Part shown: positions 1 to 64,000 of the stretch, one piece after another
How positions within the stretch are numbered: position 1 is the first letter of the stretch
How the letters are laid out: every line of letters begins with the position of its first letter
DNA from: a virus
Lineage: Duplodnaviria; Caudoviricetes
Reading direction: 5' to 3' (one strand)
Virus record (IMG/VR): IMGVR_UViG_3300042975_000096
Length of the DNA stretch: 64,000 nucleotides
The notes under the pieces: model-generated
Databases searched by the model: none
Told to the model about the DNA's origin: nothing
The model's input: the letters and a program-made list of their open reading frames with translations, nothing else
Program-made: the position numbers and the translations under genes

Positions 1-745
1 ATTCTCTCAATTTCTGAGAATACCCCGGAACCGTTTCATCAAAAACAACTTGCGGTTCAATTTCCGTTTTTGCGGCAATTGTTGTAATAGTTACACTATC
101 ACCAACTTTTGTAATTGATTCACCTGTAGTATCAGGAACAAACAAGTCCGTTATTTTCAATTTCAAACCAGGAACAGCAGTTGTATTAAAATCATTACTA
201 ACGCCCCATTCACCAATAATCTTCTTAGAAGAATTATCAGTTACACGATAGCAACCACAATTAATATGTGCTGAATCGGAATGGTCAAAAGCGTCTTCCA
301 AATATGTAATTTCTAACGTATAAGAACCATCTACAATTGCATATTCTTGATTATCATTAACAACGGCTTCAATCTGTTCTTTTAATTTCAAACTTCTTTC
401 ATTTGCCTGTGCAGTAATTGCATATTCACCAGGTTGAATTGTGTTCCAAGCAATTTTATTACCCTCTTTAAGAGTAAAGGCTTTACCTTCTTCAAATTCT
501 TTAGAACCTTTTACAATAGAACCATTGCTTAAAGCTTTATCTGTAACAGAAATAATTTCAAAAACATTTTTATATGCTAATGTGTCATATGATTGCGAAT
601 CGCTTTTTTTAATTGCTTCATTATATACTTCAAAATAATTTGCACCCGTACCAATCAAACCTAGCGCACGTGTTGCGCCTACATTATTTACGGTGCTTGC
701 TGATTTTACAAAACGAGCATAGGCACCAGGAACTCTATATGGCAT
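1..745 (-). CDS. Tail sheath protein, N-terminal part (runs off the left window edge; not in the ORF track)
   Basis: GGAGG RBS then ATG at 745. Manual translation MPYRVPGAYARFVKSASTVNNVGATRALGLIGTG matches the typical contractile-sheath start (PGxY...hhGhhG). It follows a tail-completion-like gene. Confidence 0.7.
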   Translation of the reverse strand, partial: MPYRVPGAYARFVKSASTVNNVGATRALGLIGTGANYFEVYNEAIKKSDSQSYDTLAYKNVFEIISVTDKALSNGSIVKGSKEFEEGKAFTLKEGNKIAWNTIQPGEYAITAQANERSLKLKEQIEAVVNDNQEYAIVDGSYTLEITYLEDAFDHSDSAHINCGCYRVTDNSSKKIIGEWGVSNDFNTTAVPGLKLKITDLFVPDTTGESITKVGDSVTITTIAAKTEIEPQVVFDETVPGYSQKLRE

Positions 746-779
746 ATATTTCTACCTCCATCCATTTTATTTTAAATGG

Positions 780-1433
780 CTACTTATTTTCACCATTTTT
801 TTCATTATTTTTTTCATCCCTAGTAACATGATTATGTTCTATCCACTTATCATCAACTTTTAAATTCATGTCAACATTAACATTAAATTCATTCGGGTCA
901 AGCAAGTCAACATCTTCAATCCATGTAGACCAGGTATTTATTCTTAACTGCGAAACATAAATTTTATCACTATTGTAATCTATTGTTGTTTCTCCAGCAT
1001 AAGACAAATCTTTAACTATTACCCCCTGGTTTTGAATATAACGCCTTAATGAAAATCTCAACGCTTTCGCAACCAAATCAGTAAAAACCTCTCTATCCAA
1101 CGGATTTCTACAACCAATATCTATCGTTAATGCGAATTCATAAATTCCCTGATAACGATACGCAATTATTGCACCTGTGCGTGGGTCTTTTATCTCCGTA
1201 CACATATCACCTAATCCACTAGTTACCATGTTGCCCGTTGATGCACTTATAATAACTGTTGGGAATGCTCTTAATTGCTCTGGTTCAGAATCATAAAAAG
1301 AAGCCTCTGTAAAATGAGCATCACTTATTTGACTAGGTAATTTATTCATATAATTTTTTGGATTATTAAAATATAATCTCAAAAATTGTATGAATACATC
1401 TTTGGTGTGCTTAATCGCATTTTCCATTAACAT
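780..1433 (-). CDS. Putative tail completion/terminator protein
   Basis: 217 aa, directly upstream of the sheath gene; FPTVII...YEFALTIDI pattern resembles tail terminators. Function is inferred. Confidence 0.5.
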   Translation of the reverse strand: MLMENAIKHTKDVFIQFLRLYFNNPKNYMNKLPSQISDAHFTEASFYDSEPEQLRAFPTVIISASTGNMVTSGLGDMCTEIKDPRTGAIIAYRYQGIYEFALTIDIGCRNPLDREVFTDLVAKALRFSLRRYIQNQGVIVKDLSYAGETTIDYNSDKIYVSQLRINTWSTWIEDVDLLDPNEFNVNVDMNLKVDDKWIEHNHVTRDEKNNEKNGENK

Positions 1434-1459
1434 TTACACACACCTCTTTTTTATTTGGT

Positions 1460-1474
1460 TCTATTAAAGAAATA
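1460..1474 (-). promoter_or_regulatory. Putative late promoter TATT-N7-TAGA (type example)
   Basis: TATT TCTTTAA TAGA, 27 nt upstream of 1433; the motif recurs upstream of about 13 genes (see findings). Confidence 0.55.
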
Positions 1475-1581
1475 TTTTTATTTATTTTTATTATTTATAC
1501 ACACTATTGCATATAAAATATGCTAGTTATCCTAACACGATTTTATAAATTTTAATTACGCATTGTTATTTTTTAATACCA

Positions 1582-1920
1582 TCAATTAACCGAATAATTA
1601 TTGTTATCTACCACAAAATCAATATATTCGTTTAAATCATTTAATAAATTTTCATCGGTGGCATCTTCTTCTTTTGCATCTTTATTAACATAAAAATATT
1701 CTTTCCTTACTGAATTTTTAAATGCGTTATCAGAATTAAACCTTTCCTTACCAATAGTCTTTAATTGTTTTTTCAACAATTCTTTTCCTGTTTCCGAAGA
1801 AAAATATGCTGATGGAACATCTTTAGCAGTAAAATCAATCCAATCTGCACTAAATTCAAATTTAACATTACTTACCTTAATTTCATTACTTTCTGCTACT
1901 CTAATTAATCTTTTTTTCAT
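1582..1920 (-). CDS. Small protein with KRLI leader; putative head-internal protein
   Basis: AGGAG RBS; starts MKKRLIRVAES. Confidence 0.55.
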   Translation of the reverse strand: MKKRLIRVAESNEIKVSNVKFEFSADWIDFTAKDVPSAYFSSETGKELLKKQLKTIGKERFNSDNAFKNSVRKEYFYVNKDAKEEDATDENLLNDLNEYIDFVVDNNNYSVN

Positions 1921-1942
1921 TTTTAATTCTTCCTTTACTTTT

Positions 1943-2776
1943 TTACAAATTTGGATACAAAGTTGTTCGCTTCATATTATAAATAGGGTCTTTCATATCA
2001 AATGCCTTTAGTTTTAATTCCTGATGAAATAAATATCCTCCAGCTTGATTTATCATAGATGCAGTCACTTGATATATTGTTCCTGTTGGACTAATCAATA
2101 TATCTCTGTTCATAATCTTAGTGTTTGAAATCGTCCACGCTCCCGGTGAATTGTCTTGAACCAACATTTGGGTACTTATACCCATTGACGTTTCAACAGG
2201 CTTCAACCGGACGTAGAGCTGGAATGCAGGGTCATATCCACCAACATATCCTGTTCCATAACAAACAGGACAATCTTGCGTTCCTGCACGACCGCGAATT
2301 TCATCATAACATTGCGTACAATGTTCACCATCATTCTTCCTAGTGTATAAATCAAATAACATTCCTGTATTTTTCAAAATCCATAAACTACGTTCATTCA
2401 TTTTGAAAAACCATCTATCTGTATTATGTACCTGAAAACATGTTGGTCTTGATAATGCACCCTCAATAAAATCACCATCTGATTCATATACGGCAGACAC
2501 TTTATACCAATTAGCAACATTTGGATTTCTACTAATATCAAAATCTTCAAATCTATTTGTCACTAATGGTTTAGCATTAACCTGATAAAAAATACCATTT
2601 TGAGATATTCCTTTATATAAATTATAATAAATGTTTTTTATTTCTTTGTTTAATACATGCTTATCTGGATTCCTTACTTCATCCCATGTCACAACAATAT
2701 GTGAATTATCTCTTGGATACGAAATTATGACATTTTGTGGTGGTAACAAATTCTTTTTAAATACCTGTATATTCAA
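1943..2776 (-). CDS. Putative neck/head-closure protein (FN3-like N-terminus plus Zn finger)
   Basis: FN3-like elements PPQNV...VTWDE...YNLY...YKVSAV; CTQC...CPVCYGTGYVGGY; lies among structural genes. Confidence 0.55.
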   Translation of the reverse strand: MNIQVFKKNLLPPQNVIISYPRDNSHIVVTWDEVRNPDKHVLNKEIKNIYYNLYKGISQNGIFYQVNAKPLVTNRFEDFDISRNPNVANWYKVSAVYESDGDFIEGALSRPTCFQVHNTDRWFFKMNERSLWILKNTGMLFDLYTRKNDGEHCTQCYDEIRGRAGTQDCPVCYGTGYVGGYDPAFQLYVRLKPVETSMGISTQMLVQDNSPGAWTISNTKIMNRDILISPTGTIYQVTASMINQAGGYLFHQELKLKAFDMKDPIYNMKRTTLYPNL

Positions 2777-2787
2777 AAATAATCACC

Positions 2788-3564
2788 TCATAACTTAATC
2801 ATAACATTCTTATTAAACAATATTGAACTGCCATTCAACTGTTCACTAAAACCATGTAAATCATCCAAACATATTTTTGTTGACTTTACAGGAGATTGTT
2901 TTGACCGTATTTTTATTTCATAATTACCATTTTTTAATGCAAATTTATATTTACCATCTTCATCTGTTTTTACATATGTTTTTAATTCTCCATCTTGTAA
3001 AACAATTATTTCTGCATTTTTTATTGGCGTATGTTTATTATCAATCAATTGTCCATAAATGTTTTTATAATCAGTACCGCAAAAAGAAACAGTATCTTTA
3101 TATTTTCTATAAATTAGACCCTCAATTAATAAATAATATTGGAATTTCAATCCATTACCAATATATTGATTTCTTTTGATTATTTTTTTGTTATTTATAT
3201 AAATTTCAATATTATAAATTCCAGGTTCAATATATGCTATATATCTACCACCATTATCTGTATAACAAACTTCTGAAACAACATCTCCAAATGTACTTGT
3301 TTTTTCATTATTTTTTATAAATACAATCTTTGCATTTGTATAAGTTTTATCGTTATCCTGTAATTTTCCCACAATTGGTTTAACCTTATATCTTTTCATA
3401 TCTAATAAAGACGGGTTTTTAATCACATTGTTATTTGTATATAAATTTGAAATAAATGTTTCTTCTGTTACTACTTCAAAAAAGCATTTATTAACGTGTG
3501 AAGATTGCCTACCAATTGCATCAAAATAACATTCAAAAGTTATAGATTTATCTTGTTTCAACAT
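2788..3564 (-). CDS. Virion protein with carboxypeptidase-regulatory-like (prealbumin/Ig-like) domains
   Basis: Repeated TDxxGxY...xxGxYxI motifs (TDNGGRYIAYIEPGIY, TDEDGKYKFALKNGNY). Confidence 0.6.
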   Translation of the reverse strand: MLKQDKSITFECYFDAIGRQSSHVNKCFFEVVTEETFISNLYTNNNVIKNPSLLDMKRYKVKPIVGKLQDNDKTYTNAKIVFIKNNEKTSTFGDVVSEVCYTDNGGRYIAYIEPGIYNIEIYINNKKIIKRNQYIGNGLKFQYYLLIEGLIYRKYKDTVSFCGTDYKNIYGQLIDNKHTPIKNAEIIVLQDGELKTYVKTDEDGKYKFALKNGNYEIKIRSKQSPVKSTKICLDDLHGFSEQLNGSSILFNKNVMIKL

Positions 3565-3567
3565 TCC

Positions 3568-3966
3568 TCACCCCAAATTAATTAACTTATGTTCAATTAA
3601 TTTATCTTCTTGAAATTTCTCTGCCTTAAATTTTATAGCATTATCATCAATAATCATTGTATATTTATATCTATAGTTATCATCAATTGTATTAATTCCA
3701 ACATTATAAATAATAAATTGACTATTATTAAACAAACTATATTTTTGTGTTTTAAATTGAAAAAAACTAGTTATTTTTTGTTTTAACTTAAAATCAAAAA
3801 CTTTATTATTAATAAAAAAATTAAGGTTATCCTTAACACCACAAAAAACATTTCCATCTGTAAAATAACAAATCTTTATATCTCGCGTATCTTCTAAAAA
3901 AGAATTGTCATATTCAGAAATTAAAATATCATTTTTTGTTAATATTTCCCAATGCATTTTACTCAT
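3568..3966 (-). CDS. Hypothetical protein
   Basis: 132-aa ORF overlapping or abutting both neighbours. Confidence 0.55.
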   Translation of the reverse strand: MSKMHWEILTKNDILISEYDNSFLEDTRDIKICYFTDGNVFCGVKDNLNFFINNKVFDFKLKQKITSFFQFKTQKYSLFNNSQFIIYNVGINTIDDNYRYKYTMIIDDNAIKFKAEKFQEDKLIEHKLINLG

Positions 3967-4474
3967 AGTTGTATAAAAAATTCAAATTAAAGCTATATTG
4001 ACTTTGCTTTATTAATGAATTTTCCCTTAATTTAATTTTTGTCTGAATTGTAGCATGGTCAGATACGCCTAATATTGTTCCATACTCATCACTTGCATTT
4101 CCCTGAATATCCTTAAAATTTTTATTACTCATGCTTATGTCTTTGAATTTAGATTTTACGTCTAATGTTGTGCATCTAGCATATAAGAACGGGGATAAAT
4201 TTCTTGATTCAGGAGGAATCTCTATCTCCAAACTACAGTTTGTAGCATTTTGTGCAATGGTTTGTGGCGTTCCACCATCCCATGCAGGTTCGTTATTCCA
4301 AATATCGAATTCAACTATATATTCCGATTCTCCACCTTTTAATCCATTGCAACGACCATAATATATTTTTTTATTCATTGATGTACTAGCCCATCCTAAT
4401 AATTGATGTCCATCAACATTATCCAACAGCCTAGTATAATATGTCATACGAGGATATACCAAATCAATCACCAC
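3959..4474 (-). CDS. Hypothetical beta-rich virion protein
   Basis: 171 aa; FDIWNN motif and C-terminal FNLNFLYNYE strand; structural context. Confidence 0.45.
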   Translation of the reverse strand: MVIDLVYPRMTYYTRLLDNVDGHQLLGWASTSMNKKIYYGRCNGLKGGESEYIVEFDIWNNEPAWDGGTPQTIAQNATNCSLEIEIPPESRNLSPFLYARCTTLDVKSKFKDISMSNKNFKDIQGNASDEYGTILGVSDHATIQTKIKLRENSLIKQSQYSFNLNFLYNYE

Positions 4475-4512
4475 ACTTCACTTAATTATGTATTTTCATA
4501 ATTTAAATAGAA

Positions 4513-4549
4513 AAAGAGCGATTAATAATATCTATATTAATCGCTCTTT
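4513..4549. terminator. Long hairpin, likely intrinsic terminator
   Basis: aaagagcgattaata-N7-tattaatcgctcttt, a 15-bp inverted repeat downstream of 4593-4844. Confidence 0.65.
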
Positions 4550-4592
4550 CATTTTTCTCTCTATAAATTAATACATGTTTTTCCAATGTGTA

Positions 4593-4844
4593 TTAAAACA
4601 CCACATATGTTTCATCATTAAAAATCTTATATGCCGTTCCGCAATTTTTACAAATCTTGTAACCTTCTTGGTCTTCTAATGGTGAATATTCACATTTTGG
4701 ACAAGTTCCCGTTCGAACTTCAGCAGAATCTAAAGATTTTAATTTCTCCATATTTTCTCCGTCTTGTGGAGTTACCTCAATCTTTATATCTTCCAATTCA
4801 CCATTAGTAATTGCTTTAATTAATCTTTTTTTCATAGAAATCAC
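4593..4844 (-). CDS. Zn-ribbon protein with KRLI leader
   Basis: MKKRLIKAIT start; CPKC...CKNCG. Confidence 0.65.
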   Translation of the reverse strand: MISMKKRLIKAITNGELEDIKIEVTPQDGENMEKLKSLDSAEVRTGTCPKCEYSPLEDQEGYKICKNCGTAYKIFNDETYVVF

Positions 4845-5188
4845 TCATTAACTAATTGAGCCAACTCGCCTACAAAATTATCATCATCATACAAATTATC
4901 ACATGCATATTCCATATCCGCTGCATCATAGTCACTCAAATCAGGTAACTCATTTGCCAATGCTTCAATAACATCTGTCATAAAGTCATCATCCTCGGAC
5001 ATTGTTTCTGCAACCTCATCATTAGAAACCTGAGTTTCAAACAAATCAGGATATTTATCAACAAAATCGTCCAACAAATTCAACATTTTCGGACTCGGAT
5101 TTTTTGCTAATCCTTTTAATTTCTTACTAAGTCCATGGTCATCATGATGCATATTAAAGCCACCAGATGCAATACTCTTTTTACTCAT
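4841..5188 (-). CDS. Acidic hypothetical protein (putative head-internal)
   Basis: Basic N-terminus MSKKSIAS followed by a D/E-rich body; late-promoter motif upstream. Confidence 0.55.
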   Translation of the reverse strand: MSKKSIASGGFNMHHDDHGLSKKLKGLAKNPSPKMLNLLDDFVDKYPDLFETQVSNDEVAETMSEDDDFMTDVIEALANELPDLSDYDAADMEYACDNLYDDDNFVGELAQLVNE

Positions 5189-5264
5189 ATATATCTACTT
5201 CCTTTTGAATTATTAATCATTTTTTACTATTAATAAAATAGCTCAATTTAGTCAATCTATTACG

Positions 5265-6380
5265 TTAAATATCAATTATTTGCTCACTTGTTTTAAAACC
5301 ATTACTATTAATAACAAATTTATATTTCCCTTTATTTAAATTTAATTTAAAACTTCCATCAACATCCGTAATATCTTCGCAAACATATTCGTAAATGTCT
5401 TTTTCTATATTATATACACTTGCTATAATTGAAGCACCCTCAATTCCATTTCCATGGGCATCTAATATATAATCAACGACTTCATTTTCTCCATTACCAT
5501 TATAAACGGTTTTCGTTTTTGTTTTTGTATCTTTAGAAACAATTTCCTCTATGGTTTTTTCCCCACTATTATAAACATTTAATTTAAACTTTTTCAATAT
5601 TCCTGTCGGAGTTTTTATTTTCATAACATAGTTTCCTTCATCTAAAAAAACTTTCCATTTCCCATGATTATCTGTTTTTGTTTCAATCAATGCAGTTTCA
5701 ATATCATCAATATTAAATATTGATATTTCAACATCAGGTATTCCCATATCATTTTTAGAAGTAAATTCATCTTCTATTTTAAACAATCCATTGCCTAACG
5801 CTTTATCAGAAATTTTTTCCAATCCAATATTATTAAATTGAATTTCTTCATTTTCATCACCTATTTGTGCGCGAACAGACCTTGATTCGTATCCGTTCAT
5901 AGAAAATACAAATTCATAATCTCCTGGATATAATTTACTCTCCCATTTTCCGTCTTCATCTGTCAAAGTTGAAAATACAACATTGTTTGATTCCAATTCA
6001 ACAACTTTTACAGTTAAACCTTTTAACAATCTATTATTATTTATATCATTCACATATCCATATAAATATATGGAATTTATATCTTCAATATTTTTTACAA
6101 CTATATTAAATTTATCTAGAACATTTAATGTCTCTCCATTAAACATTCCTCTATACACAACAACATATTGCCCATAATTATCACAAATATTTGTATCAAA
6201 GGTGTATGAATATCCCTCATCTAATGCATTCATAGATTTCCATGGTAAATCTTCGTACACAACCTCATCTGCTTCATGTAAAACTCTAACTTTAGGATTA
6301 TCAACCTTAATAATTTTATTTTCCACTCTAAATTCACAATACAATAACGCTTTATCGCCCTTGAAATAATCCATAACCAT
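5265..6380 (-). CDS. Virion protein with tandem carboxypeptidase-regulatory-like domains
   Basis: Three TDxxGxW/F...GxY repeats; same domain type as 2788-3564. Confidence 0.6.
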   Translation of the reverse strand: MVMDYFKGDKALLYCEFRVENKIIKVDNPKVRVLHEADEVVYEDLPWKSMNALDEGYSYTFDTNICDNYGQYVVVYRGMFNGETLNVLDKFNIVVKNIEDINSIYLYGYVNDINNNRLLKGLTVKVVELESNNVVFSTLTDEDGKWESKLYPGDYEFVFSMNGYESRSVRAQIGDENEEIQFNNIGLEKISDKALGNGLFKIEDEFTSKNDMGIPDVEISIFNIDDIETALIETKTDNHGKWKVFLDEGNYVMKIKTPTGILKKFKLNVYNSGEKTIEEIVSKDTKTKTKTVYNGNGENEVVDYILDAHGNGIEGASIIASVYNIEKDIYEYVCEDITDVDGSFKLNLNKGKYKFVINSNGFKTSEQIIDI

Positions 6381-6424
6381 CCCTCCATCATTTTACAAAA
6401 ACAAAATAGCATTTACGCAAAAAA

Positions 6425-6460
6425 AAATAAGACTCGCTTAACCAAACGAGTCTTATTTTT
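6425..6460 (-). terminator. Intrinsic terminator
   Basis: aaaataagactcg-loop-cgagtcttatttt with a long U-tract on the minus strand, after 6468-6989. Confidence 0.75.
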
Positions 6461-6467
6461 AACAAAA

Positions 6468-6989
6468 TTAGAATTTGAAATTCAATCCCGTATTCTTCAT
6501 TTTGCTCTCAACATGCTTACGCATAACATGAGCTGTTGAAATTCTATTATGCGGAAAATGCTTTTTAGCAAGATTTTTAATTGCTTTATCGCAAGCTTCC
6601 AATGTATCTTCTGTTTCAGCAACAACTGTTTCTGCAATTTTCTTAATTGCTTCATCGCACTCATCAGAAGTAATATCACTCTTTGCCGTTTTCTTGATTG
6701 CTTCTTTCGTTACAGATTTATCAAACGTGCAAGAAACGCCCTCACTAATAAGTTGTTTCTGTAGCTTGGTCAAAGAAGCACTTACATAACGTGCCGGGAA
6801 ATACTTCTTAACCAATTCCTCTGCATCAAACAAAATCTTTTCCATACGCATATCTAATTTTTTAGCCAAACGCTGTGCAAGAACATTACTCTGTTTTGCA
6901 ATCACTTCACGAGAAGCCTTAACTTCCTTCTTCGCTACTCTTTCAGCGTGTTTCTTAGCAATAACATTTTTAAGCTTATCTTTCGTCAT
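6468..6989 (-). CDS. Basic helical protein with internal duplication; putative head core protein
   Basis: Two similar halves (LVKKYFPARYVS / LAKKHFPHNRIS), each preceded by a KxA site (VKAS, KKTAKS). Confidence 0.55.
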   Translation of the reverse strand: MTKDKLKNVIAKKHAERVAKKEVKASREVIAKQSNVLAQRLAKKLDMRMEKILFDAEELVKKYFPARYVSASLTKLQKQLISEGVSCTFDKSVTKEAIKKTAKSDITSDECDEAIKKIAETVVAETEDTLEACDKAIKNLAKKHFPHNRISTAHVMRKHVESKMKNTGLNFKF

Positions 6990-7018
6990 TATTCAAAAAC
7001 CACCTTATTTTAATTTGA

Positions 7019-7873
7019 TTATTTGTCTGCCAACATTGCAGCAATAATACGGTTAACGTGTTTTACAGAAGCTTCTTTCTTATCTTCCTTTGCTTCTTTA
7101 GATTCGTCTATTTCATCAGCCTCATCTGTTTCTTCATCCAATGGAGCTTCGTCAACGTCCTCAAACGTAAACGTATCTTCCTCTGGAGCTTCATCTTCGG
7201 CAACTTCGTCAGCTTCCTCAACTTCATCTTCTGCAACTTCATCAGCAGGAGTCTCTGTTTCAGTTTCTTCAACCACAGGAGCATCCTCAACAGCTTCATC
7301 CTCAACAACAACTGGAGTTTCTTCATCAACCTCAACAGTCTCTTCAACAGCCGGTGCTTCTGGAGCAACAACCTCTGTAGCACTATCCATCAATGCTGGA
7401 TTCTGATAACGAGCATCCGGTGTCGTGCAATGGTCTACTGCATCTTCTTTTGCGATTTCCTGAGAAGTTTCAGCTTCAGCCTGTTGGAAATCTGGAATTT
7501 CAGACGTTTCACGAACGTTATAATCATAGACATCACCTGGGTCAGTCATTGCACGTTCTGCTGGGTCTGTAACTTTCTTCGTATCAATCCCTGCAATCTT
7601 CTCCATAACAACGCCCAATCCCTTTTTTGTGTTGTCTTTATAAGAAGCATCTACAACTTTCCACTTAAAATTCTTATATTTTACAGTATTACCTTCTACT
7701 GCTTTCGGGAGCATAGCCTTATCAATAATGGCAATATCTGCCTTTTCAATGCTTGCAACCGTAGTCTTTTTAACAGAAGCCTTTACCGTCTTAACATTTG
7801 CGTTTTTCTTAGAATCAATCTTTGCTTTTCGAGATTCAACAAAGCTATCCAACCATGACATTTTCTTTTCCAT
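7019..7873 (-). CDS. Putative scaffold/core protein (basic N-terminus, highly acidic C-terminus)
   Basis: MSWLDSF N-terminus; E/D/A/V-rich tract; shares segments with 55443-57703. Confidence 0.55.
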   Translation of the reverse strand: MEKKMSWLDSFVESRKAKIDSKKNANVKTVKASVKKTTVASIEKADIAIIDKAMLPKAVEGNTVKYKNFKWKVVDASYKDNTKKGLGVVMEKIAGIDTKKVTDPAERAMTDPGDVYDYNVRETSEIPDFQQAEAETSQEIAKEDAVDHCTTPDARYQNPALMDSATEVVAPEAPAVEETVEVDEETPVVVEDEAVEDAPVVEETETETPADEVAEDEVEEADEVAEDEAPEEDTFTFEDVDEAPLDEETDEADEIDESKEAKEDKKEASVKHVNRIIAAMLADK

Positions 7874-7900
7874 TTATATTACACATCCTTAAAAATTTTC

Positions 7901-8458
7901 TTAATTCTTCTTTGGTCTACCTGCTTTTTTTGCAGTATTTTTATTATTTTTAACTGATTCTTTAGAAATCTTGGTTTCTTTTTTATCAGCTTTAACAACC
8001 ACTTTATCTGTCTTTGTTTCTACCTTTTTGCTATCATCTGATTTATGTTCAGACTCTAAAGCAACCGTATTAAGCTTCTTCTGTTCTTCTTTTTTGCTTG
8101 TTTCAGAAGCCCCATCAGCCTTAACAACCGTATCATCTTTTTTTACTTCCGCTTTTTTATTTGCTTGTGCAGAAGTATATTTAGAAGAATCAGTAGCATT
8201 TACAACAGTTTCAGTATTTTTCTTTGCTTTTGGCAATTCAACAACACCATTCTTCGGTTTAATAGAAGTTTTAGTTTCTTTATGCTGTTTTGCCTCACAT
8301 TTAGAATGATGCAAATAATCACCTAAAAAGATTTTAATATCTTCTGAACTCTCAAATTCTTCATCTGAAAAAATTTTAGAATCCTTATCTGGAGTAAATT
8401 CTGTATTCAAATCTTTTACAAAGACATTGTAATTACCTGCTAATTTAACCTTATACAA
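7901..8458 (-). CDS. Lys-rich protein with C-terminal AT-hook-like motif
   Basis: Low-complexity K-rich tail ending KKAGRPKKN. Confidence 0.55.
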   Translation of the reverse strand: MYKVKLAGNYNVFVKDLNTEFTPDKDSKIFSDEEFESSEDIKIFLGDYLHHSKCEAKQHKETKTSIKPKNGVVELPKAKKNTETVVNATDSSKYTSAQANKKAEVKKDDTVVKADGASETSKKEEQKKLNTVALESEHKSDDSKKVETKTDKVVVKADKKETKISKESVKNNKNTAKKAGRPKKN

Positions 8459-8543
8459 GTATCATCAGTCCTTTACATTTTTAATTTATTCATCTATTTA
8501 GAAAATACATATTATTATAAAAAATATAACTCAAATAAAAAAA

Positions 8544-8972
8544 TTACAATGAATACTCAATAGTCGGAATCCCTTTTTCTTTTGCCATTGATAATTCTTT
8601 TATGCTCTGTTTTCCCCCACCAATTTTTATAAACAAATCTAACATACTTATAAATTCTTTACTTTCATCACCAAAGTTTTTACCATATGCATATATAATA
8701 TCACAAGGATACAATTCATATTCATATCCTTCTTTAGCCATAACACCAACTAAATTAAATCTTTTCCCCAATCTAATATTTTCCTCATTAGCCTTATCAT
8801 ATACCATTTTAGGGATTCCCAAATTTGTTGCTCCTGTAATAATATTTACCAACTCAGAAGTATTACAGAATTCATTCTCAATTTTATCAAATACTGCATC
8901 AATCAATTTTTGTGCATATTTTTTATCAAACTTAGAATCTGAATAACCAACAAAACCTATATTAACAGCCAT
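8544..8972 (-). CDS. SLOG-superfamily protein
   Basis: IGFVG...IITGATNLGIP...IGGGKQSIKELSMAKEKGIP fits the SLOG Rossmannoid pattern. Confidence 0.6.
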   Translation of the reverse strand: MAVNIGFVGYSDSKFDKKYAQKLIDAVFDKIENEFCNTSELVNIITGATNLGIPKMVYDKANEENIRLGKRFNLVGVMAKEGYEYELYPCDIIYAYGKNFGDESKEFISMLDLFIKIGGGKQSIKELSMAKEKGIPTIEYSL

Positions 8973-8993
8973 TTTAATATTCCACCTTTCAAT

Positions 8994-9926
8994 TTACGAT
9001 TGTTCCGATACAGTATTTCTTTCCCAAAAAACACCATTAACGAACCCCTGAATTGAATCATCATTATTTGCCATATCTAATCTCTGTTCAGCCCACACAC
9101 AAAACTGTTCATCCATTTCAATGCCAATATAATTTCTCTTTAGTTTTTTTGCAACAACCGACGTTGTTCCACTACCCAAAAATGGGTCAAATACAACATC
9201 ATTCTCATTTGAAGATGCCAATATCATCTTAGCAATCAATTTCTCCGATTTTTGTGTTGGGTGTGCTGTGTTTTCTGCCATAGACCAAAATGGAATTGTA
9301 ATATCATCCCAAAAATTAGAAGGACATGTATCTCTGAAATTACCTTTCTTACCTTCTACCCAATCTTTAGGTATGCCATCTACTTTATATGGTGCAATTA
9401 CCTTTTTACGAATCTTAACCGCATCCAAATTAAAAGTGTATTCATCGCTTTTCGTACAAAACCAAACATCTTCTAATGAATTTTTCCAATTTGCTTTTGC
9501 TCCACGACCCTTTTCTCTTTGCCATGTAATTCTACTTCTTACATCAAAAAACTCTCTTAATACATTGCCAATAACTAAAGAGGATTTCCAATCACAACAA
9601 ACATAAATAGACCCATCATTTTTCAATAATGGATATACTGCTTCAATCCACTTTCTTGTATAATTTTTATAATCCTCATCATCTTCTTTATGAAAAGTCA
9701 TTTTATTGAATTTCTTTGTTAAATTATAAGGAGGGTCAACAATCATCAAATCAACACTATTATTTGGCAACTTTGAACAAACGTCAAAAGTATCGCCTAA
9801 AATTGTTTTATTCAATACATTATTCAAATCATTCTGATTTTTTTCAACAGAAATGGTTCTATCTAAGAATTTTTGTCCATCTTCTATTGAAGTTTTTATT
9901 GTTTTATTTCTTGAATCATCACTCAT
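8994..9926 (-). CDS. DNA N4-C/N6-A methyltransferase (beta class)
   Basis: DPPY precedes HPTQK and DPFLGSGTT. Confidence 0.92.
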   Translation of the reverse strand: MSDDSRNKTIKTSIEDGQKFLDRTISVEKNQNDLNNVLNKTILGDTFDVCSKLPNNSVDLMIVDPPYNLTKKFNKMTFHKEDDEDYKNYTRKWIEAVYPLLKNDGSIYVCCDWKSSLVIGNVLREFFDVRSRITWQREKGRGAKANWKNSLEDVWFCTKSDEYTFNLDAVKIRKKVIAPYKVDGIPKDWVEGKKGNFRDTCPSNFWDDITIPFWSMAENTAHPTQKSEKLIAKMILASSNENDVVFDPFLGSGTTSVVAKKLKRNYIGIEMDEQFCVWAEQRLDMANNDDSIQGFVNGVFWERNTVSEQS

Positions 9927-10074
9927 TTTTATACTCCAACCTTTTTTATTTAAAATAAATATAGGGCATAAACCATCGCCCTATATAAATATTATATTAC
10001 TTTGATTAAAAAATTTATCATACTTTTCAATATTTTTTCGACATTTTGTTTTTTCATCATCTTATATATATTAA

Positions 10075-10107
10075 AAAACCAACTCTTTTATTTGAGCTGG
10101 TTTTTTA
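10075..10107 (-). terminator. Intrinsic terminator
   Basis: aaaaaaccaactc-loop-gagctggtttttt immediately after 10116-10496. Confidence 0.65.
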
Positions 10108-10115
10108 AATCACAA

Positions 10116-10496
10116 TTAAATATCCTCACTAGAATAATACTTGTATATCTTTAGATTCTTAATTGAATAATCAACCCCATCAACTTTATCAGATATTGAT
10201 GTTAAATCGTTTTTCAAATCGTCAACTGAAGTATTAATATTGTTCGTTATGATAACGCTGTCATTAACTCTATTCAATATTCTAGTCTGCTCTTGTTGTA
10301 TGCGATTCAAATCTCTTATTAATGATTGATTCGTATTTTCCTGTGAATTTATCTCTTGTAACAACTTAACAACAGCTTCTAAACAATAAGATGTTTTTTC
10401 ATAAGTTTTATTGATTTTATCCTCTAAAGAATCCATCCTATCATTTATTTGTTCAAAATATTCTTCTTGTATCTTATCCAACTGTTGTTCTTCCAT
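10116..10496 (-). CDS. Coiled-coil hypothetical protein
   Basis: Heptad-like I/L periodicity, 126 aa. Confidence 0.55.
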   Translation of the reverse strand: MEEQQLDKIQEEYFEQINDRMDSLEDKINKTYEKTSYCLEAVVKLLQEINSQENTNQSLIRDLNRIQQEQTRILNRVNDSVIITNNINTSVDDLKNDLTSISDKVDGVDYSIKNLKIYKYYSSEDI

Positions 10497-10498
10497 TA

Positions 10499-10720
10499 TT
10501 ACATTACCTCAGAAGATGTATAACTAATGTTATATTCTCCCTTAGAATTGATTTTAACCGTTGCCTTTTTTCCTGCTCCATCATCAGCAGTCACCTTCTG
10601 CAAATTGTGCAAAATAAGGAAATTCATCATATCGCCTTTTGCAAACTGTTCCCATGTTGCATTAGACATAACCCCATTATCAATTTTTTGCTCACTGATT
10701 GACATGTTTTCTTCTGACAT
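10499..10720 (-). CDS. Hypothetical protein
   Basis: 73-aa ORF abutting the downstream gene. Confidence 0.55.
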   Translation of the reverse strand: MSEENMSISEQKIDNGVMSNATWEQFAKGDMMNFLILHNLQKVTADDGAGKKATVKINSKGEYNISYTSSEVM

Positions 10721-10801
10721 AATAACACTCTTCTTTCTAAGATTTTTTATTTTTTATGTCTTTATTATATTCAATACGATTTTTTTTATAACAAAATAAA
10801 A

Positions 10802-12610
10802 TTATTTTTTTACAACGCACCAACGCTGAAATAAATTATATTTTATTTCACTATCTTTCATTTTTGAAAAAACTATATCAAATAATTTTCTATCAAAATC
10901 AGAATACAACATAATATATTTATATCCAGCCCATATTGAATACGCTTTTTTATCATTCATTAAACTCAATAAAACTTCTTTATCATCTGTGCTTAACAAT
11001 TTAGTCATTTTAGAAGGAAAATTAAAAAAATCTTCGCTAGAAACCTTAATTAGCCCCAAATTTTTCTTTTCTTCTTGTGTTGATTCTTCATCTATTTTTT
11101 TAACAACATCCATCAACCTATTAACAAAAATAGGCTCTTTTATTTCCAAATTATTATCAATGATATATTTAACAACACTTTTTTGAAGAATGCCAGTTAG
11201 CTCATCATAATTATGCTGTTTTAATAACTCTCTGCATTTTGTTCCACTAATACTTTTAATTCCTTTTGTCATTTTTTTTCTAGGAATACATATAACATTT
11301 ATTCCTCTTTGATTAAATAAATATTTGGCTTGTGTTATATGTTGCCGTGTAATGTTATCATCTGTTTCAATACCACAAATAAAATGGTCAATATTCATCT
11401 TGTTAAATCCTTGCCTAACGACATCCAATAATTTATAGGTATTCAATCCAACAAAATTTTTACTATGTCTTAACATTAAATCATTATATTCAGGCCAAAA
11501 AGTTTGATAAGAAAACATCTCTGGCATATCAACAACAATTACATTTTCCAAATCATTAACACCAATTCTAACAAGGTTTGAACAATCCTCTTTATCAAAA
11601 ATTAAATTCATTCCTTCTTGCATAAGAAATACAACAAAAACATCGAACATTCTTGCCCCTGTTTCAACTAAATATCTATGTCCAACTGTAAATGGATTAC
11701 AACTCATAACCGAAGCACCAATTGTTGTTGTAGAGTCAACGACAATATTTTTCTTCTTTAATTCGTTTTTATATTCACTTATTAAAGAGTTTACATTATA
11801 ATCAACCACTGAAAATGACCGCTCAAATAAATAATGTAATTTATCGAAAATAATCTTTGCAATATTTTTATGACAATATGCCGTATAATGCGCAGCATCG
11901 ACAAAATTTTCTTTTTCATGTTTTCTTAAAAAATAATCTTTTGTTTTTATTACAGGAAACAAATCAATTAATTCTCCTAAAATACACGGCGCACATCCAA
12001 TAATTACAATATCTCCTTCTTTTATTGAAAAATTAATAATTCTATTATACATATTTATTAATGTTTCATTGTTTGTCGCGCAATTATATATTGAATAATT
12101 TTTTAAATTAAAGTTTCTCAAATAAGATGATATTGTTTCATTATCATTTACATAATATCCAAACATTGTAGAATTTCCAAAAAACAAAACGTTATTTCGC
12201 TTATCTATTTCGCCCTCTTTTCTAACCCCTTCACAAACATTTATTGAATTTGAACTATAATCATCAAAACAAAAATATTCATTATTTTGAACTAAAGATG
12301 GATTGGCTACAGAAATTTCTTTTACATATGAATCATCATAATCAATAAAACAATTTTTATAAATATCTTTATTTTTGTTTACGATATCATAAAAATATTT
12401 TTTTCTAAACTTATCAAAAAATACCTCATATTCTAAATTTTTTTTATCATATGTTTTATAAACAGTATCCGTACATATTTTTTCAACATAATTTTCAAAT
12501 TCATTTTTTCTTTCTAAGTCCTTAACCAATGGTATTTCCAACAAATACATATTTGCACCACGATGAACAACAAAATCATATATATCACTTATTATTTGCA
12601 AATTTTCCAT
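10802..12610 (-). CDS. SGNH/GDSL-like domain fused to a citrate-lyase-ligase-like (HxGH) nucleotidyltransferase domain
   Basis: FFGNSTMFG and DAAHYT (SGNH blocks); VMSCNPFTVGHRYLVE and ISGTKCRELL (CitC-like C-terminal domain). Confidence 0.65.
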   Translation of the reverse strand: MENLQIISDIYDFVVHRGANMYLLEIPLVKDLERKNEFENYVEKICTDTVYKTYDKKNLEYEVFFDKFRKKYFYDIVNKNKDIYKNCFIDYDDSYVKEISVANPSLVQNNEYFCFDDYSSNSINVCEGVRKEGEIDKRNNVLFFGNSTMFGYYVNDNETISSYLRNFNLKNYSIYNCATNNETLINMYNRIINFSIKEGDIVIIGCAPCILGELIDLFPVIKTKDYFLRKHEKENFVDAAHYTAYCHKNIAKIIFDKLHYLFERSFSVVDYNVNSLISEYKNELKKKNIVVDSTTTIGASVMSCNPFTVGHRYLVETGARMFDVFVVFLMQEGMNLIFDKEDCSNLVRIGVNDLENVIVVDMPEMFSYQTFWPEYNDLMLRHSKNFVGLNTYKLLDVVRQGFNKMNIDHFICGIETDDNITRQHITQAKYLFNQRGINVICIPRKKMTKGIKSISGTKCRELLKQHNYDELTGILQKSVVKYIIDNNLEIKEPIFVNRLMDVVKKIDEESTQEEKKNLGLIKVSSEDFFNFPSKMTKLLSTDDKEVLLSLMNDKKAYSIWAGYKYIMLYSDFDRKLFDIVFSKMKDSEIKYNLFQRWCVVKK

Positions 12611-12619
12611 ATTAACCCC

Positions 12620-13900
12620 TCAATCAAAATGCTTCAAAATAGTATTTATAATGTTTCTCTTTTTAACGTCTTTCCATAAAACAGAATCCATATCAACATT
12701 AAAATCATTTTTATTTGTGCTAAAATCATTTTTTACATTAATTATTTTTTCTAATCTATATTTTCCCCAAATATTATGTGTGGTTATTGAAACATTTTTT
12801 AATGCATTGGAATTTACATTTATTGCAAAAGAATTTCCATAATAATATAAATTTCCAGGATTTAAAACACTGTTGTTTAATTTCGACATTAATTTTTTAC
12901 AATCCGCTTCATTTTCTTCTATAACGACCCAATCTTTATAATTGTTTAGATTTATAGTATCATCTGCTTGTATTTTATCAAAATTTTTAGGAAACAATAT
13001 TTTATTGTCATTGCTCATACTTACTTCTGCAACTTTCTTTAATTGTAATTCTTTTTGTTCATCCCATAATTGGTTGTTTTTTTCATAATCTTCTTTTGTA
13101 ATTATCTTATAATCACCATTTTTTATTTTTTTACTATTCGGTAATTTATTTTTAATACTTTCAGTAATATAATCAAACTTTTGATTATCATCCAACATTG
13201 GCAATCCCAATCTAGCACCACAAATTTTACACCAGTGTTTTTGGTCAGAATAATCTACTCGCTTCCACCAATCAGGTTTTACATCCCAACCACCTGGACC
13301 ATCAAACAACAAGTCTAATGCTCCTGCCATCTCACAAAAAAATGCACCTTTTGGCGTTATCGAAGCTCCACAATTATTTTGAATCCAACACCTATTTTCT
13401 CTTTTTTCAAATTCTTCATCTGATATCCCTAAATCTTTATAATTAACCAATACTGAAAAATGTTTTGTTTTATTTTTATGGTCATTACATCGCAATGATG
13501 AAAACGTATCACAAATCAATTCCATATTGTCATAAAAATTATTTGTTTCAGCAGTTGTATATAATCGCAATTTTCCATGATTATAAGGCATATAATCCAT
13601 AGCATATTTATTTACATCACAAACAGGTTCAGTAAACATTTTATTTGTTGCCGTTCCGAATTTATCATGTAAATATTGAACCATTTTTGCAAAATCAGGA
13701 TGTAACAATGGTTCTCCACCAATTATTCCAATTTGTCCATTCCAACCATCTAGCGAATCAATTGCATTTTTAAAAAACTCAAAATCCATAAAGTATGGGT
13801 TTTGATAATGTCCACAAAATCTCATACAATTTGAACAAGAATTAATACACTTATTCGTAATATCTATTAATATCGTTGGTTTATCAGCTATCTTCTTCAA
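12620..13900 (-). CDS. Radical SAM protein
   Basis: CINSCSNC (CX3CX2C), GGEPLLHP, and C-terminal CWIQNNCG...FFCE...CKICG. Confidence 0.88.
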   Translation of the reverse strand: MKKIADKPTILIDITNKCINSCSNCMRFCGHYQNPYFMDFEFFKNAIDSLDGWNGQIGIIGGEPLLHPDFAKMVQYLHDKFGTATNKMFTEPVCDVNKYAMDYMPYNHGKLRLYTTAETNNFYDNMELICDTFSSLRCNDHKNKTKHFSVLVNYKDLGISDEEFEKRENRCWIQNNCGASITPKGAFFCEMAGALDLLFDGPGGWDVKPDWWKRVDYSDQKHWCKICGARLGLPMLDDNQKFDYITESIKNKLPNSKKIKNGDYKIITKEDYEKNNQLWDEQKELQLKKVAEVSMSNDNKILFPKNFDKIQADDTINLNNYKDWVVIEENEADCKKLMSKLNNSVLNPGNLYYYGNSFAINVNSNALKNVSITTHNIWGKYRLEKIINVKNDFSTNKNDFNVDMDSVLWKDVKKRNIINTILKHFD

Positions 13901-14732
13901 GTTCCCACTCCTTTCTATCTTTACAACTTATACCCCAATCAACAATTGTTTTTTTGTTGCAATATTTACAAAAATTAATACTTTTCCTATTATTCATTTT
14001 TATTATTTCATCAATGCTATCTATCTCAAAAATATTAATAAAATCATCATTTTTTTTAACAGCATAATTTTCATTAAAAAAAGAATTGAACTTATCAATA
14101 TTAGCAGGAATAATACAAGAATAAAAATCACCATTCATATTTAATTGACAGCAAGGCATTACATTAAAAAACTCATACATGTTTTCGTCAACATTTTCTT
14201 TTATTTTGTTCAAATCACTATTTCTATTATTACAAATAATATCATTATCATTTGTTTTTCCCAAATTAACCCTATAAAAATGTTTACCTTCATAATAATT
14301 TGTAACCGATAATTCTACATTATAGGTTTTAAGCTCATCATAAAAATCATTTGACTTTTCAATTGTCCCGTTTGTTATCAATTTCACCACAATATCTGGA
14401 AAAATTTCTCTCGTTTTTCTCACATAACTCATTACATCAGGATGCAACAATGGTTCTCCACCCATCAAACTGATACCATAAAACGGTTTGTTTTTTAGTA
14501 TTTGTTTTAACCTTCGCAACAACCTGGTAAAATCTTCTATATTAGCAAACCACTCATCCGCTAATGGAGCAAAATGGTCACATCCCTTACAGTTCAAATT
14601 ACAATGATTTGTAATATGAATATCAACAGTTCCTAATCCATTTTTAACATAATTAAGTTCTTCAATATATTCTTGTATGTTTTTTTTATTGTTTTCTTTT
14701 AGTAATTTTATCAAACCATCAACCCATTTCAC
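13884..14732 (-). CDS. Radical SAM protein (CxxxCKGCxHF type)
   Basis: HITNHCNLNCKGCDHFAPL, GGEPLLHP, FCKYC. Confidence 0.9.
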   Translation of the reverse strand: MKWVDGLIKLLKENNKKNIQEYIEELNYVKNGLGTVDIHITNHCNLNCKGCDHFAPLADEWFANIEDFTRLLRRLKQILKNKPFYGISLMGGEPLLHPDVMSYVRKTREIFPDIVVKLITNGTIEKSNDFYDELKTYNVELSVTNYYEGKHFYRVNLGKTNDNDIICNNRNSDLNKIKENVDENMYEFFNVMPCCQLNMNGDFYSCIIPANIDKFNSFFNENYAVKKNDDFINIFEIDSIDEIIKMNNRKSINFCKYCNKKTIVDWGISCKDRKEWELEEDS

Positions 14733-15580
14733 CTTAATAACTTCAACACCAAATCATCTTTGTGAAAACATAATTTATTAATCACATCTTGTTTTGTGAA
14801 TTTTATTTCTTGCGTGACATTATCATCAAAATCAAACAACCTCAAATATTCTGTCAAGCCATCATCTTGTGATTTATTTTCCGAAGAATAATAAACCTTT
14901 TTATTCATATAAACAAACTCAAAAATTAACTTGCCAATATTTTCAGAATATATTGAATCAACAACGTTTCTCCATCGTTGATATTTTAATGTATTTTTCA
15001 ACATACTATTAAACTTTATTTCATCTGTATCTTCCGCATTTCTCTCTAGCTCATCAAACACACCATTTTTTTTATCCAACGAATCCAAATAATTTAATCT
15101 TTCTAATGAAAACTTATGATAATACACATAGTAATTGTTAGTATAAAATTTTTCATTACATGGATTTCCTAAAATTTTTATATTTGGTATATTTTGCACA
15201 TACTTGTTTTTTTTATTGTTATTCATTATGTAATCATAAAACATTAACCCAGAATCAAGCATAATTAAATTATCATACCTAAAATCAAACGTAGATAGAT
15301 ACTTCATGATGGCAAATGAAACAATTAAATTCTCTGATTTATGATTATTTATCCATTCATTTAATTTTCCAATATTACAAAATTCATAATTCATTCCTGC
15401 TATTGGTATTGATTTATTTATCGTATTAATATATTTCATATTGTTTTTCATATCTGCACAATCAACAAATATATAACATTTTATATTGCAACCATATTTT
15501 TTTAAATTAAAATACATATCAAATAACGAAGTCGTTATCCCGTTCATTTGTGGATAATAAAAGACTATATCAACATTCAT
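14729..15580 (-). CDS. Unknown-family protein, paralogue 1 (possible GT-B-like fold)
   Basis: Shares NG.TTS..D..NL, Y.KFS.ER, ENIGK.IFEF and DDGLTEYL with 18917-19789 and 40631-41512. Confidence 0.6.
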   Translation of the reverse strand: MNVDIVFYYPQMNGITTSLFDMYFNLKKYGCNIKCYIFVDCADMKNNMKYINTINKSIPIAGMNYEFCNIGKLNEWINNHKSENLIVSFAIMKYLSTFDFRYDNLIMLDSGLMFYDYIMNNNKKNKYVQNIPNIKILGNPCNEKFYTNNYYVYYHKFSLERLNYLDSLDKKNGVFDELERNAEDTDEIKFNSMLKNTLKYQRWRNVVDSIYSENIGKLIFEFVYMNKKVYYSSENKSQDDGLTEYLRLFDFDDNVTQEIKFTKQDVINKLCFHKDDLVLKLLR

Positions 15581-15587
15581 TGTTTAA

Positions 15588-16571
15588 TTACCTCGATTTC
15601 AATATATTCTTCAGCGACTCTATACTTTTTGTAGCGAATGCAACATTACCATGTATTTCGCAATAAGGCTCTTTTTTTAATTGCTTAAATAAATCATTTA
15701 CTGATTCTCTATAAAAATCATTTATAATTATAATGTAATCATAACTATCATGAAATTTTTTCAACAATTCCATCTTTGAATAACGTTGTTTACATATATC
15801 AAAATCAATAAAATCTATAATATCAAAATAGCCATTGCTAATTTCCTCACTGTTCTCATAAACAACTAAGCAATGTCCTTTATATAATTGTTTGAATTCA
15901 TTATATAATTTTTTCATATATATTAATGAGTTAACTTGATTCATTACTCTTTTTAAATTTTTTCTTACATAGAAATAAGCGATTGGCTCATTACAAAAAG
16001 AATAATGTTTGCAATTTGACACATACCTAAATATTATTTCATCGTCAGCCATACGCAAATAAGAACAATCCCACTCACCATATTTTTCAAAACAGTTTCT
16101 ACTATGCGCAAAAGAGCACGTATCAACCTGATTAGAAACAAATATATTCGTTTTTGAACAATCAAGCCCTTTTAACTCTTTATTTCCTTCATCATCAACT
16201 ATAAAATATTTTGTAGTAACAACTTCTGTATTATCATTGATAACCTTTAATAAATTTTCACAGCATTTTTTATCTGTCTCATCATCATCATCAGGATATA
16301 AAATCCAATCCCCAGTAGAATGAATAACCCCATAATTTCTTGCATAACAATGACCTTTGTTTTCTTTCAATCGAAACATTTTTATATTATCCATACCTAG
16401 CGCATCAATAAATTGCTTCTTTTTTTTATATTCTTCAATCAATGAACAATCATCAACAATAATTAATTCCCAATTAGCATATGTTTGATTGACAACAGCC
16501 AAAACTGCTTTAGGAAAATAACAACTTCTATTATATGTTGGCATAATGAATGAGAATTTTATTCCATCCAT
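15588..16571 (-). CDS. Glycosyltransferase family 2
   Basis: FSFIMPTYNR, ELIIVDDCS, ARNYGV, PDDDD. Confidence 0.9.
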   Translation of the reverse strand: MDGIKFSFIMPTYNRSCYFPKAVLAVVNQTYANWELIIVDDCSLIEEYKKKKQFIDALGMDNIKMFRLKENKGHCYARNYGVIHSTGDWILYPDDDDETDKKCCENLLKVINDNTEVVTTKYFIVDDEGNKELKGLDCSKTNIFVSNQVDTCSFAHSRNCFEKYGEWDCSYLRMADDEIIFRYVSNCKHYSFCNEPIAYFYVRKNLKRVMNQVNSLIYMKKLYNEFKQLYKGHCLVVYENSEEISNGYFDIIDFIDFDICKQRYSKMELLKKFHDSYDYIIIINDFYRESVNDLFKQLKKEPYCEIHGNVAFATKSIESLKNILKSR

Positions 16572-17323
16572 TCTTCTTTACTCCTTTTTGATTGTTCCCA
16601 TTCTATGTCTTCAATAGGTTTTCTACAATACTTACAAAAATCATTTTTATTACGATAAAACTTATCAATAACCTCATCTGTCACATTATCATCATAAATA
16701 TCTAGAATATCTTCTTTTTTAACCTGATATGTTTCATTAAAATACTTATTAAAAATATCAATATACGCCTGTATTGGACATAAATACAATTTGCCATCTT
16801 TCAATTGCATTGATTTCCAATGAATCATACAACAATCAAAATCTGTTTGTTTCGCTTCATGTGTTAAAATATGTTTTCTTAATATTTTTGTTTTTTCATA
16901 TTGATTAAAATTTTTTGTTCTAACCCCAACGCTATTCAATAGTGCAAATAACTTCTCATAATTAACATTAATTGGATACCTTGTCATTTCTACCAAAACA
17001 TCATACTCTATTAAACTGTTTATCATTTCTCCCATTCTCTGTTTTAACAAACTACCATTACTTAATACACTCATCTTTGTATTTGGCATAATTTCATGAA
17101 TTGCTTTAAAAAATTCACAAACATTCGGATGAAGTAATGGTTCACCACCAAACAATCTAATATTATCTACAATTATTTTCGTGCCTAATTGTTTCAAATC
17201 TTTTTTAAATTCCTCAACATCAGCAAACCACGGTTCAGATAATGGCGAAAAATGCGCACATCCTTTACAGTTCACATTACAATGATTTGTAATGTGATAT
17301 TCAATCATTCTTACATGTTTCAT
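16559..17323 (-). CDS. Radical SAM protein (CxxxCKGCxHF type)
   Basis: HITNHCNVNCKGCAHFSPL, GGEPLLHP, FCKYC; paralogue of 13884-14732. Confidence 0.9.
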   Translation of the reverse strand: MKHVRMIEYHITNHCNVNCKGCAHFSPLSEPWFADVEEFKKDLKQLGTKIIVDNIRLFGGEPLLHPNVCEFFKAIHEIMPNTKMSVLSNGSLLKQRMGEMINSLIEYDVLVEMTRYPINVNYEKLFALLNSVGVRTKNFNQYEKTKILRKHILTHEAKQTDFDCCMIHWKSMQLKDGKLYLCPIQAYIDIFNKYFNETYQVKKEDILDIYDDNVTDEVIDKFYRNKNDFCKYCRKPIEDIEWEQSKRSKEEWME

Positions 17324-18912
17324 TTTATAATCATTCCTTTATCAAACACTAACCCATCCAGCTTTTCATTAAACATCCTAATCATATCTTTTGCATAATT
17401 GAAGATTGGCATACCACTATCATTAAATGAAGTATTTATTAATATTGGATTCCCCGTCTTTTTACCAAAATCAATTAATAAATCATGCAACCATTTATCC
17501 TCTTTAGCATCTACTGTTTGAATTCTAACTGTTCCGTCTAAATGTATTGCCCCATCAATAATATTTTCTTTTTTACAATACCCTAAAACATTCATATATG
17601 GGGCATCAACATTAATATCAAAATATTCTCCCATATACTCGCGAGGAATTAATATGCCATATGGTCTATACCATTCTCTATTTTTTATTTCGTTTAATTT
17701 ATCATGCATTTCTTTATGTAACGGTGAAGCCAATATACTTCTATGTCCTAACGCTCTCGGGCCCATTTCTATATTTCCCCTACATATACCAACAATACCA
17801 TCTTTTTCTAAAATTTCAATCAATTTATCATTATTAATATCAATCAAGTTATCCTTTATGTGCCTATAAAAATATGCTTTATCATAAATTTCAGAAGTAC
17901 AATAAAATTCATTAATATCTAAACTATTTAACTCATTTGGTTTGTTTTTTAATAAATAATTAAATATCGCTCCAACTGATTGACCTGTATCAGAAGCTAT
18001 TGGATTCCAATATATTTTTTTAAACCACATTGATTTAGCCAAATAATAATTCAACATGCAATTCAATGCGCATCCACCTGAAAAAACCAACGTATCACTA
18101 TATTCTTTATATTTATCAAAAACATTATTTAATACATCATCTATCCATATTTTTTGAAAAGTATATGCCAAATCATATTTATTATGCTTTAATTTCAATT
18201 GGTCAATATAATTATTAATATACTTTTCGATATTTTCTTTTTCAGCCCAATTATTCCAATTTATACTTTTTATTTTTTTCATAAAGTCGCGTATATCTCT
18301 AATTTCTATAAAGTTACTAGATATACCGGCATAAGCCATAAATTTACCTTCCATGCCATCATAATATTTAGTTTCTAAAAAATTACTTGATAATATCTCA
18401 TAAAACAATCCATAACTAAATCGTTGTTCTTGAAATATTTTTTTTAATTTATTGTTTTTATATAAAAACACCGCATGGTTTCCATCACCTTTACCATCTA
18501 TTGATACACATAATGCATTATCTAATTTATTTATTATTGCAGTTGGCAATACATGATTTTCTTGATGATGCATTTTTTTCATTTCACAATTCTCTAACAT
18601 TTTAACAAACTCAAATGATTCTTGTTTCAAATATCCATCTTCGAATTGAGTATAACACCACACAACTACGTCAAATCTATCCACATTAAACAAATCTTTA
18701 ATCATTTTTTGTGCTTTATAAATGTTTTTATGCATACAATCTTTATAAATTGAATCAACATAATTAGCATAATCAATCTTCTCTTGTGAATGAAACGAAA
18801 AATGTTTTTTCTTTAACAATTTATCCATTTCAATGTATCTTAGCTCTTTTGTTTCTGTATCATAATAGCATACATTATAGTCTTGATAGCATTGTATTCC
18901 TAAAATTTTCAT
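17320..18912 (-). CDS. O-carbamoyltransferase (NodU/CmcH family)
   Basis: HHQENH, SIDGKGD, EGKFMAYA, SGGCALNC, GPRALGHRSILA, KNREWYRPYG, HLDGTVRIQTV, INTSFN. Confidence 0.92.
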   Translation of the reverse strand: MKILGIQCYQDYNVCYYDTETKELRYIEMDKLLKKKHFSFHSQEKIDYANYVDSIYKDCMHKNIYKAQKMIKDLFNVDRFDVVVWCYTQFEDGYLKQESFEFVKMLENCEMKKMHHQENHVLPTAIINKLDNALCVSIDGKGDGNHAVFLYKNNKLKKIFQEQRFSYGLFYEILSSNFLETKYYDGMEGKFMAYAGISSNFIEIRDIRDFMKKIKSINWNNWAEKENIEKYINNYIDQLKLKHNKYDLAYTFQKIWIDDVLNNVFDKYKEYSDTLVFSGGCALNCMLNYYLAKSMWFKKIYWNPIASDTGQSVGAIFNYLLKNKPNELNSLDINEFYCTSEIYDKAYFYRHIKDNLIDINNDKLIEILEKDGIVGICRGNIEMGPRALGHRSILASPLHKEMHDKLNEIKNREWYRPYGILIPREYMGEYFDINVDAPYMNVLGYCKKENIIDGAIHLDGTVRIQTVDAKEDKWLHDLLIDFGKKTGNPILINTSFNDSGMPIFNYAKDMIRMFNEKLDGLVFDKGMIIK

Positions 18913-18916
18913 ATAG

Positions 18917-19789
18917 TTACCCTTTCAATAATTTTAATATTTCATCATTATGTTTCATAAACAAAACCTCTTGTAATTTTGATTTTGATAATAAATTCAA
19001 ATCAAAATCAAAATTATCATCAATTCCAAATTGAAAAAGAAATTCTGTTAATCCATCATTGATTTTTTTATTCTTACAAGAATAACTGGCTTCTTTTTCT
19101 AATAGCAAAAATTCGAACATCATTTTTCCTATATTCTCATAATAATCAGCACCAAATTCTGTATATGGATTATCTTTTGATTTTTTGCTATATCTAAAAT
19201 AATCATATCTTTTATACGAAAACGGTTTAATATCTAATTTGTTCTTTTTTCTTTTAAAATATTCTTCAGATGTTAATATGCCATTTTCATTTGTGCTTAT
19301 TTGTTTCAATCTATTAATCCGCTCTTCTGAAAACTTCATATACCAAATAAAACTATTCTTTACAAATTGTGCATTAAACTCATTACAAATAGTAATAATG
19401 TCATTATCATTTATATACGAAATCATATTATTGAATTCATTTTGAGAAATCTCTTTCTTATATATAAATGCAGGATAAAATAAAAACACTTTATTAAAAT
19501 CAATCTCTATCGTTTTTGTTTGAACTAAATCAATTACCTCACTACTAATCACACAAGCATTTCCATGTAAATCGTAATGCATTTTACCATACTTCAATGG
19601 CAAATAAACAATATTTGATTCATTACCAAAATAGCGTTTGAATCTTTTAACTACTAATTTATCATCAAAGAATACAATTAATCTTATTTCCCAATTTGTA
19701 TATTTTCTTAAATTATAAAACAAATCTTCAAATGAAGTATATGCCCCATTTAATTCATATAAATAATAAATCAAATCTATTTTCATCAC
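18917..19789 (-). CDS. Unknown-family protein, paralogue 2
   Basis: NGAYTSFEDL, KFSEERI, ENIGKMMFEF, NDGLTEFL. Confidence 0.6.
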   Translation of the reverse strand: MMKIDLIYYLYELNGAYTSFEDLFYNLRKYTNWEIRLIVFFDDKLVVKRFKRYFGNESNIVYLPLKYGKMHYDLHGNACVISSEVIDLVQTKTIEIDFNKVFLFYPAFIYKKEISQNEFNNMISYINDNDIITICNEFNAQFVKNSFIWYMKFSEERINRLKQISTNENGILTSEEYFKRKKNKLDIKPFSYKRYDYFRYSKKSKDNPYTEFGADYYENIGKMMFEFLLLEKEASYSCKNKKINDGLTEFLFQFGIDDNFDFDLNLLSKSKLQEVLFMKHNDEILKLLKG

Positions 19790-20925
19790 TAAACACTCTC
19801 AATACATTTATATATTTTCATCATTATATTCTCTATACTGTACTTTTTTGATTCCTTAATACAATTCTTTCTTATATTAACAATATCCTTACAGAAACTA
19901 TTGCGTATAGAAGCCGGTAAATCGTCTGTGACAAGCCATCCATTATATCCATCTATAACTATATCATTCATTGATTTACACTCCTTGTATCCAATCACAG
20001 GCGTTCCAAATGACATTGCTTCTAATGCTACAGTTGGCAAACCTTCTATTATTGATGGTATCACTAAAACATGTGCATTACGATAGAACGGTTCTACATT
20101 TTTTTGATATCCATGAAAATGAATATTGTCAAATTTGAAGTATTCAGATATATCCAAAAAACCATCATTGGCATAATTATACCCTACAACATCACACTCA
20201 TAATACGTATCTTTAATATAGTCTAATAATAACTGCGTTCGCTTTATATCCCTGTTTATTCTTCCAACATATAGAATGTTACTTCGTTTCTTATTGATTT
20301 CTATGTTGTCAGGTATTTCTATACAATTATAAAAAACGTATGATTTATCTTTATATTTTTCACTAACATATTGAGGTAATAAAAATCCTAGTCTATCACA
20401 AGATTCCAACATCATATCATAAAGTAACTCTTTATCTTTCAATGCTTTTTGAAAAAATAAATATTCTAGCCCTTGCATTTTACTAAATGTGTTTTTAATA
20501 TATTTTGGCTCATTATGAAAAAACATTATTATTGGAACATTTGTCATTTTAGATATAATTGACCAAAATATTACTTGCTGACCCCCACCTGCATTGCAAA
20601 ATATACAACGTGGTTTTATCTGAAAAACGGTTCGTGCAACTTTATTCATATATCCTCTAGAAAAATAAGTAATCATATCACTATGAACAATTATATTTTT
20701 CAAATTCAAAAAATTTCCTGGTTGCTGAAACAGATGAACTTCGTATTTTTTAGATAACGATTTGCAAATTTTTATGGTATATTTCTCCGCTCCCCATAAA
20801 TATTGTTCACCTTCATTTTTCATAATATTGCAAGTAATAATAATTTTATTTTCATCTCTATTTTGTACAAACCATTTTTTGTTTAATGTAAATTGAGCAT
20901 ATAATAAATCATTTTTTATATTCAC
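19789..20925 (-). CDS. Glycosyltransferase, GT4-type (GT-B)
   Basis: ILYVGRI...K, VIPSIIEGLPTVALEAMSFGTPVI (EX7E), DGYNG. Confidence 0.9.
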   Translation of the reverse strand: MNIKNDLLYAQFTLNKKWFVQNRDENKIIITCNIMKNEGEQYLWGAEKYTIKICKSLSKKYEVHLFQQPGNFLNLKNIIVHSDMITYFSRGYMNKVARTVFQIKPRCIFCNAGGGQQVIFWSIISKMTNVPIIMFFHNEPKYIKNTFSKMQGLEYLFFQKALKDKELLYDMMLESCDRLGFLLPQYVSEKYKDKSYVFYNCIEIPDNIEINKKRSNILYVGRINRDIKRTQLLLDYIKDTYYECDVVGYNYANDGFLDISEYFKFDNIHFHGYQKNVEPFYRNAHVLVIPSIIEGLPTVALEAMSFGTPVIGYKECKSMNDIVIDGYNGWLVTDDLPASIRNSFCKDIVNIRKNCIKESKKYSIENIMMKIYKCIESV

Positions 20926-21736
20926 GACATGCCATCCTTAAAATATTTTTTTCCAACTTCTTATCCACCAATTTGTTTGCATACATTTCCCATATTTTAC
21001 CAAACAAATCAGCTTTCACCCATGGTTTTGGATTACTAGCATAATGAATTATCTTTATTTTTTCTGATTTTATTCTTTCTCCATAAATCCGAATATATTC
21101 ATTAAACTTCAAATGACCATAATTGTTTGCCAAAAAATTATATCCATAATCTATATATTTTATTTGACCATTAAATGCATCATTCATAATATCCTGTTCC
21201 CATAAATGATAATCTTTTGCTTCTGATTCTAACCTTATATAATAACTATACATTGTATCTTTTTTATTAATAACAGTATTCCTTATCTTTTTTAGATTCA
21301 ATAAAATATTTCCTGCATTAAAATAATTTAACCCGTTTATCTTATCTCTTACTCCTGCTACAAAACAATCCTCAATATCAATTTCAAAAATTTCTGAAAT
21401 ATCTTCTATTACAACTGTATCTGCATCAATATGAAAAACCTTGTCACAATCTAGTAATTCATGCAACAACAATTTATAATATACTACACCTGCATTATCT
21501 TCTCTGATAAAAATATTTTTATCAATATAAATTGGATGGATGCAAAAATCAATAGAGCTTAATTGACCTATTTCTCCTATATCATTAAACTCTATACATA
21601 ACAAATAAACATCGTAATTTACATCACGATGCTTATTTGTTTTCAATGAATACATTGAAACATATGTTTGATATAGATATGATTTATTTGTAATGTAACA
21701 AAGATTAAAACGTCTTTGCAAACTCATTATAAACAC
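20909..21736 (-). CDS. Glycosyltransferase family 8
   Basis: HIDADTVV, YFNAGNILLNL, EQDIMN, YNF, IIHYASNPKPW. Confidence 0.9.
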   Translation of the reverse strand: MFIMSLQRRFNLCYITNKSYLYQTYVSMYSLKTNKHRDVNYDVYLLCIEFNDIGEIGQLSSIDFCIHPIYIDKNIFIREDNAGVVYYKLLLHELLDCDKVFHIDADTVVIEDISEIFEIDIEDCFVAGVRDKINGLNYFNAGNILLNLKKIRNTVINKKDTMYSYYIRLESEAKDYHLWEQDIMNDAFNGQIKYIDYGYNFLANNYGHLKFNEYIRIYGERIKSEKIKIIHYASNPKPWVKADLFGKIWEMYANKLVDKKLEKNILRMACREYKK

Positions 21737-22340
21737 TTCTCAATTCTTCTTCATCTACTGCACTATCAATTCTATCCTTGAAATCCTTAAATGCTTTATA
21801 TGCTTCATCAACGGCATTAAATTCGTCCAATGAATCTAGATATTCAGATAGCTTTTCCAAAACTTCCGTATCACCTGAATTGATTACTTTTAAATATTCT
21901 TCTTCGCGATTTTCATCTGTAATAAAATATCCTTTTGATTCCAAATAATGATTTAATTTGAAAAAATTAAATAATGCAAAATTTGAAATGGATAGTTTAT
22001 CACCAATAGAATCACCCATAATGCGAATGAAATGTGTTTTTTCTCGTTCTAGTTTATCTTGACTTGATAGCTTAACCGTTTCGACTTCTTTTATATCTTG
22101 CTCTTGTAAAATCGTTGGTTTTAAATTAACGTCATAATAAATAACACATTCAGGCTCACTTCTATGTAAATCTAATTTATTAAAAATTCTCAAATACGCT
22201 TGTGGAGAAACCTCAACATAATCCTCTTTATTCAATAAAATTGGTTCATTCTCTAATTTCAAAAATGGATTAACTAAAAAAGCTCTATCTTCTTTAACTA
22301 AAATACCACAATAGCATTTCATTTCTACATTATCACTCAT
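21705..22340 (-). CDS. Hypothetical protein; candidate accessory of the rSAM/Cys-rich substrate system
   Basis: 211 aa, overlaps both neighbours; GYFITDENREEEYLKVINSGD segment. Confidence 0.5.
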   Translation of the reverse strand: MSDNVEMKCYCGILVKEDRAFLVNPFLKLENEPILLNKEDYVEVSPQAYLRIFNKLDLHRSEPECVIYYDVNLKPTILQEQDIKEVETVKLSSQDKLEREKTHFIRIMGDSIGDKLSISNFALFNFFKLNHYLESKGYFITDENREEEYLKVINSGDTEVLEKLSEYLDSLDEFNAVDEAYKAFKDFKDRIDSAVDEEELRSVYNEFAKTF

Positions 22341-22581
22341 CTGTTTTCGTTCCTTCCTGCACTTGTTTCATAATATCATCAATATCTTTATTATTTTTAT
22401 CATTTTCTTCTGGAAATTCTAGTTCTATGTTTTGTTTTCTAGCCAAACTAACCAGCAACATATTAACAACATCCATAACCGTAGCATATGCCAATTTATC
22501 AATCGGATAAATATTTTCTCTAGCACTAATTACAAAATTTTCAATAGCTTTATCTACTGTTAATATTTTCTTATCGGACAT
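22333..22581 (-). CDS. Small hypothetical protein
   Basis: 82 aa with AAGGA RBS; second gene of the operon. Confidence 0.55.
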   Translation of the reverse strand: MSDKKILTVDKAIENFVISARENIYPIDKLAYATVMDVVNMLLVSLARKQNIELEFPEENDKNNKDIDDIMKQVQEGTKTDE

Positions 22582-22598
22582 TTAAATCTTTCCTTTCA

Positions 22599-23366
22599 TT
22601 AATAAATGTATGCATAACACCATCCATATCTTCTAACTACATGGCAAGAACAAACTTCATCACCAAAACACGTACAATAATTACAATTACATACACATGT
22701 ATTGGATAATAAATTAGCAGCTCCAACTAAGAATCTATTGAAAAACTCAGCAAATGTTTTATCCCCAACTTCAACAGTCGCAACAAACAACGCAACCCAT
22801 TGGTCTAAATTATCCGTTTGCAATGCCATATTTCCCCACGGTTTATATTTAACAGTTCCATTTGGCGAACCTTCTTCAAACCCTGTTACTGAATCATCCG
22901 TAGAATTACCATGCGAAACACCTAGTACACAATATGTTGGATTACCTCCGTATGAAGCACTCTCCATGTGACTATAATCTGTTGCATTATTTATACGATT
23001 ATTATACAAATCCCATCTATAATCAGCTGGATGATTGTTTTTATCATATTGATACATATGCAATGTTGTTTTAAATGCACGTTTTATATCGTCAGCCGTT
23101 ACCATTACATCTGGGTCTCCACTTGTACCAATTTCAATATCATCAACGCCACCACGTAATGACCATTCTCTACGCAAAATACTCCATAGCTTTTGCATTC
23201 TTTCAAATGTTAATTTCGCTCCTTCTGCCACAACTTCCATTTGTGGATTTCTTGGGGCATCACTACCCGGATGAGAACCATAAGGTTTACAAATCGGAAA
23301 TCCTGCTGGTCTTTCAATTGTATTCCAACCGCCCTCAACATGCATTACATAAGGCCCTTGTGCCAT
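22599..23366 (-). CDS. Protein with Cys-rich C-terminus (CVCNCNYCTC...CSC...C); candidate rSAM substrate/virion protein
   Basis: GGAG RBS; late-promoter motif upstream; 8 Cys in the last ~32 residues. Confidence 0.6.
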   Translation of the reverse strand: MAQGPYVMHVEGGWNTIERPAGFPICKPYGSHPGSDAPRNPQMEVVAEGAKLTFERMQKLWSILRREWSLRGGVDDIEIGTSGDPDVMVTADDIKRAFKTTLHMYQYDKNNHPADYRWDLYNNRINNATDYSHMESASYGGNPTYCVLGVSHGNSTDDSVTGFEEGSPNGTVKYKPWGNMALQTDNLDQWVALFVATVEVGDKTFAEFFNRFLVGAANLLSNTCVCNCNYCTCFGDEVCSCHVVRRYGWCYAYIY

Positions 23367-23412
23367 AATTAATCAACTCCATATATTTATTATATAAATT
23401 TTCAATTATTAT

Positions 23413-23427
23413 TCTAATATATAGATA
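23413..23427 (-). promoter_or_regulatory. Putative late promoter heading the modification operon
   Basis: TATC TATATAT TAGA (one mismatch to consensus), 47 nt upstream of 23366. Confidence 0.45.
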
Positions 23428-23436
23428 CGTTTTCTA

Positions 23437-24639
23437 TCATTTTTTATCATGATTTTCCGTAATACGTTGATTAGCAATATTACAATAATGCAATTCTTTT
23501 TCAATTCCTATAAATTTTCTATCTAAAGTATCACATGCAACACCTGTAGTTCCACTTCCTGAAAACATATCCAAAACAATCTGACCTTCTCTTGTAATTA
23601 ATTTAACCAAATATTCCATTAGCTTTATTGGTTTAACTGTAATATGGTCATTATATTTACCTTTTTCAGATTTAGAAGCCTTTGCACAATAAAAAAATCT
23701 TGATGCTCCACCCTCATCACCATATGTTATTTGGATATCTCCTGCTTTTCCCAATCCACCATGTTCAAAAAACACGCCCTCTTTTGTTCGTTTACAGTTT
23801 GTTCCGCTTTTCAAATGACCACTTTGTTCATCTAATAATTCGGCAGACACTTCATCTAAAATAACATTTGACGGAAATCTCCCTTTTGGATTCGCACTAG
23901 CCATAACATTTTTCGTATTATCAAATCCACAACTCTTATCATTCATAACAACTGCATTTTTTCTACCATGTCTAGAAGTTGTTTTTAATGGTTCATTGTG
24001 CGAAATTCTACAATCATCAATGTTAATAGCACCCGTTCCATATTTCAAAACATTTTCACATACTGTTTTTTCTTCTATTGGTTTTCTCGCCACACAAATC
24101 AATTCTTGTGCAGGTTTTAATGCAGTATTCCATCCGTTCCACTTTTTAGCTTCTTCTGTTTCGAATTCTACATCTCTAACATATTCTTGACCATTATAAT
24201 CTTTTGGTCTATCATTATCTGCATGGATTTTATTATATCCCATAGAAGCCGTAGCCTTTTTTCCTTTAAGTTTCTTAAATGCTTGCGTATTGGCTGAACC
24301 ATTTTTTATTTTTGATTCAATTTGCTTTCCAACATCAGCCCCATGTGGCATACCACTACCATAAATCCATGACATCGTATCACGAATTTCAAATCCTGCA
24401 TCTTCAATAGCACAAACCATACGATGATATGTTCTTGTGGAATTAAATACAAGAATGTGACCACCCGGTTTCAATACACGGAATACCTGCTCCCACATTT
24501 CTACACTATTTACAATACCTGTTTTATCCCACCCTTTTGACATAAAACCAATATTATAAGGTGGGTCTGAAATAACAGCATCAACGCTATTACTTTTCAT
24601 TTTTTTCATTTCTTCAATGCAATCGCCATTTATAATCAT
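23437..24639 (-). CDS. DNA N4-C/N6-A methyltransferase (beta class, long insert)
   Basis: ISDPPY, HITVKPIKLM, DMFSGSGTTG. Confidence 0.92.
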   Translation of the reverse strand: MIINGDCIEEMKKMKSNSVDAVISDPPYNIGFMSKGWDKTGIVNSVEMWEQVFRVLKPGGHILVFNSTRTYHRMVCAIEDAGFEIRDTMSWIYGSGMPHGADVGKQIESKIKNGSANTQAFKKLKGKKATASMGYNKIHADNDRPKDYNGQEYVRDVEFETEEAKKWNGWNTALKPAQELICVARKPIEEKTVCENVLKYGTGAINIDDCRISHNEPLKTTSRHGRKNAVVMNDKSCGFDNTKNVMASANPKGRFPSNVILDEVSAELLDEQSGHLKSGTNCKRTKEGVFFEHGGLGKAGDIQITYGDEGGASRFFYCAKASKSEKGKYNDHITVKPIKLMEYLVKLITREGQIVLDMFSGSGTTGVACDTLDRKFIGIEKELHYCNIANQRITENHDKK

Positions 24640-24644
24640 TTATC

Positions 24645-25715
24645 TTAATTCCTTCTCATCTTTTGATAGGCTTTAATATAATTGGAAATCTTTTTATACA
24701 TAGCGCACACACTATCATTATTCGATTTATTCCAATCTTCAACTTTACCATTGCTATTGATGGAATTACATCTAAAACAGAAAATTGAATCGCATTCCTG
24801 ACATTTACTGTTTTTTGCAAACATATTGTTTCTTACTAAATAATTATGTTCAATCTTATACAAACAATTATCGTCAAAAATATTTGTATAAAACATTTTA
24901 TCATCTGCATACAAACAACCATGGCAATACGTTACTCTACCATCTAAATCAACAATAAACGAATCGTCACCACCATGGCAATCAGCCCTATCTGCCGTAT
25001 CAAACCACACAAATCCAGTATATCCATGATTATCTTTTTTGTTGTCTATAAAATACTGAATCAACTTAATAAATTGATTGTTCATTTTATCAAAATCAAT
25101 TAGTCCATCACTTAATGTATCTGGTGTACATGCAAAAACAACTTTATGTTTTAACGTCTGATTGAATTTGTCATAATTGACATATTGCTGATAAATATTA
25201 TTCTCTAAATCATTTACAGTACATGTAGATTTAATTCCAAAATTAAATCCGTTATCATCAAAAAAATGAATTGCTTCTTTAACAACTTTATCCGTTTCCA
25301 TAACTGTTTTTCCTAACTGAACCCTTTGATTATTTTCTTCATTATGGAAATCATAAGAAACCTGAACCTGTAGACGTTTCCCAATCAAATTCTTTAGCTC
25401 TAGCAATTCTTTTTTGTATTTATTTACCAATGAACCATTCGTATACATAAAAAATTCAACATTATCATACATACTAAATTCTTTTACAATACGATAAATA
25501 TCTTTGAAATAAATGAGTGGTTCACCACCCCAAAACTCAACATGAACTAAATCATTGTTTTCTTGAAGAACATGGAGCAATTCAATTACCCTGTCAAACG
25601 TCTTTGGATATAATGACTCTTTGCTCTCTACCGCGCCATTCTTAACCTCAAAACAATATTTGCATCTAAAATTACACGCCTTACCCATATTGATGGATAT
25701 TCCAACTTTGTTCAA
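24645..25715 (-). CDS. Radical SAM/SPASM protein
   Basis: CNFRCKYC, FWGGEPL, CHGG...YCHGC, CQECDSIFCFRC. Confidence 0.9.
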   Translation of the reverse strand: MNKVGISINMGKACNFRCKYCFEVKNGAVESKESLYPKTFDRVIELLHVLQENNDLVHVEFWGGEPLIYFKDIYRIVKEFSMYDNVEFFMYTNGSLVNKYKKELLELKNLIGKRLQVQVSYDFHNEENNQRVQLGKTVMETDKVVKEAIHFFDDNGFNFGIKSTCTVNDLENNIYQQYVNYDKFNQTLKHKVVFACTPDTLSDGLIDFDKMNNQFIKLIQYFIDNKKDNHGYTGFVWFDTADRADCHGGDDSFIVDLDGRVTYCHGCLYADDKMFYTNIFDDNCLYKIEHNYLVRNNMFAKNSKCQECDSIFCFRCNSINSNGKVEDWNKSNNDSVCAMYKKISNYIKAYQKMRRN

Positions 25716-26764
25716 TTATTCCACCATCCTTTTTTTGTTATATCTATATTATATTCTTTGTTCATAAATAAATATAAACTAGATACCATATTATAAATTT
25801 CCTTTAATAATAAACAATATCCATCAACAATATCTCCGTTTTTATACTGCACATATAAACATCCTTGATTACAGAACTTATTTATTTTACATTGATTACA
25901 TTTATCATTTATCGTTATGTTATGTTCCGCTACAAATTTAATGTTATCATGATAATATTTATTCTCATTACTATCACACAATCTATAATAATCGTTTGTA
26001 TAAAATCTAGAACAAGGATATATAATTCCACTCGGAGTTAAACTAAATCCATTTTTACCTGCAAAACAAACAAAATTTCGTTTTCCTGAAACAATATTAT
26101 CTAATACTCTTTCTACAAACCCTATTCTTATCCATCTATGATAATTTTTATAATGAAAAATTAAGAACTCTTTCAATTTTAAAAGCTCTTTTTTTATCAC
26201 TATTAAATTGTTTTCATTCCAAACATCATCTTTTACAAAAGATATATCCATATATAAATCATCACAATCATTTTCCATCGCTAATTTATAAAAGTAATTT
26301 ACAACCTTCATAATGGATGGATTGTGATTGCTTATCATTGCTTTAGCTTGTACAGGAACAATATTGTTTTTTACCAATTGCTCGAAATTTGAATGATTAT
26401 TATCACATTCTCCATCACAACTAATACCTATATTAATATGATGAAGTTTTAAAATGTTTTTTATTTCTTCATTCAATAATAATGCATTCGTTTGCAAAAA
26501 ACTGAATTTTATATTATAATTGTTCTTCATCCACTCATCAAATAAAATAATTTTATTTATTTCTAATAGTGGCTCTCCACCAAAATAAGTAACATTATAC
26601 TCACCACTAAATTGTACATCAGTCATAACAGATAGATTTTCCACGCAATTCATTTGCTTTTTTAATGATTCAAATGTTAATACTTCTTCATCTTGGTTGA
26701 TATAACAATACTTACATTTCAAATTGCACTTATTTGTCATATGCAACTGTAATACATGTTCCAC
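25712..26764 (-). CDS. Radical SAM/SPASM protein
   Basis: CNLKCKYC, YFGGEPL, CFAG...YPCSRF, CNQCKINKFCNQGC. Confidence 0.9.
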   Translation of the reverse strand: MEHVLQLHMTNKCNLKCKYCYINQDEEVLTFESLKKQMNCVENLSVMTDVQFSGEYNVTYFGGEPLLEINKIILFDEWMKNNYNIKFSFLQTNALLLNEEIKNILKLHHINIGISCDGECDNNHSNFEQLVKNNIVPVQAKAMISNHNPSIMKVVNYFYKLAMENDCDDLYMDISFVKDDVWNENNLIVIKKELLKLKEFLIFHYKNYHRWIRIGFVERVLDNIVSGKRNFVCFAGKNGFSLTPSGIIYPCSRFYTNDYYRLCDSNENKYYHDNIKFVAEHNITINDKCNQCKINKFCNQGCLYVQYKNGDIVDGYCLLLKEIYNMVSSLYLFMNKEYNIDITKKGWWNN

Positions 26765-26796
26765 ATTAAAACACTCCTTTTTTATAATTATATTAA

Positions 26797-26823
26797 AAAG
26801 CTCTACTGTATGGTAGAGCTTTT
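26797..26823 (-). terminator. Intrinsic terminator
   Basis: aaaagctctac-loop-gtagagctttt. Confidence 0.7.
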
Positions 26824-26827
26824 GTTT

Positions 26828-29503
26828 TTAAATTGTTTTATTAATGCTTATATCTAATAAATATGTGGAACGATTTTTAAGATTTAATGGATAATTATAA
26901 TTATATTCTAACATAAATCCATGGGCATCCTTATCTATCTCTCCATTAATACTACCTATTTCTTTCATTTTTACTTTTCTTTTATCAATTCCACCTATAT
27001 ATAATTGTGGATAGTCAGAAGTCGAAAGAATATTCATTGTCCTTGCTACACTATCATATTTATAAGAGTTGGATAACAATGATTCGAAATTTAATAGTTG
27101 TTCATCTGTATATTCATATAATGCATCAAATATCATATTGGTTTTGAATTTGTATTGCGAAATCCTCTTTAAATTCGCCAAATCTAATTTACTTACAATT
27201 AATTCGTCATTATAATAATTCAATATATACGCAGTCTTATAGTCTATGCTTACTATTTTTGCATGACATAAATCGCTATATCTAAATTCTTTATTCGTTG
27301 TTCCTACACCATATACATCTTCTGTTGACAGTTTATATAACAATATCGTTTTGTTATATATATTACAAATTCTATAAATACCATAATCATCTTTGTTTTT
27401 GCTAGACATTGATTTTTCAAACTTTAAATAATACCTGTCATTCATAAGTTCCATAATATTCATCGGATTTTGATTCTTTATTGTATCTTTATATGTATAT
27501 GTGAGATTATCACTCTTGATATCATATTCATATCGCTGAACTTCAATGTTAAAATTGTTATCATACATACATACACTTGCCGTTGTCAATATTGTCATTG
27601 AAGTATTAAAATGAACTTTTGTATTACTTTCTTCATTTTTGAATTCTACATTTAGTGGTATTTTAATAGCATAATGGAATTCTTGCATTGTAAATTTTCT
27701 AACAAAATTATCTTCATTCATTGAAGCAAAATCATGTTCTAACACTTCATATTCTGATTCGGCTGTTATATAATATTTTACATTATTACTCGTAACATAT
27801 CCAATATCATCAATATATTTTAACATATTCGTTCTGATTTCATTAAAAATATTAGCAATCATATCGCTACAATCAATTACCGTTAATGTACTATCTTCTA
27901 TACTTATTTTTTCTAATGCATTTAAATTATCATAATTTATAAATCTTATTCGTAAATTATTATTCGTGTCAAATCCCATACACATATTATGCTTAAGATA
28001 TTCTAATGTCGGATTGTATAACGTCGTTTTGTAATCCATTGTATCATAATTTATTCCATCATATTTTACAACATGAATTCCATATTCATCAAAATTTATA
28101 AAATAAAAGCTTTTATCATTATACATGATGTATTGTGCTTTATCAAAATATTCTTGTGATTTTTCTATCAAAATATGTTTATTCTTCATATCTAAATCAT
28201 ATAAGCTAAATGGATTTAATGCGTCTTCTTTATTATAAACCATAAAACCTGTCGTTGCATTACTAGATATTGTTTTATCTTCATAAACAGCATCTAAATA
28301 TTTTGTATTACCTTTATCTGAATAACGGATAATATTATTTGCTGTCTTGTTCGTTTTTAATGTTAATTCATAATCATCATGCGCTTGTATATTAAACGTA
28401 CAAAAATAATCATCTCCACAAATCAATCTTAATGAAAATCTTCCTTCATCTCTCTTTGTGGTATTCTCATCTACTATATATTTAATAATACCCTCTCCAT
28501 TTATATCAAATATATTTGGGGATTTGTTCGTTTGGTTTTTATTATATGTCTTTAAATAATCAATGCTATAATTTTCTGTTTGAAAATGATATTTTTTATC
28601 TTCATGAATTAAATCAATGGTTAAATATTTATTCCCATCTCTATTATCAATTACTAATTCAAAAATATCTTTATCAAACATACTATTTTTGTTATTTATT
28701 CTACCTACAATTCCACCATATATGTTATACGTTGATGAATCTGTGTTACTATATGCAATGGTGTTTAATGAAAGTGTATTGGGTTTTATCATTGTACTAA
28801 TTATCTTTTCACTTTTCAACCCATTGCTAGTTACTATCTTTACTTTATATAATATTACTCTTGACTCTGCCATTGTCGTGTCAAACAATAAATCCCTGTA
28901 TCTGTATTGATGATTATGTACTTCCATCTCTCCTAATAAACTCCATTCTGTTGGAGCTTCATATCCATGACGTATTAATGAATTACTTCCATACTCTACG
29001 TTTTTATTGTATGATTTTGGGGATATATGAGAAAGTGGACAGAGATGGTAATATATCAAGATAGAGTCAATGTTGTATTGTGTCTCTAATCTTAAAATAA
29101 TATCTAGATAGCTATAGTTCTCGTGTAGTCCATATGTAGACAAGCTAACAATTTTTATATCGTTCTCTATATAATTATTCAGAATTTTCAAATAAAAATC
29201 ATTCTTATATATCTTGCCCGTATTAAGAATCACTTCAACTGCATAATTGAAATTACCCTTCTTTACAATATTTTTATCTTTAATTGTATAAAACCCGTTA
29301 CTTTCTTGATATACATCTACATCTTTATAAACTTCACCATTTTTATAAACAATAATATTATTTATTGGATATTCATTGTTTTGTATTTGCACATAAAACT
29401 CAAAATTATATACATATTCTCGTTTATAAAAATTATCTTTATCACAATACACCTCATGTGTGTATCCTTCAGGCAAAGTAAATATTATATCATGATTGTT
29501 CAA
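26828..29503 (-). CDS. Large Tyr/Asn-rich beta-rich hypothetical protein (possibly virion-associated)
   Basis: 891-aa ORF with no motif I recognise. Confidence 0.55.
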   Translation of the reverse strand: MNNHDIIFTLPEGYTHEVYCDKDNFYKREYVYNFEFYVQIQNNEYPINNIIVYKNGEVYKDVDVYQESNGFYTIKDKNIVKKGNFNYAVEVILNTGKIYKNDFYLKILNNYIENDIKIVSLSTYGLHENYSYLDIILRLETQYNIDSILIYYHLCPLSHISPKSYNKNVEYGSNSLIRHGYEAPTEWSLLGEMEVHNHQYRYRDLLFDTTMAESRVILYKVKIVTSNGLKSEKIISTMIKPNTLSLNTIAYSNTDSSTYNIYGGIVGRINNKNSMFDKDIFELVIDNRDGNKYLTIDLIHEDKKYHFQTENYSIDYLKTYNKNQTNKSPNIFDINGEGIIKYIVDENTTKRDEGRFSLRLICGDDYFCTFNIQAHDDYELTLKTNKTANNIIRYSDKGNTKYLDAVYEDKTISSNATTGFMVYNKEDALNPFSLYDLDMKNKHILIEKSQEYFDKAQYIMYNDKSFYFINFDEYGIHVVKYDGINYDTMDYKTTLYNPTLEYLKHNMCMGFDTNNNLRIRFINYDNLNALEKISIEDSTLTVIDCSDMIANIFNEIRTNMLKYIDDIGYVTSNNVKYYITAESEYEVLEHDFASMNEDNFVRKFTMQEFHYAIKIPLNVEFKNEESNTKVHFNTSMTILTTASVCMYDNNFNIEVQRYEYDIKSDNLTYTYKDTIKNQNPMNIMELMNDRYYLKFEKSMSSKNKDDYGIYRICNIYNKTILLYKLSTEDVYGVGTTNKEFRYSDLCHAKIVSIDYKTAYILNYYNDELIVSKLDLANLKRISQYKFKTNMIFDALYEYTDEQLLNFESLLSNSYKYDSVARTMNILSTSDYPQLYIGGIDKRKVKMKEIGSINGEIDKDAHGFMLEYNYNYPLNLKNRSTYLLDISINKTI

Positions 29504-29519
29504 TCAAATCACACCATCC

Positions 29520-29813
29520 TTATTCAGCTAAGAATAAATTATTTGTTTCTATGGCTTTTGGTAACAATGCTCTTAGCCCTTCCATACATGCAACTGCATC
29601 ATCATAATCTGAAAAATGCATCCTATTATTCTTAGGCTTTTCTTCTGACTTAAATTTTACTGTTAAAAATTCAGCAAACTCATTTGGTAACAAATTCAAG
29701 GTCATAGCCAAAGTATTATTTGTATTAAATTGAATTTCCACTCCACCAGTTAATCGATATGCAAGCACAAAGTATCCATATTCATCTTTATCTACTTTAA
29801 AATCAATCAGCAT
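29520..29813 (-). CDS. Hypothetical protein
   Basis: AGGAG RBS favours the ATG at 29813. Confidence 0.55.
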   Translation of the reverse strand: MLIDFKVDKDEYGYFVLAYRLTGGVEIQFNTNNTLAMTLNLLPNEFAEFLTVKFKSEEKPKNNRMHFSDYDDAVACMEGLRALLPKAIETNNLFLAE

Positions 29814-29839
29814 GTTTTTCACTCCTATTATCTAAATAA

Positions 29840-29867
29840 AATAGGCACTAAAAAATAGTGCCTATTT
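29840..29867 (-). terminator. Intrinsic terminator
   Basis: aataggcacta-loop-tagtgcctatt. Confidence 0.7.
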
Positions 29868-29868
29868 G

Positions 29869-30102
29869 TTAATTCGTATGTAATAACATCCATCTATATA
29901 CAAAATCATCATTCAATAAATTCATTTGCTTATCAACCAACTGAAATTGACCCGAAACTAATTTATTACAATAGCAATTCCATACAGGCCCTTGAATCAT
30001 AATACTTAATCTTGTATCTGCTTTATCAAAATAATGACCTAACGGGTCACGATGATATTTATATCCTAGTTTTATAAAATGACCAATTATTTGTTTTGTC
30101 AT
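29869..30102 (-). CDS. Hypothetical protein
   Basis: 77 aa with an RBS, followed by a terminator. Confidence 0.55.
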   Translation of the reverse strand: MTKQIIGHFIKLGYKYHRDPLGHYFDKADTRLSIMIQGPVWNCYCNKLVSGQFQLVDKQMNLLNDDFVYRWMLLHTN

Positions 30103-30266
30103 AATTAACTAACCCTTTCACGAATACAACGGAAAACCATTACCTTTATGAATTTATAATATTGTTTTAAATATTTATCAAATAAACCAATGGTTTTGTT
30201 CTTGCTAGAATCATTGTGTTCTCTTGTTAAAAAATAATCATTTTTTCTTTCAGCAACTTAATTAAG

Positions 30267-30815
30267 TTATTCATAACTAAAATTCAAATCTTCACACGTT
30301 ACTAGCATTTTAATAAATGGAGTAATCATTTTTTTAGGAAACATAATATCTTGTTGTTTTCTAATTTTTGATGTTGCCAAACTATGACTATCACCATTCA
30401 TACGACAATGGTCATAAAAATCACACAAATGAACCATCGTAGAATACAAATGAATATCTTCCGCTTTTAATCCAAATGGTTTACCTGTTCCATCTAAATT
30501 TTCTAAATGCTGACCAACAACATTTGCTACACGTTCAAAACCTTCCGCGCTATTAACAATGTTTTTTGAAAAAATAGGATATATGTCCTGTAGCTTCACT
30601 TTTGTTCCACATACATTAATTTCATCCTGATTACCAAATTTTCCAATTTCATGTAAAAATCCAGCCATATAAAGAACCCCTCTGTCCTTCTTTTCAATGT
30701 CGAACTTTTTACTAAACTCATAACACATCATAGCAACACGTTCTGAATGATGAAATATAGAAGGTGTTTGGGATTCAATTTTATCTAATATATAATTAAA
30801 TTTTTCCATCTTCAT
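30267..30815 (-). CDS. HD-GYP-like domain protein (degenerate)
   Basis: HHSERVA, FLHEIGK (HD to HE), HLENLDGTGKPFGL (GYP to GKP), CDFYD. Confidence 0.8.
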   Translation of the reverse strand: MKMEKFNYILDKIESQTPSIFHHSERVAMMCYEFSKKFDIEKKDRGVLYMAGFLHEIGKFGNQDEINVCGTKVKLQDIYPIFSKNIVNSAEGFERVANVVGQHLENLDGTGKPFGLKAEDIHLYSTMVHLCDFYDHCRMNGDSHSLATSKIRKQQDIMFPKKMITPFIKMLVTCEDLNFSYE

Positions 30816-30965
30816 AATAAATCAATTCACGACCTTTTTTAATAATATAATATACCACCAAAATATATTCTACTATTGAAATAGTAAAAAGACATGTAAA
30901 TAATAATAGATTTAAACAAAAAATAATATAATATAAATATAATTATTATTCGGAGGATAACCTTT

Positions 30966-31679
30966 ATGTCAAAAAAACCAGATTATATACAATTAAATGA
31001 TGATTATAATGAATTGGCAAGTGATATTTCAAGCATTACAAAAAAACATGAAAAATTAAAAGCTAAATTAGATGATATTGATGCTGAATTTACAATATAT
31101 CTTAATCGATTGATTATATACATCAAAAATGAATTTTGGAACAAATACTCTTATAAAAAATATACATTTTTAATTTCTAATGAAAAAGATGGAACAAAAA
31201 AAATTAAATTTTTTGACCAAAAAGATATGAAAATAGCTAAAGCTAAATACGACAGCGAACAAGAAGATAAAAAAGACGTATTAGAAGATGATTTCAATTT
31301 CTTTTGTGACGATGATTTAAATGACAAAAAAGAATTTGATAACATGATTGATTTTTTACAGAATAACATATCAACTGTAAAATTTGAATGTGATATAAAC
31401 CACAAACAAGAAAACACAATTAGAAAATTAACAATTGACACTGATAGATTAGAAGAACATTATCATTATGCAAAGACAATTATGCAAGATTTGGAAAGCG
31501 AATATACTGATTGCATGACCGAAATCATTTCTAGACTTGAAAATGATGATGAATATGATTTTAATATTGAAACTGATGAAATAATGTCTATTCGTGATGA
31601 AGAAACTATGATATGGCATTTAATTTATTATCGTCTTGATAGTGATACTATTGAGGATTCTAATGATAAAAAAGACTAA
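30966..31679 (+). CDS. Acidic hypothetical protein
   Basis: GGAGG RBS; 237 aa; ends at a bidirectional terminator. Confidence 0.7.
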   Translation: MSKKPDYIQLNDDYNELASDISSITKKHEKLKAKLDDIDAEFTIYLNRLIIYIKNEFWNKYSYKKYTFLISNEKDGTKKIKFFDQKDMKIAKAKYDSEQEDKKDVLEDDFNFFCDDDLNDKKEFDNMIDFLQNNISTVKFECDINHKQENTIRKLTIDTDRLEEHYHYAKTIMQDLESEYTDCMTEIISRLENDDEYDFNIETDEIMSIRDEETMIWHLIYYRLDSDTIEDSNDKKD

Positions 31680-31702
31680 CCAATATTGGTTAGTCTTTTT
31701 TT
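31669..31702. terminator. Bidirectional intrinsic terminator
   Basis: aaaaaagactaacc-aatatt-ggttagtctttttt between convergent genes. Confidence 0.8.
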
Positions 31703-31706
31703 ATTG

Positions 31707-32645
31707 TTAATTTGAATACGAATAGTTAGCAATTGCATCCAAAGTATTCAAAACTGCATCCTTATTATTAAACAAATGTTTCAATACTTTTCCGCTACCG
31801 TTACCTTTTGCTTCCTGAATCTTCTGAGCCATAGACTGCATATCAGTAATAATCTGTTTCATGTTATCAGCCTTATTTTCTGCCTGACTAACCATATTAT
31901 TAATGTTTGCTTCAGCCTTTGCTCTAGAAGCACTAAGTTGCTCTGCAAATGCCAACTCATCTTCTGTATACTTACTCTTATCTTTAATCAAACATGCGCG
32001 ACCAACGACATCCAATGCCTTTCTAAGTCCTTTGCTTGCTTTATCAAGAGTTCCTTTATTAATTTCTTGCTGTGGTGATTCATCAAAATCTACAGGCTTG
32101 CTTCCATCTTCACTCCACCACTGTTTCGAAACACGAGGCTTTTGAAACGTAGGCTCACCCTTTGCATATAAACCATCACCATCTATCAACATTGCACAAT
32201 ACTGAATCTGATATGGCGTTACCTGCTTAGAAACCATAATGCCATTGCGTTCTTCAACAAAACGAGTGAAAAAGTTTTTATTTTCAGTTGTCGTTGTTCC
32301 AAATCCATGGTCTACAATTTTGAATTTCTTATCACTACCAAAATTGGTTTTAGCATAAGCATCAAGCTTATCAAAAATAGCCTGTCTTGCATCGCTTACT
32401 GTGTTCAATGCATCCAAAAAATCTCCTGAACTATCAATTCCCCATGCATCATTTTGAGAAGCCTTGTCACCATGAACAACAACCTGACAATTATCATCAC
32501 CTTCAGGATTCAATTCAATACCAGCTTTATGTTCTAAACCCAATTTCTGAGCAAGCTCATAAGCTTCTTTTTCTGTCATTGTTTTTTCTCCACCATTAAG
32601 TGCATCCGCAATGACTTTTTTCATTCTAGCCAAAATAACATTCAT
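31707..32645 (-). CDS. Hypothetical protein with RMKKVIA leader; putative head-internal protein
   Basis: 312 aa; late-promoter motif upstream; helical C-terminus. Confidence 0.55.
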   Translation of the reverse strand: MNVILARMKKVIADALNGGEKTMTEKEAYELAQKLGLEHKAGIELNPEGDDNCQVVVHGDKASQNDAWGIDSSGDFLDALNTVSDARQAIFDKLDAYAKTNFGSDKKFKIVDHGFGTTTTENKNFFTRFVEERNGIMVSKQVTPYQIQYCAMLIDGDGLYAKGEPTFQKPRVSKQWWSEDGSKPVDFDESPQQEINKGTLDKASKGLRKALDVVGRACLIKDKSKYTEDELAFAEQLSASRAKAEANINNMVSQAENKADNMKQIITDMQSMAQKIQEAKGNGSGKVLKHLFNNKDAVLNTLDAIANYSYSN

Positions 32646-32753
32646 ATCTATCTATCATTCCTTTTCTTTAATTTTAATAATTTCTACAAACAAAATAAAC
32701 ATACATACAAAAAAAATAATCCCAAATATAAATTTACTTAGGATTATTACAGT

Positions 32754-33032
32754 TTAATTCAATTTATCAATACCATTAATATAATTGATTTCATTATGCA
32801 TTAACAAATTTAATTTATCATAATCATTGCAGATAATTATGATATGATTATCATTTTTGAAATACTTTTTTAGTTCTCTACATTGCCATTTTGTTTCATC
32901 CAAAGAAAACGAAAAAGATAATTGTGGGGTGTTAACCCCACCGACAATCATATCAAACAAAAACATTGATAATGCATATGGCTCTTGCTTATCATTACAT
33001 TTATTTTTTCCAATGTTACATATATATACCAT
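32754..33032 (-). CDS. Hypothetical protein
   Basis: 92 aa abutting the helicase stop codon. Confidence 0.5.
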   Translation of the reverse strand: MVYICNIGKNKCNDKQEPYALSMFLFDMIVGGVNTPQLSFSFSLDETKWQCRELKKYFKNDNHIIIICNDYDKLNLLMHNEINYINGIDKLN

Positions 33033-34727
33033 TTATTTCAATCCTTTTTTGAATTTAGCCAAATTAAACTTACTAATATCAACTATTCTATTCAAAAATT
33101 GATTTGACAACCATTTTTTGTTATACTTTACGGATTTCATAAATGCATTATCTAAAATATACGTTACCGCCCAATCTTTATCATTTCTAGTGCTTCTGCC
33201 ACATTCCTGAACCAAATTACGCATCATTTTGCAAGTATACCAACTCTGATTGTTTTTCATTTTCCGTTTTACACGTTCATCTGCCATAGAAATATATGGC
33301 AATTTAACAATAATTTGAAAACGACTTAAATCATCATGCAAATCTACACCTGCCATTAATGACGGGGAAACTAAAACTGTTGGATTTGGAGAATTAGCAT
33401 GGAACTTCATTAACGATTCATTGGAAACTTCCATTTCTTTATATACCAATCTATCAGAATTAATACTTTCAACAATTTTCTCCATAATGCCATATGTTGA
33501 AGTATGAATAATACCCTTCTCATTTGGATGTAAAGCTAAAATTCTTTTAATTTCATCAATTACATATGGCATAGTACCATTAATGTTTTTATAACTCATT
33601 GAACCAATAGGGTCATATACAATTGGAGAATTATAAGACGGGAATGTGCTGTCTTTTGTAATGAAACACGTATTTTCAGGAGTCAATCCCATATCCTTAC
33701 AAAATCCAGGTTTGTCCAAAATTGTTGCAGACATAAACACAACCTGATTCATTGCGAATTTATCAATTAACTGGTGAAATAAATTCTCAACGCTAATTGG
33801 CTTTACTGATAACTTCCCATCTTTTGCTGAAATAATCCAATTTTCTTTTTCTGAAGAATTTAAAAAGTTATCTATTTTTTCGCTCAATATTGTTAATTCA
33901 TTAATGTGCTGAGACAATTTATTTACGTCAGTTTCTTCCAAATCACTAAGTTCTTCTGCCGTCAAGTTACTTCTGTCTCCATGTTTTATTGATGCAATTG
34001 TTTTTTGAAAGAATTCGATTTTATTCTTAATTATTGTGGCAATTAATTTTATCCAATCTTCATTTTCCTTTAGCCCATCAACACGTGGTTTTTTATTGTA
34101 TCTCAAATAAACATTGAAATCCAATCCCTTATTCAATTCATATCTTTTATCAAGATAATCTTTTGATAATGTAAAACCTGCACTATTAATCAATTGGTCT
34201 TCTAACATGTGGCATTCATCAACAACAATAACCCGTCTTTTAGGAAATGGTTTTGCTTTTACAGACAATGGTTTTGTAGCACGTAAGAAATATGAATATG
34301 AAGTAACATACATTTCTGCTTTTTCTGCACTTTTCTTTGCATTGACATATGGGCAGATACCCTGTTCAACGCAATCCATCCATATACTTCTTTCATATTT
34401 GCATTCACCATTAGAACAGCGCATACCCTCATCAACAGCACATTCATAATTTGCAGCGCCTTTAACGACCTTAACACTCATGTTATAAAAATCTTTTTCA
34501 TATTGGTCTTGCAGTTGTTTCGTGGCAGTTAGCAAATAGCTATTTCCTGCACGTTTAGAGATTGCTTTAGCGATGGCAGATTTACCTATGCCTGTGCCAG
34601 CTTCTATGACGATATAACGGTACTTTTTATCTGATGCATATATTTTATCCAACGACTTCAAAATGTCTGCCTGTGGCGCTCTCACGCTCTTATATGGGAA
34701 ATAGTTTTCAAATGTATTTTCGCTCAT
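33033..34727 (-). CDS. DinG/XPD-family SF2 helicase
   Basis: Q-motif RAPQ, EAGTGIGKS, Fe-S Cys cluster, VDECH, MSAT, GVDL, QECGRSTR. Confidence 0.9.
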   Translation of the reverse strand: MSENTFENYFPYKSVRAPQADILKSLDKIYASDKKYRYIVIEAGTGIGKSAIAKAISKRAGNSYLLTATKQLQDQYEKDFYNMSVKVVKGAANYECAVDEGMRCSNGECKYERSIWMDCVEQGICPYVNAKKSAEKAEMYVTSYSYFLRATKPLSVKAKPFPKRRVIVVDECHMLEDQLINSAGFTLSKDYLDKRYELNKGLDFNVYLRYNKKPRVDGLKENEDWIKLIATIIKNKIEFFQKTIASIKHGDRSNLTAEELSDLEETDVNKLSQHINELTILSEKIDNFLNSSEKENWIISAKDGKLSVKPISVENLFHQLIDKFAMNQVVFMSATILDKPGFCKDMGLTPENTCFITKDSTFPSYNSPIVYDPIGSMSYKNINGTMPYVIDEIKRILALHPNEKGIIHTSTYGIMEKIVESINSDRLVYKEMEVSNESLMKFHANSPNPTVLVSPSLMAGVDLHDDLSRFQIIVKLPYISMADERVKRKMKNNQSWYTCKMMRNLVQECGRSTRNDKDWAVTYILDNAFMKSVKYNKKWLSNQFLNRIVDISKFNLAKFKKGLK

Positions 34728-34759
34728 AATTAAACCCCTTCTTCTTTTTTGTTAATCAT

Positions 34760-34788
34760 ATAATATCACATTTTATGTTGAATGTCAA
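34760..34788 (-). promoter_or_regulatory. Sigma-A/sigma-70-type promoter for the helicase
   Basis: TTGACA-N17-TATTAT with an extended -10 TG. Confidence 0.7.
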
Positions 34789-34838
34789 TATAATTTAAAA
34801 AGTATGAGATTAAATAAATCTTAATCCCATACTCAATA

Positions 34839-35627
34839 TCAATAACCATATTCTTGTCTCAAAATATTCTCAATATTTTTATGAATATATATATCTTTTA
34901 TTTCATTCACATTCATAGTTAAAATGCATAAATTAATAAATTCATGAAATACTTCTGCATAAGCAAGATATAATTTATCAAAATCAATAAAATCATTTGG
35001 TTTTTTCCAATGTTTCCATGATATTTGTTGTCTCACAGAAGCACACGCATCAGACAATCTACAACTCGCCTTCAGAATAGTAATGTCTTTATTAATGTCA
35101 TCCTTAGTATATAAATACTCATCAATTGACTCTTTTTGTCTATTATATGCAACATCAATCAAATCTTCTTTTTCATTTAATGAAACATTATATTTTTTAT
35201 CATAAGCAAATTGTATATCATGTGTGTTTGCGCCACCAACAATAAACAAATCTAACATAAAATGCAAAATATCGATTACTTCTTTTTTTAACTCAATATC
35301 AATTGAATTATTTTTATCATTTTTTGAATAAAGCACTAGATGTTCTCTAACTTCTCTTATTTCATCTTCAACACAAATAAGATATTTATCTACCCATTTA
35401 TCCACTTCTTCTTTTGTTGGGTTATCTACTTTCCTTATTCTGCTTGCAAAAGACCGTTGCATTTGCATTAACAACTCCCATGCAGTTAAAGATATATCAA
35501 AATTATTTTCTTTCAAAACCCGTTCAACAATTTTATCATTTTTTGCATCAACATATGCTTTATACTTTGCACAATCACAATGTAGGCTTTCGCATTGCAT
35601 TTCTAAATATGGACAATTATTATTCAA
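34839..35627 (-). CDS. All-alpha dNTP pyrophosphatase (dimeric dUTPase/T4 gp56-like), tandem domain
   Basis: EDEIREVREH...KEVIDILHF in the first half; ISWKHWKK and KNIENILRQEYGY in the second half. Confidence 0.75.
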   Translation of the reverse strand: MNNNCPYLEMQCESLHCDCAKYKAYVDAKNDKIVERVLKENNFDISLTAWELLMQMQRSFASRIRKVDNPTKEEVDKWVDKYLICVEDEIREVREHLVLYSKNDKNNSIDIELKKEVIDILHFMLDLFIVGGANTHDIQFAYDKKYNVSLNEKEDLIDVAYNRQKESIDEYLYTKDDINKDITILKASCRLSDACASVRQQISWKHWKKPNDFIDFDKLYLAYAEVFHEFINLCILTMNVNEIKDIYIHKNIENILRQEYGY

Positions 35628-35662
35628 AAAATCACATCCAACACTCTTATTTTTGTATTATA

Positions 35663-36043
35663 TTATTTCTCAATATTATTATTTTGGCTTCTCATTGGAG
35701 CTTGTTGTCCCATACCATTAGATTGATTTAATCCAAATGCACTTTGAATAAACCCACCAACCTTACTTTTTCCAACAGAACCACCCATAACTGCTCCTGC
35801 AACATTAATTCCTGTTACGCAATATGCAAATGTTTCAATAATATCAGCCCATGTTTTACTAATATCTGTATTTGCAATATACATATATGCTCCGAACAAT
35901 AATGATGCAACTAAACAAATCATTAATAATGATACTCTAGTTTCGTCAACTGACATAACATTATGAAAAAAATTATGCGTTGGTTGTTGTTCTTGCTGTG
36001 TTGGCTCTACATTATTTTGATTTTCTTCCATTTTATCCTTCAC
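35663..36043 (-). CDS. Two-TM membrane protein, holin-like
   Basis: Hydrophobic segments VSLLMICLVASLLFGAYMYI and IIETFAYCVTGINVAGAVM. Confidence 0.5.
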   Translation of the reverse strand: MKDKMEENQNNVEPTQQEQQPTHNFFHNVMSVDETRVSLLMICLVASLLFGAYMYIANTDISKTWADIIETFAYCVTGINVAGAVMGGSVGKSKVGGFIQSAFGLNQSNGMGQQAPMRSQNNNIEK

Positions 36044-36545
36044 CTGTTTCCTTTGTTGTTTGACACGTTATATTTTCGCAAGACATGTTTTGGCATGTTA
36101 ATTCTTGACAATATTTTGATTGACAAGAATATTGCTGACAAAACGTACTTTGACATTTTTGACATGATTCACAATAACATTCTGATTCACACGTTTCACA
36201 TACTTGACATGTTTGACATGTTTGACACGCTTCACAATGTTGACATGTTTGACATGGTATTTCTTGACATGTAACTAATTGGCACGTCATGACTTGACAC
36301 GTTGTTATCTGACATCCTTGACATCGTTGACAACTTTGACAAGCCTGACAAGATTCCACCTGACATTTTACACTCTGACAACAATTAGAAGGTGAACAAT
36401 TACAATTATTAACATTCCCCTTATATAAATCCAGTCTATCTAATGCCGTTTTTAGCTCTTGTAATTTGGTTTTATTTACAACGCTTCTTATTGGACTCCA
36501 ATCTGTTTTTTTTATTTTGTTATTCTTTGCCACAACCATCTTCAC
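36033..36545 (-). CDS. Cys/Gln-repeat protein; candidate radical-SAM-modified precursor
   Basis: ~45-aa basic leader then 31 Cys in C[QE]x and C[QE]xxx repeats; overlaps the rSAM/SPASM gene. Confidence 0.75.
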   Translation of the reverse strand: MKMVVAKNNKIKKTDWSPIRSVVNKTKLQELKTALDRLDLYKGNVNNCNCSPSNCCQSVKCQVESCQACQSCQRCQGCQITTCQVMTCQLVTCQEIPCQTCQHCEACQTCQTCQVCETCESECYCESCQKCQSTFCQQYSCQSKYCQELTCQNMSCENITCQTTKETGEG

Positions 36546-37617
36546 TTCCCATATCCGTAATTAACTCTAATATTGGATAATTCATTACGTTAATCATTGT
36601 GCAATAAAATTCTTCTCTTGCCTTTGTTCCAACCAGAGGGCATCCATTCTTGCACAAAATTTGAACAGGACATTTATCGCAAATAGAAGAATTTTCTTTA
36701 ACTTTATCCATATCACAAACATTCTTCATCACATTAAATGAGCTATCCATAATAGTGCCAACCTTATCATCAGTATTATGGCACTTATACAAATTCCCTT
36801 GCAAATCTACATTAAGCACCTCATATCCATTTCCACATCTATCTCTTGTTGGTTTAATGTTATTTGTACGTAAAGCAAATCTAACTTGATTTATTTTTTG
36901 CTCTATATACGCCTTTTTAACTACTGATATTTCTGATTTTCCCTGAAAAAAGTTTAAATATTCATCACACAATTCATGTATCTGTGTATATACTTTATCA
37001 TAATCAAAAGATTTTAAATCAATATTTTCCAAATTAACATCTAATAAATCATCAACATTAAAACTAATTGTATGTCCATTGTAATTTTCAACATAATCTT
37101 TATTTAATTTTTCACAATCTTCCAAATAATCCTTAATATAATTATAAGAAGACATTACACCCGATACAGAAAACCAATTTAAAGAAAATATATTTTCTTT
37201 ATTATCTTCAAAAACATTATATCCTCTAGTTTTAATTGAGTTTCTTCCATCCCAACTAATACAAACGCCATTGAAATGCTCGTTAACAAACTTTACTTTT
37301 TCTTCATCAAATAATTTACCATTCGTAATCATTGTAAAATATAAGTTATCAGGTTTTCCCATTTCCTCTATTTTTAGCACAATTTCTTTTACTTTATCCC
37401 AAAACACTAATGGTTCTCCACCATAAAACTGTACATGTAACATTGAGTTTTGAGATTTTGCAGTTTCAATAATAAAATTATACAACATTGGATTTACTTG
37501 TCTTTCCATTGCAACATTTACCACATCATGTTGCAAACAATATTTACATTGCAAATTACATTCATGCCCTAACATGATAAATATTGTTGATATATTTCTA
37601 GATAAAAAATTGCTCAT
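36520..37617 (-). CDS. Radical SAM/SPASM peptide-maturase-like protein
   Basis: CNLQCKYC, FYGGEPL, CGNG...YKCH, CDKCPVQILCKNGCP...FYC. Confidence 0.9.
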   Translation of the reverse strand: MSNFLSRNISTIFIMLGHECNLQCKYCLQHDVVNVAMERQVNPMLYNFIIETAKSQNSMLHVQFYGGEPLVFWDKVKEIVLKIEEMGKPDNLYFTMITNGKLFDEEKVKFVNEHFNGVCISWDGRNSIKTRGYNVFEDNKENIFSLNWFSVSGVMSSYNYIKDYLEDCEKLNKDYVENYNGHTISFNVDDLLDVNLENIDLKSFDYDKVYTQIHELCDEYLNFFQGKSEISVVKKAYIEQKINQVRFALRTNNIKPTRDRCGNGYEVLNVDLQGNLYKCHNTDDKVGTIMDSSFNVMKNVCDMDKVKENSSICDKCPVQILCKNGCPLVGTKAREEFYCTMINVMNYPILELITDMGSEDGCGKE

Positions 37618-38820
37618 TTATTTATTTCCTTTCAATACAGACATTATCATTCCAATATTTGTCCAATCCATGAATTTAATTGCTTCTTCTACAGTCATAA
37701 CATGCAAATGAATACGTTCAGTATCTTCAACTACTCCGTGTACTTCATTATCTTTTTTAACAGAATCAATTTCTTCTTGTGTTAATTCCACACTAAACAA
37801 TGCAATTCTGTGCGAACATAATGTAGCTGCTGATTGTTTTATTGTTTCATAATTGAATCTATCAGAATCCAATACTAATCCTGTTTCTTCCTCTAATTCT
37901 TTTGATGCTGTCTGTAATCTATCATCATCTTCATTAAGTGAAGAACCACCTGGTAATTCAAATACCATTTCGGCTTCATTAACCACAGGAGTTCTAAACT
38001 CTTCACATACAATTAACTCCGATTTCATAATGTCTTCTTCATTTTTGCTATATGCAAATATATAACTCATATCTGTTCTTGATATAACAAATTCATTATC
38101 TTTAACTCTATCTTCCTTAACCCCATCATATGACTCTTTTACATAAACATCTGGCTTATATACTGCCAAAAATAATTTTTTTGCTTTTGGCATATAAAAC
38201 TCATATAAAAACTCAAAATTTTCTAATTTGTTTCCAATTTCTTTTTGTGGTTGATACCAATTTTGAAATTGATTTGATTTAAAAATATGTTGTGGAACTA
38301 ACACTTCTGTGTTCTCTCTATAAATTCCATCGCCAATAAAATCCAATGCATCATTTAATAAAGCTTTTAAATTATTATGCCATTCATATTTTCCATCTGA
38401 AATCTTTTTTATATAATCATTCTTTACCGCACTATCTGGTCCACCAATAACCAACTTATCAGTATTAAAAAACAAACCAAATTCAATATTTGTTGTTAGA
38501 GCTAACATTTCATTATCAGGTCTAAATTCTCGTGGAATCCAAAATACGATTGCATCTGCCATTTTTAAACATTTGTGCTCCCACTCAATTTGTTCATCTT
38601 TATCATCAGGATTAAACGGTTCATCATCTCTATTTTCAGGTACAAATACAACACCATCGTAATCGAGTTCTCTTAATATTGTTAATGCTTCTTCACGCCA
38701 GCCTAACTCTTTTTTTTCGCGCGGTGTCGGACCAGCTAAAAAAATAGATTTTGTTAAAGATTGTGGTATATCTTCTCTTGAATGTATTTCAATCATATTA
38801 TTTTTTCCTAACCTTTTCAT
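37618..38820 (-). CDS. Nucleoside 2-deoxyribosyltransferase-like domain fused to a NUDIX hydrolase
   Basis: IFLAGPTPR...WR...QIEWE...FWIPR...TTNIEFG; ELPGG...ASKELEEETGL (Nudix box). AGGAG RBS favours the ATG at 38820. Confidence 0.85.
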   Translation of the reverse strand: MKRLGKNNMIEIHSREDIPQSLTKSIFLAGPTPREKKELGWREEALTILRELDYDGVVFVPENRDDEPFNPDDKDEQIEWEHKCLKMADAIVFWIPREFRPDNEMLALTTNIEFGLFFNTDKLVIGGPDSAVKNDYIKKISDGKYEWHNNLKALLNDALDFIGDGIYRENTEVLVPQHIFKSNQFQNWYQPQKEIGNKLENFEFLYEFYMPKAKKLFLAVYKPDVYVKESYDGVKEDRVKDNEFVISRTDMSYIFAYSKNEEDIMKSELIVCEEFRTPVVNEAEMVFELPGGSSLNEDDDRLQTASKELEEETGLVLDSDRFNYETIKQSAATLCSHRIALFSVELTQEEIDSVKKDNEVHGVVEDTERIHLHVMTVEEAIKFMDWTNIGMIMSVLKGNK

Positions 38821-38854
38821 ATTATTACATTCTCCTTTTTTCACATAAATCTTT

Positions 38855-38901
38855 TCTATAAATAGAATAACGAATACAAGAATCTATATTCTATCTTTAG
38901 A
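38855..38901. promoter_or_regulatory. Divergent pair of putative late promoters
   Basis: TATT CTATTTA TAGA on minus (38855-38869) and TATT CTATCTT TAGA on plus (38887-38901), each facing a gene. Confidence 0.55.
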
Positions 38902-38920
38902 AAAGAAAGTTGGTGAAATA

Positions 38921-39376
38921 ATGATTGATTTAGTAAAATTAGCTGATAAAACAAATAGAGTAATGAATAATATTTTTCTAGAATCAGGAATAAATAACAT
39001 TTCATTATACGTATATAAACATCATGATTTTCCTTTTTTAAAAACAATATGTGACACATTTGAAGAATCTATGAATAAAAATCAAACAACAAAAAAAATC
39101 AAATCGTTGAACTATCTAAAAACATATGATAAAAAATCAACCCTCGTTGTTTTTTGTTTATTATTAAACAACAACAACATAAATGATATAAACTATCAAT
39201 TCAACGATTTGTCCAATTTAGTAAAAACAAATTACAAAGTCGATTGTTTACAAATTTTTATTAATTGCCAATTCAGTGAATATCATGAATATGTCAATGC
39301 AATAAATAATCAAATTAAATCATATATTACAAAAAAATATGAAAACAAAATAAACAATGAGGATGGATTACAGTGA
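38921..39376 (+). CDS. Hypothetical protein
   Basis: 151 aa, GGTG RBS, late-promoter motif upstream on the + strand. Confidence 0.55.
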   Translation: MIDLVKLADKTNRVMNNIFLESGINNISLYVYKHHDFPFLKTICDTFEESMNKNQTTKKIKSLNYLKTYDKKSTLVVFCLLLNNNNINDINYQFNDLSNLVKTNYKVDCLQIFINCQFSEYHEYVNAINNQIKSYITKKYENKINNEDGLQ

Positions 39377-39594
39377 ATACATTAACTTTATTATTATTAG
39401 GCTTAGTGTTAATTTATGCAGTTGGAGAAATTGCAAAATTTTTATTTTATACACTTATTGTCCTGCTAGTTGCATATTGCATATTAGTATCATTTAATGG
39501 CAATATAACACTACATCAAATATTTACATACATAAAAGAACTTAATATTTATACCATAAAACAAAAAATCGTTAATTTTTTTAGAGGTGAATAA
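39373..39594 (+). CDS. Small membrane protein
   Basis: Long hydrophobic N-terminal half; overlaps the upstream stop codon. Confidence 0.55.
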   Translation: MNTLTLLLLGLVLIYAVGEIAKFLFYTLIVLLVAYCILVSFNGNITLHQIFTYIKELNIYTIKQKIVNFFRGE

Positions 39595-39597
39595 TAT

Positions 39598-40092
39598 ATG
39601 CGTAAAAGATTAATTGCTCAAAGCCCACAATTAGGGAATCTAATTTCAAATGATTCTGAATTTTCTTCTATAGAAAGTGCAAACACGCATTTCAATAAAG
39701 ACAAATTATATAATGCTACAGGCAAACAAGGTACATATGGATGTATATCTTATCAAGATGTAAAATCACCAAAAGACCCAATTAAATTGTTTGTTACAGA
39801 GGTATATGTATCAATTGATGCAGGTAAAAACAACCAGGGTGAAGAAGTTAAAAGTATTATATCCATTACTAGACCATTCACTAAAGGCAATAATGTTGGT
39901 AATCCTATAGAAATAAAAGAAACGTTATCACCAAACATGTCTGAAGCATATAATATTGAAAAAGAAACAATTCTTCACGTCAATGGGTTATCATTAATCA
40001 AGCTTCCTGCTGGAACAAAAGACTATGAAGAAGCATTAAGTTTAGCCAAAGATTCTATAGAAAAACAATTTAAAGACGTTCAATATGCATAA
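39598..40092 (+). CDS. Hypothetical protein with KRLIA leader
   Basis: GAGGTG RBS; starts MRKRLIAQS. Confidence 0.6.
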   Translation: MRKRLIAQSPQLGNLISNDSEFSSIESANTHFNKDKLYNATGKQGTYGCISYQDVKSPKDPIKLFVTEVYVSIDAGKNNQGEEVKSIISITRPFTKGNNVGNPIEIKETLSPNMSEAYNIEKETILHVNGLSLIKLPAGTKDYEEALSLAKDSIEKQFKDVQYA

Positions 40093-40104
40093 TTTAAAAA
40101 TGTA

Positions 40105-40133
40105 TTGACAAATATCCCTTTTTATGATATAAT
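40105..40133 (+). promoter_or_regulatory. Consensus sigma-A/sigma-70 promoter (early-type)
   Basis: TTGACA-N17-TATAAT with TG at the extended -10 position, 30 nt upstream of 40164. Confidence 0.85.
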
Positions 40134-40163
40134 TCACTTATATATTAGAAAGGGTGTTTTTTT

Positions 40164-40634
40164 ATGAATGTTATTTTAGAAAAAAAAATAAACCTACAGA
40201 TTTCAAATACTATTGATATGCTATTACTAAATGCAAGCAATGATTTATATTTTATTCCATTTAATCCCGAAGCAACCATTATCACTTCAATATTTGATAT
40301 AATTGATTCATCTAATCTCGTTGATATGGTTGGGTTAGATAAAAACATAAAAATGAAATCATTTACAGATTTTTATGATATGGAAAGAAATATTGATTTC
40401 GATAAAATTGATGCCAATGCAAAATTTGTTACCGTTGTTATATCTCCGCACTATAAAAAGAATACAAATATATCCTATACACTTCATACACTAAATGAAT
40501 TTCTTCCATCTTTGCCATCAATGGATTGTATAACTATATTCGTAGAAGGTAACTTCTTACAAATTCATGAGGTGGAATGCTTTATTCGTAGTAAAATAAT
40601 ATCTAAATTTGAAAAATTAAAAAAGGGCAATTAA
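40164..40634 (+). CDS. Hypothetical early protein
   Basis: 156 aa downstream of a consensus promoter. Confidence 0.6.
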   Translation: MNVILEKKINLQISNTIDMLLLNASNDLYFIPFNPEATIITSIFDIIDSSNLVDMVGLDKNIKMKSFTDFYDMERNIDFDKIDANAKFVTVVISPHYKKNTNISYTLHTLNEFLPSLPSMDCITIFVEGNFLQIHEVECFIRSKIISKFEKLKKGN

Positions 40635-40649
40635 TTGCCCTTTTTTAAT
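40616..40649. terminator. 34-bp perfect palindrome/bidirectional terminator spanning two stop codons
   Basis: attaaaaaagggcaatt|aattgcccttttttaat. Confidence 0.7.
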
Positions 40650-41512
40650 ACATTTAACAACAAATCATTTTTATTAAATCCCAACTTATCAAATAATTGT
40701 TGCTCAGTAATACATATTCGTTGTTCAAATGAATCATCTATATTAAATAACCTTAAATATTCTGTTAGCCCATCATCATGTGTTTTGTTTAATGGCGAAT
40801 AATACACTTTTTTACCTAATGCAGAAAACTCAAAAATCATCTTTCCTATATTTTCAGAAAATACTGAATTATCTTCCGTAACACTTCTCCATCGATTGTA
40901 ATGTAATTCATTTAGCATCATATTGTTTAATAACATATTCCCATTTTTTGTCCTTTTACAACTTGAAATTGTTCCATTAACAACATCCATCTTTTTTAAA
41001 TGATTAAACCTTTCTTTGGAAAATTTATGATAATACACAAAATATTTTTCCCAATCAAAAAAAGTCTGATTCATTTTATTTCCCAACATTATAGTATTCG
41101 GAAGTCCTTTAACATAATCAATAAATTTACTATTTTGATTATAAAAATCATAAATTATTCTACCAGCATCTAATAATATTAACTTATCATATTTAAATGG
41201 TATTGAATCAATAAATCTAAAAACGCCAAATGACATAATTAAATTGTTAAAGTTATTATTTTTTATAAATTCATTTAATGTATGGATTTCTACATATATT
41301 GGATTTAATAATTTAATAGGAACGCTTTTGTTTAACGTCTGTATATATTCCACATTTTGTTTCACCATTGAGTCTGACGCATCAAACAATATGTAACAAT
41401 AAATATTATTCATATATTTGTTTAAGTTGTAAAACGAATCAATCAATGATGTAGTTGTCCCATCTAAAAACGGATAATATATAACTATCGCATTCTTTTT
41501 TATAAACTCCAT
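40631..41512 (-). CDS. Unknown-family protein, paralogue 3
   Basis: DGTTTSLIDSFYNL, YYHKFSKERF, ENIGKMIFEF, DDGLTEYLRLF. Confidence 0.6.
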   Translation of the reverse strand: MEFIKKNAIVIYYPFLDGTTTSLIDSFYNLNKYMNNIYCYILFDASDSMVKQNVEYIQTLNKSVPIKLLNPIYVEIHTLNEFIKNNNFNNLIMSFGVFRFIDSIPFKYDKLILLDAGRIIYDFYNQNSKFIDYVKGLPNTIMLGNKMNQTFFDWEKYFVYYHKFSKERFNHLKKMDVVNGTISSCKRTKNGNMLLNNMMLNELHYNRWRSVTEDNSVFSENIGKMIFEFSALGKKVYYSPLNKTHDDGLTEYLRLFNIDDSFEQRICITEQQLFDKLGFNKNDLLLNVLKKGN

Positions 41513-42777
41513 ACCTTTATTCCTTTTTTTTCAAAATATTTTCTATCAAACAAACCTTTTATATCAAATAGTGTCTTATCTTTTTTTAAGGCATTGGCAA
41601 TATATTTTTTATGTTTTAAAAATGAATCATGCTTAACAACAACAACTATACTATCCACATTTTTAGGAAGTTGATTAACAATATTGATTGAATTTCCATA
41701 TAAAGTTTTTAATTCTTCTTTATTACACACATCATCAAAAACAATAACCTTGTATCCAACTGTTACTAAAAAGTCGTACAATTCAACTGCTTTTGAGTTT
41801 CGTACATCATTACAATTTTCTTTAAATGTGATTCCCATCAATAATATTGTTTCATTTTTATTTGGCAATTCTTTTTCTATTTGTTCTCCAATAAAACCAA
41901 TAACATATTCATTAATATTACGTGACTGTAAAATAATATCATAAATATCCAATCCCTTTATTATTGGTTTTAAATAGTACGGGTCAACGCCAATACAATG
42001 ACCGCCAACCAATCCTGGTTGATATTCCGCATTAATAAAATTAAATTTAGAACTAGCTACATTTATCACTTCCGTTGTATCAATATTATAATAATGACAT
42101 AATCTAGCGAACTCATTCATCAAAGCAATATTTACATCTCTTTTTACATTCTCCATTATTTTTGACATCTCCGCAACCTCTAATGAAGAACATGCTCTAA
42201 CTTTATTACCTAAAATTATTCCATACAATTGTTTTAACTCTTTACAATAAAATGCATTACTGCCTGAAACTAATTTTGTGATTTCTTTTATTGTTTTCCC
42301 ACCTTTACCTGGTTGTAATCGTTCTGGGGAAAAACCAACTCCAAAATCATCATTCAATTTCAATTTTGATTCTTTTTCTAAGATTGGAACACATAAATTT
42401 CTAGTAGTTCCTGGGCAAACAGTTGACTCAAATATAACTATATTCTTTTTTTTCAACACTTTACCTACTGATTTACAAGCAGAAACTACATATATATAAT
42501 CTGGATTATTTCCAGCATCAACTGGAGTTGGTACACACACTATATATACATTGCAATCTTCTGGCATTTCAGATACGAATCTTATATTTTTAAGTAATTC
42601 AGAATCAACACTTTCTGTTTCATCAATACCATTTTTATATTTTTCCATTTTTTCTTCATTAACGTCAAACCCATACACAGTTACATATTTACCAAATTCA
42701 GAAGCCAATTGAATTCCAACATATCCTAATCCAACAATACAAATCTTAATATTATTCATTATCTCAACCCTTTCCAA
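41500..42777 (-). CDS. Nucleotide-sugar 6-dehydrogenase (UDP-GlcNAc/GalNAc dehydrogenase, WbpO/TviB-like)
   Basis: GLGYVG, CVPTP, FESTVCPG, FSPERLQPG, PGLVGGHCIGVDPYYL, GITFKENCNDVRNS. Confidence 0.9.
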   Translation of the reverse strand: MERVEIMNNIKICIVGLGYVGIQLASEFGKYVTVYGFDVNEEKMEKYKNGIDETESVDSELLKNIRFVSEMPEDCNVYIVCVPTPVDAGNNPDYIYVVSACKSVGKVLKKKNIVIFESTVCPGTTRNLCVPILEKESKLKLNDDFGVGFSPERLQPGKGGKTIKEITKLVSGSNAFYCKELKQLYGIILGNKVRACSSLEVAEMSKIMENVKRDVNIALMNEFARLCHYYNIDTTEVINVASSKFNFINAEYQPGLVGGHCIGVDPYYLKPIIKGLDIYDIILQSRNINEYVIGFIGEQIEKELPNKNETILLMGITFKENCNDVRNSKAVELYDFLVTVGYKVIVFDDVCNKEELKTLYGNSINIVNQLPKNVDSIVVVVKHDSFLKHKKYIANALKKDKTLFDIKGLFDRKYFEKKGIKVWSL

Positions 42778-42825
42778 TCATATTATAACAAAAAAGACCT
42801 TGTTTTTATAAGGTCTTTTATCGAA

Positions 42826-43110
42826 TTAATGATTATCAAAATCCTTTACATATTTTTCATAATTCTCTTTAAAATCACGTATACACTCTTGTAATTTTTC
42901 TTCTGAACATTCAGATACAGTTTTATGATAATCTTCTACTCCAAAATCCGGTTCCCCATTAATTACAGGCACAATCATACAATCGTTTCCATACGCATCA
43001 CTTAAATCTGCACAATAATTTGTACCGTTATATTGGAAAAAGTCTCTAAACTGTTTTCTACCTTCCGTAAAATGAACTTCTTTTGCTAATCTTTTTCTTA
43101 ATATATTCAT
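42826..43110 (-). CDS. Small protein with RKRLA leader
   Basis: AAGGGG RBS before MNILRKRLAKE; flanked by terminators. Confidence 0.55.
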   Translation of the reverse strand: MNILRKRLAKEVHFTEGRKQFRDFFQYNGTNYCADLSDAYGNDCMIVPVINGEPDFGVEDYHKTVSECSEEKLQECIRDFKENYEKYVKDFDNH

Positions 43111-43176
43111 CACACAAACCCCTTTTAGTTTAATTATTTTCAAAAACAATATATAAAATAAATTGAAAAAAATAAT

Positions 43177-43212
43177 AAAAAGGCTAGACCAAATAAATGG
43201 TCTAGCCTTTTT
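43177..43212 (-). terminator. Strong intrinsic terminator after the major capsid gene
   Basis: aaaaggctagacc-N8-ggtctagcctttt. Confidence 0.85.
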
Positions 43213-43223
43213 TATATCAAAAA

Positions 43224-44063
43224 TTACTTAATCGTAATCTTTGCAACGGACATGCCATTAACTACAGACATACCGATTTCTTCATAAACAACCCAACCAA
43301 CGCGAAGCTCTTCAGGTTTATCAGCAGGAATAACCTGGATATCCTGACGAATTGGCATTACACCAACGAACTCTGGGTCAGCAAGTACATAAACCGTATT
43401 GAGCGGAACTTTCTTAGAAATAAGGATTTCAGCCGTCCAAATATGTCCGAAAGAACCAGTCTGCAATACTTCATGCTGCGTTACCGGGTCAAACTCATTC
43501 TGACCCCATTTACGAATGTCAGCGAAAGCCTGTGCGTTCATGACAATCTTCGTAACTGCGAGGTCATGCTTCTCAACTTCACGGAAAGCCGTAGCAAGAG
43601 CATCACGAGTAAGTCCACCAGCACTAACAGTCGCAGGGTTAACAGACGTGGAAGCAGCTTCCAACAGACTGAATACAGTCTCATCCTCTGTAGCCATGAT
43701 GTCTGACTTAGCACGTTGCTGTGCACGGTCAATGATGTTAAATCTACGCTCTTTAATCTGAGAGAAACGAACCTGCGGATATGCGACTACTTCAAAAGTC
43801 GGAACCTGGATTCTTTCACCCTCAACCAACTGGTCTGGTGCCTGTCCACGCTTAGAAACTACGAAAGCCTTAGCATCAACATCACGGTCATAAACCGGAA
43901 GAGCACCCTGTGGCAACGGGTCAACTACGAGCAACTTACGTCCAATACCCTGATAATCAAGGGACATACGAATTGGGTTAGCCATAGCACTTGCAAGTGC
44001 TGCACGACCCTCATTTGTTTCAAGAGCATTGGAGATTAAATATTCTTTTTCTTCTTGTGTCAT
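43224..44063 (-). CDS. Major capsid protein (HK97/encapsulin-like fold)
   Basis: GGAGG RBS; GC-richer, high-expression-like codon usage; GRAALASAMANPIRMSLDYQGIGRKLLVVDPLPQGALPVYDRD; position after protease, scaffold and decoration genes. Confidence 0.88.
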   Translation of the reverse strand: MTQEEKEYLISNALETNEGRAALASAMANPIRMSLDYQGIGRKLLVVDPLPQGALPVYDRDVDAKAFVVSKRGQAPDQLVEGERIQVPTFEVVAYPQVRFSQIKERRFNIIDRAQQRAKSDIMATEDETVFSLLEAASTSVNPATVSAGGLTRDALATAFREVEKHDLAVTKIVMNAQAFADIRKWGQNEFDPVTQHEVLQTGSFGHIWTAEILISKKVPLNTVYVLADPEFVGVMPIRQDIQVIPADKPEELRVGWVVYEEIGMSVVNGMSVAKITIK

Positions 44064-44079
44064 ATTCTTTTACCTCCAA

Positions 44080-44592
44080 TTATACGTGCATGATGAAGCC
44101 GAGGAATTTTCCACCGTTAGCAGCTTCGCCAGCCCATTCTTTCATATTACCCTGTCTGTATTCGCCAACAGCAACTACAGTACCGAGTTCCTTATCACCA
44201 TCATTAGCAGGAACAATCTGACCATTTGCATCAGTCGTGATTCCCTTACCAACTGTGAACTTATCAATCGTTGCACCCAAACGAGTTTCAGCAACGTGAT
44301 ACTCACCACCGATGAAATAGAAAGATGCCTTACCAGAAGCGTTAATCATATCCTTCAAATCCTCACGGATAAGACCAACTGCTCCAGCACCTTTCGCACC
44401 AGCGAAAACAACTTTACCATCAGCACTAATCGCTGCAAAGCGACCTGCCGTTTTACCCTCTACTGCTTCTGCAACCGTTGCATCAACGTCATAGAAACCG
44501 TTAATCGGGCCTTCAATAGCAGCTCTAACATAATCTGTAGAGTTGAACGTAGGGCCAAAAACAAAATGACCACCTGCATTATTCATTGCCAT
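44080..44592 (-). CDS. Head decoration/capsid cement protein
   Basis: Gly-rich beta-type sequence (ASGKASFY...G..ITTDANGQIVPA...LGTVV), directly upstream of the MCP, with similar codon usage. Confidence 0.7.
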   Translation of the reverse strand: MAMNNAGGHFVFGPTFNSTDYVRAAIEGPINGFYDVDATVAEAVEGKTAGRFAAISADGKVVFAGAKGAGAVGLIREDLKDMINASGKASFYFIGGEYHVAETRLGATIDKFTVGKGITTDANGQIVPANDGDKELGTVVAVGEYRQGNMKEWAGEAANGGKFLGFIMHV

Positions 44593-44640
44593 TAAAGAAA
44601 CACCTCCATAAAACTTTCAATATTTTTTAATTTATAAGAA

Positions 44641-44729
44641 GTGTTTAACTATAAAACGTGATAATTGCAGTAAACATACACATTCAAGAGAATGCAGAAA
44701 TATAAATAATTGTTTTATCCGCTAAACAC
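44641..44729 (-). promoter_or_regulatory. Structured 5' leader of the decoration/capsid operon
   Basis: Nested pairings on the minus-strand RNA: GUGUUUAGC/GUUAAACAC, AUAAAAC/GUUUUAU, GCAUUC/GAAUGU. Confidence 0.5.
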
Positions 44730-44882
44730 TATCTTTCGACTTGTTACATTATTAAAATATACATTTTTCAAATAAATATAACCTCGTTTTTACCAATTCA
44801 ATAATTATTTATCTAAAAAACTTTTATTTTTTCATGTTCTGTAATATAAATATCTTTTATTTAATTAAATATTATCTCTTTT

Positions 44883-45953
44883 TTAAAAATTTTTATTATA
44901 TTCTAAAATACTTTCATTTAATGCATTTATATCCATACTATTATATATGGGTAAACTTATTGAATGATGTGCAATACGATTAGCTACACTATTACTTGTA
45001 TTCAAATATAACTTATTATCCCAAATTGTATTTGAATACAATGAATCTGTTTCAAAATAATTTTTCAATAATTGAATAGTCTCGTTTTCACCCTCTACCT
45101 GAATTCTACACCATGCAGAGATTGAATTAGATTCTACTTCCTGAAAAGCAACACCTTTTAACTGTTTATAACAATCCGCTATTTCATTTCTTTTTTTCAA
45201 AATTGTATCAATAGTTCGTGCTCTTTCCAGCATCATTATTACATGAAGCGAGTCAACTTCACCATTAGTTCCATCAACAATACAATTATTATCACCATTT
45301 GAACCATGATTCAATAATGAGCATGATTTTTTATATAAATCCTCATCATTTGTAAATAAAGCTCCACCTTCACCAAAGCCACCAAACGGTTTAGTCGGAT
45401 AAAAAGAAACAGCAGACATGTCACAACCAACATTACATGTCTTTTTACCATGATATTCTGCCGTAAATGATTGGCAAGCGTCTTCTAAAACAGGAATGTT
45501 ATATTTTTTTCCTAAATCTAAAATAGAATCATAATCACAAGGATTCCCAAAAATATCTACAGGCAAAATACACTTAATAGATTTATTGGTTTTTAATTCT
45601 TCTTCTAATTTATTCACATCAATGTTCCATGTATTTTTATCTATATCTATAATTACAGGTTTTGCCCCAACAAGTCGTATTGCTGATAAAGTAGCAATAA
45701 AAGTATATGCCGTTGTTGCTACTAAGTCCCCTTCTTTTATACCCAAACACTTTAATGCGACTGCCAATGCCTGTGTTCCTGATTTTGTTAATATACAATA
45801 TTTACTTCCTGTAAAATTTGACAAAATGTTTTGCAGTCTATCCTTATAATCAGAACTCATAAATCTTCCTTTTAAAACTGCATTATCTAATTCTTTAAAC
45901 GCATTTCTTTTTATTGTTAAATATTCAAATTTATTATCAAAGTATTTAATCAT
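44883..45953 (-). CDS. DegT/DnrJ/EryC1/StrS sugar aminotransferase
   Basis: SGTQAL, TAYTFIAT, EDACQS, SFYPTKPFGGFGEGG, SLPIY. AAGGTG RBS favours the ATG at 45953 rather than 46034. Confidence 0.9.
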   Translation of the reverse strand: MIKYFDNKFEYLTIKRNAFKELDNAVLKGRFMSSDYKDRLQNILSNFTGSKYCILTKSGTQALAVALKCLGIKEGDLVATTAYTFIATLSAIRLVGAKPVIIDIDKNTWNIDVNKLEEELKTNKSIKCILPVDIFGNPCDYDSILDLGKKYNIPVLEDACQSFTAEYHGKKTCNVGCDMSAVSFYPTKPFGGFGEGGALFTNDEDLYKKSCSLLNHGSNGDNNCIVDGTNGEVDSLHVIMMLERARTIDTILKKRNEIADCYKQLKGVAFQEVESNSISAWCRIQVEGENETIQLLKNYFETDSLYSNTIWDNKLYLNTSNSVANRIAHHSISLPIYNSMDINALNESILEYNKNF

Positions 45954-46002
45954 TATAATTTCTACACCTTTCATCAAAAAATACCCAATTAAGGGTATTT
46001 TT

Positions 46003-46740
46003 TCATCTACTTCCCATAGACCATCCCAAATCACTAAATTTATCTTTTAATGATTTGCCAAATGATTTTGATTGTTGTACTACAGGTTTTGTAAGTCCTT
46101 GTAAATTACTCATTGGATTTTTACGATTTGCAACTTTCTTTGGTTTTGAAGATGCATTCAAAGAAGCCTTTAATGCATCCATTCCTTCTGATAAATCACC
46201 ATTAACTGATTCTGAGGTTAAATTTCCCATTTGAGTTTCCATAATTCTATTTGCTTTTATATCAGCTAACGAACGATGTTCACTAAAATCTGATGAAGAA
46301 ATATTTGTAGCCATCGATGGCACTTCTTGTGAAAAATCTCCAATTACTGGACCACTTTTCTTTATTTTTCGTAATGCCTTTTCAGCTTCGGTCAAATTTT
46401 CTTCTTCTTCACTTAATGATGGGTCTGCATTATTAACATCAATCCAAACTTCCGCTTCAACTTCTTTTGCATATTTTTCAAATTCTTCATCTGATAATGT
46501 TTGCACTTCTAACAATTTCATTTCCCTGTCAGACTCATCAATTAAATTTTTCTTAATTGCCATATCAACAATTTTATCAAATTTAGTTGCAAATTTACTT
46601 TCAACCTCAATTTTATTTGACTGTTGTTCTACTGGTTTTTTGATTTCCTCTGTCTTTTTATCAAATAAAACATTATTCAACATCGCAAAAGATATTCTAT
46701 AAAATTTTGGTTCTGGTTTTACAATTTTCAAATTAAGCAA
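46003..46740 (-). CDS. Putative scaffold protein
   Basis: Helical and charged; lies between the protease and capsid genes. Confidence 0.45.
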   Translation of the reverse strand: MLNLKIVKPEPKFYRISFAMLNNVLFDKKTEEIKKPVEQQSNKIEVESKFATKFDKIVDMAIKKNLIDESDREMKLLEVQTLSDEEFEKYAKEVEAEVWIDVNNADPSLSEEEENLTEAEKALRKIKKSGPVIGDFSQEVPSMATNISSSDFSEHRSLADIKANRIMETQMGNLTSESVNGDLSEGMDALKASLNASSKPKKVANRKNPMSNLQGLTKPVVQQSKSFGKSLKDKFSDLGWSMGSR

Positions 46741-46746
46741 CCACTA

Positions 46747-47283
46747 TCACTCGCTTTCTTCTGAATTGTTATTTTCAGGCTCTTCTTGCTCAGAAGTAGA
46801 TTCTCCACTTTCTTCTGAATCTGAAGAAGGAGCTGATTCCGCATTATCATTACCAGGTAATGATGGGCTTGACTCTGAATCATTATTCGATTCCTGTTCA
46901 TCCAAATCTATATCAACATCGCTTGACTCTGAATCATCAGAATCATTAGGTATATCATCATTTAAATTATAACCATTGTTATTATCTGAATCAGGACTAT
47001 CTTGGTCACTCATATTAATTTGGTCATTATCATATTGAGGTACAATATCAATATTCTCCAAATCATAACAAATACTATATAATCCAGACATCAACTTATC
47101 TAGCATGTCTGAATTTTGAATGATTTTATCACCAATCTCAGGATTATTGCCTGAAATTTTTGCACACTGTTCAACCTTGAATTTAAATTCTTCTAATGAT
47201 TTTAAAATATCTCTACCATCTTGTGATGCTCCTGATATTAATTTTTGAATTGACTGCATATTATCAGCAATTAGTCTTTTCAC
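46747..47283 (-). CDS. KRLIA-leader protein with acidic Ser/Asp tail
   Basis: GAGGGTG RBS favours the GTG at 47283 (MKRLIADN); late-promoter motif upstream. Confidence 0.55.
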   Translation of the reverse strand: MKRLIADNMQSIQKLISGASQDGRDILKSLEEFKFKVEQCAKISGNNPEIGDKIIQNSDMLDKLMSGLYSICYDLENIDIVPQYDNDQINMSDQDSPDSDNNNGYNLNDDIPNDSDDSESSDVDIDLDEQESNNDSESSPSLPGNDNAESAPSSDSEESGESTSEQEEPENNNSEESE

Positions 47284-47357
47284 ATTTTTCACCCTCTATA
47301 AGCCTATAATCTATAATCTAAATATACATTCATTTATATTTTATGATAAAAATAAAA

Positions 47358-47389
47358 AAAAGCAGACTTAAAAAATAAAGTCTGCTTTT
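47358..47389 (-). terminator. Intrinsic terminator
   Basis: aaagcagactt-loop-aagtctgctttt after the protease gene. Confidence 0.75.
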
Positions 47390-47392
47390 CAT

Positions 47393-48298
47393 TCAACTCC
47401 ACGGTAAATCTTTTAATTTGTCTACCATTGAATCCATTCTTCCGTCTGCTGTGCGCTGATTCTTTTCATTTGCATACACGTTTTTATTATCAGTATAATA
47501 TTTTGGAACAAAAATACCTGAACGATTTTGTTTACTAGCTACACGTTCTAAAATTTTTGCATCTGGGTCTGCTCCTTGCGTTACAATACTATCCTCAAAA
47601 AACTCAACATCCCTATTATCCTCAAATACAGGCAACCCGTTATATGTTAGCCCTTTATAATTAAGAACATGTTCGCAAATATCATCATCAGAATGTGCTT
47701 CATTTCCGCAAATAGAACAAATTGCATATCCGCATCTACATCCCATAGAGGTATCTGTTAACCATCTTTTTATAATTCCACTTGCCAACTGAGGAAATGC
47801 TTTTTTATCAATTGCTTCTAACAACTCTACAAAATATCCATTTGTATTATAAATAGCATCTAAAATGATGCCACGAGCATCATCCACATTTTCATCATTA
47901 TGGTCAACGAACACCGATTTACCAATAAATGTTTTATATTTTAATTCCAATTCCTCGTGAGAAAAGAAATCACCATTAAGATTTGCGTTTCTACAAACCT
48001 TTGCATAATTAGGAAAATCATTATAATACGTTTCAATATCAACTAATTCGCAATTACCATTCTTATGCTCAATTACATTACCTGCCGAAACAGCACGATT
48101 TCTAATATAAATAAAATCATTTTCCTTTGGCGCAATCTGAACTACTTTAGCAGTCTTAATACGCTTATCAACTTTATTTAAAGTAGAACTATCTTTAAGC
48201 AATTCTAGCCCTGCTTTTTTGTTTCCATATAACGTAAAAATTCCATTGTATTCTGTGAAATCTTCTATTCGCCCTTTTGTATTATTTCTAAATAACAT
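47393..48298 (-). CDS. Prohead (capsid maturation) protease with Zn finger
   Basis: NLNGDFF, FIGKSVFVDHN (His), TSMGC (Ser), CSICGN...CEH, FFEDSIVTQGADPDA. Confidence 0.8.
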   Translation of the reverse strand: MLFRNNTKGRIEDFTEYNGIFTLYGNKKAGLELLKDSSTLNKVDKRIKTAKVVQIAPKENDFIYIRNRAVSAGNVIEHKNGNCELVDIETYYNDFPNYAKVCRNANLNGDFFSHEELELKYKTFIGKSVFVDHNDENVDDARGIILDAIYNTNGYFVELLEAIDKKAFPQLASGIIKRWLTDTSMGCRCGYAICSICGNEAHSDDDICEHVLNYKGLTYNGLPVFEDNRDVEFFEDSIVTQGADPDAKILERVASKQNRSGIFVPKYYTDNKNVYANEKNQRTADGRMDSMVDKLKDLPWS

Positions 48299-48317
48299 TT
48301 ACCTATCACCAACTTTT

Positions 48318-48620
48318 TTAAAACGTTTCCCAAACGCCTATACTTTTCAAATATCTCTCTACTGTATCTAAACATTCTTGCCAATGTTTTTTTACTTCAC
48401 CTATTGGACAAACTTCATCCAATAATCCCATCTGTATCTGCTGAGTTAATTCATATACACGTTCACCTGTTGGAACAATCGGTAAATCTGCCAAAATCTG
48501 TTTTGCTAACAAATATGATTCATTGCTATTAATCAATCTCGTGGAAGATTTATCAACAATTGAAGTTACAACATTATGCGTATATGGAGATACATGGTTA
48601 CTTAATCTTTTAAAAGCCAT
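48318..48620 (-). CDS. Hypothetical protein with KRLS leader
   Basis: AGGAG RBS; starts MAFKRLSNH. Confidence 0.55.
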   Translation of the reverse strand: MAFKRLSNHVSPYTHNVVTSIVDKSSTRLINSNESYLLAKQILADLPIVPTGERVYELTQQIQMGLLDEVCPIGEVKKHWQECLDTVERYLKSIGVWETF

Positions 48621-48638
48621 TTATGCTTCAACTCCTAT

Positions 48639-48974
48639 TCAAGTTTCGGAGATTTTTTGTTCATTCAAAACGTCATTTATTGTTTTGCTTTCATGTTTTA
48701 TTGGTTTTGAAAATTTATATTCATTTAAATAGCTCTTCATCACTTCAAAAAAACGGTTATCTTTAACACCTATTTTTTCTTCCATTTCAACATACGATGA
48801 ACTTATTTTATCTCCTGTTGTTACCTTTAAATAAGGCAACTCGACTATATAGTTCAAAATTTTATTTAATTCAGAATCCCTTAACGAAACAAAACCAATA
48901 TTATTATCAATCTCATCAATACAAACAATTGCACAGGTTTCATCATTCGCATTTAATATCTTAAAACTAAACAT
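48639..48974 (-). CDS. Hypothetical protein
   Basis: 111 aa in the head operon. Confidence 0.55.
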   Translation of the reverse strand: MFSFKILNANDETCAIVCIDEIDNNIGFVSLRDSELNKILNYIVELPYLKVTTGDKISSSYVEMEEKIGVKDNRFFEVMKSYLNEYKFSKPIKHESKTINDVLNEQKISET

Positions 48975-48982
48975 AATATTCG

Positions 48983-50005
48983 TTACCGCCTTTCAAATTG
49001 TTCTTGAAAATATTCAAATATTTTATTATCAACATTTTTCAACTTTTCAGGCTCTAGAATATATGCAATGCAACTTTCTTTATAATAACTATCTGCATTT
49101 TGTTCTGCTAAAAAAGTAATAAATCTATCGTTAGGAAAAATCACATCTTTACTGGTTTTTGAATAATATAGTTCTTTTACCTTATCAGGTGTATCTTTTA
49201 AATTCAGAATAACGCTTAACAAATCGTGTCTATAATTATCTAAAGAAAATTTTATATAATACTCACTTTTTTCTTCGTCTTCAACAACCCTTAACATATC
49301 TAAAACTTCCTTGTTTACATTTTCCATCTCAAAGCAATCAACAAATTTTATTTTTACTCCCATCTTTATGACTTTATGAAACTTTATTTTCACAATATTA
49401 TAAAAAGTAGCAATTGATTTCTTATACATTGTTGGTACATTGTACAATTTCAAATCATTTGAAATTAAATTGCTATTATTAAAAAAATCAACAGGTCTTA
49501 CTAAATATGAATCACAATCGTCTTTCATAAAATGTTTTTTTAGCACTTCAATGTTATTATTGTTTACCAAAAATTGACAAACTTTACACGCTGATTTATG
49601 TGCAACAAAATTATAGTCTAATTTATTATCAGTTACAATTATCATTTGAACATTTTTATAAAAATATTGCAATTCCTCATCAATTATTTTTAATAACATT
49701 TTTAAAAAATCACAATCTATAGATTTATATTGATTATAATAATGTTCCATTGACCTAAACAAACTCATCGCCCATATTTTACGTCTAGATTCATTTTCTT
49801 CAACGAATTTATCAACATTATTATTTTTATCAACAACTCTAAATGATTCCATTGCTTTATATTTAATTTGCGGAAAATAATTGAACAATAAATCTGTAAT
49901 CTGTTCTGAACCATTCCAAAAATCGCCAACAGAATGAATTCCATTGGCAACTTCCCCAATTTGCAATGCTAACTCTTTAGAAATAATTCTTATTTTTTTA
50001 TCCAT
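48983..50005 (-). CDS. Possible MuF-like minor head protein
   Basis: Directly downstream of the portal; SACKVCQ; C-terminal ESCIAYILEPEKLK...IFEYF resembles a zincin-like tail. Confidence 0.35.
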   Translation of the reverse strand: MDKKIRIISKELALQIGEVANGIHSVGDFWNGSEQITDLLFNYFPQIKYKAMESFRVVDKNNNVDKFVEENESRRKIWAMSLFRSMEHYYNQYKSIDCDFLKMLLKIIDEELQYFYKNVQMIIVTDNKLDYNFVAHKSACKVCQFLVNNNNIEVLKKHFMKDDCDSYLVRPVDFFNNSNLISNDLKLYNVPTMYKKSIATFYNIVKIKFHKVIKMGVKIKFVDCFEMENVNKEVLDMLRVVEDEEKSEYYIKFSLDNYRHDLLSVILNLKDTPDKVKELYYSKTSKDVIFPNDRFITFLAEQNADSYYKESCIAYILEPEKLKNVDNKIFEYFQEQFERR

Positions 50006-50008
50006 TGT

Positions 50009-51787
50009 TTAGCCCTTTCTGACTATTATATTATCATTTAACGGCGTTTTTGCATGTCTATTAAAAAATCTATCCATATCAAATGATGTTTGTACATTTT
50101 TTGGCATACCAAAATCCTCTGGATTATTCCCTGTGCTTGGTTCGCTATTATTACTCGGTGGTGGTGACGGTCTTGTTGATGGGCTATACTGAAAATCTTC
50201 ATTATCCTTAGAAGGTTTATTTTCTCTAATTGTATCCCCTGTTTCAAAATCAGTAAGAATATTTTTTCCTTCATTTGGAAGCGGACCAGATTTTGGAGCA
50301 TTTTCATCAAATACTGTACCACGCTCTTTTTCAAGATTTCTTTTTTCAGTTTCAGGGTCTAATGACAACATAGGCAATACGGTTGTCATGGATACTAATC
50401 CTTTATCACGCAAATTTTGAATAAAATTCATAACCGACTGATTACTTGTTAAATCTTGTTGTTGCCAAATTATTTTTGGTACAACTAATTCCATTTCCTT
50501 CTTTGCAGCTAAACGACGTTGTTCTTTTTCAGACGTATACCTTGTTGCAATTGCACCATTAACAGGCTTATAGAATCCTTGCACTTCTGCTATTGGTTTA
50601 TATACTTTCTGTCTTATCCATGATTCAAGTCTAAGTCTATAAGACATGTATCTCTTTGCTAATGTATCAAATCCAACTTGTGCATTTGCATAAGCTGAAC
50701 CATCACCATTTAACATGGCTTGTGTTATGCAAAGACCAGTCATTAATTCATTTTGAATAAATTCAAATTCTGTATTTAATGGCAATATTTTTCCTGTCGA
50801 ACCAACATATTCAAAACTCAATCCATAATGATATACTAAGAAAAAGTTCGGGTCATCTTCACCCTCATACAACAAATCCCTAAATGCATCAATATCATCC
50901 TGTGATGGCATTGGCTCTCCCGGTGTACCAATTTTTGCAACTCGTATTGGGAAAATATGTCTATTCGCAATAGCATCTTGTGCCTGTCTTAATTTATCTT
51001 TATAAATTAAAGTTTTAAAGCATCTCATCATTAATGGAGTTCCCCATGATTCATATGGAGATGCTTTATGTGCAATATGGGAAACTAAACGATTATCCAA
51101 AGAAATATTTTTTCCCATTTTAACTTGTGTTAATACATCATCAGGAAATTGTCGATACAAATCTCCAAATTCGCCTGCTGGTCCTCCATTAATAATATTC
51201 AATGTTTGGTCATCAGGAATCAGTTCAATTTGTGGTTCGTTTGCAAATATTGAACTGATTACATTAATGTAATCAGGATTCAACAACGTGAAATTTTCCC
51301 AAATACCTTCTGACTCGTTAAACTGCCCAAACGGAAAAACATCACCAATCTTCCAATATTCCAATCCAATATCCAACAGCAAACTAACTAAATCTATTTT
51401 ATCAAATGCCATATAATCAAAAAATTTTCTAATATACGGGTCACTACAAATATTATTCATATCAGAAATTGGAAATTCTGTATGCAAATCCAATGCTGTT
51501 GCAACAATTGGCTCAGTTCTATAAAAGTGTCTGCACCATTCATTACGCTCACGTCTATCTCTAGGTAGCAACATATTGGTTGCTTGAAATAATGGTTGAT
51601 AAAAGGTAGGATTACCCATAACAACATCTGCTGAAGCACCACGAACTATTTTTTTCCCACTACCATTGCCATTTCTTTTCATTTGTCTTTGTATGTTTTT
51701 CGGCAAATCATTTTTGTTTACAATACTGTTCATTGCCAAATTACCATTTGTATTTCTACTAGCGGTTACTTTATGATTACGTTTCAA
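50009..51787 (-). CDS. Portal protein
   Basis: WCRHFYRTEPIVATALDLHTEFP, LLNPDYI, SHIAHKASPYESWGTP, YANAQV, RLESWI; 592 aa; upstream of the protease. Confidence 0.85.
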   Translation of the reverse strand: MKRNHKVTASRNTNGNLAMNSIVNKNDLPKNIQRQMKRNGNGSGKKIVRGASADVVMGNPTFYQPLFQATNMLLPRDRRERNEWCRHFYRTEPIVATALDLHTEFPISDMNNICSDPYIRKFFDYMAFDKIDLVSLLLDIGLEYWKIGDVFPFGQFNESEGIWENFTLLNPDYINVISSIFANEPQIELIPDDQTLNIINGGPAGEFGDLYRQFPDDVLTQVKMGKNISLDNRLVSHIAHKASPYESWGTPLMMRCFKTLIYKDKLRQAQDAIANRHIFPIRVAKIGTPGEPMPSQDDIDAFRDLLYEGEDDPNFFLVYHYGLSFEYVGSTGKILPLNTEFEFIQNELMTGLCITQAMLNGDGSAYANAQVGFDTLAKRYMSYRLRLESWIRQKVYKPIAEVQGFYKPVNGAIATRYTSEKEQRRLAAKKEMELVVPKIIWQQQDLTSNQSVMNFIQNLRDKGLVSMTTVLPMLSLDPETEKRNLEKERGTVFDENAPKSGPLPNEGKNILTDFETGDTIRENKPSKDNEDFQYSPSTRPSPPPSNNSEPSTGNNPEDFGMPKNVQTSFDMDRFFNRHAKTPLNDNIIVRKG

Positions 51788-51901
51788 AACTTCTCACCAA
51801 ACTTTCAATAATATATCTACTCTAACAATGATATATTATTACCGACTTATTTTATATTCACAATATATTTCATTTCATTATAATATTATATGATTTTAAA
51901 T

Positions 51902-51935
51902 AAAAAAGAACCACATTTTTTGTGGCTCTTTTTTA
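51902..51935 (-). terminator. Intrinsic terminator
   Basis: aaaaaagaaccaca-loop-tgtggctcttttt. Confidence 0.65.
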
Positions 51936-51950
51936 TGGTTTTAATAAAAG

Positions 51951-54365
51951 TTAAGCAATCGGAGTTGTAGATAATGTACCATCATCCGCAACAACCAATT
52001 TGAATTTCTTTCCACCAGCAGAAGTTAAAACTACATTATCAACTGCATCTGCTTTCTTAGCATAATCACCCAACGTCGTAGTCAAAGAAGTCATGCTAAC
52101 ATAATTACCTAACGTTGTGGTCAACTCTGTTTTATCAACTTTCAATGCCAAATCCGTATTACTAGCTTTCAATGACAAATCAGAAACAGAAGCATAAGAT
52201 TTTAATTTCTCATCTACCTGAGAAGTTGTATATACTGTCGTAGAATCTGCTTTTTTAGCAAGTAAATTATCAGATTCCGTTTTTGTATATACATCAGCAG
52301 AGTTAGCTTTCAAGTCAACTGCACTTACTTGTGCATATTTCAATAAAAGCTTATCCAACTCAATTTTCTGTACATACGCAATCAAATCATCATCGTCAAC
52401 TTTTTTAGCAATCAAATCGACCAATTCTGCTTTATTTCCTTTATTATCCAACTTTGCATCAATATCTGCTTTCGTATAAACTTCAGCTCTATCTGCTTTT
52501 TGTGAATTAACAACATTAATAGAACTCAACGTAGCATAATTTGCAAGTTTAGAATCAATTACTGCCTGAGTATATACCTGAGAATCATCAGCTTTTTGTG
52601 CCAACGCCTTATCAACGTCTGCCGTATTAGCTTTCACATTCAACAACGCATCTGTCTGCAATTTTGTATATCCATCTACAGATTTAATGTAGTCACCCAA
52701 AGCCAACGTAACTTCGTCTTTCTTGATATAAGGATTGAACTTAACGTCAACCTCTGTTTTATCATAAACATCCGCTGCATTTGCTTTTAATGCCAACTTA
52801 TCATCCGTATCTTTTGTATTATAAACATCAGCTACATTTGCTTTTAATGCCAATGCCTTATCAACATCGGAAATAGAATAAACATTTGTTACATCTGCTT
52901 TTTTAAGCAACGTAGTATCTATATCACTTTTACTATAAACATCAACTTTATTCGCGAACTTAGCATCTGCATCAACTTTACTATAAACGTCAGCTACATT
53001 TGCTTTCAAATCAAATGCTTTATCTGAATCAGCCTTTAAATATGAATCTCCAACATTAGCTTTCAATACGAGTGCATCATTAATTTCTGTTTTATTATAT
53101 GTATCAGCAAAATTTGCTTTCAACAATAATGCTCCATCAACTTCTGATTTATTATAAACATCAACAAGGTCAGCTTTCAAACCTAATGCTTTATCAGATT
53201 CAGCTTTTACATATGAATCTCCAACATTAGCTTTTCCTCCCAACAACTTATCGGCTTCTGCTTTTAAATAAGAATCACCAACATTGGACTTGTTAACCAT
53301 CTGCAAATCCATTTCAGATTTCGTATAAACCGTACCAACATTAACTTTTCCTAACAATTTAGCATCAATTTCAGCCTCAGTATAAATAGTATTGACATTC
53401 ATTTTACCAGCCAACATATCATCAACAGCTTTACGATTATACGTATCGCTAACATTAGCTTTCAATGCCATTTGTGAATCAACATCAGACTTAGCATATA
53501 CATCGTCCGTGTTAGCCTTGCTATCGATTTTAGCAAGTCTAGGGTCATTATCCCCCACAGCTACCGGATTAAATGCGTCTACCGGGTCTACAGAGAGTTT
53601 AACAATACCTTTAGTGCTACCTGTTGCTGTTTTCAATGAACCATCCATGTTCAAAGAAGAAATAAAATCATTCCACGTAATACCATCGTTAGTAAATTCC
53701 CAAACTGATTTTTTTTCGTTATAACGAATTCCTACTGCGTTTTCGTCACCACGATTAACTGAAACACCAACATTGGCAAATGGTGAGCCAGTCTGTGCTT
53801 GATTCAAAACAAAATTCGTAGCATTTGTACCTTTTACGTTATCAATTTTGTCATCAACTTTTGTCAAATCAGCATATTCAACCTTTGCATCCAATTTTTC
53901 TTTCAATCCACTAATTGCTGAAATTGGATGGCTATTAGCCAAATCCGTATTTTCCAACAACGCATGGTCACCAGGATATGTACCACTTGCAAGGAATGGA
54001 CGAACATCAAAAACCATATCACTTGTAATTTTCTTACTATTTACACCAAGATAAATAGCAGCTAATGGCAACTGACCTTTTTCGATTTTCGGAAGTTCAG
54101 GATTTCTTGCTGCTGGAACACCATTTGTTACAAACAATGTACCCACTTTATTAATACCAACAATGACCCATTCGTTTCCTGTCGTTGGAGCTTGAATAAC
54201 AGGACTATTACCACCTTCAAACTCAACAATATTCATTCCATCAACGTAGAATGAACCCTCATTAACAGAAACCGTCATGTTTGGGTCTTTTTGAGCAGAC
54301 ACACGTAACTCTTCCATAACTGCACCAATATTTCTATAAGTGCTTCCAGAGACTGGTTTATTCAT
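51951..54365 (-). CDS. Fibre protein with ~18-aa KANxxDxYxKxExD repeats
   Basis: More than 20 tandem repeats; HPISAISGL and ATGSTKGIVKLS fibre-type motifs; C-terminal LTSAGGKKFKLVVADDGTLST. Confidence 0.75.
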   Translation of the reverse strand: MNKPVSGSTYRNIGAVMEELRVSAQKDPNMTVSVNEGSFYVDGMNIVEFEGGNSPVIQAPTTGNEWVIVGINKVGTLFVTNGVPAARNPELPKIEKGQLPLAAIYLGVNSKKITSDMVFDVRPFLASGTYPGDHALLENTDLANSHPISAISGLKEKLDAKVEYADLTKVDDKIDNVKGTNATNFVLNQAQTGSPFANVGVSVNRGDENAVGIRYNEKKSVWEFTNDGITWNDFISSLNMDGSLKTATGSTKGIVKLSVDPVDAFNPVAVGDNDPRLAKIDSKANTDDVYAKSDVDSQMALKANVSDTYNRKAVDDMLAGKMNVNTIYTEAEIDAKLLGKVNVGTVYTKSEMDLQMVNKSNVGDSYLKAEADKLLGGKANVGDSYVKAESDKALGLKADLVDVYNKSEVDGALLLKANFADTYNKTEINDALVLKANVGDSYLKADSDKAFDLKANVADVYSKVDADAKFANKVDVYSKSDIDTTLLKKADVTNVYSISDVDKALALKANVADVYNTKDTDDKLALKANAADVYDKTEVDVKFNPYIKKDEVTLALGDYIKSVDGYTKLQTDALLNVKANTADVDKALAQKADDSQVYTQAVIDSKLANYATLSSINVVNSQKADRAEVYTKADIDAKLDNKGNKAELVDLIAKKVDDDDLIAYVQKIELDKLLLKYAQVSAVDLKANSADVYTKTESDNLLAKKADSTTVYTTSQVDEKLKSYASVSDLSLKASNTDLALKVDKTELTTTLGNYVSMTSLTTTLGDYAKKADAVDNVVLTSAGGKKFKLVVADDGTLSTTPIA

Positions 54366-54528
54366 CTCAAAATCACCTCAACTATATATTTCTAATTGCA
54401 CGTTATTTGCAAATAACATGAATATTATTAATCCATGCCTATCTTTTAAATATATTTATATATTTTTTTAATATTTATGTTTTGCCCTATAACAATTTAA
54501 CATGTGTAATCATGTTATTGTTTTTTTT

Positions 54529-54563
54529 ATAAAAAAAAGGATGAAAAATCATCCTTTTTTTAT
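54529..54563 (-). terminator. Intrinsic terminator overlapping a stop codon
   Basis: ataaaaaaaaggatga-aaaa-tcatcctttttttta. Confidence 0.65.
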
Positions 54564-54935
54564 CGAAGTTGATATTGCGCTTACAATTGTTCCATCTTGC
54601 ATTTGTAATTCATATACTTGTTTATAATTTTTTTCATATGGGCCATAAATAACTGTCGCTGGCTTTTTTCTATAAACCACATTATCCCCCATAGCAAATT
54701 CTTGCTCATTCTTTTTTTTCTTTTTTATAGTTGTTGCTCTAGTTTTTCTTGTGCTAATATGCGCATCATTTAAACTATCCATAATAGTATCATCATCAAT
54801 ACTCATTTGGTCTTCATGCGTAATTTCTTCGTCTTCATCTTCATCATTCAAATATGATACACGTACTGGTGCTTCTTCATAATCGCTTTCATCATAATCA
54901 TAATTAACATTATTAATACTATGTCTTAATATCAT
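54549..54935 (-). CDS. Hypothetical protein with C-terminal SH3/KOW-like domain
   Basis: GAGG RBS favours the ATG at 54935; FAMGDNVVY...ATVIYG...YELQMQDG. Confidence 0.5.
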   Translation of the reverse strand: MILRHSINNVNYDYDESDYEEAPVRVSYLNDEDEDEEITHEDQMSIDDDTIMDSLNDAHISTRKTRATTIKKKKKNEQEFAMGDNVVYRKKPATVIYGPYEKNYKQVYELQMQDGTIVSAISTSIKKG

Positions 54936-55004
54936 TTTTAAATACCTCTCATTTTTTAATCTTCGGCTAAAAAATATATTAATCAATCATATTTATAATA
55001 GCAA

Positions 55005-55140
55005 AAACAAAAAAACTCACGAATTTTTATTCGTGAGTTTTTTCAAAAAAGAAGAGGTTTTGCAATTTGTTTGTTTTGATTTTACGTATCCATATAGGAT
55101 AAGCCAACAAGCAAAATGAAGGTTAAACAAACATCTTACA
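55005..55140 (-). ncRNA. Candidate small structured ncRNA (~135 nt)
   Basis: Own promoter, nested stems and an intrinsic terminator; the only ATG near its 5' end opens a 3-codon frame. Confidence 0.55.
55009..55043 (-). terminator. Intrinsic terminator
   Basis: aaaaaactcacgaat-tttt-attcgtgagtttttt. Confidence 0.8.
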
Positions 55141-55146
55141 TTTAAT

Positions 55147-55175
55147 ATTATATTATATAATTTATCTTAAGTCAA
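55147..55175 (-). promoter_or_regulatory. Sigma-A-type promoter
   Basis: TTGACT(55175-55170)-N17-TATAAT(55152-55147). Confidence 0.65.
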
Positions 55176-55423
55176 CAACCTCTGCCACTTTTTTATTATC
55201 ATTATTAAACTTAACGTTTGAAAGAACTTCCTTTTGCTTAAGAAAATTCCCTAAATTATCCATTGACATTTCATTTCCGTGCAAAGCACAATAATTCATA
55301 GCATCATTAATAATGTCATCCTGTTGGTTCTACTCCCATCATTTGCAACATTTCTTTAACAGAAGTATTATCATTAACCATTGCGCAAATGTTAGTACCA
55401 TGAATCAAATTAATTTCATTCAT
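55162..55423 (-). pseudogene. ~86-aa gene interrupted by one extra base (sequencing error or pseudogene)
   Basis: AGGTG RBS; MNEINLIHG...GVEPT then GGA TGA. Removing one G at ~55320 continues DDIINDAMNYCALHG...VVDLR* to 55162. Confidence 0.55.
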
Positions 55424-55442
55424 CTACAATCACCTATCCTAT

Positions 55443-57703
55443 TTACTTTCTTGCAAAAATTTCTTTTGTTTTATTATTAACGGCATATTCCTGTCCACAT
55501 TTTGCACATTTTACGCCAACATAATCACCAATCTGTGCTACTCCTTGCAATGATTTTCTTCTTCACAACAAGGACATACTTGATTCATAAATTCTTCCAA
55601 ATCTTCTGGATTTTCAAGCATGATAACCACATCATCAGGATTGCTATCGTCCTGAATCTCAATAGTATCTTCTTCTGTTTCTGGAGTTTCTTCAACAACC
55701 TCAACATCGTCAGGAGCTTCAACATCCTCTTCAATATCAACAGGTGCATCTACTGTTTCTTCAACCATTGGTTCTTCTGCAATATCTTCGGTTGGCTCTT
55801 CAATTACTTCTTCAACATCATCATTTTCAACAGGAACATCATTTCCAATTGAAAACAACTCGTTCAAAAAGTTTTCATTCAATTTAACTCTATCATTCAT
55901 ATTTGACAAATCAAGTTCATGTTCTTTATCAATAATCTTCTGAGTGTCTTGAGCAGCTTCCTCAAAATGCTTTACTTCTTCATCCTCAGAATGTAAATCA
56001 TAAGCATCATTTGGAGTTTCCGTATGAGCATATTGCTGTTCAGAAAAAGCGATTAATCTTTTGCTCCCATAAATATGGTCTCCCTGTGACCATGAACATG
56101 CTGAATCCCATGCATTTGAAATTGCATCACCAACACTACTTACTGCATCGCCAACACCATTAGCAATATCTTGGAATCCAGTGCTATCACTATTTTCAGA
56201 GTAATCATCTGCTTTTACACTTTTACTATTGGCTTTCAAATTACCAGTTGTATCTGGATTATCATCAACAACTGTCATTTCTCCACCAATACCTGTCCCA
56301 GGGTCTGCATCTGAATCTGGTCCAGGCTCTGAATGACCATGCCCCATACCATCTTCTCCAATACCATCATCAACATTAATTTCACCAATGGCTGATTTAA
56401 TCGTTTTTTCAAGACTGTTAATACGAGCAACTAATTTATTAAAACTAGCTTTTGAAACCATTCTATCATTAACATATTTTGCTGGTAGTGGTTGTGGTCT
56501 TTCATCTTTACCCTCGCCCTTTGATTTACATACGCAAGGATTTTTTCCACAAATAGGACATACTTCTCCAGCTGTTTTCAAACTACCAGTAGTTTCATCA
56601 TCCGAACTTGAATCAGAGGAATCCGAATCAGATGACCCACCATCCATTGGCCCATAATTAAGCAAACTTGGAGCTTCTTGTTTATCAGGATTTCCACTAT
56701 CCATCATTTGATTCTCAATTGGTTCATATCCACCTCCAGGAGTGCCATAACTAAATGCAACCTGTAAACGTTTCTTTGATTTGACTTTTCCTGTCGTACC
56801 ATCAGAACCACTATCATCAGAACCACTATCAGAACTTGAACCATCAGAATCCGTAGCAAAACCGAATCCACCTGCGTTTGGCGGAGTCAATACCTGTTCT
56901 TCAAATGACTGAATGCTACTACCAGGCTTTTCTACACCAAATGCAACATTTTTACGTTTTTTATCATCCTTGATAGAAGCAGATTCGTAATCAATCCCCG
57001 TATCGTCAGGGCCCTCCGGTTTCTCTGGGTCTTCAGGTTCCATTGGCATAGGTTCTCCCGGTTCTTCAGGTTCGCTAGGCTCTTCAGGTTTATCAGGGTC
57101 TTCCATCGGCATATATGCTTTTTTAACGTTTGCTGTGCTTTCATTACTTCCCGGTTCTAATGAATCAACTGACGGCATTCCACTCTCGCCCTCAATGTTT
57201 CCACCGCCATCAACTCCACGAGCAATATTATCATTGTTGATTCCACTATCCATACCAGGAAGTTCTGGAGCCTCTGCTACTTTTTTCAATTCATTTTCAA
57301 AGGAATCATCAATATCAGCCGTTACATCAGCACCAGTATCAACACTTGAATCTTCAATATCCTCATTACCAACAACTGTACGGTCTGCCTCTTTATCATT
57401 TTCTTCCTGATTAGTAGAAGTTTTATCTTCATCCTTATCTTCACAATCAGTAGAATCATTACCTTCAACAGAAGCTACAATTGAATTTTCGTTCAAATAC
57501 TTATTAACATCTTCTACAGTTTTTGCATCATCAATTAAGCTAACTTCGTTACCATAATCATTATACAATACTGCGCCATCTGGATTAAAATTAACATAAA
57601 AAGTTTCATCTTTCCAATTAACTTTTGGCAAATTTTTAACATTAGTTTCGGCAGTAACTTTGTTGTTATACTTAGAAATAAAAGTTTCTAACCACGAAGC
57701 CAT
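55443..57703 (-). CDS. Large acidic modular head-internal/scaffold-like polyprotein with frameshifted C-terminal Zn ribbon
   Basis: Likely start MASWLETF at 57703. The track ORF stops at 55538, but a -1 shift near 55555 completes CPCC...SLQGVAQIGDYVGVKCAKCGQEY. Confidence 0.6.
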
Positions 57704-57828
57704 CTTACCACCATTTTTTTCTATCTTCAATGTTTCTGCACATCCTTTTTTACAATTTTTCAAATTCATTAACCTAAAAATAAAATAAATTTATTTTAAC
57801 TAATTATATTATATTTACTATATTTTAT

Positions 57829-58020
57829 CTAGTTTTGGTCTTGCAATCTCCATTCCATATTATCCATTGGTTCTTCAAACTTATATGGAGTTGTATATTT
57901 ACTATTTTCTATTTCCCCATCATTTAATATTTTGTTTTCATAAGTTTCAAAGTTTAATCCAATCTGCATAGGAATTTCTCTATGTGTTATAGGTCTTGCC
58001 ACTAAACGTTTCATATACAA
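57829..58020 (-). CDS. Small protein with KRLVA leader
   Basis: Starts MYMKRLVARP. Confidence 0.55.
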   Translation of the reverse strand: MYMKRLVARPITHREIPMQIGLNFETYENKILNDGEIENSKYTTPYKFEEPMDNMEWRLQDQN

Positions 58021-58026
58021 TCACCA

Positions 58027-58416
58027 TCAACTATTGGCAAAATCAGAATCACCCAAAAACAAAGGTTTCATCTTCAGTGTCATATCTTGTCCTTTATCTT
58101 TCAAACTATCAATTTTATCTAACACTTGCTGTTTTGTCCTAGCAAAATTTTCAGCAAAATTAACACCCTGTAATGCAAGCATTAATTCACAATATAATTC
58201 AAACGATTTTTCAAAATCGTCACCATCATATAAACTTGAAGTTTCAAATCTATCATGACAAACAATAGAATACATTAACCTATTACCCAACAACCTCACT
58301 GTATATTCATAATACAAACCGGCTTTAGTCATAAATCCATGTAAAGATAATGTTGGTTTCGATGGCATACTAACTGCCAATGTTTTTCTTTTCTTTAATA
58401 CAGTTAATCTTTTCAT
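58027..58416 (-). CDS. Hypothetical protein with KRL leader
   Basis: GAGGTGGA RBS; the ATG overlaps the upstream TGA; starts MKRLTVLKKRKTLA. Confidence 0.55.
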   Translation of the reverse strand: MKRLTVLKKRKTLAVSMPSKPTLSLHGFMTKAGLYYEYTVRLLGNRLMYSIVCHDRFETSSLYDGDDFEKSFELYCELMLALQGVNFAENFARTKQQVLDKIDSLKDKGQDMTLKMKPLFLGDSDFANS

Positions 58417-58688
58417 CGTCCTATCCACCTCATAGAAGAAGCCCACCACCCAGGAATACCTGGGCGTGGATTTGTATCTAATTGTTCATTTTCATAATCA
58501 ACAACATTTTGAGGATTCAACACAAACGTTTTTGCATCATTGTTATCATGTTGCTTTAATTCAAAATTTTTATCACCTTTTGAATTATCACCATCAAAAT
58601 AACTTCTTTCATTATCTTCTATCATTCTTCGATATTCCATTTCTAAATTATTCATATCAAGTTCAGATAATCTAATCAAACGTTTCAT
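58413..58688 (-). CDS. Small protein with KRLIRLS leader
   Basis: Starts MKRLIRLSELD. Confidence 0.55.
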   Translation of the reverse strand: MKRLIRLSELDMNNLEMEYRRMIEDNERSYFDGDNSKGDKNFELKQHDNNDAKTFVLNPQNVVDYENEQLDTNPRPGIPGWWASSMRWIGR

Positions 58689-58700
58689 TTAAATCAATCC

Positions 58701-61700
58701 TTAATAATATCTTGTTATTTCTTTGTGAATTTCATCTAATGATAAATAATCAGTTGCTTCTTCAATTTTTTTAATAATCATTTCTTTTTTCTTTGCAGTT
58801 ACTTTGAAATCCTTTTCCATAACATTAAGTTCATCAATATATGAAGCCTTAATATCTTTTAATTGCTCATTCGTTTTACCATCTTCGATATTAGCAATGT
58901 TTTTGCTATCACAATCTTCCACATGATAATCTTTTGGAACAACTTCAGTATTAATTTTCGATTTTCTAAAATTCTTATCTATGGTTTCAGCATCATATGC
59001 TTTCATATTTGAATTATTAATTAATTCTTCTATACCAACTTCACTGGCATATTTATCTGAAGATAATTGAACTAGTTGTTTTTTATCAACAAAATTAGAG
59101 ATAACCTCATCAATATTATCAACATTGATAATATTTTTCAATTTATTAATCAAATTTCTTTTGGAAATAATAACTTTGCCGTATTCTTTATTATCATTAA
59201 ACTTATTGAATGTTTTTGTTGCCGTTGATACATTAAACAAACCATCAATAATGTCTTTACCAAAATGATTAATTAACAATTCAGGATTCAATCTACCTTC
59301 TCGCACATAGCCAAAATCTTGCTTAATTACATTTTTAACTCCATAATCTTTATGATAAAGTGTAACTTCTGCCGTAACATAATTATCTTTTATATTAACG
59401 TTATTAAAAGAAATACATTTAATATTTTTAGGCAATCCACTCAAAAATTGAACTTTAAATTCAGATGCAGTAATTTTCTTTTCTGTCTGCCTTGTATCAC
59501 AATCATCAACATATTCTGCTTCTAATTTTTTATCTTCAACCTTGCTCTTTTTAAGCATGTTTTCTTTTTTTAGGTTTTCATTAACTTTAATATCACAATG
59601 TCTAATAAGCTCTTCAAAATTCATTTCACTGGCATATTTAGTTGATGAAACTTTTGTTATTTTTCCTTCATGTTCTAATTTAGAAATCAATTCATTAATT
59701 TTTTCACAATCAATCAAATCTTTCAGTTTATTGTGAAAATCAGAAGTAGAAATAATAACTTTACCGTGTCTATCTTCACCATTTTCCTTAACATATGATT
59801 TCAATAAATCACTTTGCGCAAACGACTTAGCTAATCTATTTAATGGTATTTCTTTTCCATATACGTCAAAAACAATATTATCATTTTTAATCTTAGCCAT
59901 CAAATTACGTTTACTTGAATTATTGCTTTTCAAAGAAACCGTCATATTAACGTTATCTAACATTTTCAACTCATACGAAGTGATATATGAATCTAACATA
60001 GATTTTACTTTTTTATACAAATTTTTCTTTTGAGCAAAAGCCTCAACTCTCGTATCATTATCAGAAATATACTGTCTCAATAACGCTCTATAAGAAACTT
60101 TATTTCCTTTTTCAAGATTTGCAGTTTTTATATCACTATCGACTTCATAATCACAATTTCTAATTAAATCATCGAATGATAATTTACTAGCATATGTCGT
60201 AGAATTTAATTTCGTTATTTTTTTATCGCACTCTAATTTAGAAATCAATTCATCAATTTGTGATTTTGAAATATAATCACGCAATTTTTCATTAAACATT
60301 GCCTTACTAATAATAATTTTATTTTCTTTTGATAAATCATCATTTTCAATATCATTATCATTTAAATATGCCATCAGTAATTTACTTTTTGAAAACATAT
60401 TAGATAATGCCTGTAATGAAACGTCTTTTCCACCAACATTACATAAAATAGCCCCATCATGAATGCAAGCTGAAACATTTCTTTGTTTCCCATTATTTGT
60501 TTTAAATGATAAAACAAACTTATCAGAACTTAACATTTTTACATCAAAATTTTTAAAATGTTTTTCAACAGCTTCTACAACTTTGTTCTTCTTAAGCTCA
60601 ACGTTTTTTACTGCTAATTTATTTCTTGTATCATTATCTTTGGTTTCATAAGAATAGAATTTATCATCCTGACCAAATTTTGCCTGTGCCAATTTTATCT
60701 GTTTGATTGCTTCGTCAGATAAAAATTCCACATTTAATTTTTTAATTAACTCGTTCAAACTAAATTTACTAGCGTATGTCGTAGAATTTAATTTTGAAGC
60801 TAACTTCTGATTTTCCAATCCCTCTAGCATCAAACCAATATTTTTAGGAGAAATTAAATGTGATAATTTATTTCTAATTGTTTTTGTGCTATAAACATAT
60901 CCACCAGCAATTTGCTTATCCGAACCGTTCAAGTATGCAACAACTTTTTTATCTTCTTCTCCAAATTGATTCATTAACTGTGCCACCGTATAACGCTCAC
61001 AATTATTATCTTCAATATAATTTAATTTTGAAACTTTCTCCTTATTAATCGAAAAATCAAAATTAAACGTGTCTCTAATGTTGTTATGCATAATTTCAGC
61101 GGTAACAAATAATTTATCCATATCTCGTGATGCACGAACTATTTGCGTAACTGAAAAAGTCTTATTCAAAATATTTGAAGCTTCTAATGCCAATCTATTA
61201 GCAGATTTATTTTCATAACTACCTTTAGCAACTTTATTCGCAACAAATTCTAAAGAGTGATTCTCTTCCCCTGCAAATTTTTCTTTTGTATCAGGAAATA
61301 AATAATTCAAATCATATGTTGAAGCATATTCATTACTGCCAACAGCAACAATATTACCTTCCTCAATATTTTTATTGATAAGTTTCTTAGCTAATTCCAA
61401 TCTGTTATTGCAACGTTTTAATATTTCGTATCTTGTCATAACCGTATATTTAAATGTTGCTTTTTTTACTTTAGTTGATTTTTTCAAATCAATATTTTTT
61501 ACATCCTCAATGGAATCTTGAACACCTGCAATACTAAATGGATATTCATTTACCATATCTGCAATACACGTTTTAAATAATGGTTTATTAACAATATTTC
61601 CGTCAGTTTCCTCATATTCAAATGTATAATCCATTGGATTGTTTTCAAAATTAACTGCAATTTTAACCTTACCGTTTTTAGCTTCTGCTTTAGCTTGATA

Positions 61701-61964
61701 ACGATATTGTCTTAAAAACTTAGCTAATTTAGCCATTGCATATGTCTTTAACTGAAAATCATTCAATGACAATTTAATATCTCTTACATTACCCAACTCT
61801 GAATTTCTTTCAGCTAATGTAACTTTACTATTAATAACCTTGTTATTAAATTCAATATCCATATTTCGTTTTACTGGTTGAGTAAATTCAATATCATTTA
61901 TCCATTGTATAGGTTTTACTTCAGGATTTGATGTGAACAATTTTCCATCTACTTCATTAGGCAT
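58701..61964 (-). CDS. Large basic protein with ~190-aa internal repeats
   Basis: About five repeats of IIS...KL...IDELISKLE..KITKL.ST.YAS...ELI...D.DTR. Confidence 0.7.
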   Translation of the reverse strand: MPNEVDGKLFTSNPEVKPIQWINDIEFTQPVKRNMDIEFNNKVINSKVTLAERNSELGNVRDIKLSLNDFQLKTYAMAKLAKFLRQYRYQAKAEAKNGKVKIAVNFENNPMDYTFEYEETDGNIVNKPLFKTCIADMVNEYPFSIAGVQDSIEDVKNIDLKKSTKVKKATFKYTVMTRYEILKRCNNRLELAKKLINKNIEEGNIVAVGSNEYASTYDLNYLFPDTKEKFAGEENHSLEFVANKVAKGSYENKSANRLALEASNILNKTFSVTQIVRASRDMDKLFVTAEIMHNNIRDTFNFDFSINKEKVSKLNYIEDNNCERYTVAQLMNQFGEEDKKVVAYLNGSDKQIAGGYVYSTKTIRNKLSHLISPKNIGLMLEGLENQKLASKLNSTTYASKFSLNELIKKLNVEFLSDEAIKQIKLAQAKFGQDDKFYSYETKDNDTRNKLAVKNVELKKNKVVEAVEKHFKNFDVKMLSSDKFVLSFKTNNGKQRNVSACIHDGAILCNVGGKDVSLQALSNMFSKSKLLMAYLNDNDIENDDLSKENKIIISKAMFNEKLRDYISKSQIDELISKLECDKKITKLNSTTYASKLSFDDLIRNCDYEVDSDIKTANLEKGNKVSYRALLRQYISDNDTRVEAFAQKKNLYKKVKSMLDSYITSYELKMLDNVNMTVSLKSNNSSKRNLMAKIKNDNIVFDVYGKEIPLNRLAKSFAQSDLLKSYVKENGEDRHGKVIISTSDFHNKLKDLIDCEKINELISKLEHEGKITKVSSTKYASEMNFEELIRHCDIKVNENLKKENMLKKSKVEDKKLEAEYVDDCDTRQTEKKITASEFKVQFLSGLPKNIKCISFNNVNIKDNYVTAEVTLYHKDYGVKNVIKQDFGYVREGRLNPELLINHFGKDIIDGLFNVSTATKTFNKFNDNKEYGKVIISKRNLINKLKNIINVDNIDEVISNFVDKKQLVQLSSDKYASEVGIEELINNSNMKAYDAETIDKNFRKSKINTEVVPKDYHVEDCDSKNIANIEDGKTNEQLKDIKASYIDELNVMEKDFKVTAKKKEMIIKKIEEATDYLSLDEIHKEITRYY

Positions 61965-61981
61965 TTGACATTCAGCTCCTT

Positions 61982-62323
61982 TTATGCCATTCTTCCATAA
62001 ATATTATTTATGGCTTCATCAACTGTGCTATAAAATCCACGATATTTTACGTCTGACCATTTCGGTTGTTTATACCCTGCCAATTGGCATCTAGCAGAAA
62101 TTACAACAAATACCTCATCGAGATTTTCATTATCTAAAACAATTTTCCAAACTTCATATACATCAATAATGTCTTTTATGTCAACAGCCGTATAAAAATC
62201 TTCTATATTACTTTTCGCTCTATTCTTTTGTTTCCTAATACTTCTAATAGGAACAGGAGGATTGGCAAACTTTTCTTTTAATAATGAACTAACATTATCG
62301 CTTGCATTATGGATTGCATCCAT
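61982..62323 (-). CDS. Hypothetical protein
   Basis: 113 aa in a co-oriented gene run. Confidence 0.55.
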   Translation of the reverse strand: MDAIHNASDNVSSLLKEKFANPPVPIRSIRKQKNRAKSNIEDFYTAVDIKDIIDVYEVWKIVLDNENLDEVFVVISARCQLAGYKQPKWSDVKYRGFYSTVDEAINNIYGRMA

Positions 62324-62367
62324 AACTTCACTTAAAGGAATATTTCCTATATTATCCTCTGCAAAAT

Positions 62368-63237
62368 TTAATCGTTTTTTTTTAGACTCGCATGAGCTAC
62401 AGGAACTTCAAACTGTTCTGGTTTTACACCATCAAAACCGCGCATATCTGAAATATAATCCCAACCATTAGTTCCACCTTCATAAGGAGCATCATATGGG
62501 TCTTGATTTTCACACAACATTTTTTCCATATTGGTCAAACCTTCATTGCTAATGCCAAAATCCTGATAATGTTCTGGAGCTACATCCTCAATTTTATTAT
62601 TCATTAAATCTGTCGTTAATTCTACTGCATAATCCTGTGGGAAAATCTCCTGATAATAATCTAATAGATTAGAAACCCTTGCTTCTGAAAGATTGCTACC
62701 CATTTCTTCAATATCATCGATTTCACCAAAACACAATTTCAAAGCTTCACTATTGCCAAATGCTTTTTTTGCTACTGCTAATTTAGTTTTAAGGTTTGCC
62801 TTTGTTGCTAAACGCATAATATTCTTTAATCTCTTAGCATAAAAAGCTCTATCATCCGTAAGAACAGGATAAACAGTATATCCTTTTTCTTTAATTTGTT
62901 CAGCAATTGCTTTTTTCAAATTGTTATTATAACGCAATGTGAAACCTTCATAAAAATCCTGAAGAGAACCATCAATACCATTCCATAATGTAAGAATGTA
63001 ATCGGCTAAAAACTCTGGATGATAGTGCATATTGATTACTTCTTGAGCAGCAGTTTTTTTATTTGATTTATGCAATTTAGACCATTGCTGAAATGCATAT
63101 GGCTCTAACTGATATCCTTTCAAATAATCATTCATACATGGGTCTGCCAATTCATCTCCATCGTCACGCCAATTCAAATCCAAATCATAATCATATTCTT
63201 TTGGTTTTTGTGTCATTCTTTTCATCTCTTGTGACAT
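62368..63237 (-). CDS. Hypothetical acidic protein with internal basic KxA linkers
   Basis: 289 aa; NKKTAA and KRLKNIMRLATK...AKKAF segments. Confidence 0.55.
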   Translation of the reverse strand: MSQEMKRMTQKPKEYDYDLDLNWRDDGDELADPCMNDYLKGYQLEPYAFQQWSKLHKSNKKTAAQEVINMHYHPEFLADYILTLWNGIDGSLQDFYEGFTLRYNNNLKKAIAEQIKEKGYTVYPVLTDDRAFYAKRLKNIMRLATKANLKTKLAVAKKAFGNSEALKLCFGEIDDIEEMGSNLSEARVSNLLDYYQEIFPQDYAVELTTDLMNNKIEDVAPEHYQDFGISNEGLTNMEKMLCENQDPYDAPYEGGTNGWDYISDMRGFDGVKPEQFEVPVAHASLKKND

Positions 63238-63914
63238 TAGCGATTTCCCCCTTTTTCTGTCGTTTCAGATTTTGCAATAGATAATACAATGTTTTTTGAA
63301 GCATTGTTAAAACCATTCATAATTAATTTTTCTCTAATCTCGGAAACCAAATTATCAGTTACAACACATTTTCCTTCTTTTAATGTTGCAATAATTTTCT
63401 TATCCAATTTCTCCAACAAAACCTTGTATTTACCACTATTATTTATTGTATTTGATACCGTATCTTTTTGTTCATTTGAAGAAGCTTTTTTTGTTCTGAC
63501 TACATCATTTTCGTCATCACCATTAATTTCTTTCACTAAATATTGCTGTCCATCTTCATAGGTTTTCAATGTCCAAATAGAACCTTCATCAAACCCATAA
63601 TCATACACACCTGCAATCGACGTTTTATTATATGCTTGATATTTATTGTTTCCTAGATTTTTAAAATCTTTCAAAATTTTTTCGTCTGCTTTAAACTTCG
63701 GTACTTCTGGAGAATAATACACATTAAAATATTCTCCTGTTTTTTCATAGCTTGCCTGATACCCATTCACGTTCAAATCGTTCTTTACTTTTTTTGCTTC
63801 TGGTTCAGAATTTACTACAGAAAACAATTTTTTGTTTTGTTTTTTTAAATTTTTAGCGATTCGTGTAAACGTTTCATTGTCAAAAATTTCATCTGATATT
63901 CGTTTAATCACCAT
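63237..63914 (-). CDS. Hypothetical protein with KRIS leader
   Basis: GGGAG RBS; starts MVIKRISDE; internal TKKASS. Confidence 0.55.
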   Translation of the reverse strand: MVIKRISDEIFDNETFTRIAKNLKKQNKKLFSVVNSEPEAKKVKNDLNVNGYQASYEKTGEYFNVYYSPEVPKFKADEKILKDFKNLGNNKYQAYNKTSIAGVYDYGFDEGSIWTLKTYEDGQQYLVKEINGDDENDVVRTKKASSNEQKDTVSNTINNSGKYKVLLEKLDKKIIATLKEGKCVVTDNLVSEIREKLIMNGFNNASKNIVLSIAKSETTEKGGNR

Positions 63915-64000
63915 TATTTCACTCCCATTAAAATTTTAGTAAATCCTGAAATCAACTTACATTTTTTGCCCTTGCAATCGACAAAAAATCATACATCTAT

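Follow-up and report, generated by a model that had tools for sequence, protein, structure and literature searches.

A modular N-terminal KRL tag on unrelated proteins of the phage G lineage, a possible prohead-sorting signal

The internal proteins of phage T4, together with Alt, gp67 and gp68, reportedly use a capsid-targeting tag (Mullaney & Black 1996, as cited in PMC10052503). This capsid-targeting sequence (CTS), present on IPI-III, Alt, gp67 and gp68, is removed by the prohead protease gp21, and the T4 cut motif is L/I-x-E. Herpesvirus assemblin maturation and release sites read (V/L/I)-X-A↓S and occur on the C-terminal side of the scaffold. In staphylococcal phage 80alpha, an L27-like motif, KLNLQ[FH]F↓A, occurs on the capsid and scaffold proteins and is removed by the host protease Prp. 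The propeptides of phiKZ and SPN3US are long, mutually dissimilar and defined by an S/A/G-X-E cut site. They belong to head and ejection proteins cut by gp175/gp245, and have been suggested to act in targeting (PMC10052503, PMC7411985).

The stretch of DNA analysed here (the window, 64,000 nucleotides) comes from a phage-G-like megaphage, phage G being a Bacillus phage. Ten of its 71 genes (14%, about one in seven) have KRL within the first 11 residues of the product, at the head of protein bodies that are mutually unrelated by BLAST (best E-value 0.36). In the carriers below, the arrow marks the end of the tag.

1582..1920, minus strand: 112 aa, MKKRLIRVA↓ES; neck/tail-proximal module, with the sheath homologue (2-745) downstream
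4593..4835, minus strand: small Cys4 zinc-ribbon protein, 80 aa, MKKRLIKA↓IT
37618..38820, minus strand: Nuc_deoxyri_tr2 plus Nudix-like enzyme, 400 aa, MKRLGKNN
39598..40092, plus strand: 164 aa, MRKRLIA↓QS; no family match
42826..43110, minus strand: 94 aa, MNILRKRLA↓KE, tag from residue 5; directly downstream of the major capsid gene
46747..47283, minus strand: gp20 orthologue, 178 aa, GTG start, MKRLIA↓DN
48318..48620, minus strand: gp17 orthologue, 100 aa, MAFKRLS↓NHV
57829..58014, minus strand: 61 aa, MKRLVA↓RP; phage G gp10 family by synteny
58027..58416, minus strand: gp9 orthologue, 129 aa, MKRLTVLKKRKTLA↓VS
58413..58688, minus strand: 91 aa, MKRLIRLS↓EL

The initial annotation had proposed a shared leader on about ten unrelated proteins, and every N-terminus that it listed is present, at its position or within three codons of it. 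For the carriers first placed at 4844 and 58020, the likely starts are the ATG codons at 4835 and 58014, respectively. Its membership needed revision: the bodies are indeed unrelated, but the enzyme at 37618..38820 had been overlooked, and the gene at 63237..63914 (minus strand, MVIKRISD) was excluded, its orthologue family keeping a different start, MI[KR]R[TV]xD. Carriers were also said to lie on both strands, which holds through a single plus-strand gene (39598), all others being on the minus strand. As had been noted, glycosyltransferases, radical-SAM enzymes and the DNA methylase lack the tag, and so does the carbamoyltransferase. The N-termini at 5188, 32645 and the portal gene are loose look-alikes only, and one further KRLIA is internal.

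50009..51787, minus strand: portal protein, MKRNHKVTAS start, 67.5% identity to phage G gp14
56048..56062, minus strand: internal KRLIA, residues 548-552 of a 721-aa acidic head-module protein (55538-57703)

The internal copy sits at a domain boundary, immediately followed by an EQQYAH module, which phage G gp21 and one relative have at the N-terminus.

Comparison with shuffled controls, a kind of check suggested with the proposed leader, set the motif well apart from chance. Against the 10 N-terminal KRL observed, 20,000 column-preserving shuffles yielded 0.50 on average and never more than 6, and within-sequence shuffles 0.51 on average and never more than 4. KRL tops the ranking of N-terminal tripeptides across the 71 genes (10 genes, followed by RLI in 5 and KKI in 4), and it occurs only 3 times in 18,321 interior residues, a roughly 100-fold N-terminal excess. 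A position matrix scan (threshold 12) recovered 9 of the 71 N-termini and a single interior match in 17,611 positions. The Bacillus jumbo phage AR9, equally AT-rich with equal GC content, has a KRL start in 1 of 314 genes. The motif of every carrier lies no more than 13 codons from an upstream in-frame stop whichever start is chosen, so its N-terminal placement is robust to start choice. The tag's Arg (AGA/CGT/CGA/AGG) and Leu (TTA/TTG/CTT) codons are used as in the genome, indicating selection at the amino-acid level. Collectively, these results confirm the KRL peptide as a genuine, protein-level N-terminal tag on unrelated proteins. A literature search found no published description of the motif.

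The tag is also modular, homologous bodies having acquired or lost it on their own account. The window gene at 8544-8972 is untagged, and its phage G orthologue gp345 (46% identity) carries MKRLIKKSKGDSN ahead of the same body. Four of the phage G 'HGTS' paralogues have the tag, and one (402421) begins directly at the domain. Tandem copies also occur, the second copy not being N-terminal; within the window, the N-terminus of 58027..58416 (MKRLTVLKKRKTLA) looks like two tag copies. The tag lies outside folded domains, in an unstructured N-terminal stretch; in the model of the 48318..48620 protein, residues 1-22 are low-confidence coil (pLDDT < 50).

Alignments indicate that the tag is conserved throughout the phage G lineage, being retained in orthologues over about 20 relatives. 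Its Arg and Leu are among the few invariant columns of the gp20-like and gp17-like alignments, in which the bodies share 22-35% identity. Among 23 gp20-like homologues, R3 and L4 never vary and at least 90% keep A6; in the gp17-like family, R5 and L6 are invariant, K4 is present in at least 90%, and an indel linker of 0-7 residues follows. The 4593..4835 protein has a phage G orthologue (103932-104135) beginning MRRLIRKL, and gp334, the orthologue of the 37618..38820 enzyme, starts MKRLVKA. From 118 non-redundant tags we derived the consensus M-K-R-L-[IVKR]-[KR]-K-[AS]. Phage G itself bears the tag on about 33 of 705 ORFs (about 5% of its proteome; gp13, gp17, gp20, gp38, gp53, gp334 and gp346 are examples) against 3 interior matches, and the 281-kb relative G001 bears it on 13 of 419.

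The tag is concentrated in head and neck morphogenesis genes, mostly those of small proteins. Of 32 phage G carriers, nine map to the head module, in the first 40 kb of the genome (binomial p = 0.0012). Half of the 10 window carriers lie among the head-module genes (46.7-58.7 kb) and one more adjoins the capsid gene, the genes for portal, protease and capsid thus having carriers on their flanks; the remainder are dispersed. The 46747..47283 protein, helical in its N-terminal half and poly-acidic in its tail, is a candidate prohead core protein. Three other proteins of this region lack the tag.

43224..44063, minus strand: major capsid protein, 81% identity to phage G gp27 (PDB 6WKK)
46003..46740, minus strand: scaffold-like protein, gp21 family, no KRL tag
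47393..48298, minus strand: prohead protease, orthologue of phage G gp19 (56% identity), match to phrog_18299 head-maturation protease (E = 5.1e-18)

The scaffold-like C-terminus (KFSDLGWSMGSR) resembles the KLKDLPWS that ends the protease. The missing tag on these three proteins and the C-terminal motif common to two of them argue that the tag is not the sole address system. Some carriers are enzymes whose packaging would be unexpected, and we counted this against a capsid role. The text of PMC12484599 names approximately 30 phage G proteins as detected in particles, and of these gp346 is the sole carrier, a background rate no higher than chance; the particle data set described there includes many non-structural proteins.

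The initial annotation had assigned trimming of the leader to the 47393-48298 product, and its identification as a prohead protease is borne out by the PHROG match, by invariant H133 and S184 and by an assemblin-like predicted fold. The model has a confident folded core (residues 56-243) with disordered ends; a Cys4 insertion is present and the C-terminal LPWS is invariant. All top Foldseek matches are herpesvirus proteases/assemblins and T4 gp21, at weak scores (E = 1.5e-3, TM about 0.3-0.47). Sequence and model together identify it as a predicted prohead protease of the assemblin fold (T4 gp21 type). Of 118 tags, 49 have Ala or Ser five residues past the Arg at the end of the tag, and in 47 of them no other small residue comes sooner. 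That this residue marks the cut is a hypothesis drawn from its conservation as the closing residue of the tag and from analogy with the A↓S site of herpesvirus assemblins. The 118 tags contain no conserved Glu and bear no likeness to the T4 tag, and we found no cleavage motif in common with any known prohead protease. The borders of the protease domain hold conserved [KR]-x-[AS] triplets (KTA at 48-50, [KR]VA at 252-254); these are not statistically distinctive, five occurring in the protein.

The reading that we favour, at about an even chance, is that M-(K)-K-R-L-[I/V]-(K-K)-[A/S] is a modular N-terminal tag by which the phage G lineage sorts proteins to the prohead, and that it is then trimmed. 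By analogy with the T4 CTS, the tag would recruit its carriers, small core or internal proteins and some enzymes, into the assembling prohead, where the 47393-48298 protease would probably trim it at the conserved small terminal residue. The carriers would end inside the capsid and could exit with the DNA. Their function in the window is recognisable for one nucleotide-metabolism enzyme only, and a role as anti-defence effectors, which the initial annotation had raised, is speculation.

Alternatively, the tag might be kept as a basic arm that binds packaged DNA or an assembly partner such as the poly-acidic tail of the gp20-like protein, in which case the small residue is only a linker. The strong basicity of the tag (K/R at 4-5 of 8 positions), the length of that acidic tail, the acidic carrier bodies of the window (pI 4.1-5.3) and the lack of a shared cleavage motif all suit such an arm, but many non-carriers are just as acidic, charge alone does not account for an invariant Leu and a fixed small residue, and the tag also occurs on enzymes of unrelated function. 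We regard a retained arm as improbable, though the best placed of the alternatives.

Somewhat less probable is a signal that governs turnover or processing and has nothing to do with the capsid, either a degron for a host or phage AAA+ protease such as ClpXP or a recognition peptide for another peptidase, timing the life of these proteins. Phage G has ClpP and ClpX genes (ClpP was confirmed here), ClpX is reported to recognise some N-terminal Met-basic-hydrophobic motifs (Flynn et al. 2003), and non-structural enzymes are among the carriers. However, ClpP (PF00574) is absent from G001 (281 kb, 98% complete), which keeps the tag, as does G002 (504 kb, 100% complete), from which ClpP is also absent; a Clp system encoded by the phage therefore cannot serve as reader throughout the lineage, though ClpXP of the host might. 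Nor would a degron predict enrichment in the head module.

Sorting to another destination, such as a membrane, a phage-built compartment or a secretion route, seems very unlikely. The tag does resemble a basic n-region or an NLS-like patch, and the text of PMC12484599 gives phage G tubulin-like and TraC/TraD-like genes. Yet all carriers are polar or charged after the tag (...RVAESNEIKVS and ...ADNMQSIQK are examples), with no hydrophobic h-region or lipobox of a Sec or lipoprotein signal peptide, and conservation is strongest in small genes interleaved with those for portal, protease and scaffold. Selection on the first codons for translation initiation or early elongation can hardly be the explanation: MK starts make up 17-18% of genes and Lys-rich starts are common in AT-rich genomes, but the genome-like codon choice reveals no nucleotide-level constraint, Arg-Leu invariance is left unexplained, the capsid, sheath and decoration proteins expected to be most highly expressed are untagged, AR9 lacks the tag at equal GC content, and second tandem copies are not N-terminal.

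If the tag is indeed a prohead-sorting signal, a bolder extension, possible but on balance doubtful, is cargo loading on a large scale: with a 6-9 residue MKRL-I/V-(KK)-A/S peptide as the address, about 5% of the proteome would enter the capsid and be delivered along with the DNA. An assemblin-type protease of herpesvirus-like small-residue specificity would both read the peptide and trim it. The cargo would include the Nudix/deoxyribosyltransferase enzyme, a Dps/ferritin-like DNA-binding protein and a PARP-like domain family. The phage G capsid, a T=52 shell, is the largest known among cultivated phages, and the tag would offer a portable handle for bringing foreign proteins into it. How the heads of giant phages are filled with dozens of internal and ejected proteins is poorly understood beyond T4 and the phiKZ group. 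A uniform short tag would yield a sequence-based list of capsid-cargo candidates for any G-like genome (so far 10 in the window and about 33 in phage G) and would suggest where an uncharacterised assemblin-type protease cuts. Since phage G can be cultivated and LC-MS/MS data on its virions exist, the idea is directly testable. Were the tag a degron or a retained arm instead, it would still be a signal new to description, found across the lineage and carried by about 5% of a megaphage proteome.

Among described systems, the T4 CTS is similarly a short modular N-terminal peptide common to unrelated proteins, with some carriers encoded in the head gene cluster and others dispersed, enzymes included, and a cognate protease of assemblin-like fold. 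The T4 tag, however, is amphipathic and ends in Glu, whereas KRL-I/V-A/S is basic and without the conserved Glu cut site; carriers here are far more numerous (about 5% of the phage G proteome, 14% of the window). PhiKZ and SPN3US are likewise jumbo phages with many internal head proteins and an assemblin-fold processing protease, but here a uniform 6-9 residue peptide stands at the very N-terminus in place of dissimilar propeptides. Herpesvirus assemblin provides the best structural match to the 47393-48298 protein, and the end of the tag, L-[I/V]-(K-K)-A/S, often followed by S/N/E, resembles its P1 = Ala site, although the herpesvirus sites are C-terminal on the scaffold and the tag is N-terminal. 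With 80alpha the tag shares a short N-terminal peptide on head proteins of a Firmicute phage, removed during assembly in 80alpha; that motif is unrelated to KRLI(KK)A/S, is confined to two proteins and has a host enzyme as its reader. Encapsulin cargo-loading peptides are usually C-terminal, uncleaved and bound by a defined pocket of the shell protein, but, like the KRL tag, they are short and modular, and they load diverse enzymes, including ferritin-like ones, into an HK97-fold shell.

The initial annotation had described a common N-terminal leader, K-R-L-[I/V]-x-[A/S] (the tag), on about ten unrelated proteins and proposed it as a candidate capsid-targeting and cleavage signal. All of the N-termini that it quoted are present in the window. 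When gene starts were set by ribosome-binding site alone, 10 of 71 window genes had KRL within their N-terminal 11 residues, against 3 occurrences in 18,321 interior residues, and KRL is the commonest N-terminal tripeptide in the window, a result that does not depend on choosing the motif beforehand. Shuffles that kept the N-terminal columns, or each protein's own first residues, gave a mean of 0.5, and 10 was never reached in 20,000 trials. Start-codon choice could not have created this result, because every motif lies at most 13 codons from an upstream in-frame stop. AR9, a Bacillus jumbo phage of equal G+C content (27.8%), has a single KRL among its 314 N-termini and gives no position-matrix match at threshold 12; the motif frequency thus stands above a general MK-start bias. 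The counts, the position matrix and the AR9 control rule out chance or AT-rich bias as the source of the tag, and comparison of the carrier proteins rules out paralogy. We regard the signal itself as near-certain.

A nucleotide-level search of the window against deposited phages gave no match. The portal protein (50009-51787) shares 67.5% identity with gp14 of Bacillus phage G, a 497.5-kb megaphage, the gene order parallels phage G gp4-gp27, and the 281-kb relative G001 (98% complete) is collinear with the window. G+C is 25-33% in 4-kb windows, and the minus strand carries nearly every gene. The principal features are as follows.

2-6374, neck/tail-proximal module at the left end of the window
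37618-38820, Nuc_deoxyri_tr2/Nudix enzyme, a tag carrier whose phage G orthologue, gp334, is tagged too
43224-44063, major capsid protein, 81% identical to gp27 (PDB 6WKK)
46003-46740, minus strand, scaffold-like protein of the gp21 family
47393-48298, minus strand, prohead protease (gp19)

The capsid protein has 1,912 homologues at E ≤ 1e-10. Window positions 2-745 match residues 1-222 of a 579-aa phage G ORF (107642-109381) that is taken to be the tail sheath gene. A block of about 30 kb (~10800-42800) separates the neck/tail module from the head module; it encodes four radical-SAM enzymes, GT2 and GT1 glycosyltransferases, a carbamoyltransferase and an N6/N4 DNA methylase, and a DegT aminotransferase lies beyond it at 44883-45953. 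Absent from phage G and conserved in G001, the block could function in glycosylating the virion or in modifying DNA or sugars. The gene at 51951-54365 (minus strand), flanked by the portal gene on one side and the upstream head genes on the other, encodes an 804-aa protein with tail-fibre-like PHROG matches; its phage G homologue is distant, at 184.6 kb, indicating that the head module has been rearranged. A protein identical to that of 46747-47283 (minus strand) is recorded on contigs as long as 431,886 bp, so a near-complete genome of the same phage or a very close relative exists in public assemblies.

The ten carriers of the window are concentrated among structural genes. Five are small proteins whose genes are interspersed with those for the portal, the protease and the scaffold-like protein, one adjoins the capsid gene and two lie in the neck module; the others are the Nudix enzyme and a plus-strand protein with no assigned function. 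PHROG and Pfam searches returned no family for nine of the ten. The capsid protein, the ORFs matching the phage G decoration and sheath genes, and the protease are untagged, as are the enzymes of the sugar/radical-SAM block. In phage G, carriers are over-represented in the head module (9 of 32 within the first 40 kb, p = 0.0012) and also include the ferritin/Dps-like protein gp346 and a paralogous family, HGTS. Phage G virions were reportedly analysed by mass spectrometry by Gonzalez et al. in 2020.

Whole-genome comparisons covered phage G and G001. The matrix matches 33 of 705 phage G ORFs (threshold 12) and 13 of 419 G001 ORFs (threshold 10), with 3 interior matches in each genome. A portal-based search identified 24 G-like phage loci with portal identities of 58-79%. 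The orthologue families of gp20, gp17, gp10, gp9 and gp8 keep the tag although body identity falls to 22-36%. Only eight columns are invariant in the alignment of the gp20-like protein (46747-47283), R3 and L4 among them; in that of the gp17-like protein (48318-48620), R5 and L6 are invariant and are followed by an indel linker of 0-7 residues. The consensus of 118 non-redundant tags is M-K-R-L-[I/V/K/R]-[K/R]-K-[A/S]-[N/E/S], and the sub-lineage of the window uses a shorter form, MKRL-[I/V/F]-A.

The tag also behaves as a module. Window 8544-8972 (minus strand) is untagged, whereas its phage G orthologue gp345 (46% identical) carries MKRLIKKSKGDSN ahead of the same body, a clean case of tag gain or loss. 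The window protein is a small SLOG-like protein with a weak LSDAT_prok match. The HGTS family, which has an early [FY]HGT[SD] motif, is found in phage G at 35181, 178671, 245994, 402421 and 446709. Four of these members are tagged, and the remaining one begins with the domain itself; a further member forms part of a 2,010-residue protein. Its weak Pfam match to the PARP catalytic domain (E = 2.5e-4) falls short of the curated cut-off, and the window contains no member. Tandem tag copies exist, and an AlphaFold model of the gp17-like protein places residues 1-22 (pLDDT <50) outside the four-helix body. Arg and Leu codons within the tag occur in genome-typical proportions, both in 34 phage G tags and in those of the window, and the regions upstream of tagged genes are dissimilar. 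An RNA or DNA element over the start codon is therefore ruled out, and selection acts on the peptide.

These observed properties (the tag's reality, position, conservation, modularity and association with head genes) are best read by analogy with T4 as an address that is then trimmed: the tag would recruit its carriers into the prohead and would subsequently be removed at its terminal small residue. Capsid targeting is, in our judgement, an even call, and cleavage somewhat less probable. The one element of the sequence that suggests cutting is that terminal residue. The end of the tag, L-[I/V]-(K-K)-A↓S/N, resembles the site at which herpesvirus assemblins cut, (V/L/I)-X-A↓S. An internal KRLIA at 56048-56062, the sole interior matrix match in the window at a threshold of at least 10, may be a further hint. 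It falls on a domain boundary within a very acidic, 721-residue head protein (55538-57703, minus strand), directly ahead of an EQQYAH module that is N-terminal, behind a tag-like peptide, in phage G gp21 and one relative and internal again in L021, another compared sequence. The same protein holds two tag-like sites, KKRLQVA (residue 311) and KRLIA (residue 548), possibly marking a polyprotein or a gene-fusion fossil.

Two observations count against the address-then-trim reading. Among the roughly 30 particle-detected phage G proteins named in the text of PMC12484599, gp346 is the only carrier, and the protease and scaffold-like protein use a different, C-terminal motif. A complex prediction for the capsid protein with residues 1-100 of the gp20-like protein gave no answer (score 0.00) and is evidence for neither side. 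A phage ClpXP is an unlikely reader of the tag, since two complete relatives retain the tag and have no ClpP.

The identification of 47393-48298 as the prohead protease was borne out by a head-maturation protease PHROG match, invariant His133 and Ser184, and structure searches whose best matches, with weak scores, are solely herpesvirus assemblins and T4 gp21. Its model has disordered ends and is confident for the core, residues 56-243. An insertion (residues 187-208) beside the catalytic Ser184 contains four invariant cysteines (C187, C194, C197 and C208), with a weak Pfam IBR match; a zinc ribbon within an assemblin-fold protease is, to our knowledge, unusual. The protease ends in ...VDKLKDLPWS and the scaffold-like protein in ...LKDKFSDLGWSMGSR, and the shared C-terminal motif [D/N]-L-x-W-[S/T] persists in the two families in every relative; it probably serves for docking to the shell, as such signals do in herpesvirus and other protease-scaffold pairs. 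Capsid C-terminal processing was rejected as a guide to where the protease cuts: in PDB 6WKK the chain is without the last two gp27 residues, and no cut rule emerges because the residue after the conserved 'AKI' of the tail varies freely among homologues. As autoprocessing sites, [KR]-x-[A/S] sequences at the protease domain borders are suggestive and not distinctive.

A literature search for the strings MKRLIK and KRLIKK[AS] found no paper with the motif. Compared with the T4 capsid-targeting sequence, the tag differs in composition and has no Glu cut site; judged by sequence, it is not a member of that class. In function, the T4 capsid-targeting sequence is the closest known system.

Follow-up and report, generated by a model that had tools for sequence, protein, structure and literature searches.

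The cluster between positions 26764 and 10802 of the window (the 64,000-nucleotide stretch of DNA analysed here, from a giant wastewater phage that is kin of Bacillus phage G) is best explained, with about an even chance of being right, as a two-part maturation and glycosylation system for a fibre-like virion protein. The first part would consist of the rSAM/SPASM enzymes A and B, the Cys-tail protein P0001 and its small partners P0002 and P0003, and would be the G-like-phage form of a widespread phage module, in which SPASM rSAMs without an RRE domain would act on CNCNYC[T/S] heptads located C-terminally in a trimeric fibre-type protein. To the second part would belong five GT-like proteins (GT8, GT4, GT2 and a pair of compact GT-B proteins), an O-carbamoyltransferase, an SGNH-nucleotidyltransferase fusion and two or three small rSAMs. 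These proteins, all soluble and without lipid-carrier machinery, could assemble a short glycan stepwise on a soluble acceptor inside the cytoplasm; the glycan would be tailored by carbamoylation and possibly by acylation or rSAM editing. The genes concerned, in order of transcription, are as follows.

26828..29503, minus strand: N/Y-rich protein, 891 aa; no known family, weak fn3/Ig/beta-propeller-like leads only
25712..26764, minus strand: rSAM/SPASM enzyme A, 350 aa; PapB model 113.7 bits (cut-off 340)
24645..25715, minus strand: rSAM/SPASM enzyme B, 356 aa; PapB 64.7 bits, CteB E 2.9e-7
23437..24639, minus strand: N6/N4 DNA methyltransferase, 400 aa; PF01555 E 2.5e-37
22599..23366, minus strand: Cys-tail protein P0001, 255 aa; C-terminal CVCNCNYC[T/S]CFG[DHN]E..CxC..VV...GWCYxY
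22333..22581, minus strand: P0002-family acidic protein, 82 aa; always directly after the Cys-tail gene
21705..22340, minus strand: P0003-family acidic protein, 211 aa; invariant ITDENREExYLxVI; phrog_25260 (unknown function)
20909..21736, minus strand: GT8 retaining glycosyltransferase; PF01501 E 2e-21; relatives LgtC, GlyE (5gvv), Skp1 AgtA
19789..20925, minus strand: GT4 (GT-B) glycosyltransferase; PF00534 E 2.6e-22; relatives PglH, SdgB, PglA
18917..19789, minus strand: P0004, compact GT-B-fold glycosyltransferase-like protein; pLDDT 88; Z 14.4 to BshA, 13.6 to PimA
17320..18912, minus strand: O-carbamoyltransferase (CT), NodU/TobZ/GdmN type; PF16861 E 2.9e-48; GdmN, TobZ, NovN E 1e-25 to 1e-29
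16559..17323, minus strand: small rSAM, 254 aa; nearest class viperin-like/BtrN/BlsE
15588..16571, minus strand: GT2 (GT-A) glycosyltransferase; PF00535 E 6.7e-28; TuaG/WcaA-like
14729..15580, minus strand: P0005, second GT-B-like paralogue; 27% identity to P0004, E 7e-21
13884..14732, minus strand: small rSAM, 282 aa; rSAM match
12620..13900, minus strand: rSAM-like protein, 426 aa; CX3CX2C; variable cluster member
10802..12610, minus strand: SGNH-like hydrolase/acyl-esterase and nucleotidyltransferase fusion, 602 aa; PF08218 E 8e-24; variable cluster member

From P0001 onwards these form a minus-strand run of 13 genes that starts at 23366 and ends at 10802; the distance between neighbours ranges from -32 nt (overlap) to +17 nt (gap). 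The initial annotation had described 13 abutting or overlapping genes, and both this layout and the gene content and order it gave were borne out, apart from the corrections noted below. A late-promoter motif, also claimed there, found no support: TATAAATA was hardly enriched, occurring 28 times in the window against 19 +/- 4 expected, and ATAAATATAT was not enriched there. The 70-nt gap upstream of P0001 contains a sigma-A-like TTAGAA-N17-TATAAT and the RBS GGAGTTGAT, of which distant relatives keep the RBS alone. In all relatives the 891-aa gene lies directly upstream of the module. A hairpin at 26796-26823 (terminator) ends it in the window, and in L004 and L008 it is translationally coupled to rSAM-A. 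The SPASM pair is indeed present ahead of the Cys-tail gene, with the DNA methyltransferase in between. This gene is confined to the window and the relative closest to it, and is absent at the position in L002, L003, L004, L006 and L009, which makes it a lineage-specific insertion; it probably stands outside the system. The cluster adjoins genes for methyltransferases, a helicase and an HD protein and is placed outside the head/tail block, a location that counts against the preferred explanation.

Linkage in related phages, a check proposed with the initial annotation, was found in seven loci, where the order SPASM pair, Cys-tail, P0002, P0003, GT8, GT4, GT-B, CT, rSAM, rSAM is kept even where the GT-B-like P0004 protein is only about 46% identical. 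Three more distant loci (L013, L050 and L056) repeat the G-like order in part. The far more distant L013 has two SPASM genes, a Cys-repeat gene, homologues of P0002 and P0003, GT8 and GT-B, and in L050 the module is followed by an NDP-sugar epimerase/dehydratase, a GT-B-like gene and rSAMs.

P0001 ends in ...TCVCNCNYCTCFGDEVCSCHVVRRYGWCYAYIY, the Cys-rich end originally described for the first gene. Across the G-like family 19-30 of 31 tail residues are identical, and the rest of the protein falls to 16-23% identity. Within about 27 residues the tail has eight Cys that never vary, some of them with a CX3CX2C spacing, and it is invariant as a whole, Gly, Trp and Tyr included; several relatives carry additional residues beyond it. 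An N-terminal motif, FPICKPYG..GSDAPR, and an LRREWxLRGG helix were also recognised. The protein matched no Pfam family, S74 included, and structure prediction gave no usable model (pLDDT 41). Profile comparison linked the G-like family with a wider set of CNCNYC-repeat proteins (prob 96.8%, E 2e-10) and aligned the start of S74 with the latter half of the tail in the G-like proteins. On this local match and its relatives, P0001 is probably fibre-like. Of the two small partners, P0002 has no Pfam family, and a P0003-family gene accompanies CNCNYC-repeat genes across phages: a scan of 65 loci (L013-L077) found it in 36.

The wider family consists of phage proteins with 1-7 tandem CNCNYC[T/S] heptads, encoded on 45 IMG/VR contigs. 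Homologues of rSAM-A/B were found in the fetched flank of 35 of these; none lies on the opposite strand, and the distance is mostly 4-400 nt. Of the contigs, 19 offer at least 2 kb of flanking sequence both before and after the gene, and in every one of them a same-strand homologue of the window's rSAM/SPASM enzymes lies nearby, usually along with a P0003-family gene. This class of proteins is undescribed, and the pairing of the Cys tail with rSAMs, which recurs in dozens of unrelated phages, is unstudied so far. In many members the repeats run into a Peptidase_S74 tail-fibre chaperone domain; all seven extended members passed the Pfam cut-off, with the domain beginning at SDxRLK directly after the last heptad. 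Characterised S74 fibres and spikes, such as K1F endosialidase and T5 pb1, resemble these proteins in ending with S74, unlike P0001, in which no such domain is detectable; to our knowledge, Cys heptads ahead of S74 have not been described for them. Members also occur in the cultured Campylobacter phages CP220, CPt10 and IBB_35. The IBB_35 homologue, with a computed mass of 60,317 Da, corresponds to gene 3-9 (60,318 Da) of a published virion MS table, where it was detected with only 2.6% coverage (PMC3322345).

The CxxxCxxC motif is retained in all five rSAMs of the window. Both SPASM enzymes conserve their rSAM and SPASM Cys motifs (CX3CX2C and CX2CX5CX3C in rSAM-A); PapB and CteB, maturases that form thioethers, are their best matches among families and in the PDB. 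For rSAM-A the SPASM domain TIGR04085 scored 36.3 bits (cut-off 27), and the CteB structure 5wgg matched with E 3.7e-13, the alignment starting at CteB residue 98. As in the PapB-PapA and CteB-CteA (ranthipeptide/SCIFF) systems, the enzymes are encoded beside a Cys-dense C-terminal sequence with CX2N, CX2D and CX3E spacings. By analogy with these nearest characterised relatives, the Cys repeats would be the rSAM substrate and the likeliest chemistry sulfur-to-carbon crosslinks of thioether type. The differences are considerable: both PapB scores fall far under the equivalog cut-off, an RRE is absent from both enzymes, two paralogous SPASM enzymes are always paired in the phage module, and the candidate substrate is a fibre-like heptad protein of 170-530 aa instead of a leader-core peptide of about 45 aa. 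The low scores and the missing RRE, which leaves substrate recognition by the SPASM pair unexplained, count against the preferred explanation. Anaerobic sulfatase-maturating enzymes and QhpD offer a second comparison, being RRE-less SPASM proteins of about 350-370 aa that modify Cys of folded or large proteins, QhpD by forming Cys-Asp/Glu thioethers in a protein subunit; the models TIGR03942 (64.6 bits) and TIGR03906 (71.2 bits) gave weak matches here. The window, however, has no sulfatase or amine-dehydrogenase context, and the N-terminal FPIC[KR]P[YF]G recalls the sulfatase CxPxR motif only loosely.

The repeats could instead be structural, binding Zn, Fe or Fe-S or forming disulfides within a trimeric fibre, with the neighbouring rSAMs editing sugars or another molecule or supplying a cluster or cofactor. 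Metal sites are established on the axes of T4 fibres, the HxH iron sites of gp37 being the comparison, and the position of the repeats just ahead of a trimerising chaperone, the spacing of the invariant Cys and the conservation of the entire tail would all suit a folded site. We consider this unlikely in view of the near-obligatory same-strand linkage to SPASM-type maturases across very different phages, the Cys-rich peptide substrates of their nearest characterised relatives, and a copy number ranging from 1 to 7 or more, since variable copy number is expected of an enzyme-recognised unit. Metal binding by the Cys-rich repeats was itself counted against the preferred explanation.

It is very improbable that the tail serves as a scaffold on which a small glycosylated product or cofactor is built before its release, in the manner of mycofactocin, PQQ and pearlin-type pathways. 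An invariant, aromatic-rich C-terminal core next to SPASM and tailoring enzymes would fit, as would a weak match of GT2 to the mycofactocin-GT (E 1.6e-5). However, the cluster has no protease or peptidase, residues follow the tail in several relatives, the repeats of the wider family are internal to fibre proteins, and one member was found in virions.

The glycan-type genes are more numerous than first annotated. P0004 and P0005 had been called paralogues of an unknown family; the paralogy stood, but by its predicted structure the family folds as compact GT-B glycosyltransferases, so that five GT-like genes are counted instead of three. All 15 homologues of P0004 lie in the same type of cluster. 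The 602-aa fusion has an SGNH-like N-half and a Citrate_ly_lig/cytidylyltransferase-type C-half, and its structure matches in the Atlas (TM 0.54-0.74) are SGNH and Citrate_ly_lig fusions. No PDB relatives were found for the 426-aa rSAM-like protein. Relatives of the cluster GTs include the protein-glycosylating enzymes GlyE, SdgB, GtfA and Skp1 AgtA. Three of these, GlyE, SdgB and GtfA, rank with the closest relatives of known structure and belong to serine-rich-repeat adhesin glycosylation of Bacillota (GtfA/B, GlyE, SdgA/B), likewise a stepwise cytoplasmic action of GT4, GT8 and GT2 on a soluble protein; unlike that system, the window has no Ser-rich acceptor or accessory Sec, and carbamoylation and rSAM tailoring are extra. 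Mycobacteriophage virion glycosylation cassettes and giant-virus glycan clusters also decorate particle proteins in the cytoplasm with soluble GTs, sometimes with sugar-nucleotide genes. We know of no rSAM, carbamoyltransferase or Cys-repeat acceptor in the characterised virion cassettes, and the acceptor in the window, unlike theirs, is a candidate only.

The GT relatives also include LgtC, PglH, TarM and TuaG, builders of LPS, WTA and N-glycans, and prophage-encoded WTA glycosyltransferases are known. The genes from GT8 to the SGNH fusion might be independent neighbours with a non-virion target, such as a free glycoconjugate or, to exclude superinfection, the capsule or wall teichoic acid of the host, in which case the SPASM pair alone would serve the Cys-tail protein. 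Cyanophages have CT genes within GT/sugar clusters that contain no Cys protein, and by sequence-level search GT8, GT4, GT2 and CT homologues were not detected near most Cys-repeat modules. This separation appears improbable given the strictly co-linear order in all seven G-like loci, its partial recurrence in the three distant ones, and the translational coupling of the glycan genes with the Cys-tail gene in one operon. Nor does the cluster contain a transmembrane protein, flippase, priming phosphoglycosyltransferase or other polyprenol-linked component. For the two-part system, the likeliest glycan acceptor would be the Cys-tail protein or another virion protein, with fibre stability, receptor binding or shielding as putative roles. 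The original proposal that the phage modifies its own particle protein by rSAM chemistry and glycosylation is partly supported, by circumstantial evidence that points in one direction: the heptad of the Cys tail recurring in fibre-like proteins, the repeat-rSAM linkage, the S74 kin, the IBB_35 virion match, the GT, sugar-nucleotide and further rSAM genes that follow the Cys-repeat module in several lineages, and the weakening of the DNA alternative. Within that proposal, a glycan on the Cys-tail protein specifically, thioether chemistry and roles in receptor binding or shielding are candidates only.

Hypermodification of phage DNA, the alternative first offered, was weakened and is now regarded as highly unlikely. 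It supposes base glycosylation or carbamoylation, with the rSAMs replacing the usual base-activating step, and could draw on two DNA methyltransferases, a DinG-like helicase and the HD protein close by, on T4 alpha-glucosyltransferase among the GT-B fold matches (Z 12.4), and on a nucleoside deoxyribosyltransferase-like gene at 37618-38844. Phage carbamoyltransferases of the same NodU/TobZ type can act on 5hmC, but in the MetaGPA study thymidylate-synthase homologues are the partners of such enzymes from modified contigs, and GT group 1 genes flank those from unmodified ones; the latter is the arrangement of the window CT, which has no thymidylate-synthase-type hydroxymethylase partner (PMC8670742). 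In a 281-kb relative with the same cluster (CheckV 98%), ThyA-type hydroxymethylase, ThyX and TGT/DpdA homologues were not found; Tet_JBP gave no match there either, in a search whose control was not validated. The methyltransferase is an insertion missing from most relatives, and hypermodification does not account for the link between Cys repeats and S74.

Further points were counted in favour of the two-part system. Phage G gave no match to P0001 or P0004, and it was absent among the DegT matches listed (12 of 25), where no Bacillus organism name appeared. Genes for a DegT aminotransferase and a UDP-sugar dehydrogenase are located among the head genes, and DegT is present also in a relative carrying the cluster.

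The window has a GC content of about 28% and codes nearly all on the minus strand. The portal protein shares 67.5% identity with its counterpart in Bacillus phage G, and tail-fibre, capsid and helicase genes are also present. A run of 13 abutting or overlapping genes from 23366 to 10802 had been described in the initial annotation and was confirmed from the gene coordinates; the gene list also matched the operon content found by family searches. The features are as follows.

26764-24645, minus strand: radical SAM (rSAM)/SPASM pair upstream of P0001 (rSAM-A and rSAM-B)
22599-23366, minus strand: P0001, the Cys-tail protein, 255 aa, C-terminal end TCVCNCNYCTCFGDEVCSCHVVRRYGWCYAYIY
after P0001, minus strand, in order: 82-aa protein, 211-aa protein, GT8, GT4, P0004, NodU/TobZ-type carbamoyltransferase
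after the carbamoyltransferase, minus strand, in order: rSAM, GT2, P0005, two rSAM-type genes, 602-aa fusion
602-aa fusion: SGNH-like N-half and Citrate_ly_lig-type nucleotidyltransferase half

The rSAM/SPASM pair does lie upstream, as had been described, but it does not directly adjoin the Cys-tail gene, since a gene for a 400-aa N6/N4 DNA methyltransferase (23437-24639, minus strand) intervenes. The methyltransferase is found at this place only in the window and in its closest relative, L001, and comparison of the gene position among the relatives marks it as an insertion. Its Pfam match extends over residues 19-390 against a model length of 221 positions, and the methyltransferase domain itself must therefore contain about 170 inserted residues. 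The window encodes another methyltransferase from this family at 8994-9926. In a 354-kb relative an IS605-type TnpB gene (OrfB_IS605, Cas12f1-like_TNB; L003:5645-6874) is inserted directly behind the Cys-tail gene.

Conserved linkage in related phages, which the initial annotation had proposed to look for, was found: seven loci from large related phages share one gene order, namely a ~900-aa protein, SPASM A, SPASM B, the Cys-tail protein and proteins of ~88 and ~210 aa, followed by GT8, GT4, a GT-B-like protein, the carbamoyltransferase and rSAMs of ~250 and ~270 aa. Variable among the seven are further rSAMs, the SGNH-nucleotidyltransferase fusion, GT2 and the second GT-B paralogue. The operon observation is real and its linkage is conserved. 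The late-promoter motif proposed for it could not be substantiated, as neither TATAAATA nor ATAAATATAT is clearly enriched in the window, and the upstream regions compared across relatives share nothing conserved beyond the ribosome-binding site. Behind the 891-aa gene that lies upstream there is a terminator hairpin. Megablast with the whole operon gave no match, and tblastn searches of 50,697 phage records with P0001, with P0004 and with the 891-aa protein were equally negative.

Homologues of the Cys-tail protein are few: 5.8 billion clustered proteins contained five, and a profile search over 1.84 billion proteins gave 12 representatives. Members are 255-525 aa long (170-534 aa in the wider repeat family), and across the family 19-30 of 31 tail residues are identical, whereas the body retains as little as 16-23% identity. 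Scans against Pfam with every member of the Cys-tail family and of the P0002 family (the 82-aa next gene) gave nothing consistent, the Cys-tail members belonging to no Pfam family, and AlphaFold2 on P0001 with a 7-row alignment produced an unusable model (pLDDT 41). Distant homologues of rSAM-A, with 29-34% identity, were found in other phage contigs; the neighbouring genes encode proteins of 189-220 aa that end in tandem Cys-tail units, for example CLCNCNYCTCNCNYCTCNCNYCTC..., and genes like P0002 and P0003 (the 211-aa gene) also occur at these loci.

IMG/VR was then scanned for DNA encoding CNCNYCxC, which gave 62 contigs against a chance expectation of 1-2 by our own rough estimate, and 45 of the 62 carry a genuine Cys-repeat ORF. 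Homologues of rSAM-A/B lie within the fetched flank in 35 of these 45 loci, in each case on the same strand and usually at a distance of 4-400 nt; the ten loci lacking a match are mostly truncated. Where at least 2 kb of flank was present on both sides, an rSAM-A/B homologue was found in every locus (19/19). A P0003-family gene occurs in 36 of the 65 loci scanned for other module genes (L013-L077). The Cys-repeat proteins and the SPASM enzymes very probably form one functional module. In some phages (L032:4685-7282 and L041) one rSAM/SPASM set is followed by three or four CNCNYC-repeat paralogues in tandem, each of ~200-240 aa, which suggests that several alternative fibre proteins form a small library served by a common modification machinery. 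A 356-aa metagenomic protein, P0036, with an RNase PH-like N-terminus and C-terminal CNCNYCT repeats, was set aside as a possible chimera of assembly or gene calling.

Many of the repeat proteins run straight into a Peptidase_S74 domain starting at SDxRLK, and all seven extended repeat proteins tested scored above the Pfam cut-off for it. Peptidase_S74 is an intramolecular chaperone of tail fibres and spikes. Neither P0001 nor the G-like Cys-tail family has a Pfam match to S74. In a profile-profile comparison (hhalign) the G-like family matched the wider repeat family with a probability of 96.8% (E 2e-10), and the second half of the tail (VVKxxGWCYSY) aligned with the first strands of S74, the alignment covering only the first part of that domain. 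On this evidence P0001 is best regarded as a divergent member, with a single unit, of a class of fibre-like proteins.

Cultured members were found in the Campylobacter phages CP220, CPt10, CP21 and IBB_35, as a 534-aa protein with six CDCNYCT heptads (CP220 gp140, L078:6001-7605; IBB_35 AEF56812, L079:3501-5105). Its gene lies close to those for tail sheath, tube and a gp63-like fibre-attachment protein, and an rSAM gene lies 2.2 kb downstream. Timms et al. 2010 reported an in-gene 21-bp repeat and, separately, 11-12 "highly unusual" radical SAM genes, with no link made between the two (PMC2853527). The sole annotated in-gene 21-bp repeat of CP220/CPt10 encodes these six heptads (C[DN]CNYCT), which belong to one class with the Cys tail of the window. 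The computed mass of the IBB_35 protein, 60,317 Da, corresponds to gene 3-9, listed at 60,318 Da in the virion mass spectrometry table and found in the published virion proteome at 2.6% coverage (PMC3322345). This is weak but direct evidence that one member of the repeat family, that of IBB_35, is a component of the particle. No kinship was detectable between the CP220 nucleotidyltransferase protein and the SGNH-nucleotidyltransferase fusion of the window, or between the CP220 QueE-like rSAM and the 254-aa rSAM of the window.

Both SPASM enzymes have the CX3CX2C radical SAM motif, conserved among their orthologues. The SPASM motif is CX2CX5CX3C in rSAM-A (TIGR04085, 36.3 bits against a cut-off of 27) and CX2CX5CX2C in rSAM-B. 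The best family match of the pair is PapB (113.7 and 64.7 bits, below the cut-off of 340), the SCIFF equivalog model scored 67.9 bits (below the cut-off of 425), and the best PDB match of both enzymes is the SCIFF thioether maturase CteB. Since the alignments begin at CteB residue 98-100, the pair has no fused RRE; the adjoining 82-aa P0002 has the right size for a stand-alone RRE, yet it gave no PqqD match. Whereas a ranthipeptide/SCIFF substrate consists of a short leader and a Cys-rich core peptide, the Cys-rich stretch of the Cys-tail family is the end of a protein of 255-525 aa (170-534 aa in the wider repeat family). For the small rSAMs the closest relatives are 7wzv and the viperin-like, BtrN and BlsE enzymes. 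Literature searches on phage rSAM/SPASM/RiPP systems, phage ranthipeptides and PDB 7WZV found nothing relevant. A complex prediction of rSAM-A, rSAM-B and the tail (P0001 196-255) scored 0.00 with controls not run, and it speaks neither for nor against binding. For the heptads themselves the main rival explanation is that they bind metal, as a tail of metallothionein or Fe-S type. P0001 also has an invariant N-terminal motif, FPIC[KR]P[YF]G (residues 23-30), which loosely resembles CxPxR, the target of anaerobic sulfatase-maturating SPASM enzymes. Each Cys-tail protein contains two invariant Cys-containing elements, and the SPASM enzymes are also two.

With regard to the glycosyltransferases, the GT8, GT4 and GT2 genes stood as annotated, but the two paralogues (P0004 and P0005, 27% identity) listed as being of unknown family did not, as both match the GT-B fold. 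They have no Pfam match at the sequence level. Their structure was predicted with high confidence (pLDDT 88), and an exhaustive VIA structure search with the P0004 model gave GT-B matches over the whole length (247-249 residues), with Z scores of 14.4 for BshA (6n1x), 14.0 for the PglH-type 6eji and 13.6 for PimA (2gej); Foldseek with the same model against the PDB gave no match at E <= 0.001. The paralogues thus match a two-Rossmann GT-B fold in the model and are predicted glycosyltransferases, which brings the GT-like genes of the operon to five. GT8 is closest to LgtC, GlyE and Skp1 AgtA, GT4 to PglH, SdgB and PglA, and the carbamoyltransferase to the O-carbamoyltransferases GdmN, TobZ and NovN.

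As in phage virion glycosylation cassettes, the glycosyltransferases (GT8, GT4, GT2 and the two GT-B-fold proteins) are phage-encoded and soluble. The cluster proteins include no transmembrane segment, flippase, polymerase or priming transferase, which means that a glycan, if one is made, has to be assembled on a soluble acceptor. The strict gene order and translational coupling in the G-like loci speak for a glycan part tied to the module. Among the wider loci, L013 has GT8 and then a P0004-like GT-B gene after the module, as in the window; in L050 it is followed by an NDP-sugar epimerase/dehydratase gene, a GT-B gene like P0004 and three rSAM genes, and L047 and L056 likewise carry a GT-B-like gene. 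Against such a tie speaks a sequence-level search, which picked up GT8, GT4, GT2 and carbamoyltransferase homologues at only a small number of the other Cys-repeat loci, and the glycan acceptor is therefore one that we infer; that the glycan has an independent target is the other main rival. Within 40631-46034 (minus strand), the major capsid gene (43224-44063) stands between genes for a UDP-glucose/ManNAc dehydrogenase-family protein (41500-42777) and a DegT aminotransferase (44883-46034). The DegT gene has a counterpart with 50% identity in a cluster-bearing 281-kb relative; among the 12 listed of 25 DegT matches phage G was absent and no Bacillus organism name appeared. Synteny with the fibre-like protein and the sugar genes among the head genes are indirect hints that the glycan may sit on a virion protein.

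The cluster could also serve to hypermodify the phage DNA, which we regard as very improbable. A 5hmC-carbamoyl system pairs a carbamoyltransferase with a thymidylate-synthase-type dCMP hydroxymethylase, and this pairing is absent from the 281-kb relative and from the scanned window ORFs. None of the latter was seen to encode a hydroxymethylase, in agreement with the initial annotation, and the 281-kb relative (CheckV 98%) has no homologue of ThyA-type hydroxymethylase (PF00303), ThyX or TGT/DpdA; a Tet_JBP search of it was likewise negative, although its positive control also gave no match. Yang et al. found 5hmC carbamoyltransferases on modified contigs paired with thymidylate-synthase homologues, and carbamoyltransferases on unmodified contigs flanked by GT group 1 genes; the carbamoyltransferase of the window shows the latter, GT-flanked pattern (PMC8670742). 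The gene at 37618-38844 (minus strand) encodes a 408-aa protein whose N-domain resembles nucleoside 2-deoxyribosyltransferase (PF15891, E 2.8e-15) and whose C-part is weakly Nudix-like (phrog_1185).

The best explanation, which we put at about an even chance, is maturation of a fibre-like virion protein, in which the SPASM rSAM enzymes would modify the Cys heptad tail and a coupled cytoplasmic pathway would add glycosylation and carbamoylation. In a more specific form, held with somewhat less than even confidence, the rSAM/SPASM enzymes would covalently crosslink the CNCNYC[T/S] heptads at trimeric fibre tips, and in certain lineages genes of the same operon would go on to attach a glycan that is carbamoylated and rSAM-edited; RiPP-type chemistry would thus be a general means of hardening or tuning virion fibres, spread over many unrelated phages including the cultured Campylobacter ones. 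If this is true, the peptide-crosslinking chemistry of small bacterial natural products is also applied to full-size proteins of virus particles, and phages couple it with glycosylation of their own. The unusually large sets of radical SAM genes in Campylobacter group II phages and in many jumbo phages would gain a function, and the 11-12 of the cultured Campylobacter phages an explanation that has been missing since 2010; the CNCNYC heptad before the S74 chaperone would be a new and easily searchable substrate motif. Fibre-tip stability, receptor binding or antigenicity would then depend on enzymes needing anaerobic or low-oxygen hosts, with a bearing on phage host range and on the production of therapeutic phages in heterologous hosts. 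The cultured members make this reading directly testable.

The window contains a second rSAM/SPASM gene (365 aa) overlapping a 170-aa Cys-rich ORF (36033-37617, minus strand), and in the 281-kb relative the radical SAM matches come to 10 overall.

Follow-up and report, generated by a model that had tools for sequence, protein, structure and literature searches.

Thioether formation by radical SAM enzymes is known from bacteria and archaea, and the QhpD-QhpC pair is a precedent for such chemistry on a protein substrate. Ranthipeptides whose maturation depends on an RRE also are known. A further radical SAM enzyme, ChlB, carries out chemistry other than thioether formation. Thioethers on a protein substrate also are made by CrpC, which acts on CrpA, and in both CteB and CrpC an arrangement of seven Cys residues in the SPASM domain leaves an open iron for the substrate thiol (PMC13692751). 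PapB accepts motifs from CX0D to CX6D and prefers CX3D, with CX0D being made inefficiently (PMC9413430). Enteropeptin contains a six-membered ring that joins Cys to one other residue (PMC12395415), and NxxcB tolerates Gln as the acceptor (PMC9389541). Our literature search, which did not reach most subscription papers, found no system of this kind in a phage or other virus.

Here, we analyze a gene pair in a 64,000-nucleotide stretch of viral DNA (Duplodnaviria; Caudoviricetes; IMG/VR record IMGVR_UViG_3300042975_000096), referred to as the window. It covers part of the genome of a jumbo phage, a relative of Bacillus phage G (the major capsid proteins are 80.6% identical), and the sequence of this phage occurs in sludge and wastewater metagenomes. 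We consider it moderately probable that the pair is a dedicated modification system in which a radical SAM enzyme crosslinks a Cys-Gln repeat protein by thioethers into an uncleaved component of the virion, either a filament or a fibre accessory associated with the tail. An earlier, model-generated note on this DNA had drawn attention to three minus-strand ORFs of 365, 170 and 126 aa, and these exist as it described them. They lie among the following features:

37618-38844, minus strand: nucleoside deoxyribosyltransferase-like/Nudix fusion, first in the probable operon and abutting the start of the enzyme gene; its position is kept in relatives
36520-37617, minus strand: radical SAM/SPASM enzyme of 365 aa without an RRE, a candidate thioether synthase (Pfam PF04055, phrog_1802, CteB profile and fold)
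37537-37560, minus strand: CX3CX2C radical SAM cluster motif (Cys20, Cys24 and Cys27), invariant in 119 homologues
36601-36837, minus strand: SPASM domain with seven invariant Cys (261, 279, 313, 316, 322, 326 and 339), from the alignment of 119 homologues and mapping onto CteB
36033-36545, minus strand: Cys-Gln repeat protein of about 170 aa with 31 Cys, the candidate substrate; its start overlaps the 3' end of the enzyme gene
36420-36473, minus strand: amphipathic helix (residues 25-42 of a predicted model), at a fixed distance before the first Cys
36060-36404, minus strand: Cys-rich core, comprising an Asn-Cys junction (Cys48-56) and then Cys-Gln/Glu units in period-5 and period-3 blocks up to Cys161 (from the sequence)
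35663-36043, minus strand: small membrane protein, an ORF of 126 aa with a probable start at 36031; a constant neighbour in the phage clade that does not belong to the core of the pair
34839-35627, minus strand: dUTPase_2-family gene, last in the probable operon and syntenic in relatives
34800-34834, minus strand: terminator-like hairpin closing the probable operon (consensus match only)

On the minus strand the order is Nudix fusion, radical SAM enzyme, Cys-Gln protein, small membrane protein, dUTPase and hairpin. Since the genes abut or overlap, all five are likely to form one operon. A promoter scan was at chance level (83 against 82.7), and no late-promoter motif was recognised by eye. Metatranscriptome contigs include segments of three of the genes (enzyme, membrane and Nudix), whereas of the Cys-Gln gene they contain just the two ends; such contigs tell nothing about transcription, strand or level.

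The Cys-Gln gene has an ambiguous start (36545, 36539 or 36533). In its 170-aa ORF, the residue after Cys is Gln in 22 cases and Glu in 5. Counting thus bears out the statement that Gln or Glu follows almost every Cys (27/31; binomial p about 8e-15), and none of 100,000 shuffles of the core reached 27, the maximum being 18. Successive Cys are spaced by 2, 5 and 1 residues; by 5 and 5; by 3 four times; by 5 four times; by 3 seven times; by 4 and 2; by 3 and 3; and by 5 six times. The block structure is significant by permutation (p 0.0003). Of the alternation of period 3 and period 5 reported previously, the blocks are present, and a single 4+2 irregularity breaks the pattern. The repeat is not an assembly artefact, because in an independent DNA run one contig extends across the complete gene and differs inside it at one site only, synonymously (36417, third position of Gly43). 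A spurious ORF likewise was ruled out. Codon use matches that of the enzyme gene (GC3 of 0.20, against 0.20).

Residues 1 to 47 carry a net charge of +7 and residues 25 to 42 are a confidently predicted helix, in agreement with the basic helical leader of the earlier note. The Cys region was predicted without a confident fold (mean pLDDT, 49). Among homologues the distance from the helix to the first Cys is fixed, and the core is highly variable in length and sequence, with inserts of up to 118 residues. A fold search with the model of the protein gave a best Z of 3.6, which is meaningless, and a profile of the leader had no significant match among solved structures. Searches of Pfam, NCBIfam and PHROGs revealed no family match, apart from two weak single matches among 42 homologues. 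The HMM comparison with the SCIFF and CXXX-repeat target families (TIGR03973, TIGR04114/PF27846), suggested as a check before, gave no match, with 0 NCBIfam families for 43 members. PF27846 appeared as a sub-threshold language-model lead (score 0.83, 30% of one cluster); the CXXX-repeat targets have a period of 4, compared with 3 and 5 here. The protein contains neither a hydrophobic signal sequence nor a sulfatase CXPXR motif. Complex prediction with the enzyme and residues 8 to 62 of the Cys-Gln protein gave no answer (score of 0.15, mark of 0.32) and counts neither for nor against the pairing.

The pair recurs in dozens of phages, mostly amid tail genes. Relatives in viral contigs were found when an alignment was used as the query; a single-enzyme query found nothing. 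In a tree of 65 enzyme clusters, with neighbours called by a strict rule, the gene beside the enzyme encodes a Cys-Gln protein in 38 clusters and a protein with a Cys-Asn/Asp tail in 15, and 12 have neither. The enzyme of the window belongs to a supported phage G-like clade, in which a Cys-Gln protein adjoins the enzyme in 13 of 14 clusters. The order Nudix fusion, enzyme, Cys-Gln gene, membrane gene and dUTPase is fixed in about 11 related phages (L005, L012, L013, L167-L169 and L398-L403). One of these, L168, has a protein with 31 Cys and the same opening spacing and block order as in the window, with enzymes only 45% identical. The Cys-Gln gene of L168 was overlooked by the gene caller.

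Adjacency also was examined from the protein side. The leader alignment was too variable for use in a locus search. The loci counted here come from a DNA-pattern search. At 45 of 47 loci with both the leader helix and a Cys-Gln repeat, a radical SAM gene lay within 1.3 kb, and the remaining two loci end at a DNA edge. These 47 loci are not independent events, because most come from one prophage group. In prokaryote genomes the Cys-Gln DNA pattern mostly hits chance simple repeats with neither leader nor enzyme, and none of the leaderless chance repeats has a radical SAM gene beside it. It had been set out beforehand that homologues commonly found without the radical SAM gene would speak against the pairing; the 45 loci show that this is not the usual situation. 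A profile of the leader and first Cys cluster retrieved 511 clusters at 50% identity, with Cys-Gln repeats in 79 of the best 150. No Cys-Gln protein was found in cultured phages, and phage G had no match to the enzyme.

Conserved from both the enzyme and the protein side, this adjacency supports the enzyme-substrate pairing suggested in the earlier note, and we infer that the enzyme acts on the Cys-Gln protein. The pairing is not obligate, because exceptions occur. In L006/L007, the exception in the clade, the enzyme is intact, and the expected site beside it holds a 116-nt gap and no Cys protein. In L101/L102, Cys-Gln genes are absent and the enzyme is kept beside tail proteins with Cys-Asn/Asp tails.

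The setting of the homologues points to the phage tail. In Negativicutes prophages, a tail fibre gene is followed by the enzyme, two Cys-Gln paralogues, a Hint domain (separate or fused) and lysis genes, often with a second radical SAM gene ahead of the last. A Megasphaera prophage has the order tape measure, Dit, tail fibre, enzyme, two Cys-Gln genes, Hint and lysis, and L009-L011 have baseplate, fibre, enzyme, Cys-Gln genes and lysis. The upstream tail proteins of the prophage cassettes often end in Cys-Asn/Asp runs, and the cassette is carried by prophages of cultured Megasphaera and Acidaminococcus strains. In other proteins, encoded next to radical SAM genes, a LamG or long-tail-fibre connector domain is fused ahead of a module of helix and Cys-Gln units; in still others, such a module is followed by a Hint or S74 chaperone domain. 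The homologous modules are internal parts of proteins of 280 to 530 aa. The contig that carries the S74 fusion (P0222) is only 2 kb long, shows no enzyme and is uninformative on the pairing.

In the prophage proteins the helix corresponds to a single unit of a 35-residue repeat, and 45 of 50 Cys-poor proteins contain three such units in tandem. Triple-repeat scores reached 38 bits, compared with at most 7 for shuffles; these scores are favoured, since the training set was drawn from the same profile. One siphophage tail module ends, just ahead of the holin, with a gene for a Cys-free triple-repeat protein, and no radical SAM gene is near it. One prophage paralogue has a single unit and the other has two, which together would make three. 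Against the triple-repeat model the helix of the window gave no score; against the prophage leaders it outscored 1,000 of 1,000 shuffles. It is homologous to these leaders and so, by an indirect link, probably a diverged repeat unit, the repeat itself being evident in the prophage homologues only. Such a helix would stay on the product, serving as a docking site for the enzyme, as an oligomerisation and attachment element, or as both.

The window itself differs in setting, since in its phage clade the pair sits between the Nudix fusion and the dUTPase, outside any tail module. The third small gene of the locus had been described as a holin-like gene with two transmembrane segments that overlaps the end of the Cys-Gln gene. 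There are indeed hydrophobic segments, one strong and a second weak. The ATG at 36031 has a better ribosome-binding site than the start at 36043, so the gene more likely begins 1 nt from the stop of the Cys-Gln gene than overlaps it. The holin call finds no support: the protein has no Pfam, NCBIfam or PHROG match, no lysin adjoins the gene, and it is retained where the Cys protein is absent. No relative was found in cultured phages, and its structural look-alikes have TM values under 0.5 by query. The gene is confined to this locus of the jumbo clade, L006/L007 among them, and the protein probably is not part of the system.

This setting fits a reading in which the same crosslinking chemistry yields a nonvirion product acting inside the infected cell or at the envelope, perhaps together with the membrane protein, for example, in exclusion or host take-over. 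The operon shared with nucleotide-pool genes and a membrane protein, in the order fixed in about 11 phages, would suit such a role. We nevertheless regard it as unlikely, given that homologues occupy tail cassettes and occur as fusions with LamG, tail-fibre connector, S74 and Hint domains, and that these cassettes contain no membrane gene, a gene that is also kept where there is no Cys protein. The virion appendage that was offered earlier as one option is thus the choice more consistent with the homologues. Within the tail-filament proposal, location in the virion stays tentative, most of all for the gene of the window.

In that proposal, the enzyme would join the Cys-Gln units by permanent sulfur-carbon bridges, and the product would be a stiff, reduction-proof element of the tail. 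A bridge from a Cys to the C-gamma of its neighbour would make an eight-membered ring, like a vicinal disulfide. We counted the residue after each Cys over 117 family members. Gln or Glu followed Cys in 565 of 592 cases when the previous Cys was 3 residues away and in 237 of 246 at a distance of 5, in 63 of 70 at a distance of 2, and in 47 of 64 at distances of at least 8, even after inserts of 47 to 118 residues. Because Gln or Glu follows Cys at any spacing (1, 2, 3, 5, 7, 8 and more), the only constant Cys-to-amide distance is i+1. This slightly favours a local model, in which each Cys would be joined to its own next residue with one ring size throughout. The two ring sizes proposed previously are not required, as one local ring type fits equally. 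They would arise in a possible alternative in which each Cys is linked to the Gln after the next Cys, giving nested, PapA-like CX3Q and CX5Q rings. Acidic residues five or six places past the last Cys in the clade of the window and Asp pairs past the final Cys of the prophage proteins lend this alternative some support.

The one systematic failure of the Cys-Gln rule concerns the 4+2 motif, in which Gln never comes after the first of the two Cys in CxC. This would be compatible with a metallothionein-like protein or metal-cored filament, whose free thiolates bind Zn, Fe or Fe-S and in which the enzyme has another or a minor role, as would the content of 18% Cys with a CxxC rhythm and the enzymes without a Cys-Gln gene in L006/L007, L101 and L102. 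CrpA itself has been suggested to be a metal binder (PMC13692751). A metal site has no need for Gln or Glu after nearly every Cys, or for a SPASM neighbour at 45 of 47 loci, and we judge this explanation quite unlikely.

The enzyme has the CX3CX2C motif, a partial TIM barrel and a C-terminal domain with two auxiliary cluster sites that define it as a radical SAM/SPASM protein (model pLDDT, 94.8). Its NCBIfam scores, relative to the cut-offs, are 112/340 for PapB (the best), 85/425 for ScfB/CteB, 82/453 for QhpD and 33/525 for TIGR04463. The nearest solved relative is CteB (5WGG), both by profile (E of 6e-33, with the alignment starting past the RRE of CteB, at its residue 97) and by fold, where anSME and ChlB score almost as high; identity to any characterised enzyme is about 20%. 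We compared 119 homologues (33 to 68% identity). In all 119, 5 to 47 residues precede the CX3CX2C motif; therefore, there is no fused N-terminal RRE, as had been supposed from the position of the motif. No discrete PqqD/RRE family was present among the scanned neighbours, which is weaker evidence than that for a fused RRE.

All seven SPASM Cys are invariant in the homologues, with three ligands for AuxI and four for AuxII, like those of CteB and CrpC. In 61 of 119 homologues a further Cys, at the position of Asp259 in the enzyme of the window and thus two residues ahead of Cys261, could fill the open AuxI site. At the six catalytic-proximity positions defined by Precord et al. (PMC10288494), the enzyme has L28/Y65/I97/S121/H280/N281, compared with F/F/T/S/H/Q in CteB and Y/T/I/S/K/L in the sactisynthase StsB (PMC10288494). 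Positions 2, 4, 5 and 6 are like those of CteB and positions 1 and 3 differ, a close match at three of six, and the enzyme is unlike StsB at positions 2, 5 and 6. Non-alpha thioether chemistry is favoured because this profile is nearer to CteB than to StsB, which is no proof. Together with the seven-Cys SPASM domain, the CteB-like profile is in keeping with the thioether-type enzyme of the earlier note.

The near equality of the anSME and ChlB fold scores with that of CteB, the identity of about 20% and the possible eighth ligand in half of the family could instead indicate other chemistry on the Cys-Gln units, such as anSME-like Cys oxidation, C-C or C-N crosslinks, or epimerisation. Such chemistry is improbable in view of the seven invariant SPASM Cys, the His-Asn that follows the AuxI Cys like the His-Gln of CteB, and the missing CXPXR motif. 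An anSME-type role was rejected on the additional grounds that the score for TIGR03942 is 54/349, that the invariant Cys number seven and not eight, and that no sulfatase is nearby.

A true RiPP, in which the leader is cleaved, the core is released as a toxin or signal and the membrane protein serves in export or immunity, is very improbable: the leader-core anatomy, the fixed helix-to-Cys distance and the best family matches, to RiPP maturases, all would fit, but the scanned neighbours (Nudix fusion, membrane protein, dUTPase and helicase) include no peptidase, transporter or discrete RRE, the protein has no hydrophobic signal, and a core so variable in length and sequence recurs as a module internal to long tail-type proteins. 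The same findings leave a strictly defined RiPP product without support. An uncleaved, tail-associated product is likelier than a released peptide because of the tail position and fusions of the homologues and because no protease, transporter or signal sequence was found.

If the tail-filament proposal is correct, viruses use radical chemistry to crosslink the proteins of their own particles, with bridges that outlast reducing, protease-rich habitats, such as gut and digester, in which disulfides fail. Radical SAM genes of a widespread phage class that has so far been an orphan would gain a function, and there would be a reason why Cys-Gln proteins elude annotation and standard proteomics. The enzyme would be compact and RRE free and would use Gln as the acceptor, and the number of thioethers that it installs on one substrate may exceed that of any enzyme described. 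More tentatively, phages of anaerobes may possess tail filaments shaped by a dense Cys-Gln thioether ladder (up to about 27 in 115 residues) rather than by a usual protein fold, the ladder being built by an RRE-independent enzyme, with the 3/5 pattern setting the geometry and the repeat helix anchoring three units.

Among known systems, CteB/ScfB with its SCIFF peptide CteA (PDB 5WGG and 5WHY) shares with the phage pair the seven-Cys SPASM domain, an adjacent Cys-rich substrate, and Ser, His and an amide at proximity positions 4 to 6. In CteB an RRE of 90 residues occupies the N terminus, and the substrate is a short peptide with six Cys, whereas the phage encodes an enzyme without an RRE and a 31-Cys repeat protein. 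The nested CX3D geometry of PapB/PapA (freyrasin; NF047865) resembles a link from Cys to the next Gln in the period-3 blocks. PapA has six bridges, compared with up to about 27 here, where the acceptor would be mostly Gln, and PapB, unlike the phage enzyme, is described as an RRE user. CrpC/CrpA (Methanococcus voltae, TIGR04463) and QhpD/QhpC likewise would be matched in placing non-alpha thioethers on a protein-sized, Cys-rich neighbour; CrpC and QhpD have an RRE, other motifs and a cellular origin, whereas the phage enzyme has no RRE and is viral. NxxcB, which forms a streptococcal beta-thioether at Asn, uses a carboxamide acceptor of the kind proposed here. ChlB (PDB 9GM3), a 375-residue enzyme that aligns from residue 14 and was solved with its precursor leader, shows that a leader can be bound by an enzyme that has no N-terminal RRE. 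NxxcB and ChlB act on short peptides with few crosslinks and have no close sequence relation to the phage enzyme. Achromobacter phage JWF gp28/gp30 and PHROG 1802, annotated as 'radical SAM domain-containing protein', also are phage SPASM enzymes, with about 25% identity; in JWF, the SPASM enzyme lies two genes past a tail-fibre-like protein that ends in a Cys-Asn/Asp run and a Hint domain, the motif being Cys-Asn/Asp there and Cys-Gln here. Because the curated cut-offs are not reached and the RRE is missing, the phage enzyme would work like CteB, PapB and CrpC while belonging to none of their families.

The gene caller overlooked Cys-Gln genes at two loci of enzyme relatives, one in a phage G-like genome (L168) and one in a tail cassette or prophage (L009), and the Cys-Gln family is therefore under-counted in protein databases.

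L168:2438-2900, overlooked Cys-Gln gene
L009:9124-9426, overlooked Cys-Gln gene

The enzyme is duplicated in tandem in L012, L013, L169 and L403, the relatives with long inserts in their Cys proteins, and the paralogue is ~40 to 43% identical. Four enzyme paralogues were found in L049. Three further loci are listed below.

L008:6865-9074, 40%-identical enzyme adjoining a Cys-Asp repeat protein with a Gly-Asp tail (Sporomusaceae genome)
L006:9086-9203, interval between an intact enzyme and the membrane gene, without a Cys gene
L173:4144-8137, two long Cys-Gln fusion proteins adjoined by one ThiF-family and three radical SAM genes

No tail module was evident around the L008 pair. The Cys gene missing from L006 may have been lost or relocated.

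The Hint domain, joined to the Cys repeat as a fusion at other loci, has a stand-alone Hint-like counterpart in L097, L101 and L102, directly 3' of the Cys genes or enzyme. These Hint-like genes may function in self-cleavage or in ligation to another tail part.

L097:9813-10208, stand-alone Hint-like gene
L101:9079-9444, stand-alone Hint-like gene
L102:9107-9496, stand-alone Hint-like gene

The three-repeat domain aligned as A5 (P0171, P0180, P0200, P0202, P0206 and others) is very widespread, occupying a terminal position both in phage tail proteins and in many secreted bacterial proteins. Each unit spans ~35 residues and contains a helix with a conserved His-Ile-x-Glu-Leu-Arg motif; the domain has no Pfam model.

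The window also encodes other radical SAM and sugar genes.

10802-21736, minus strand, glycosyltransferase-like gene run and three more radical SAM genes
41500-42777, UDP-sugar dehydrogenase
22599-26764, minus strand, a distantly related second SPASM system (two enzymes and a 255-aa protein)

The two enzymes of this second system share 23% identity or less with the enzyme at 36520-37617. A Cys-Asn-Tyr-Cys run closes the 255-aa protein, and motifs of this type also occur on the S74-fused proteins of L070, L071 and L084.
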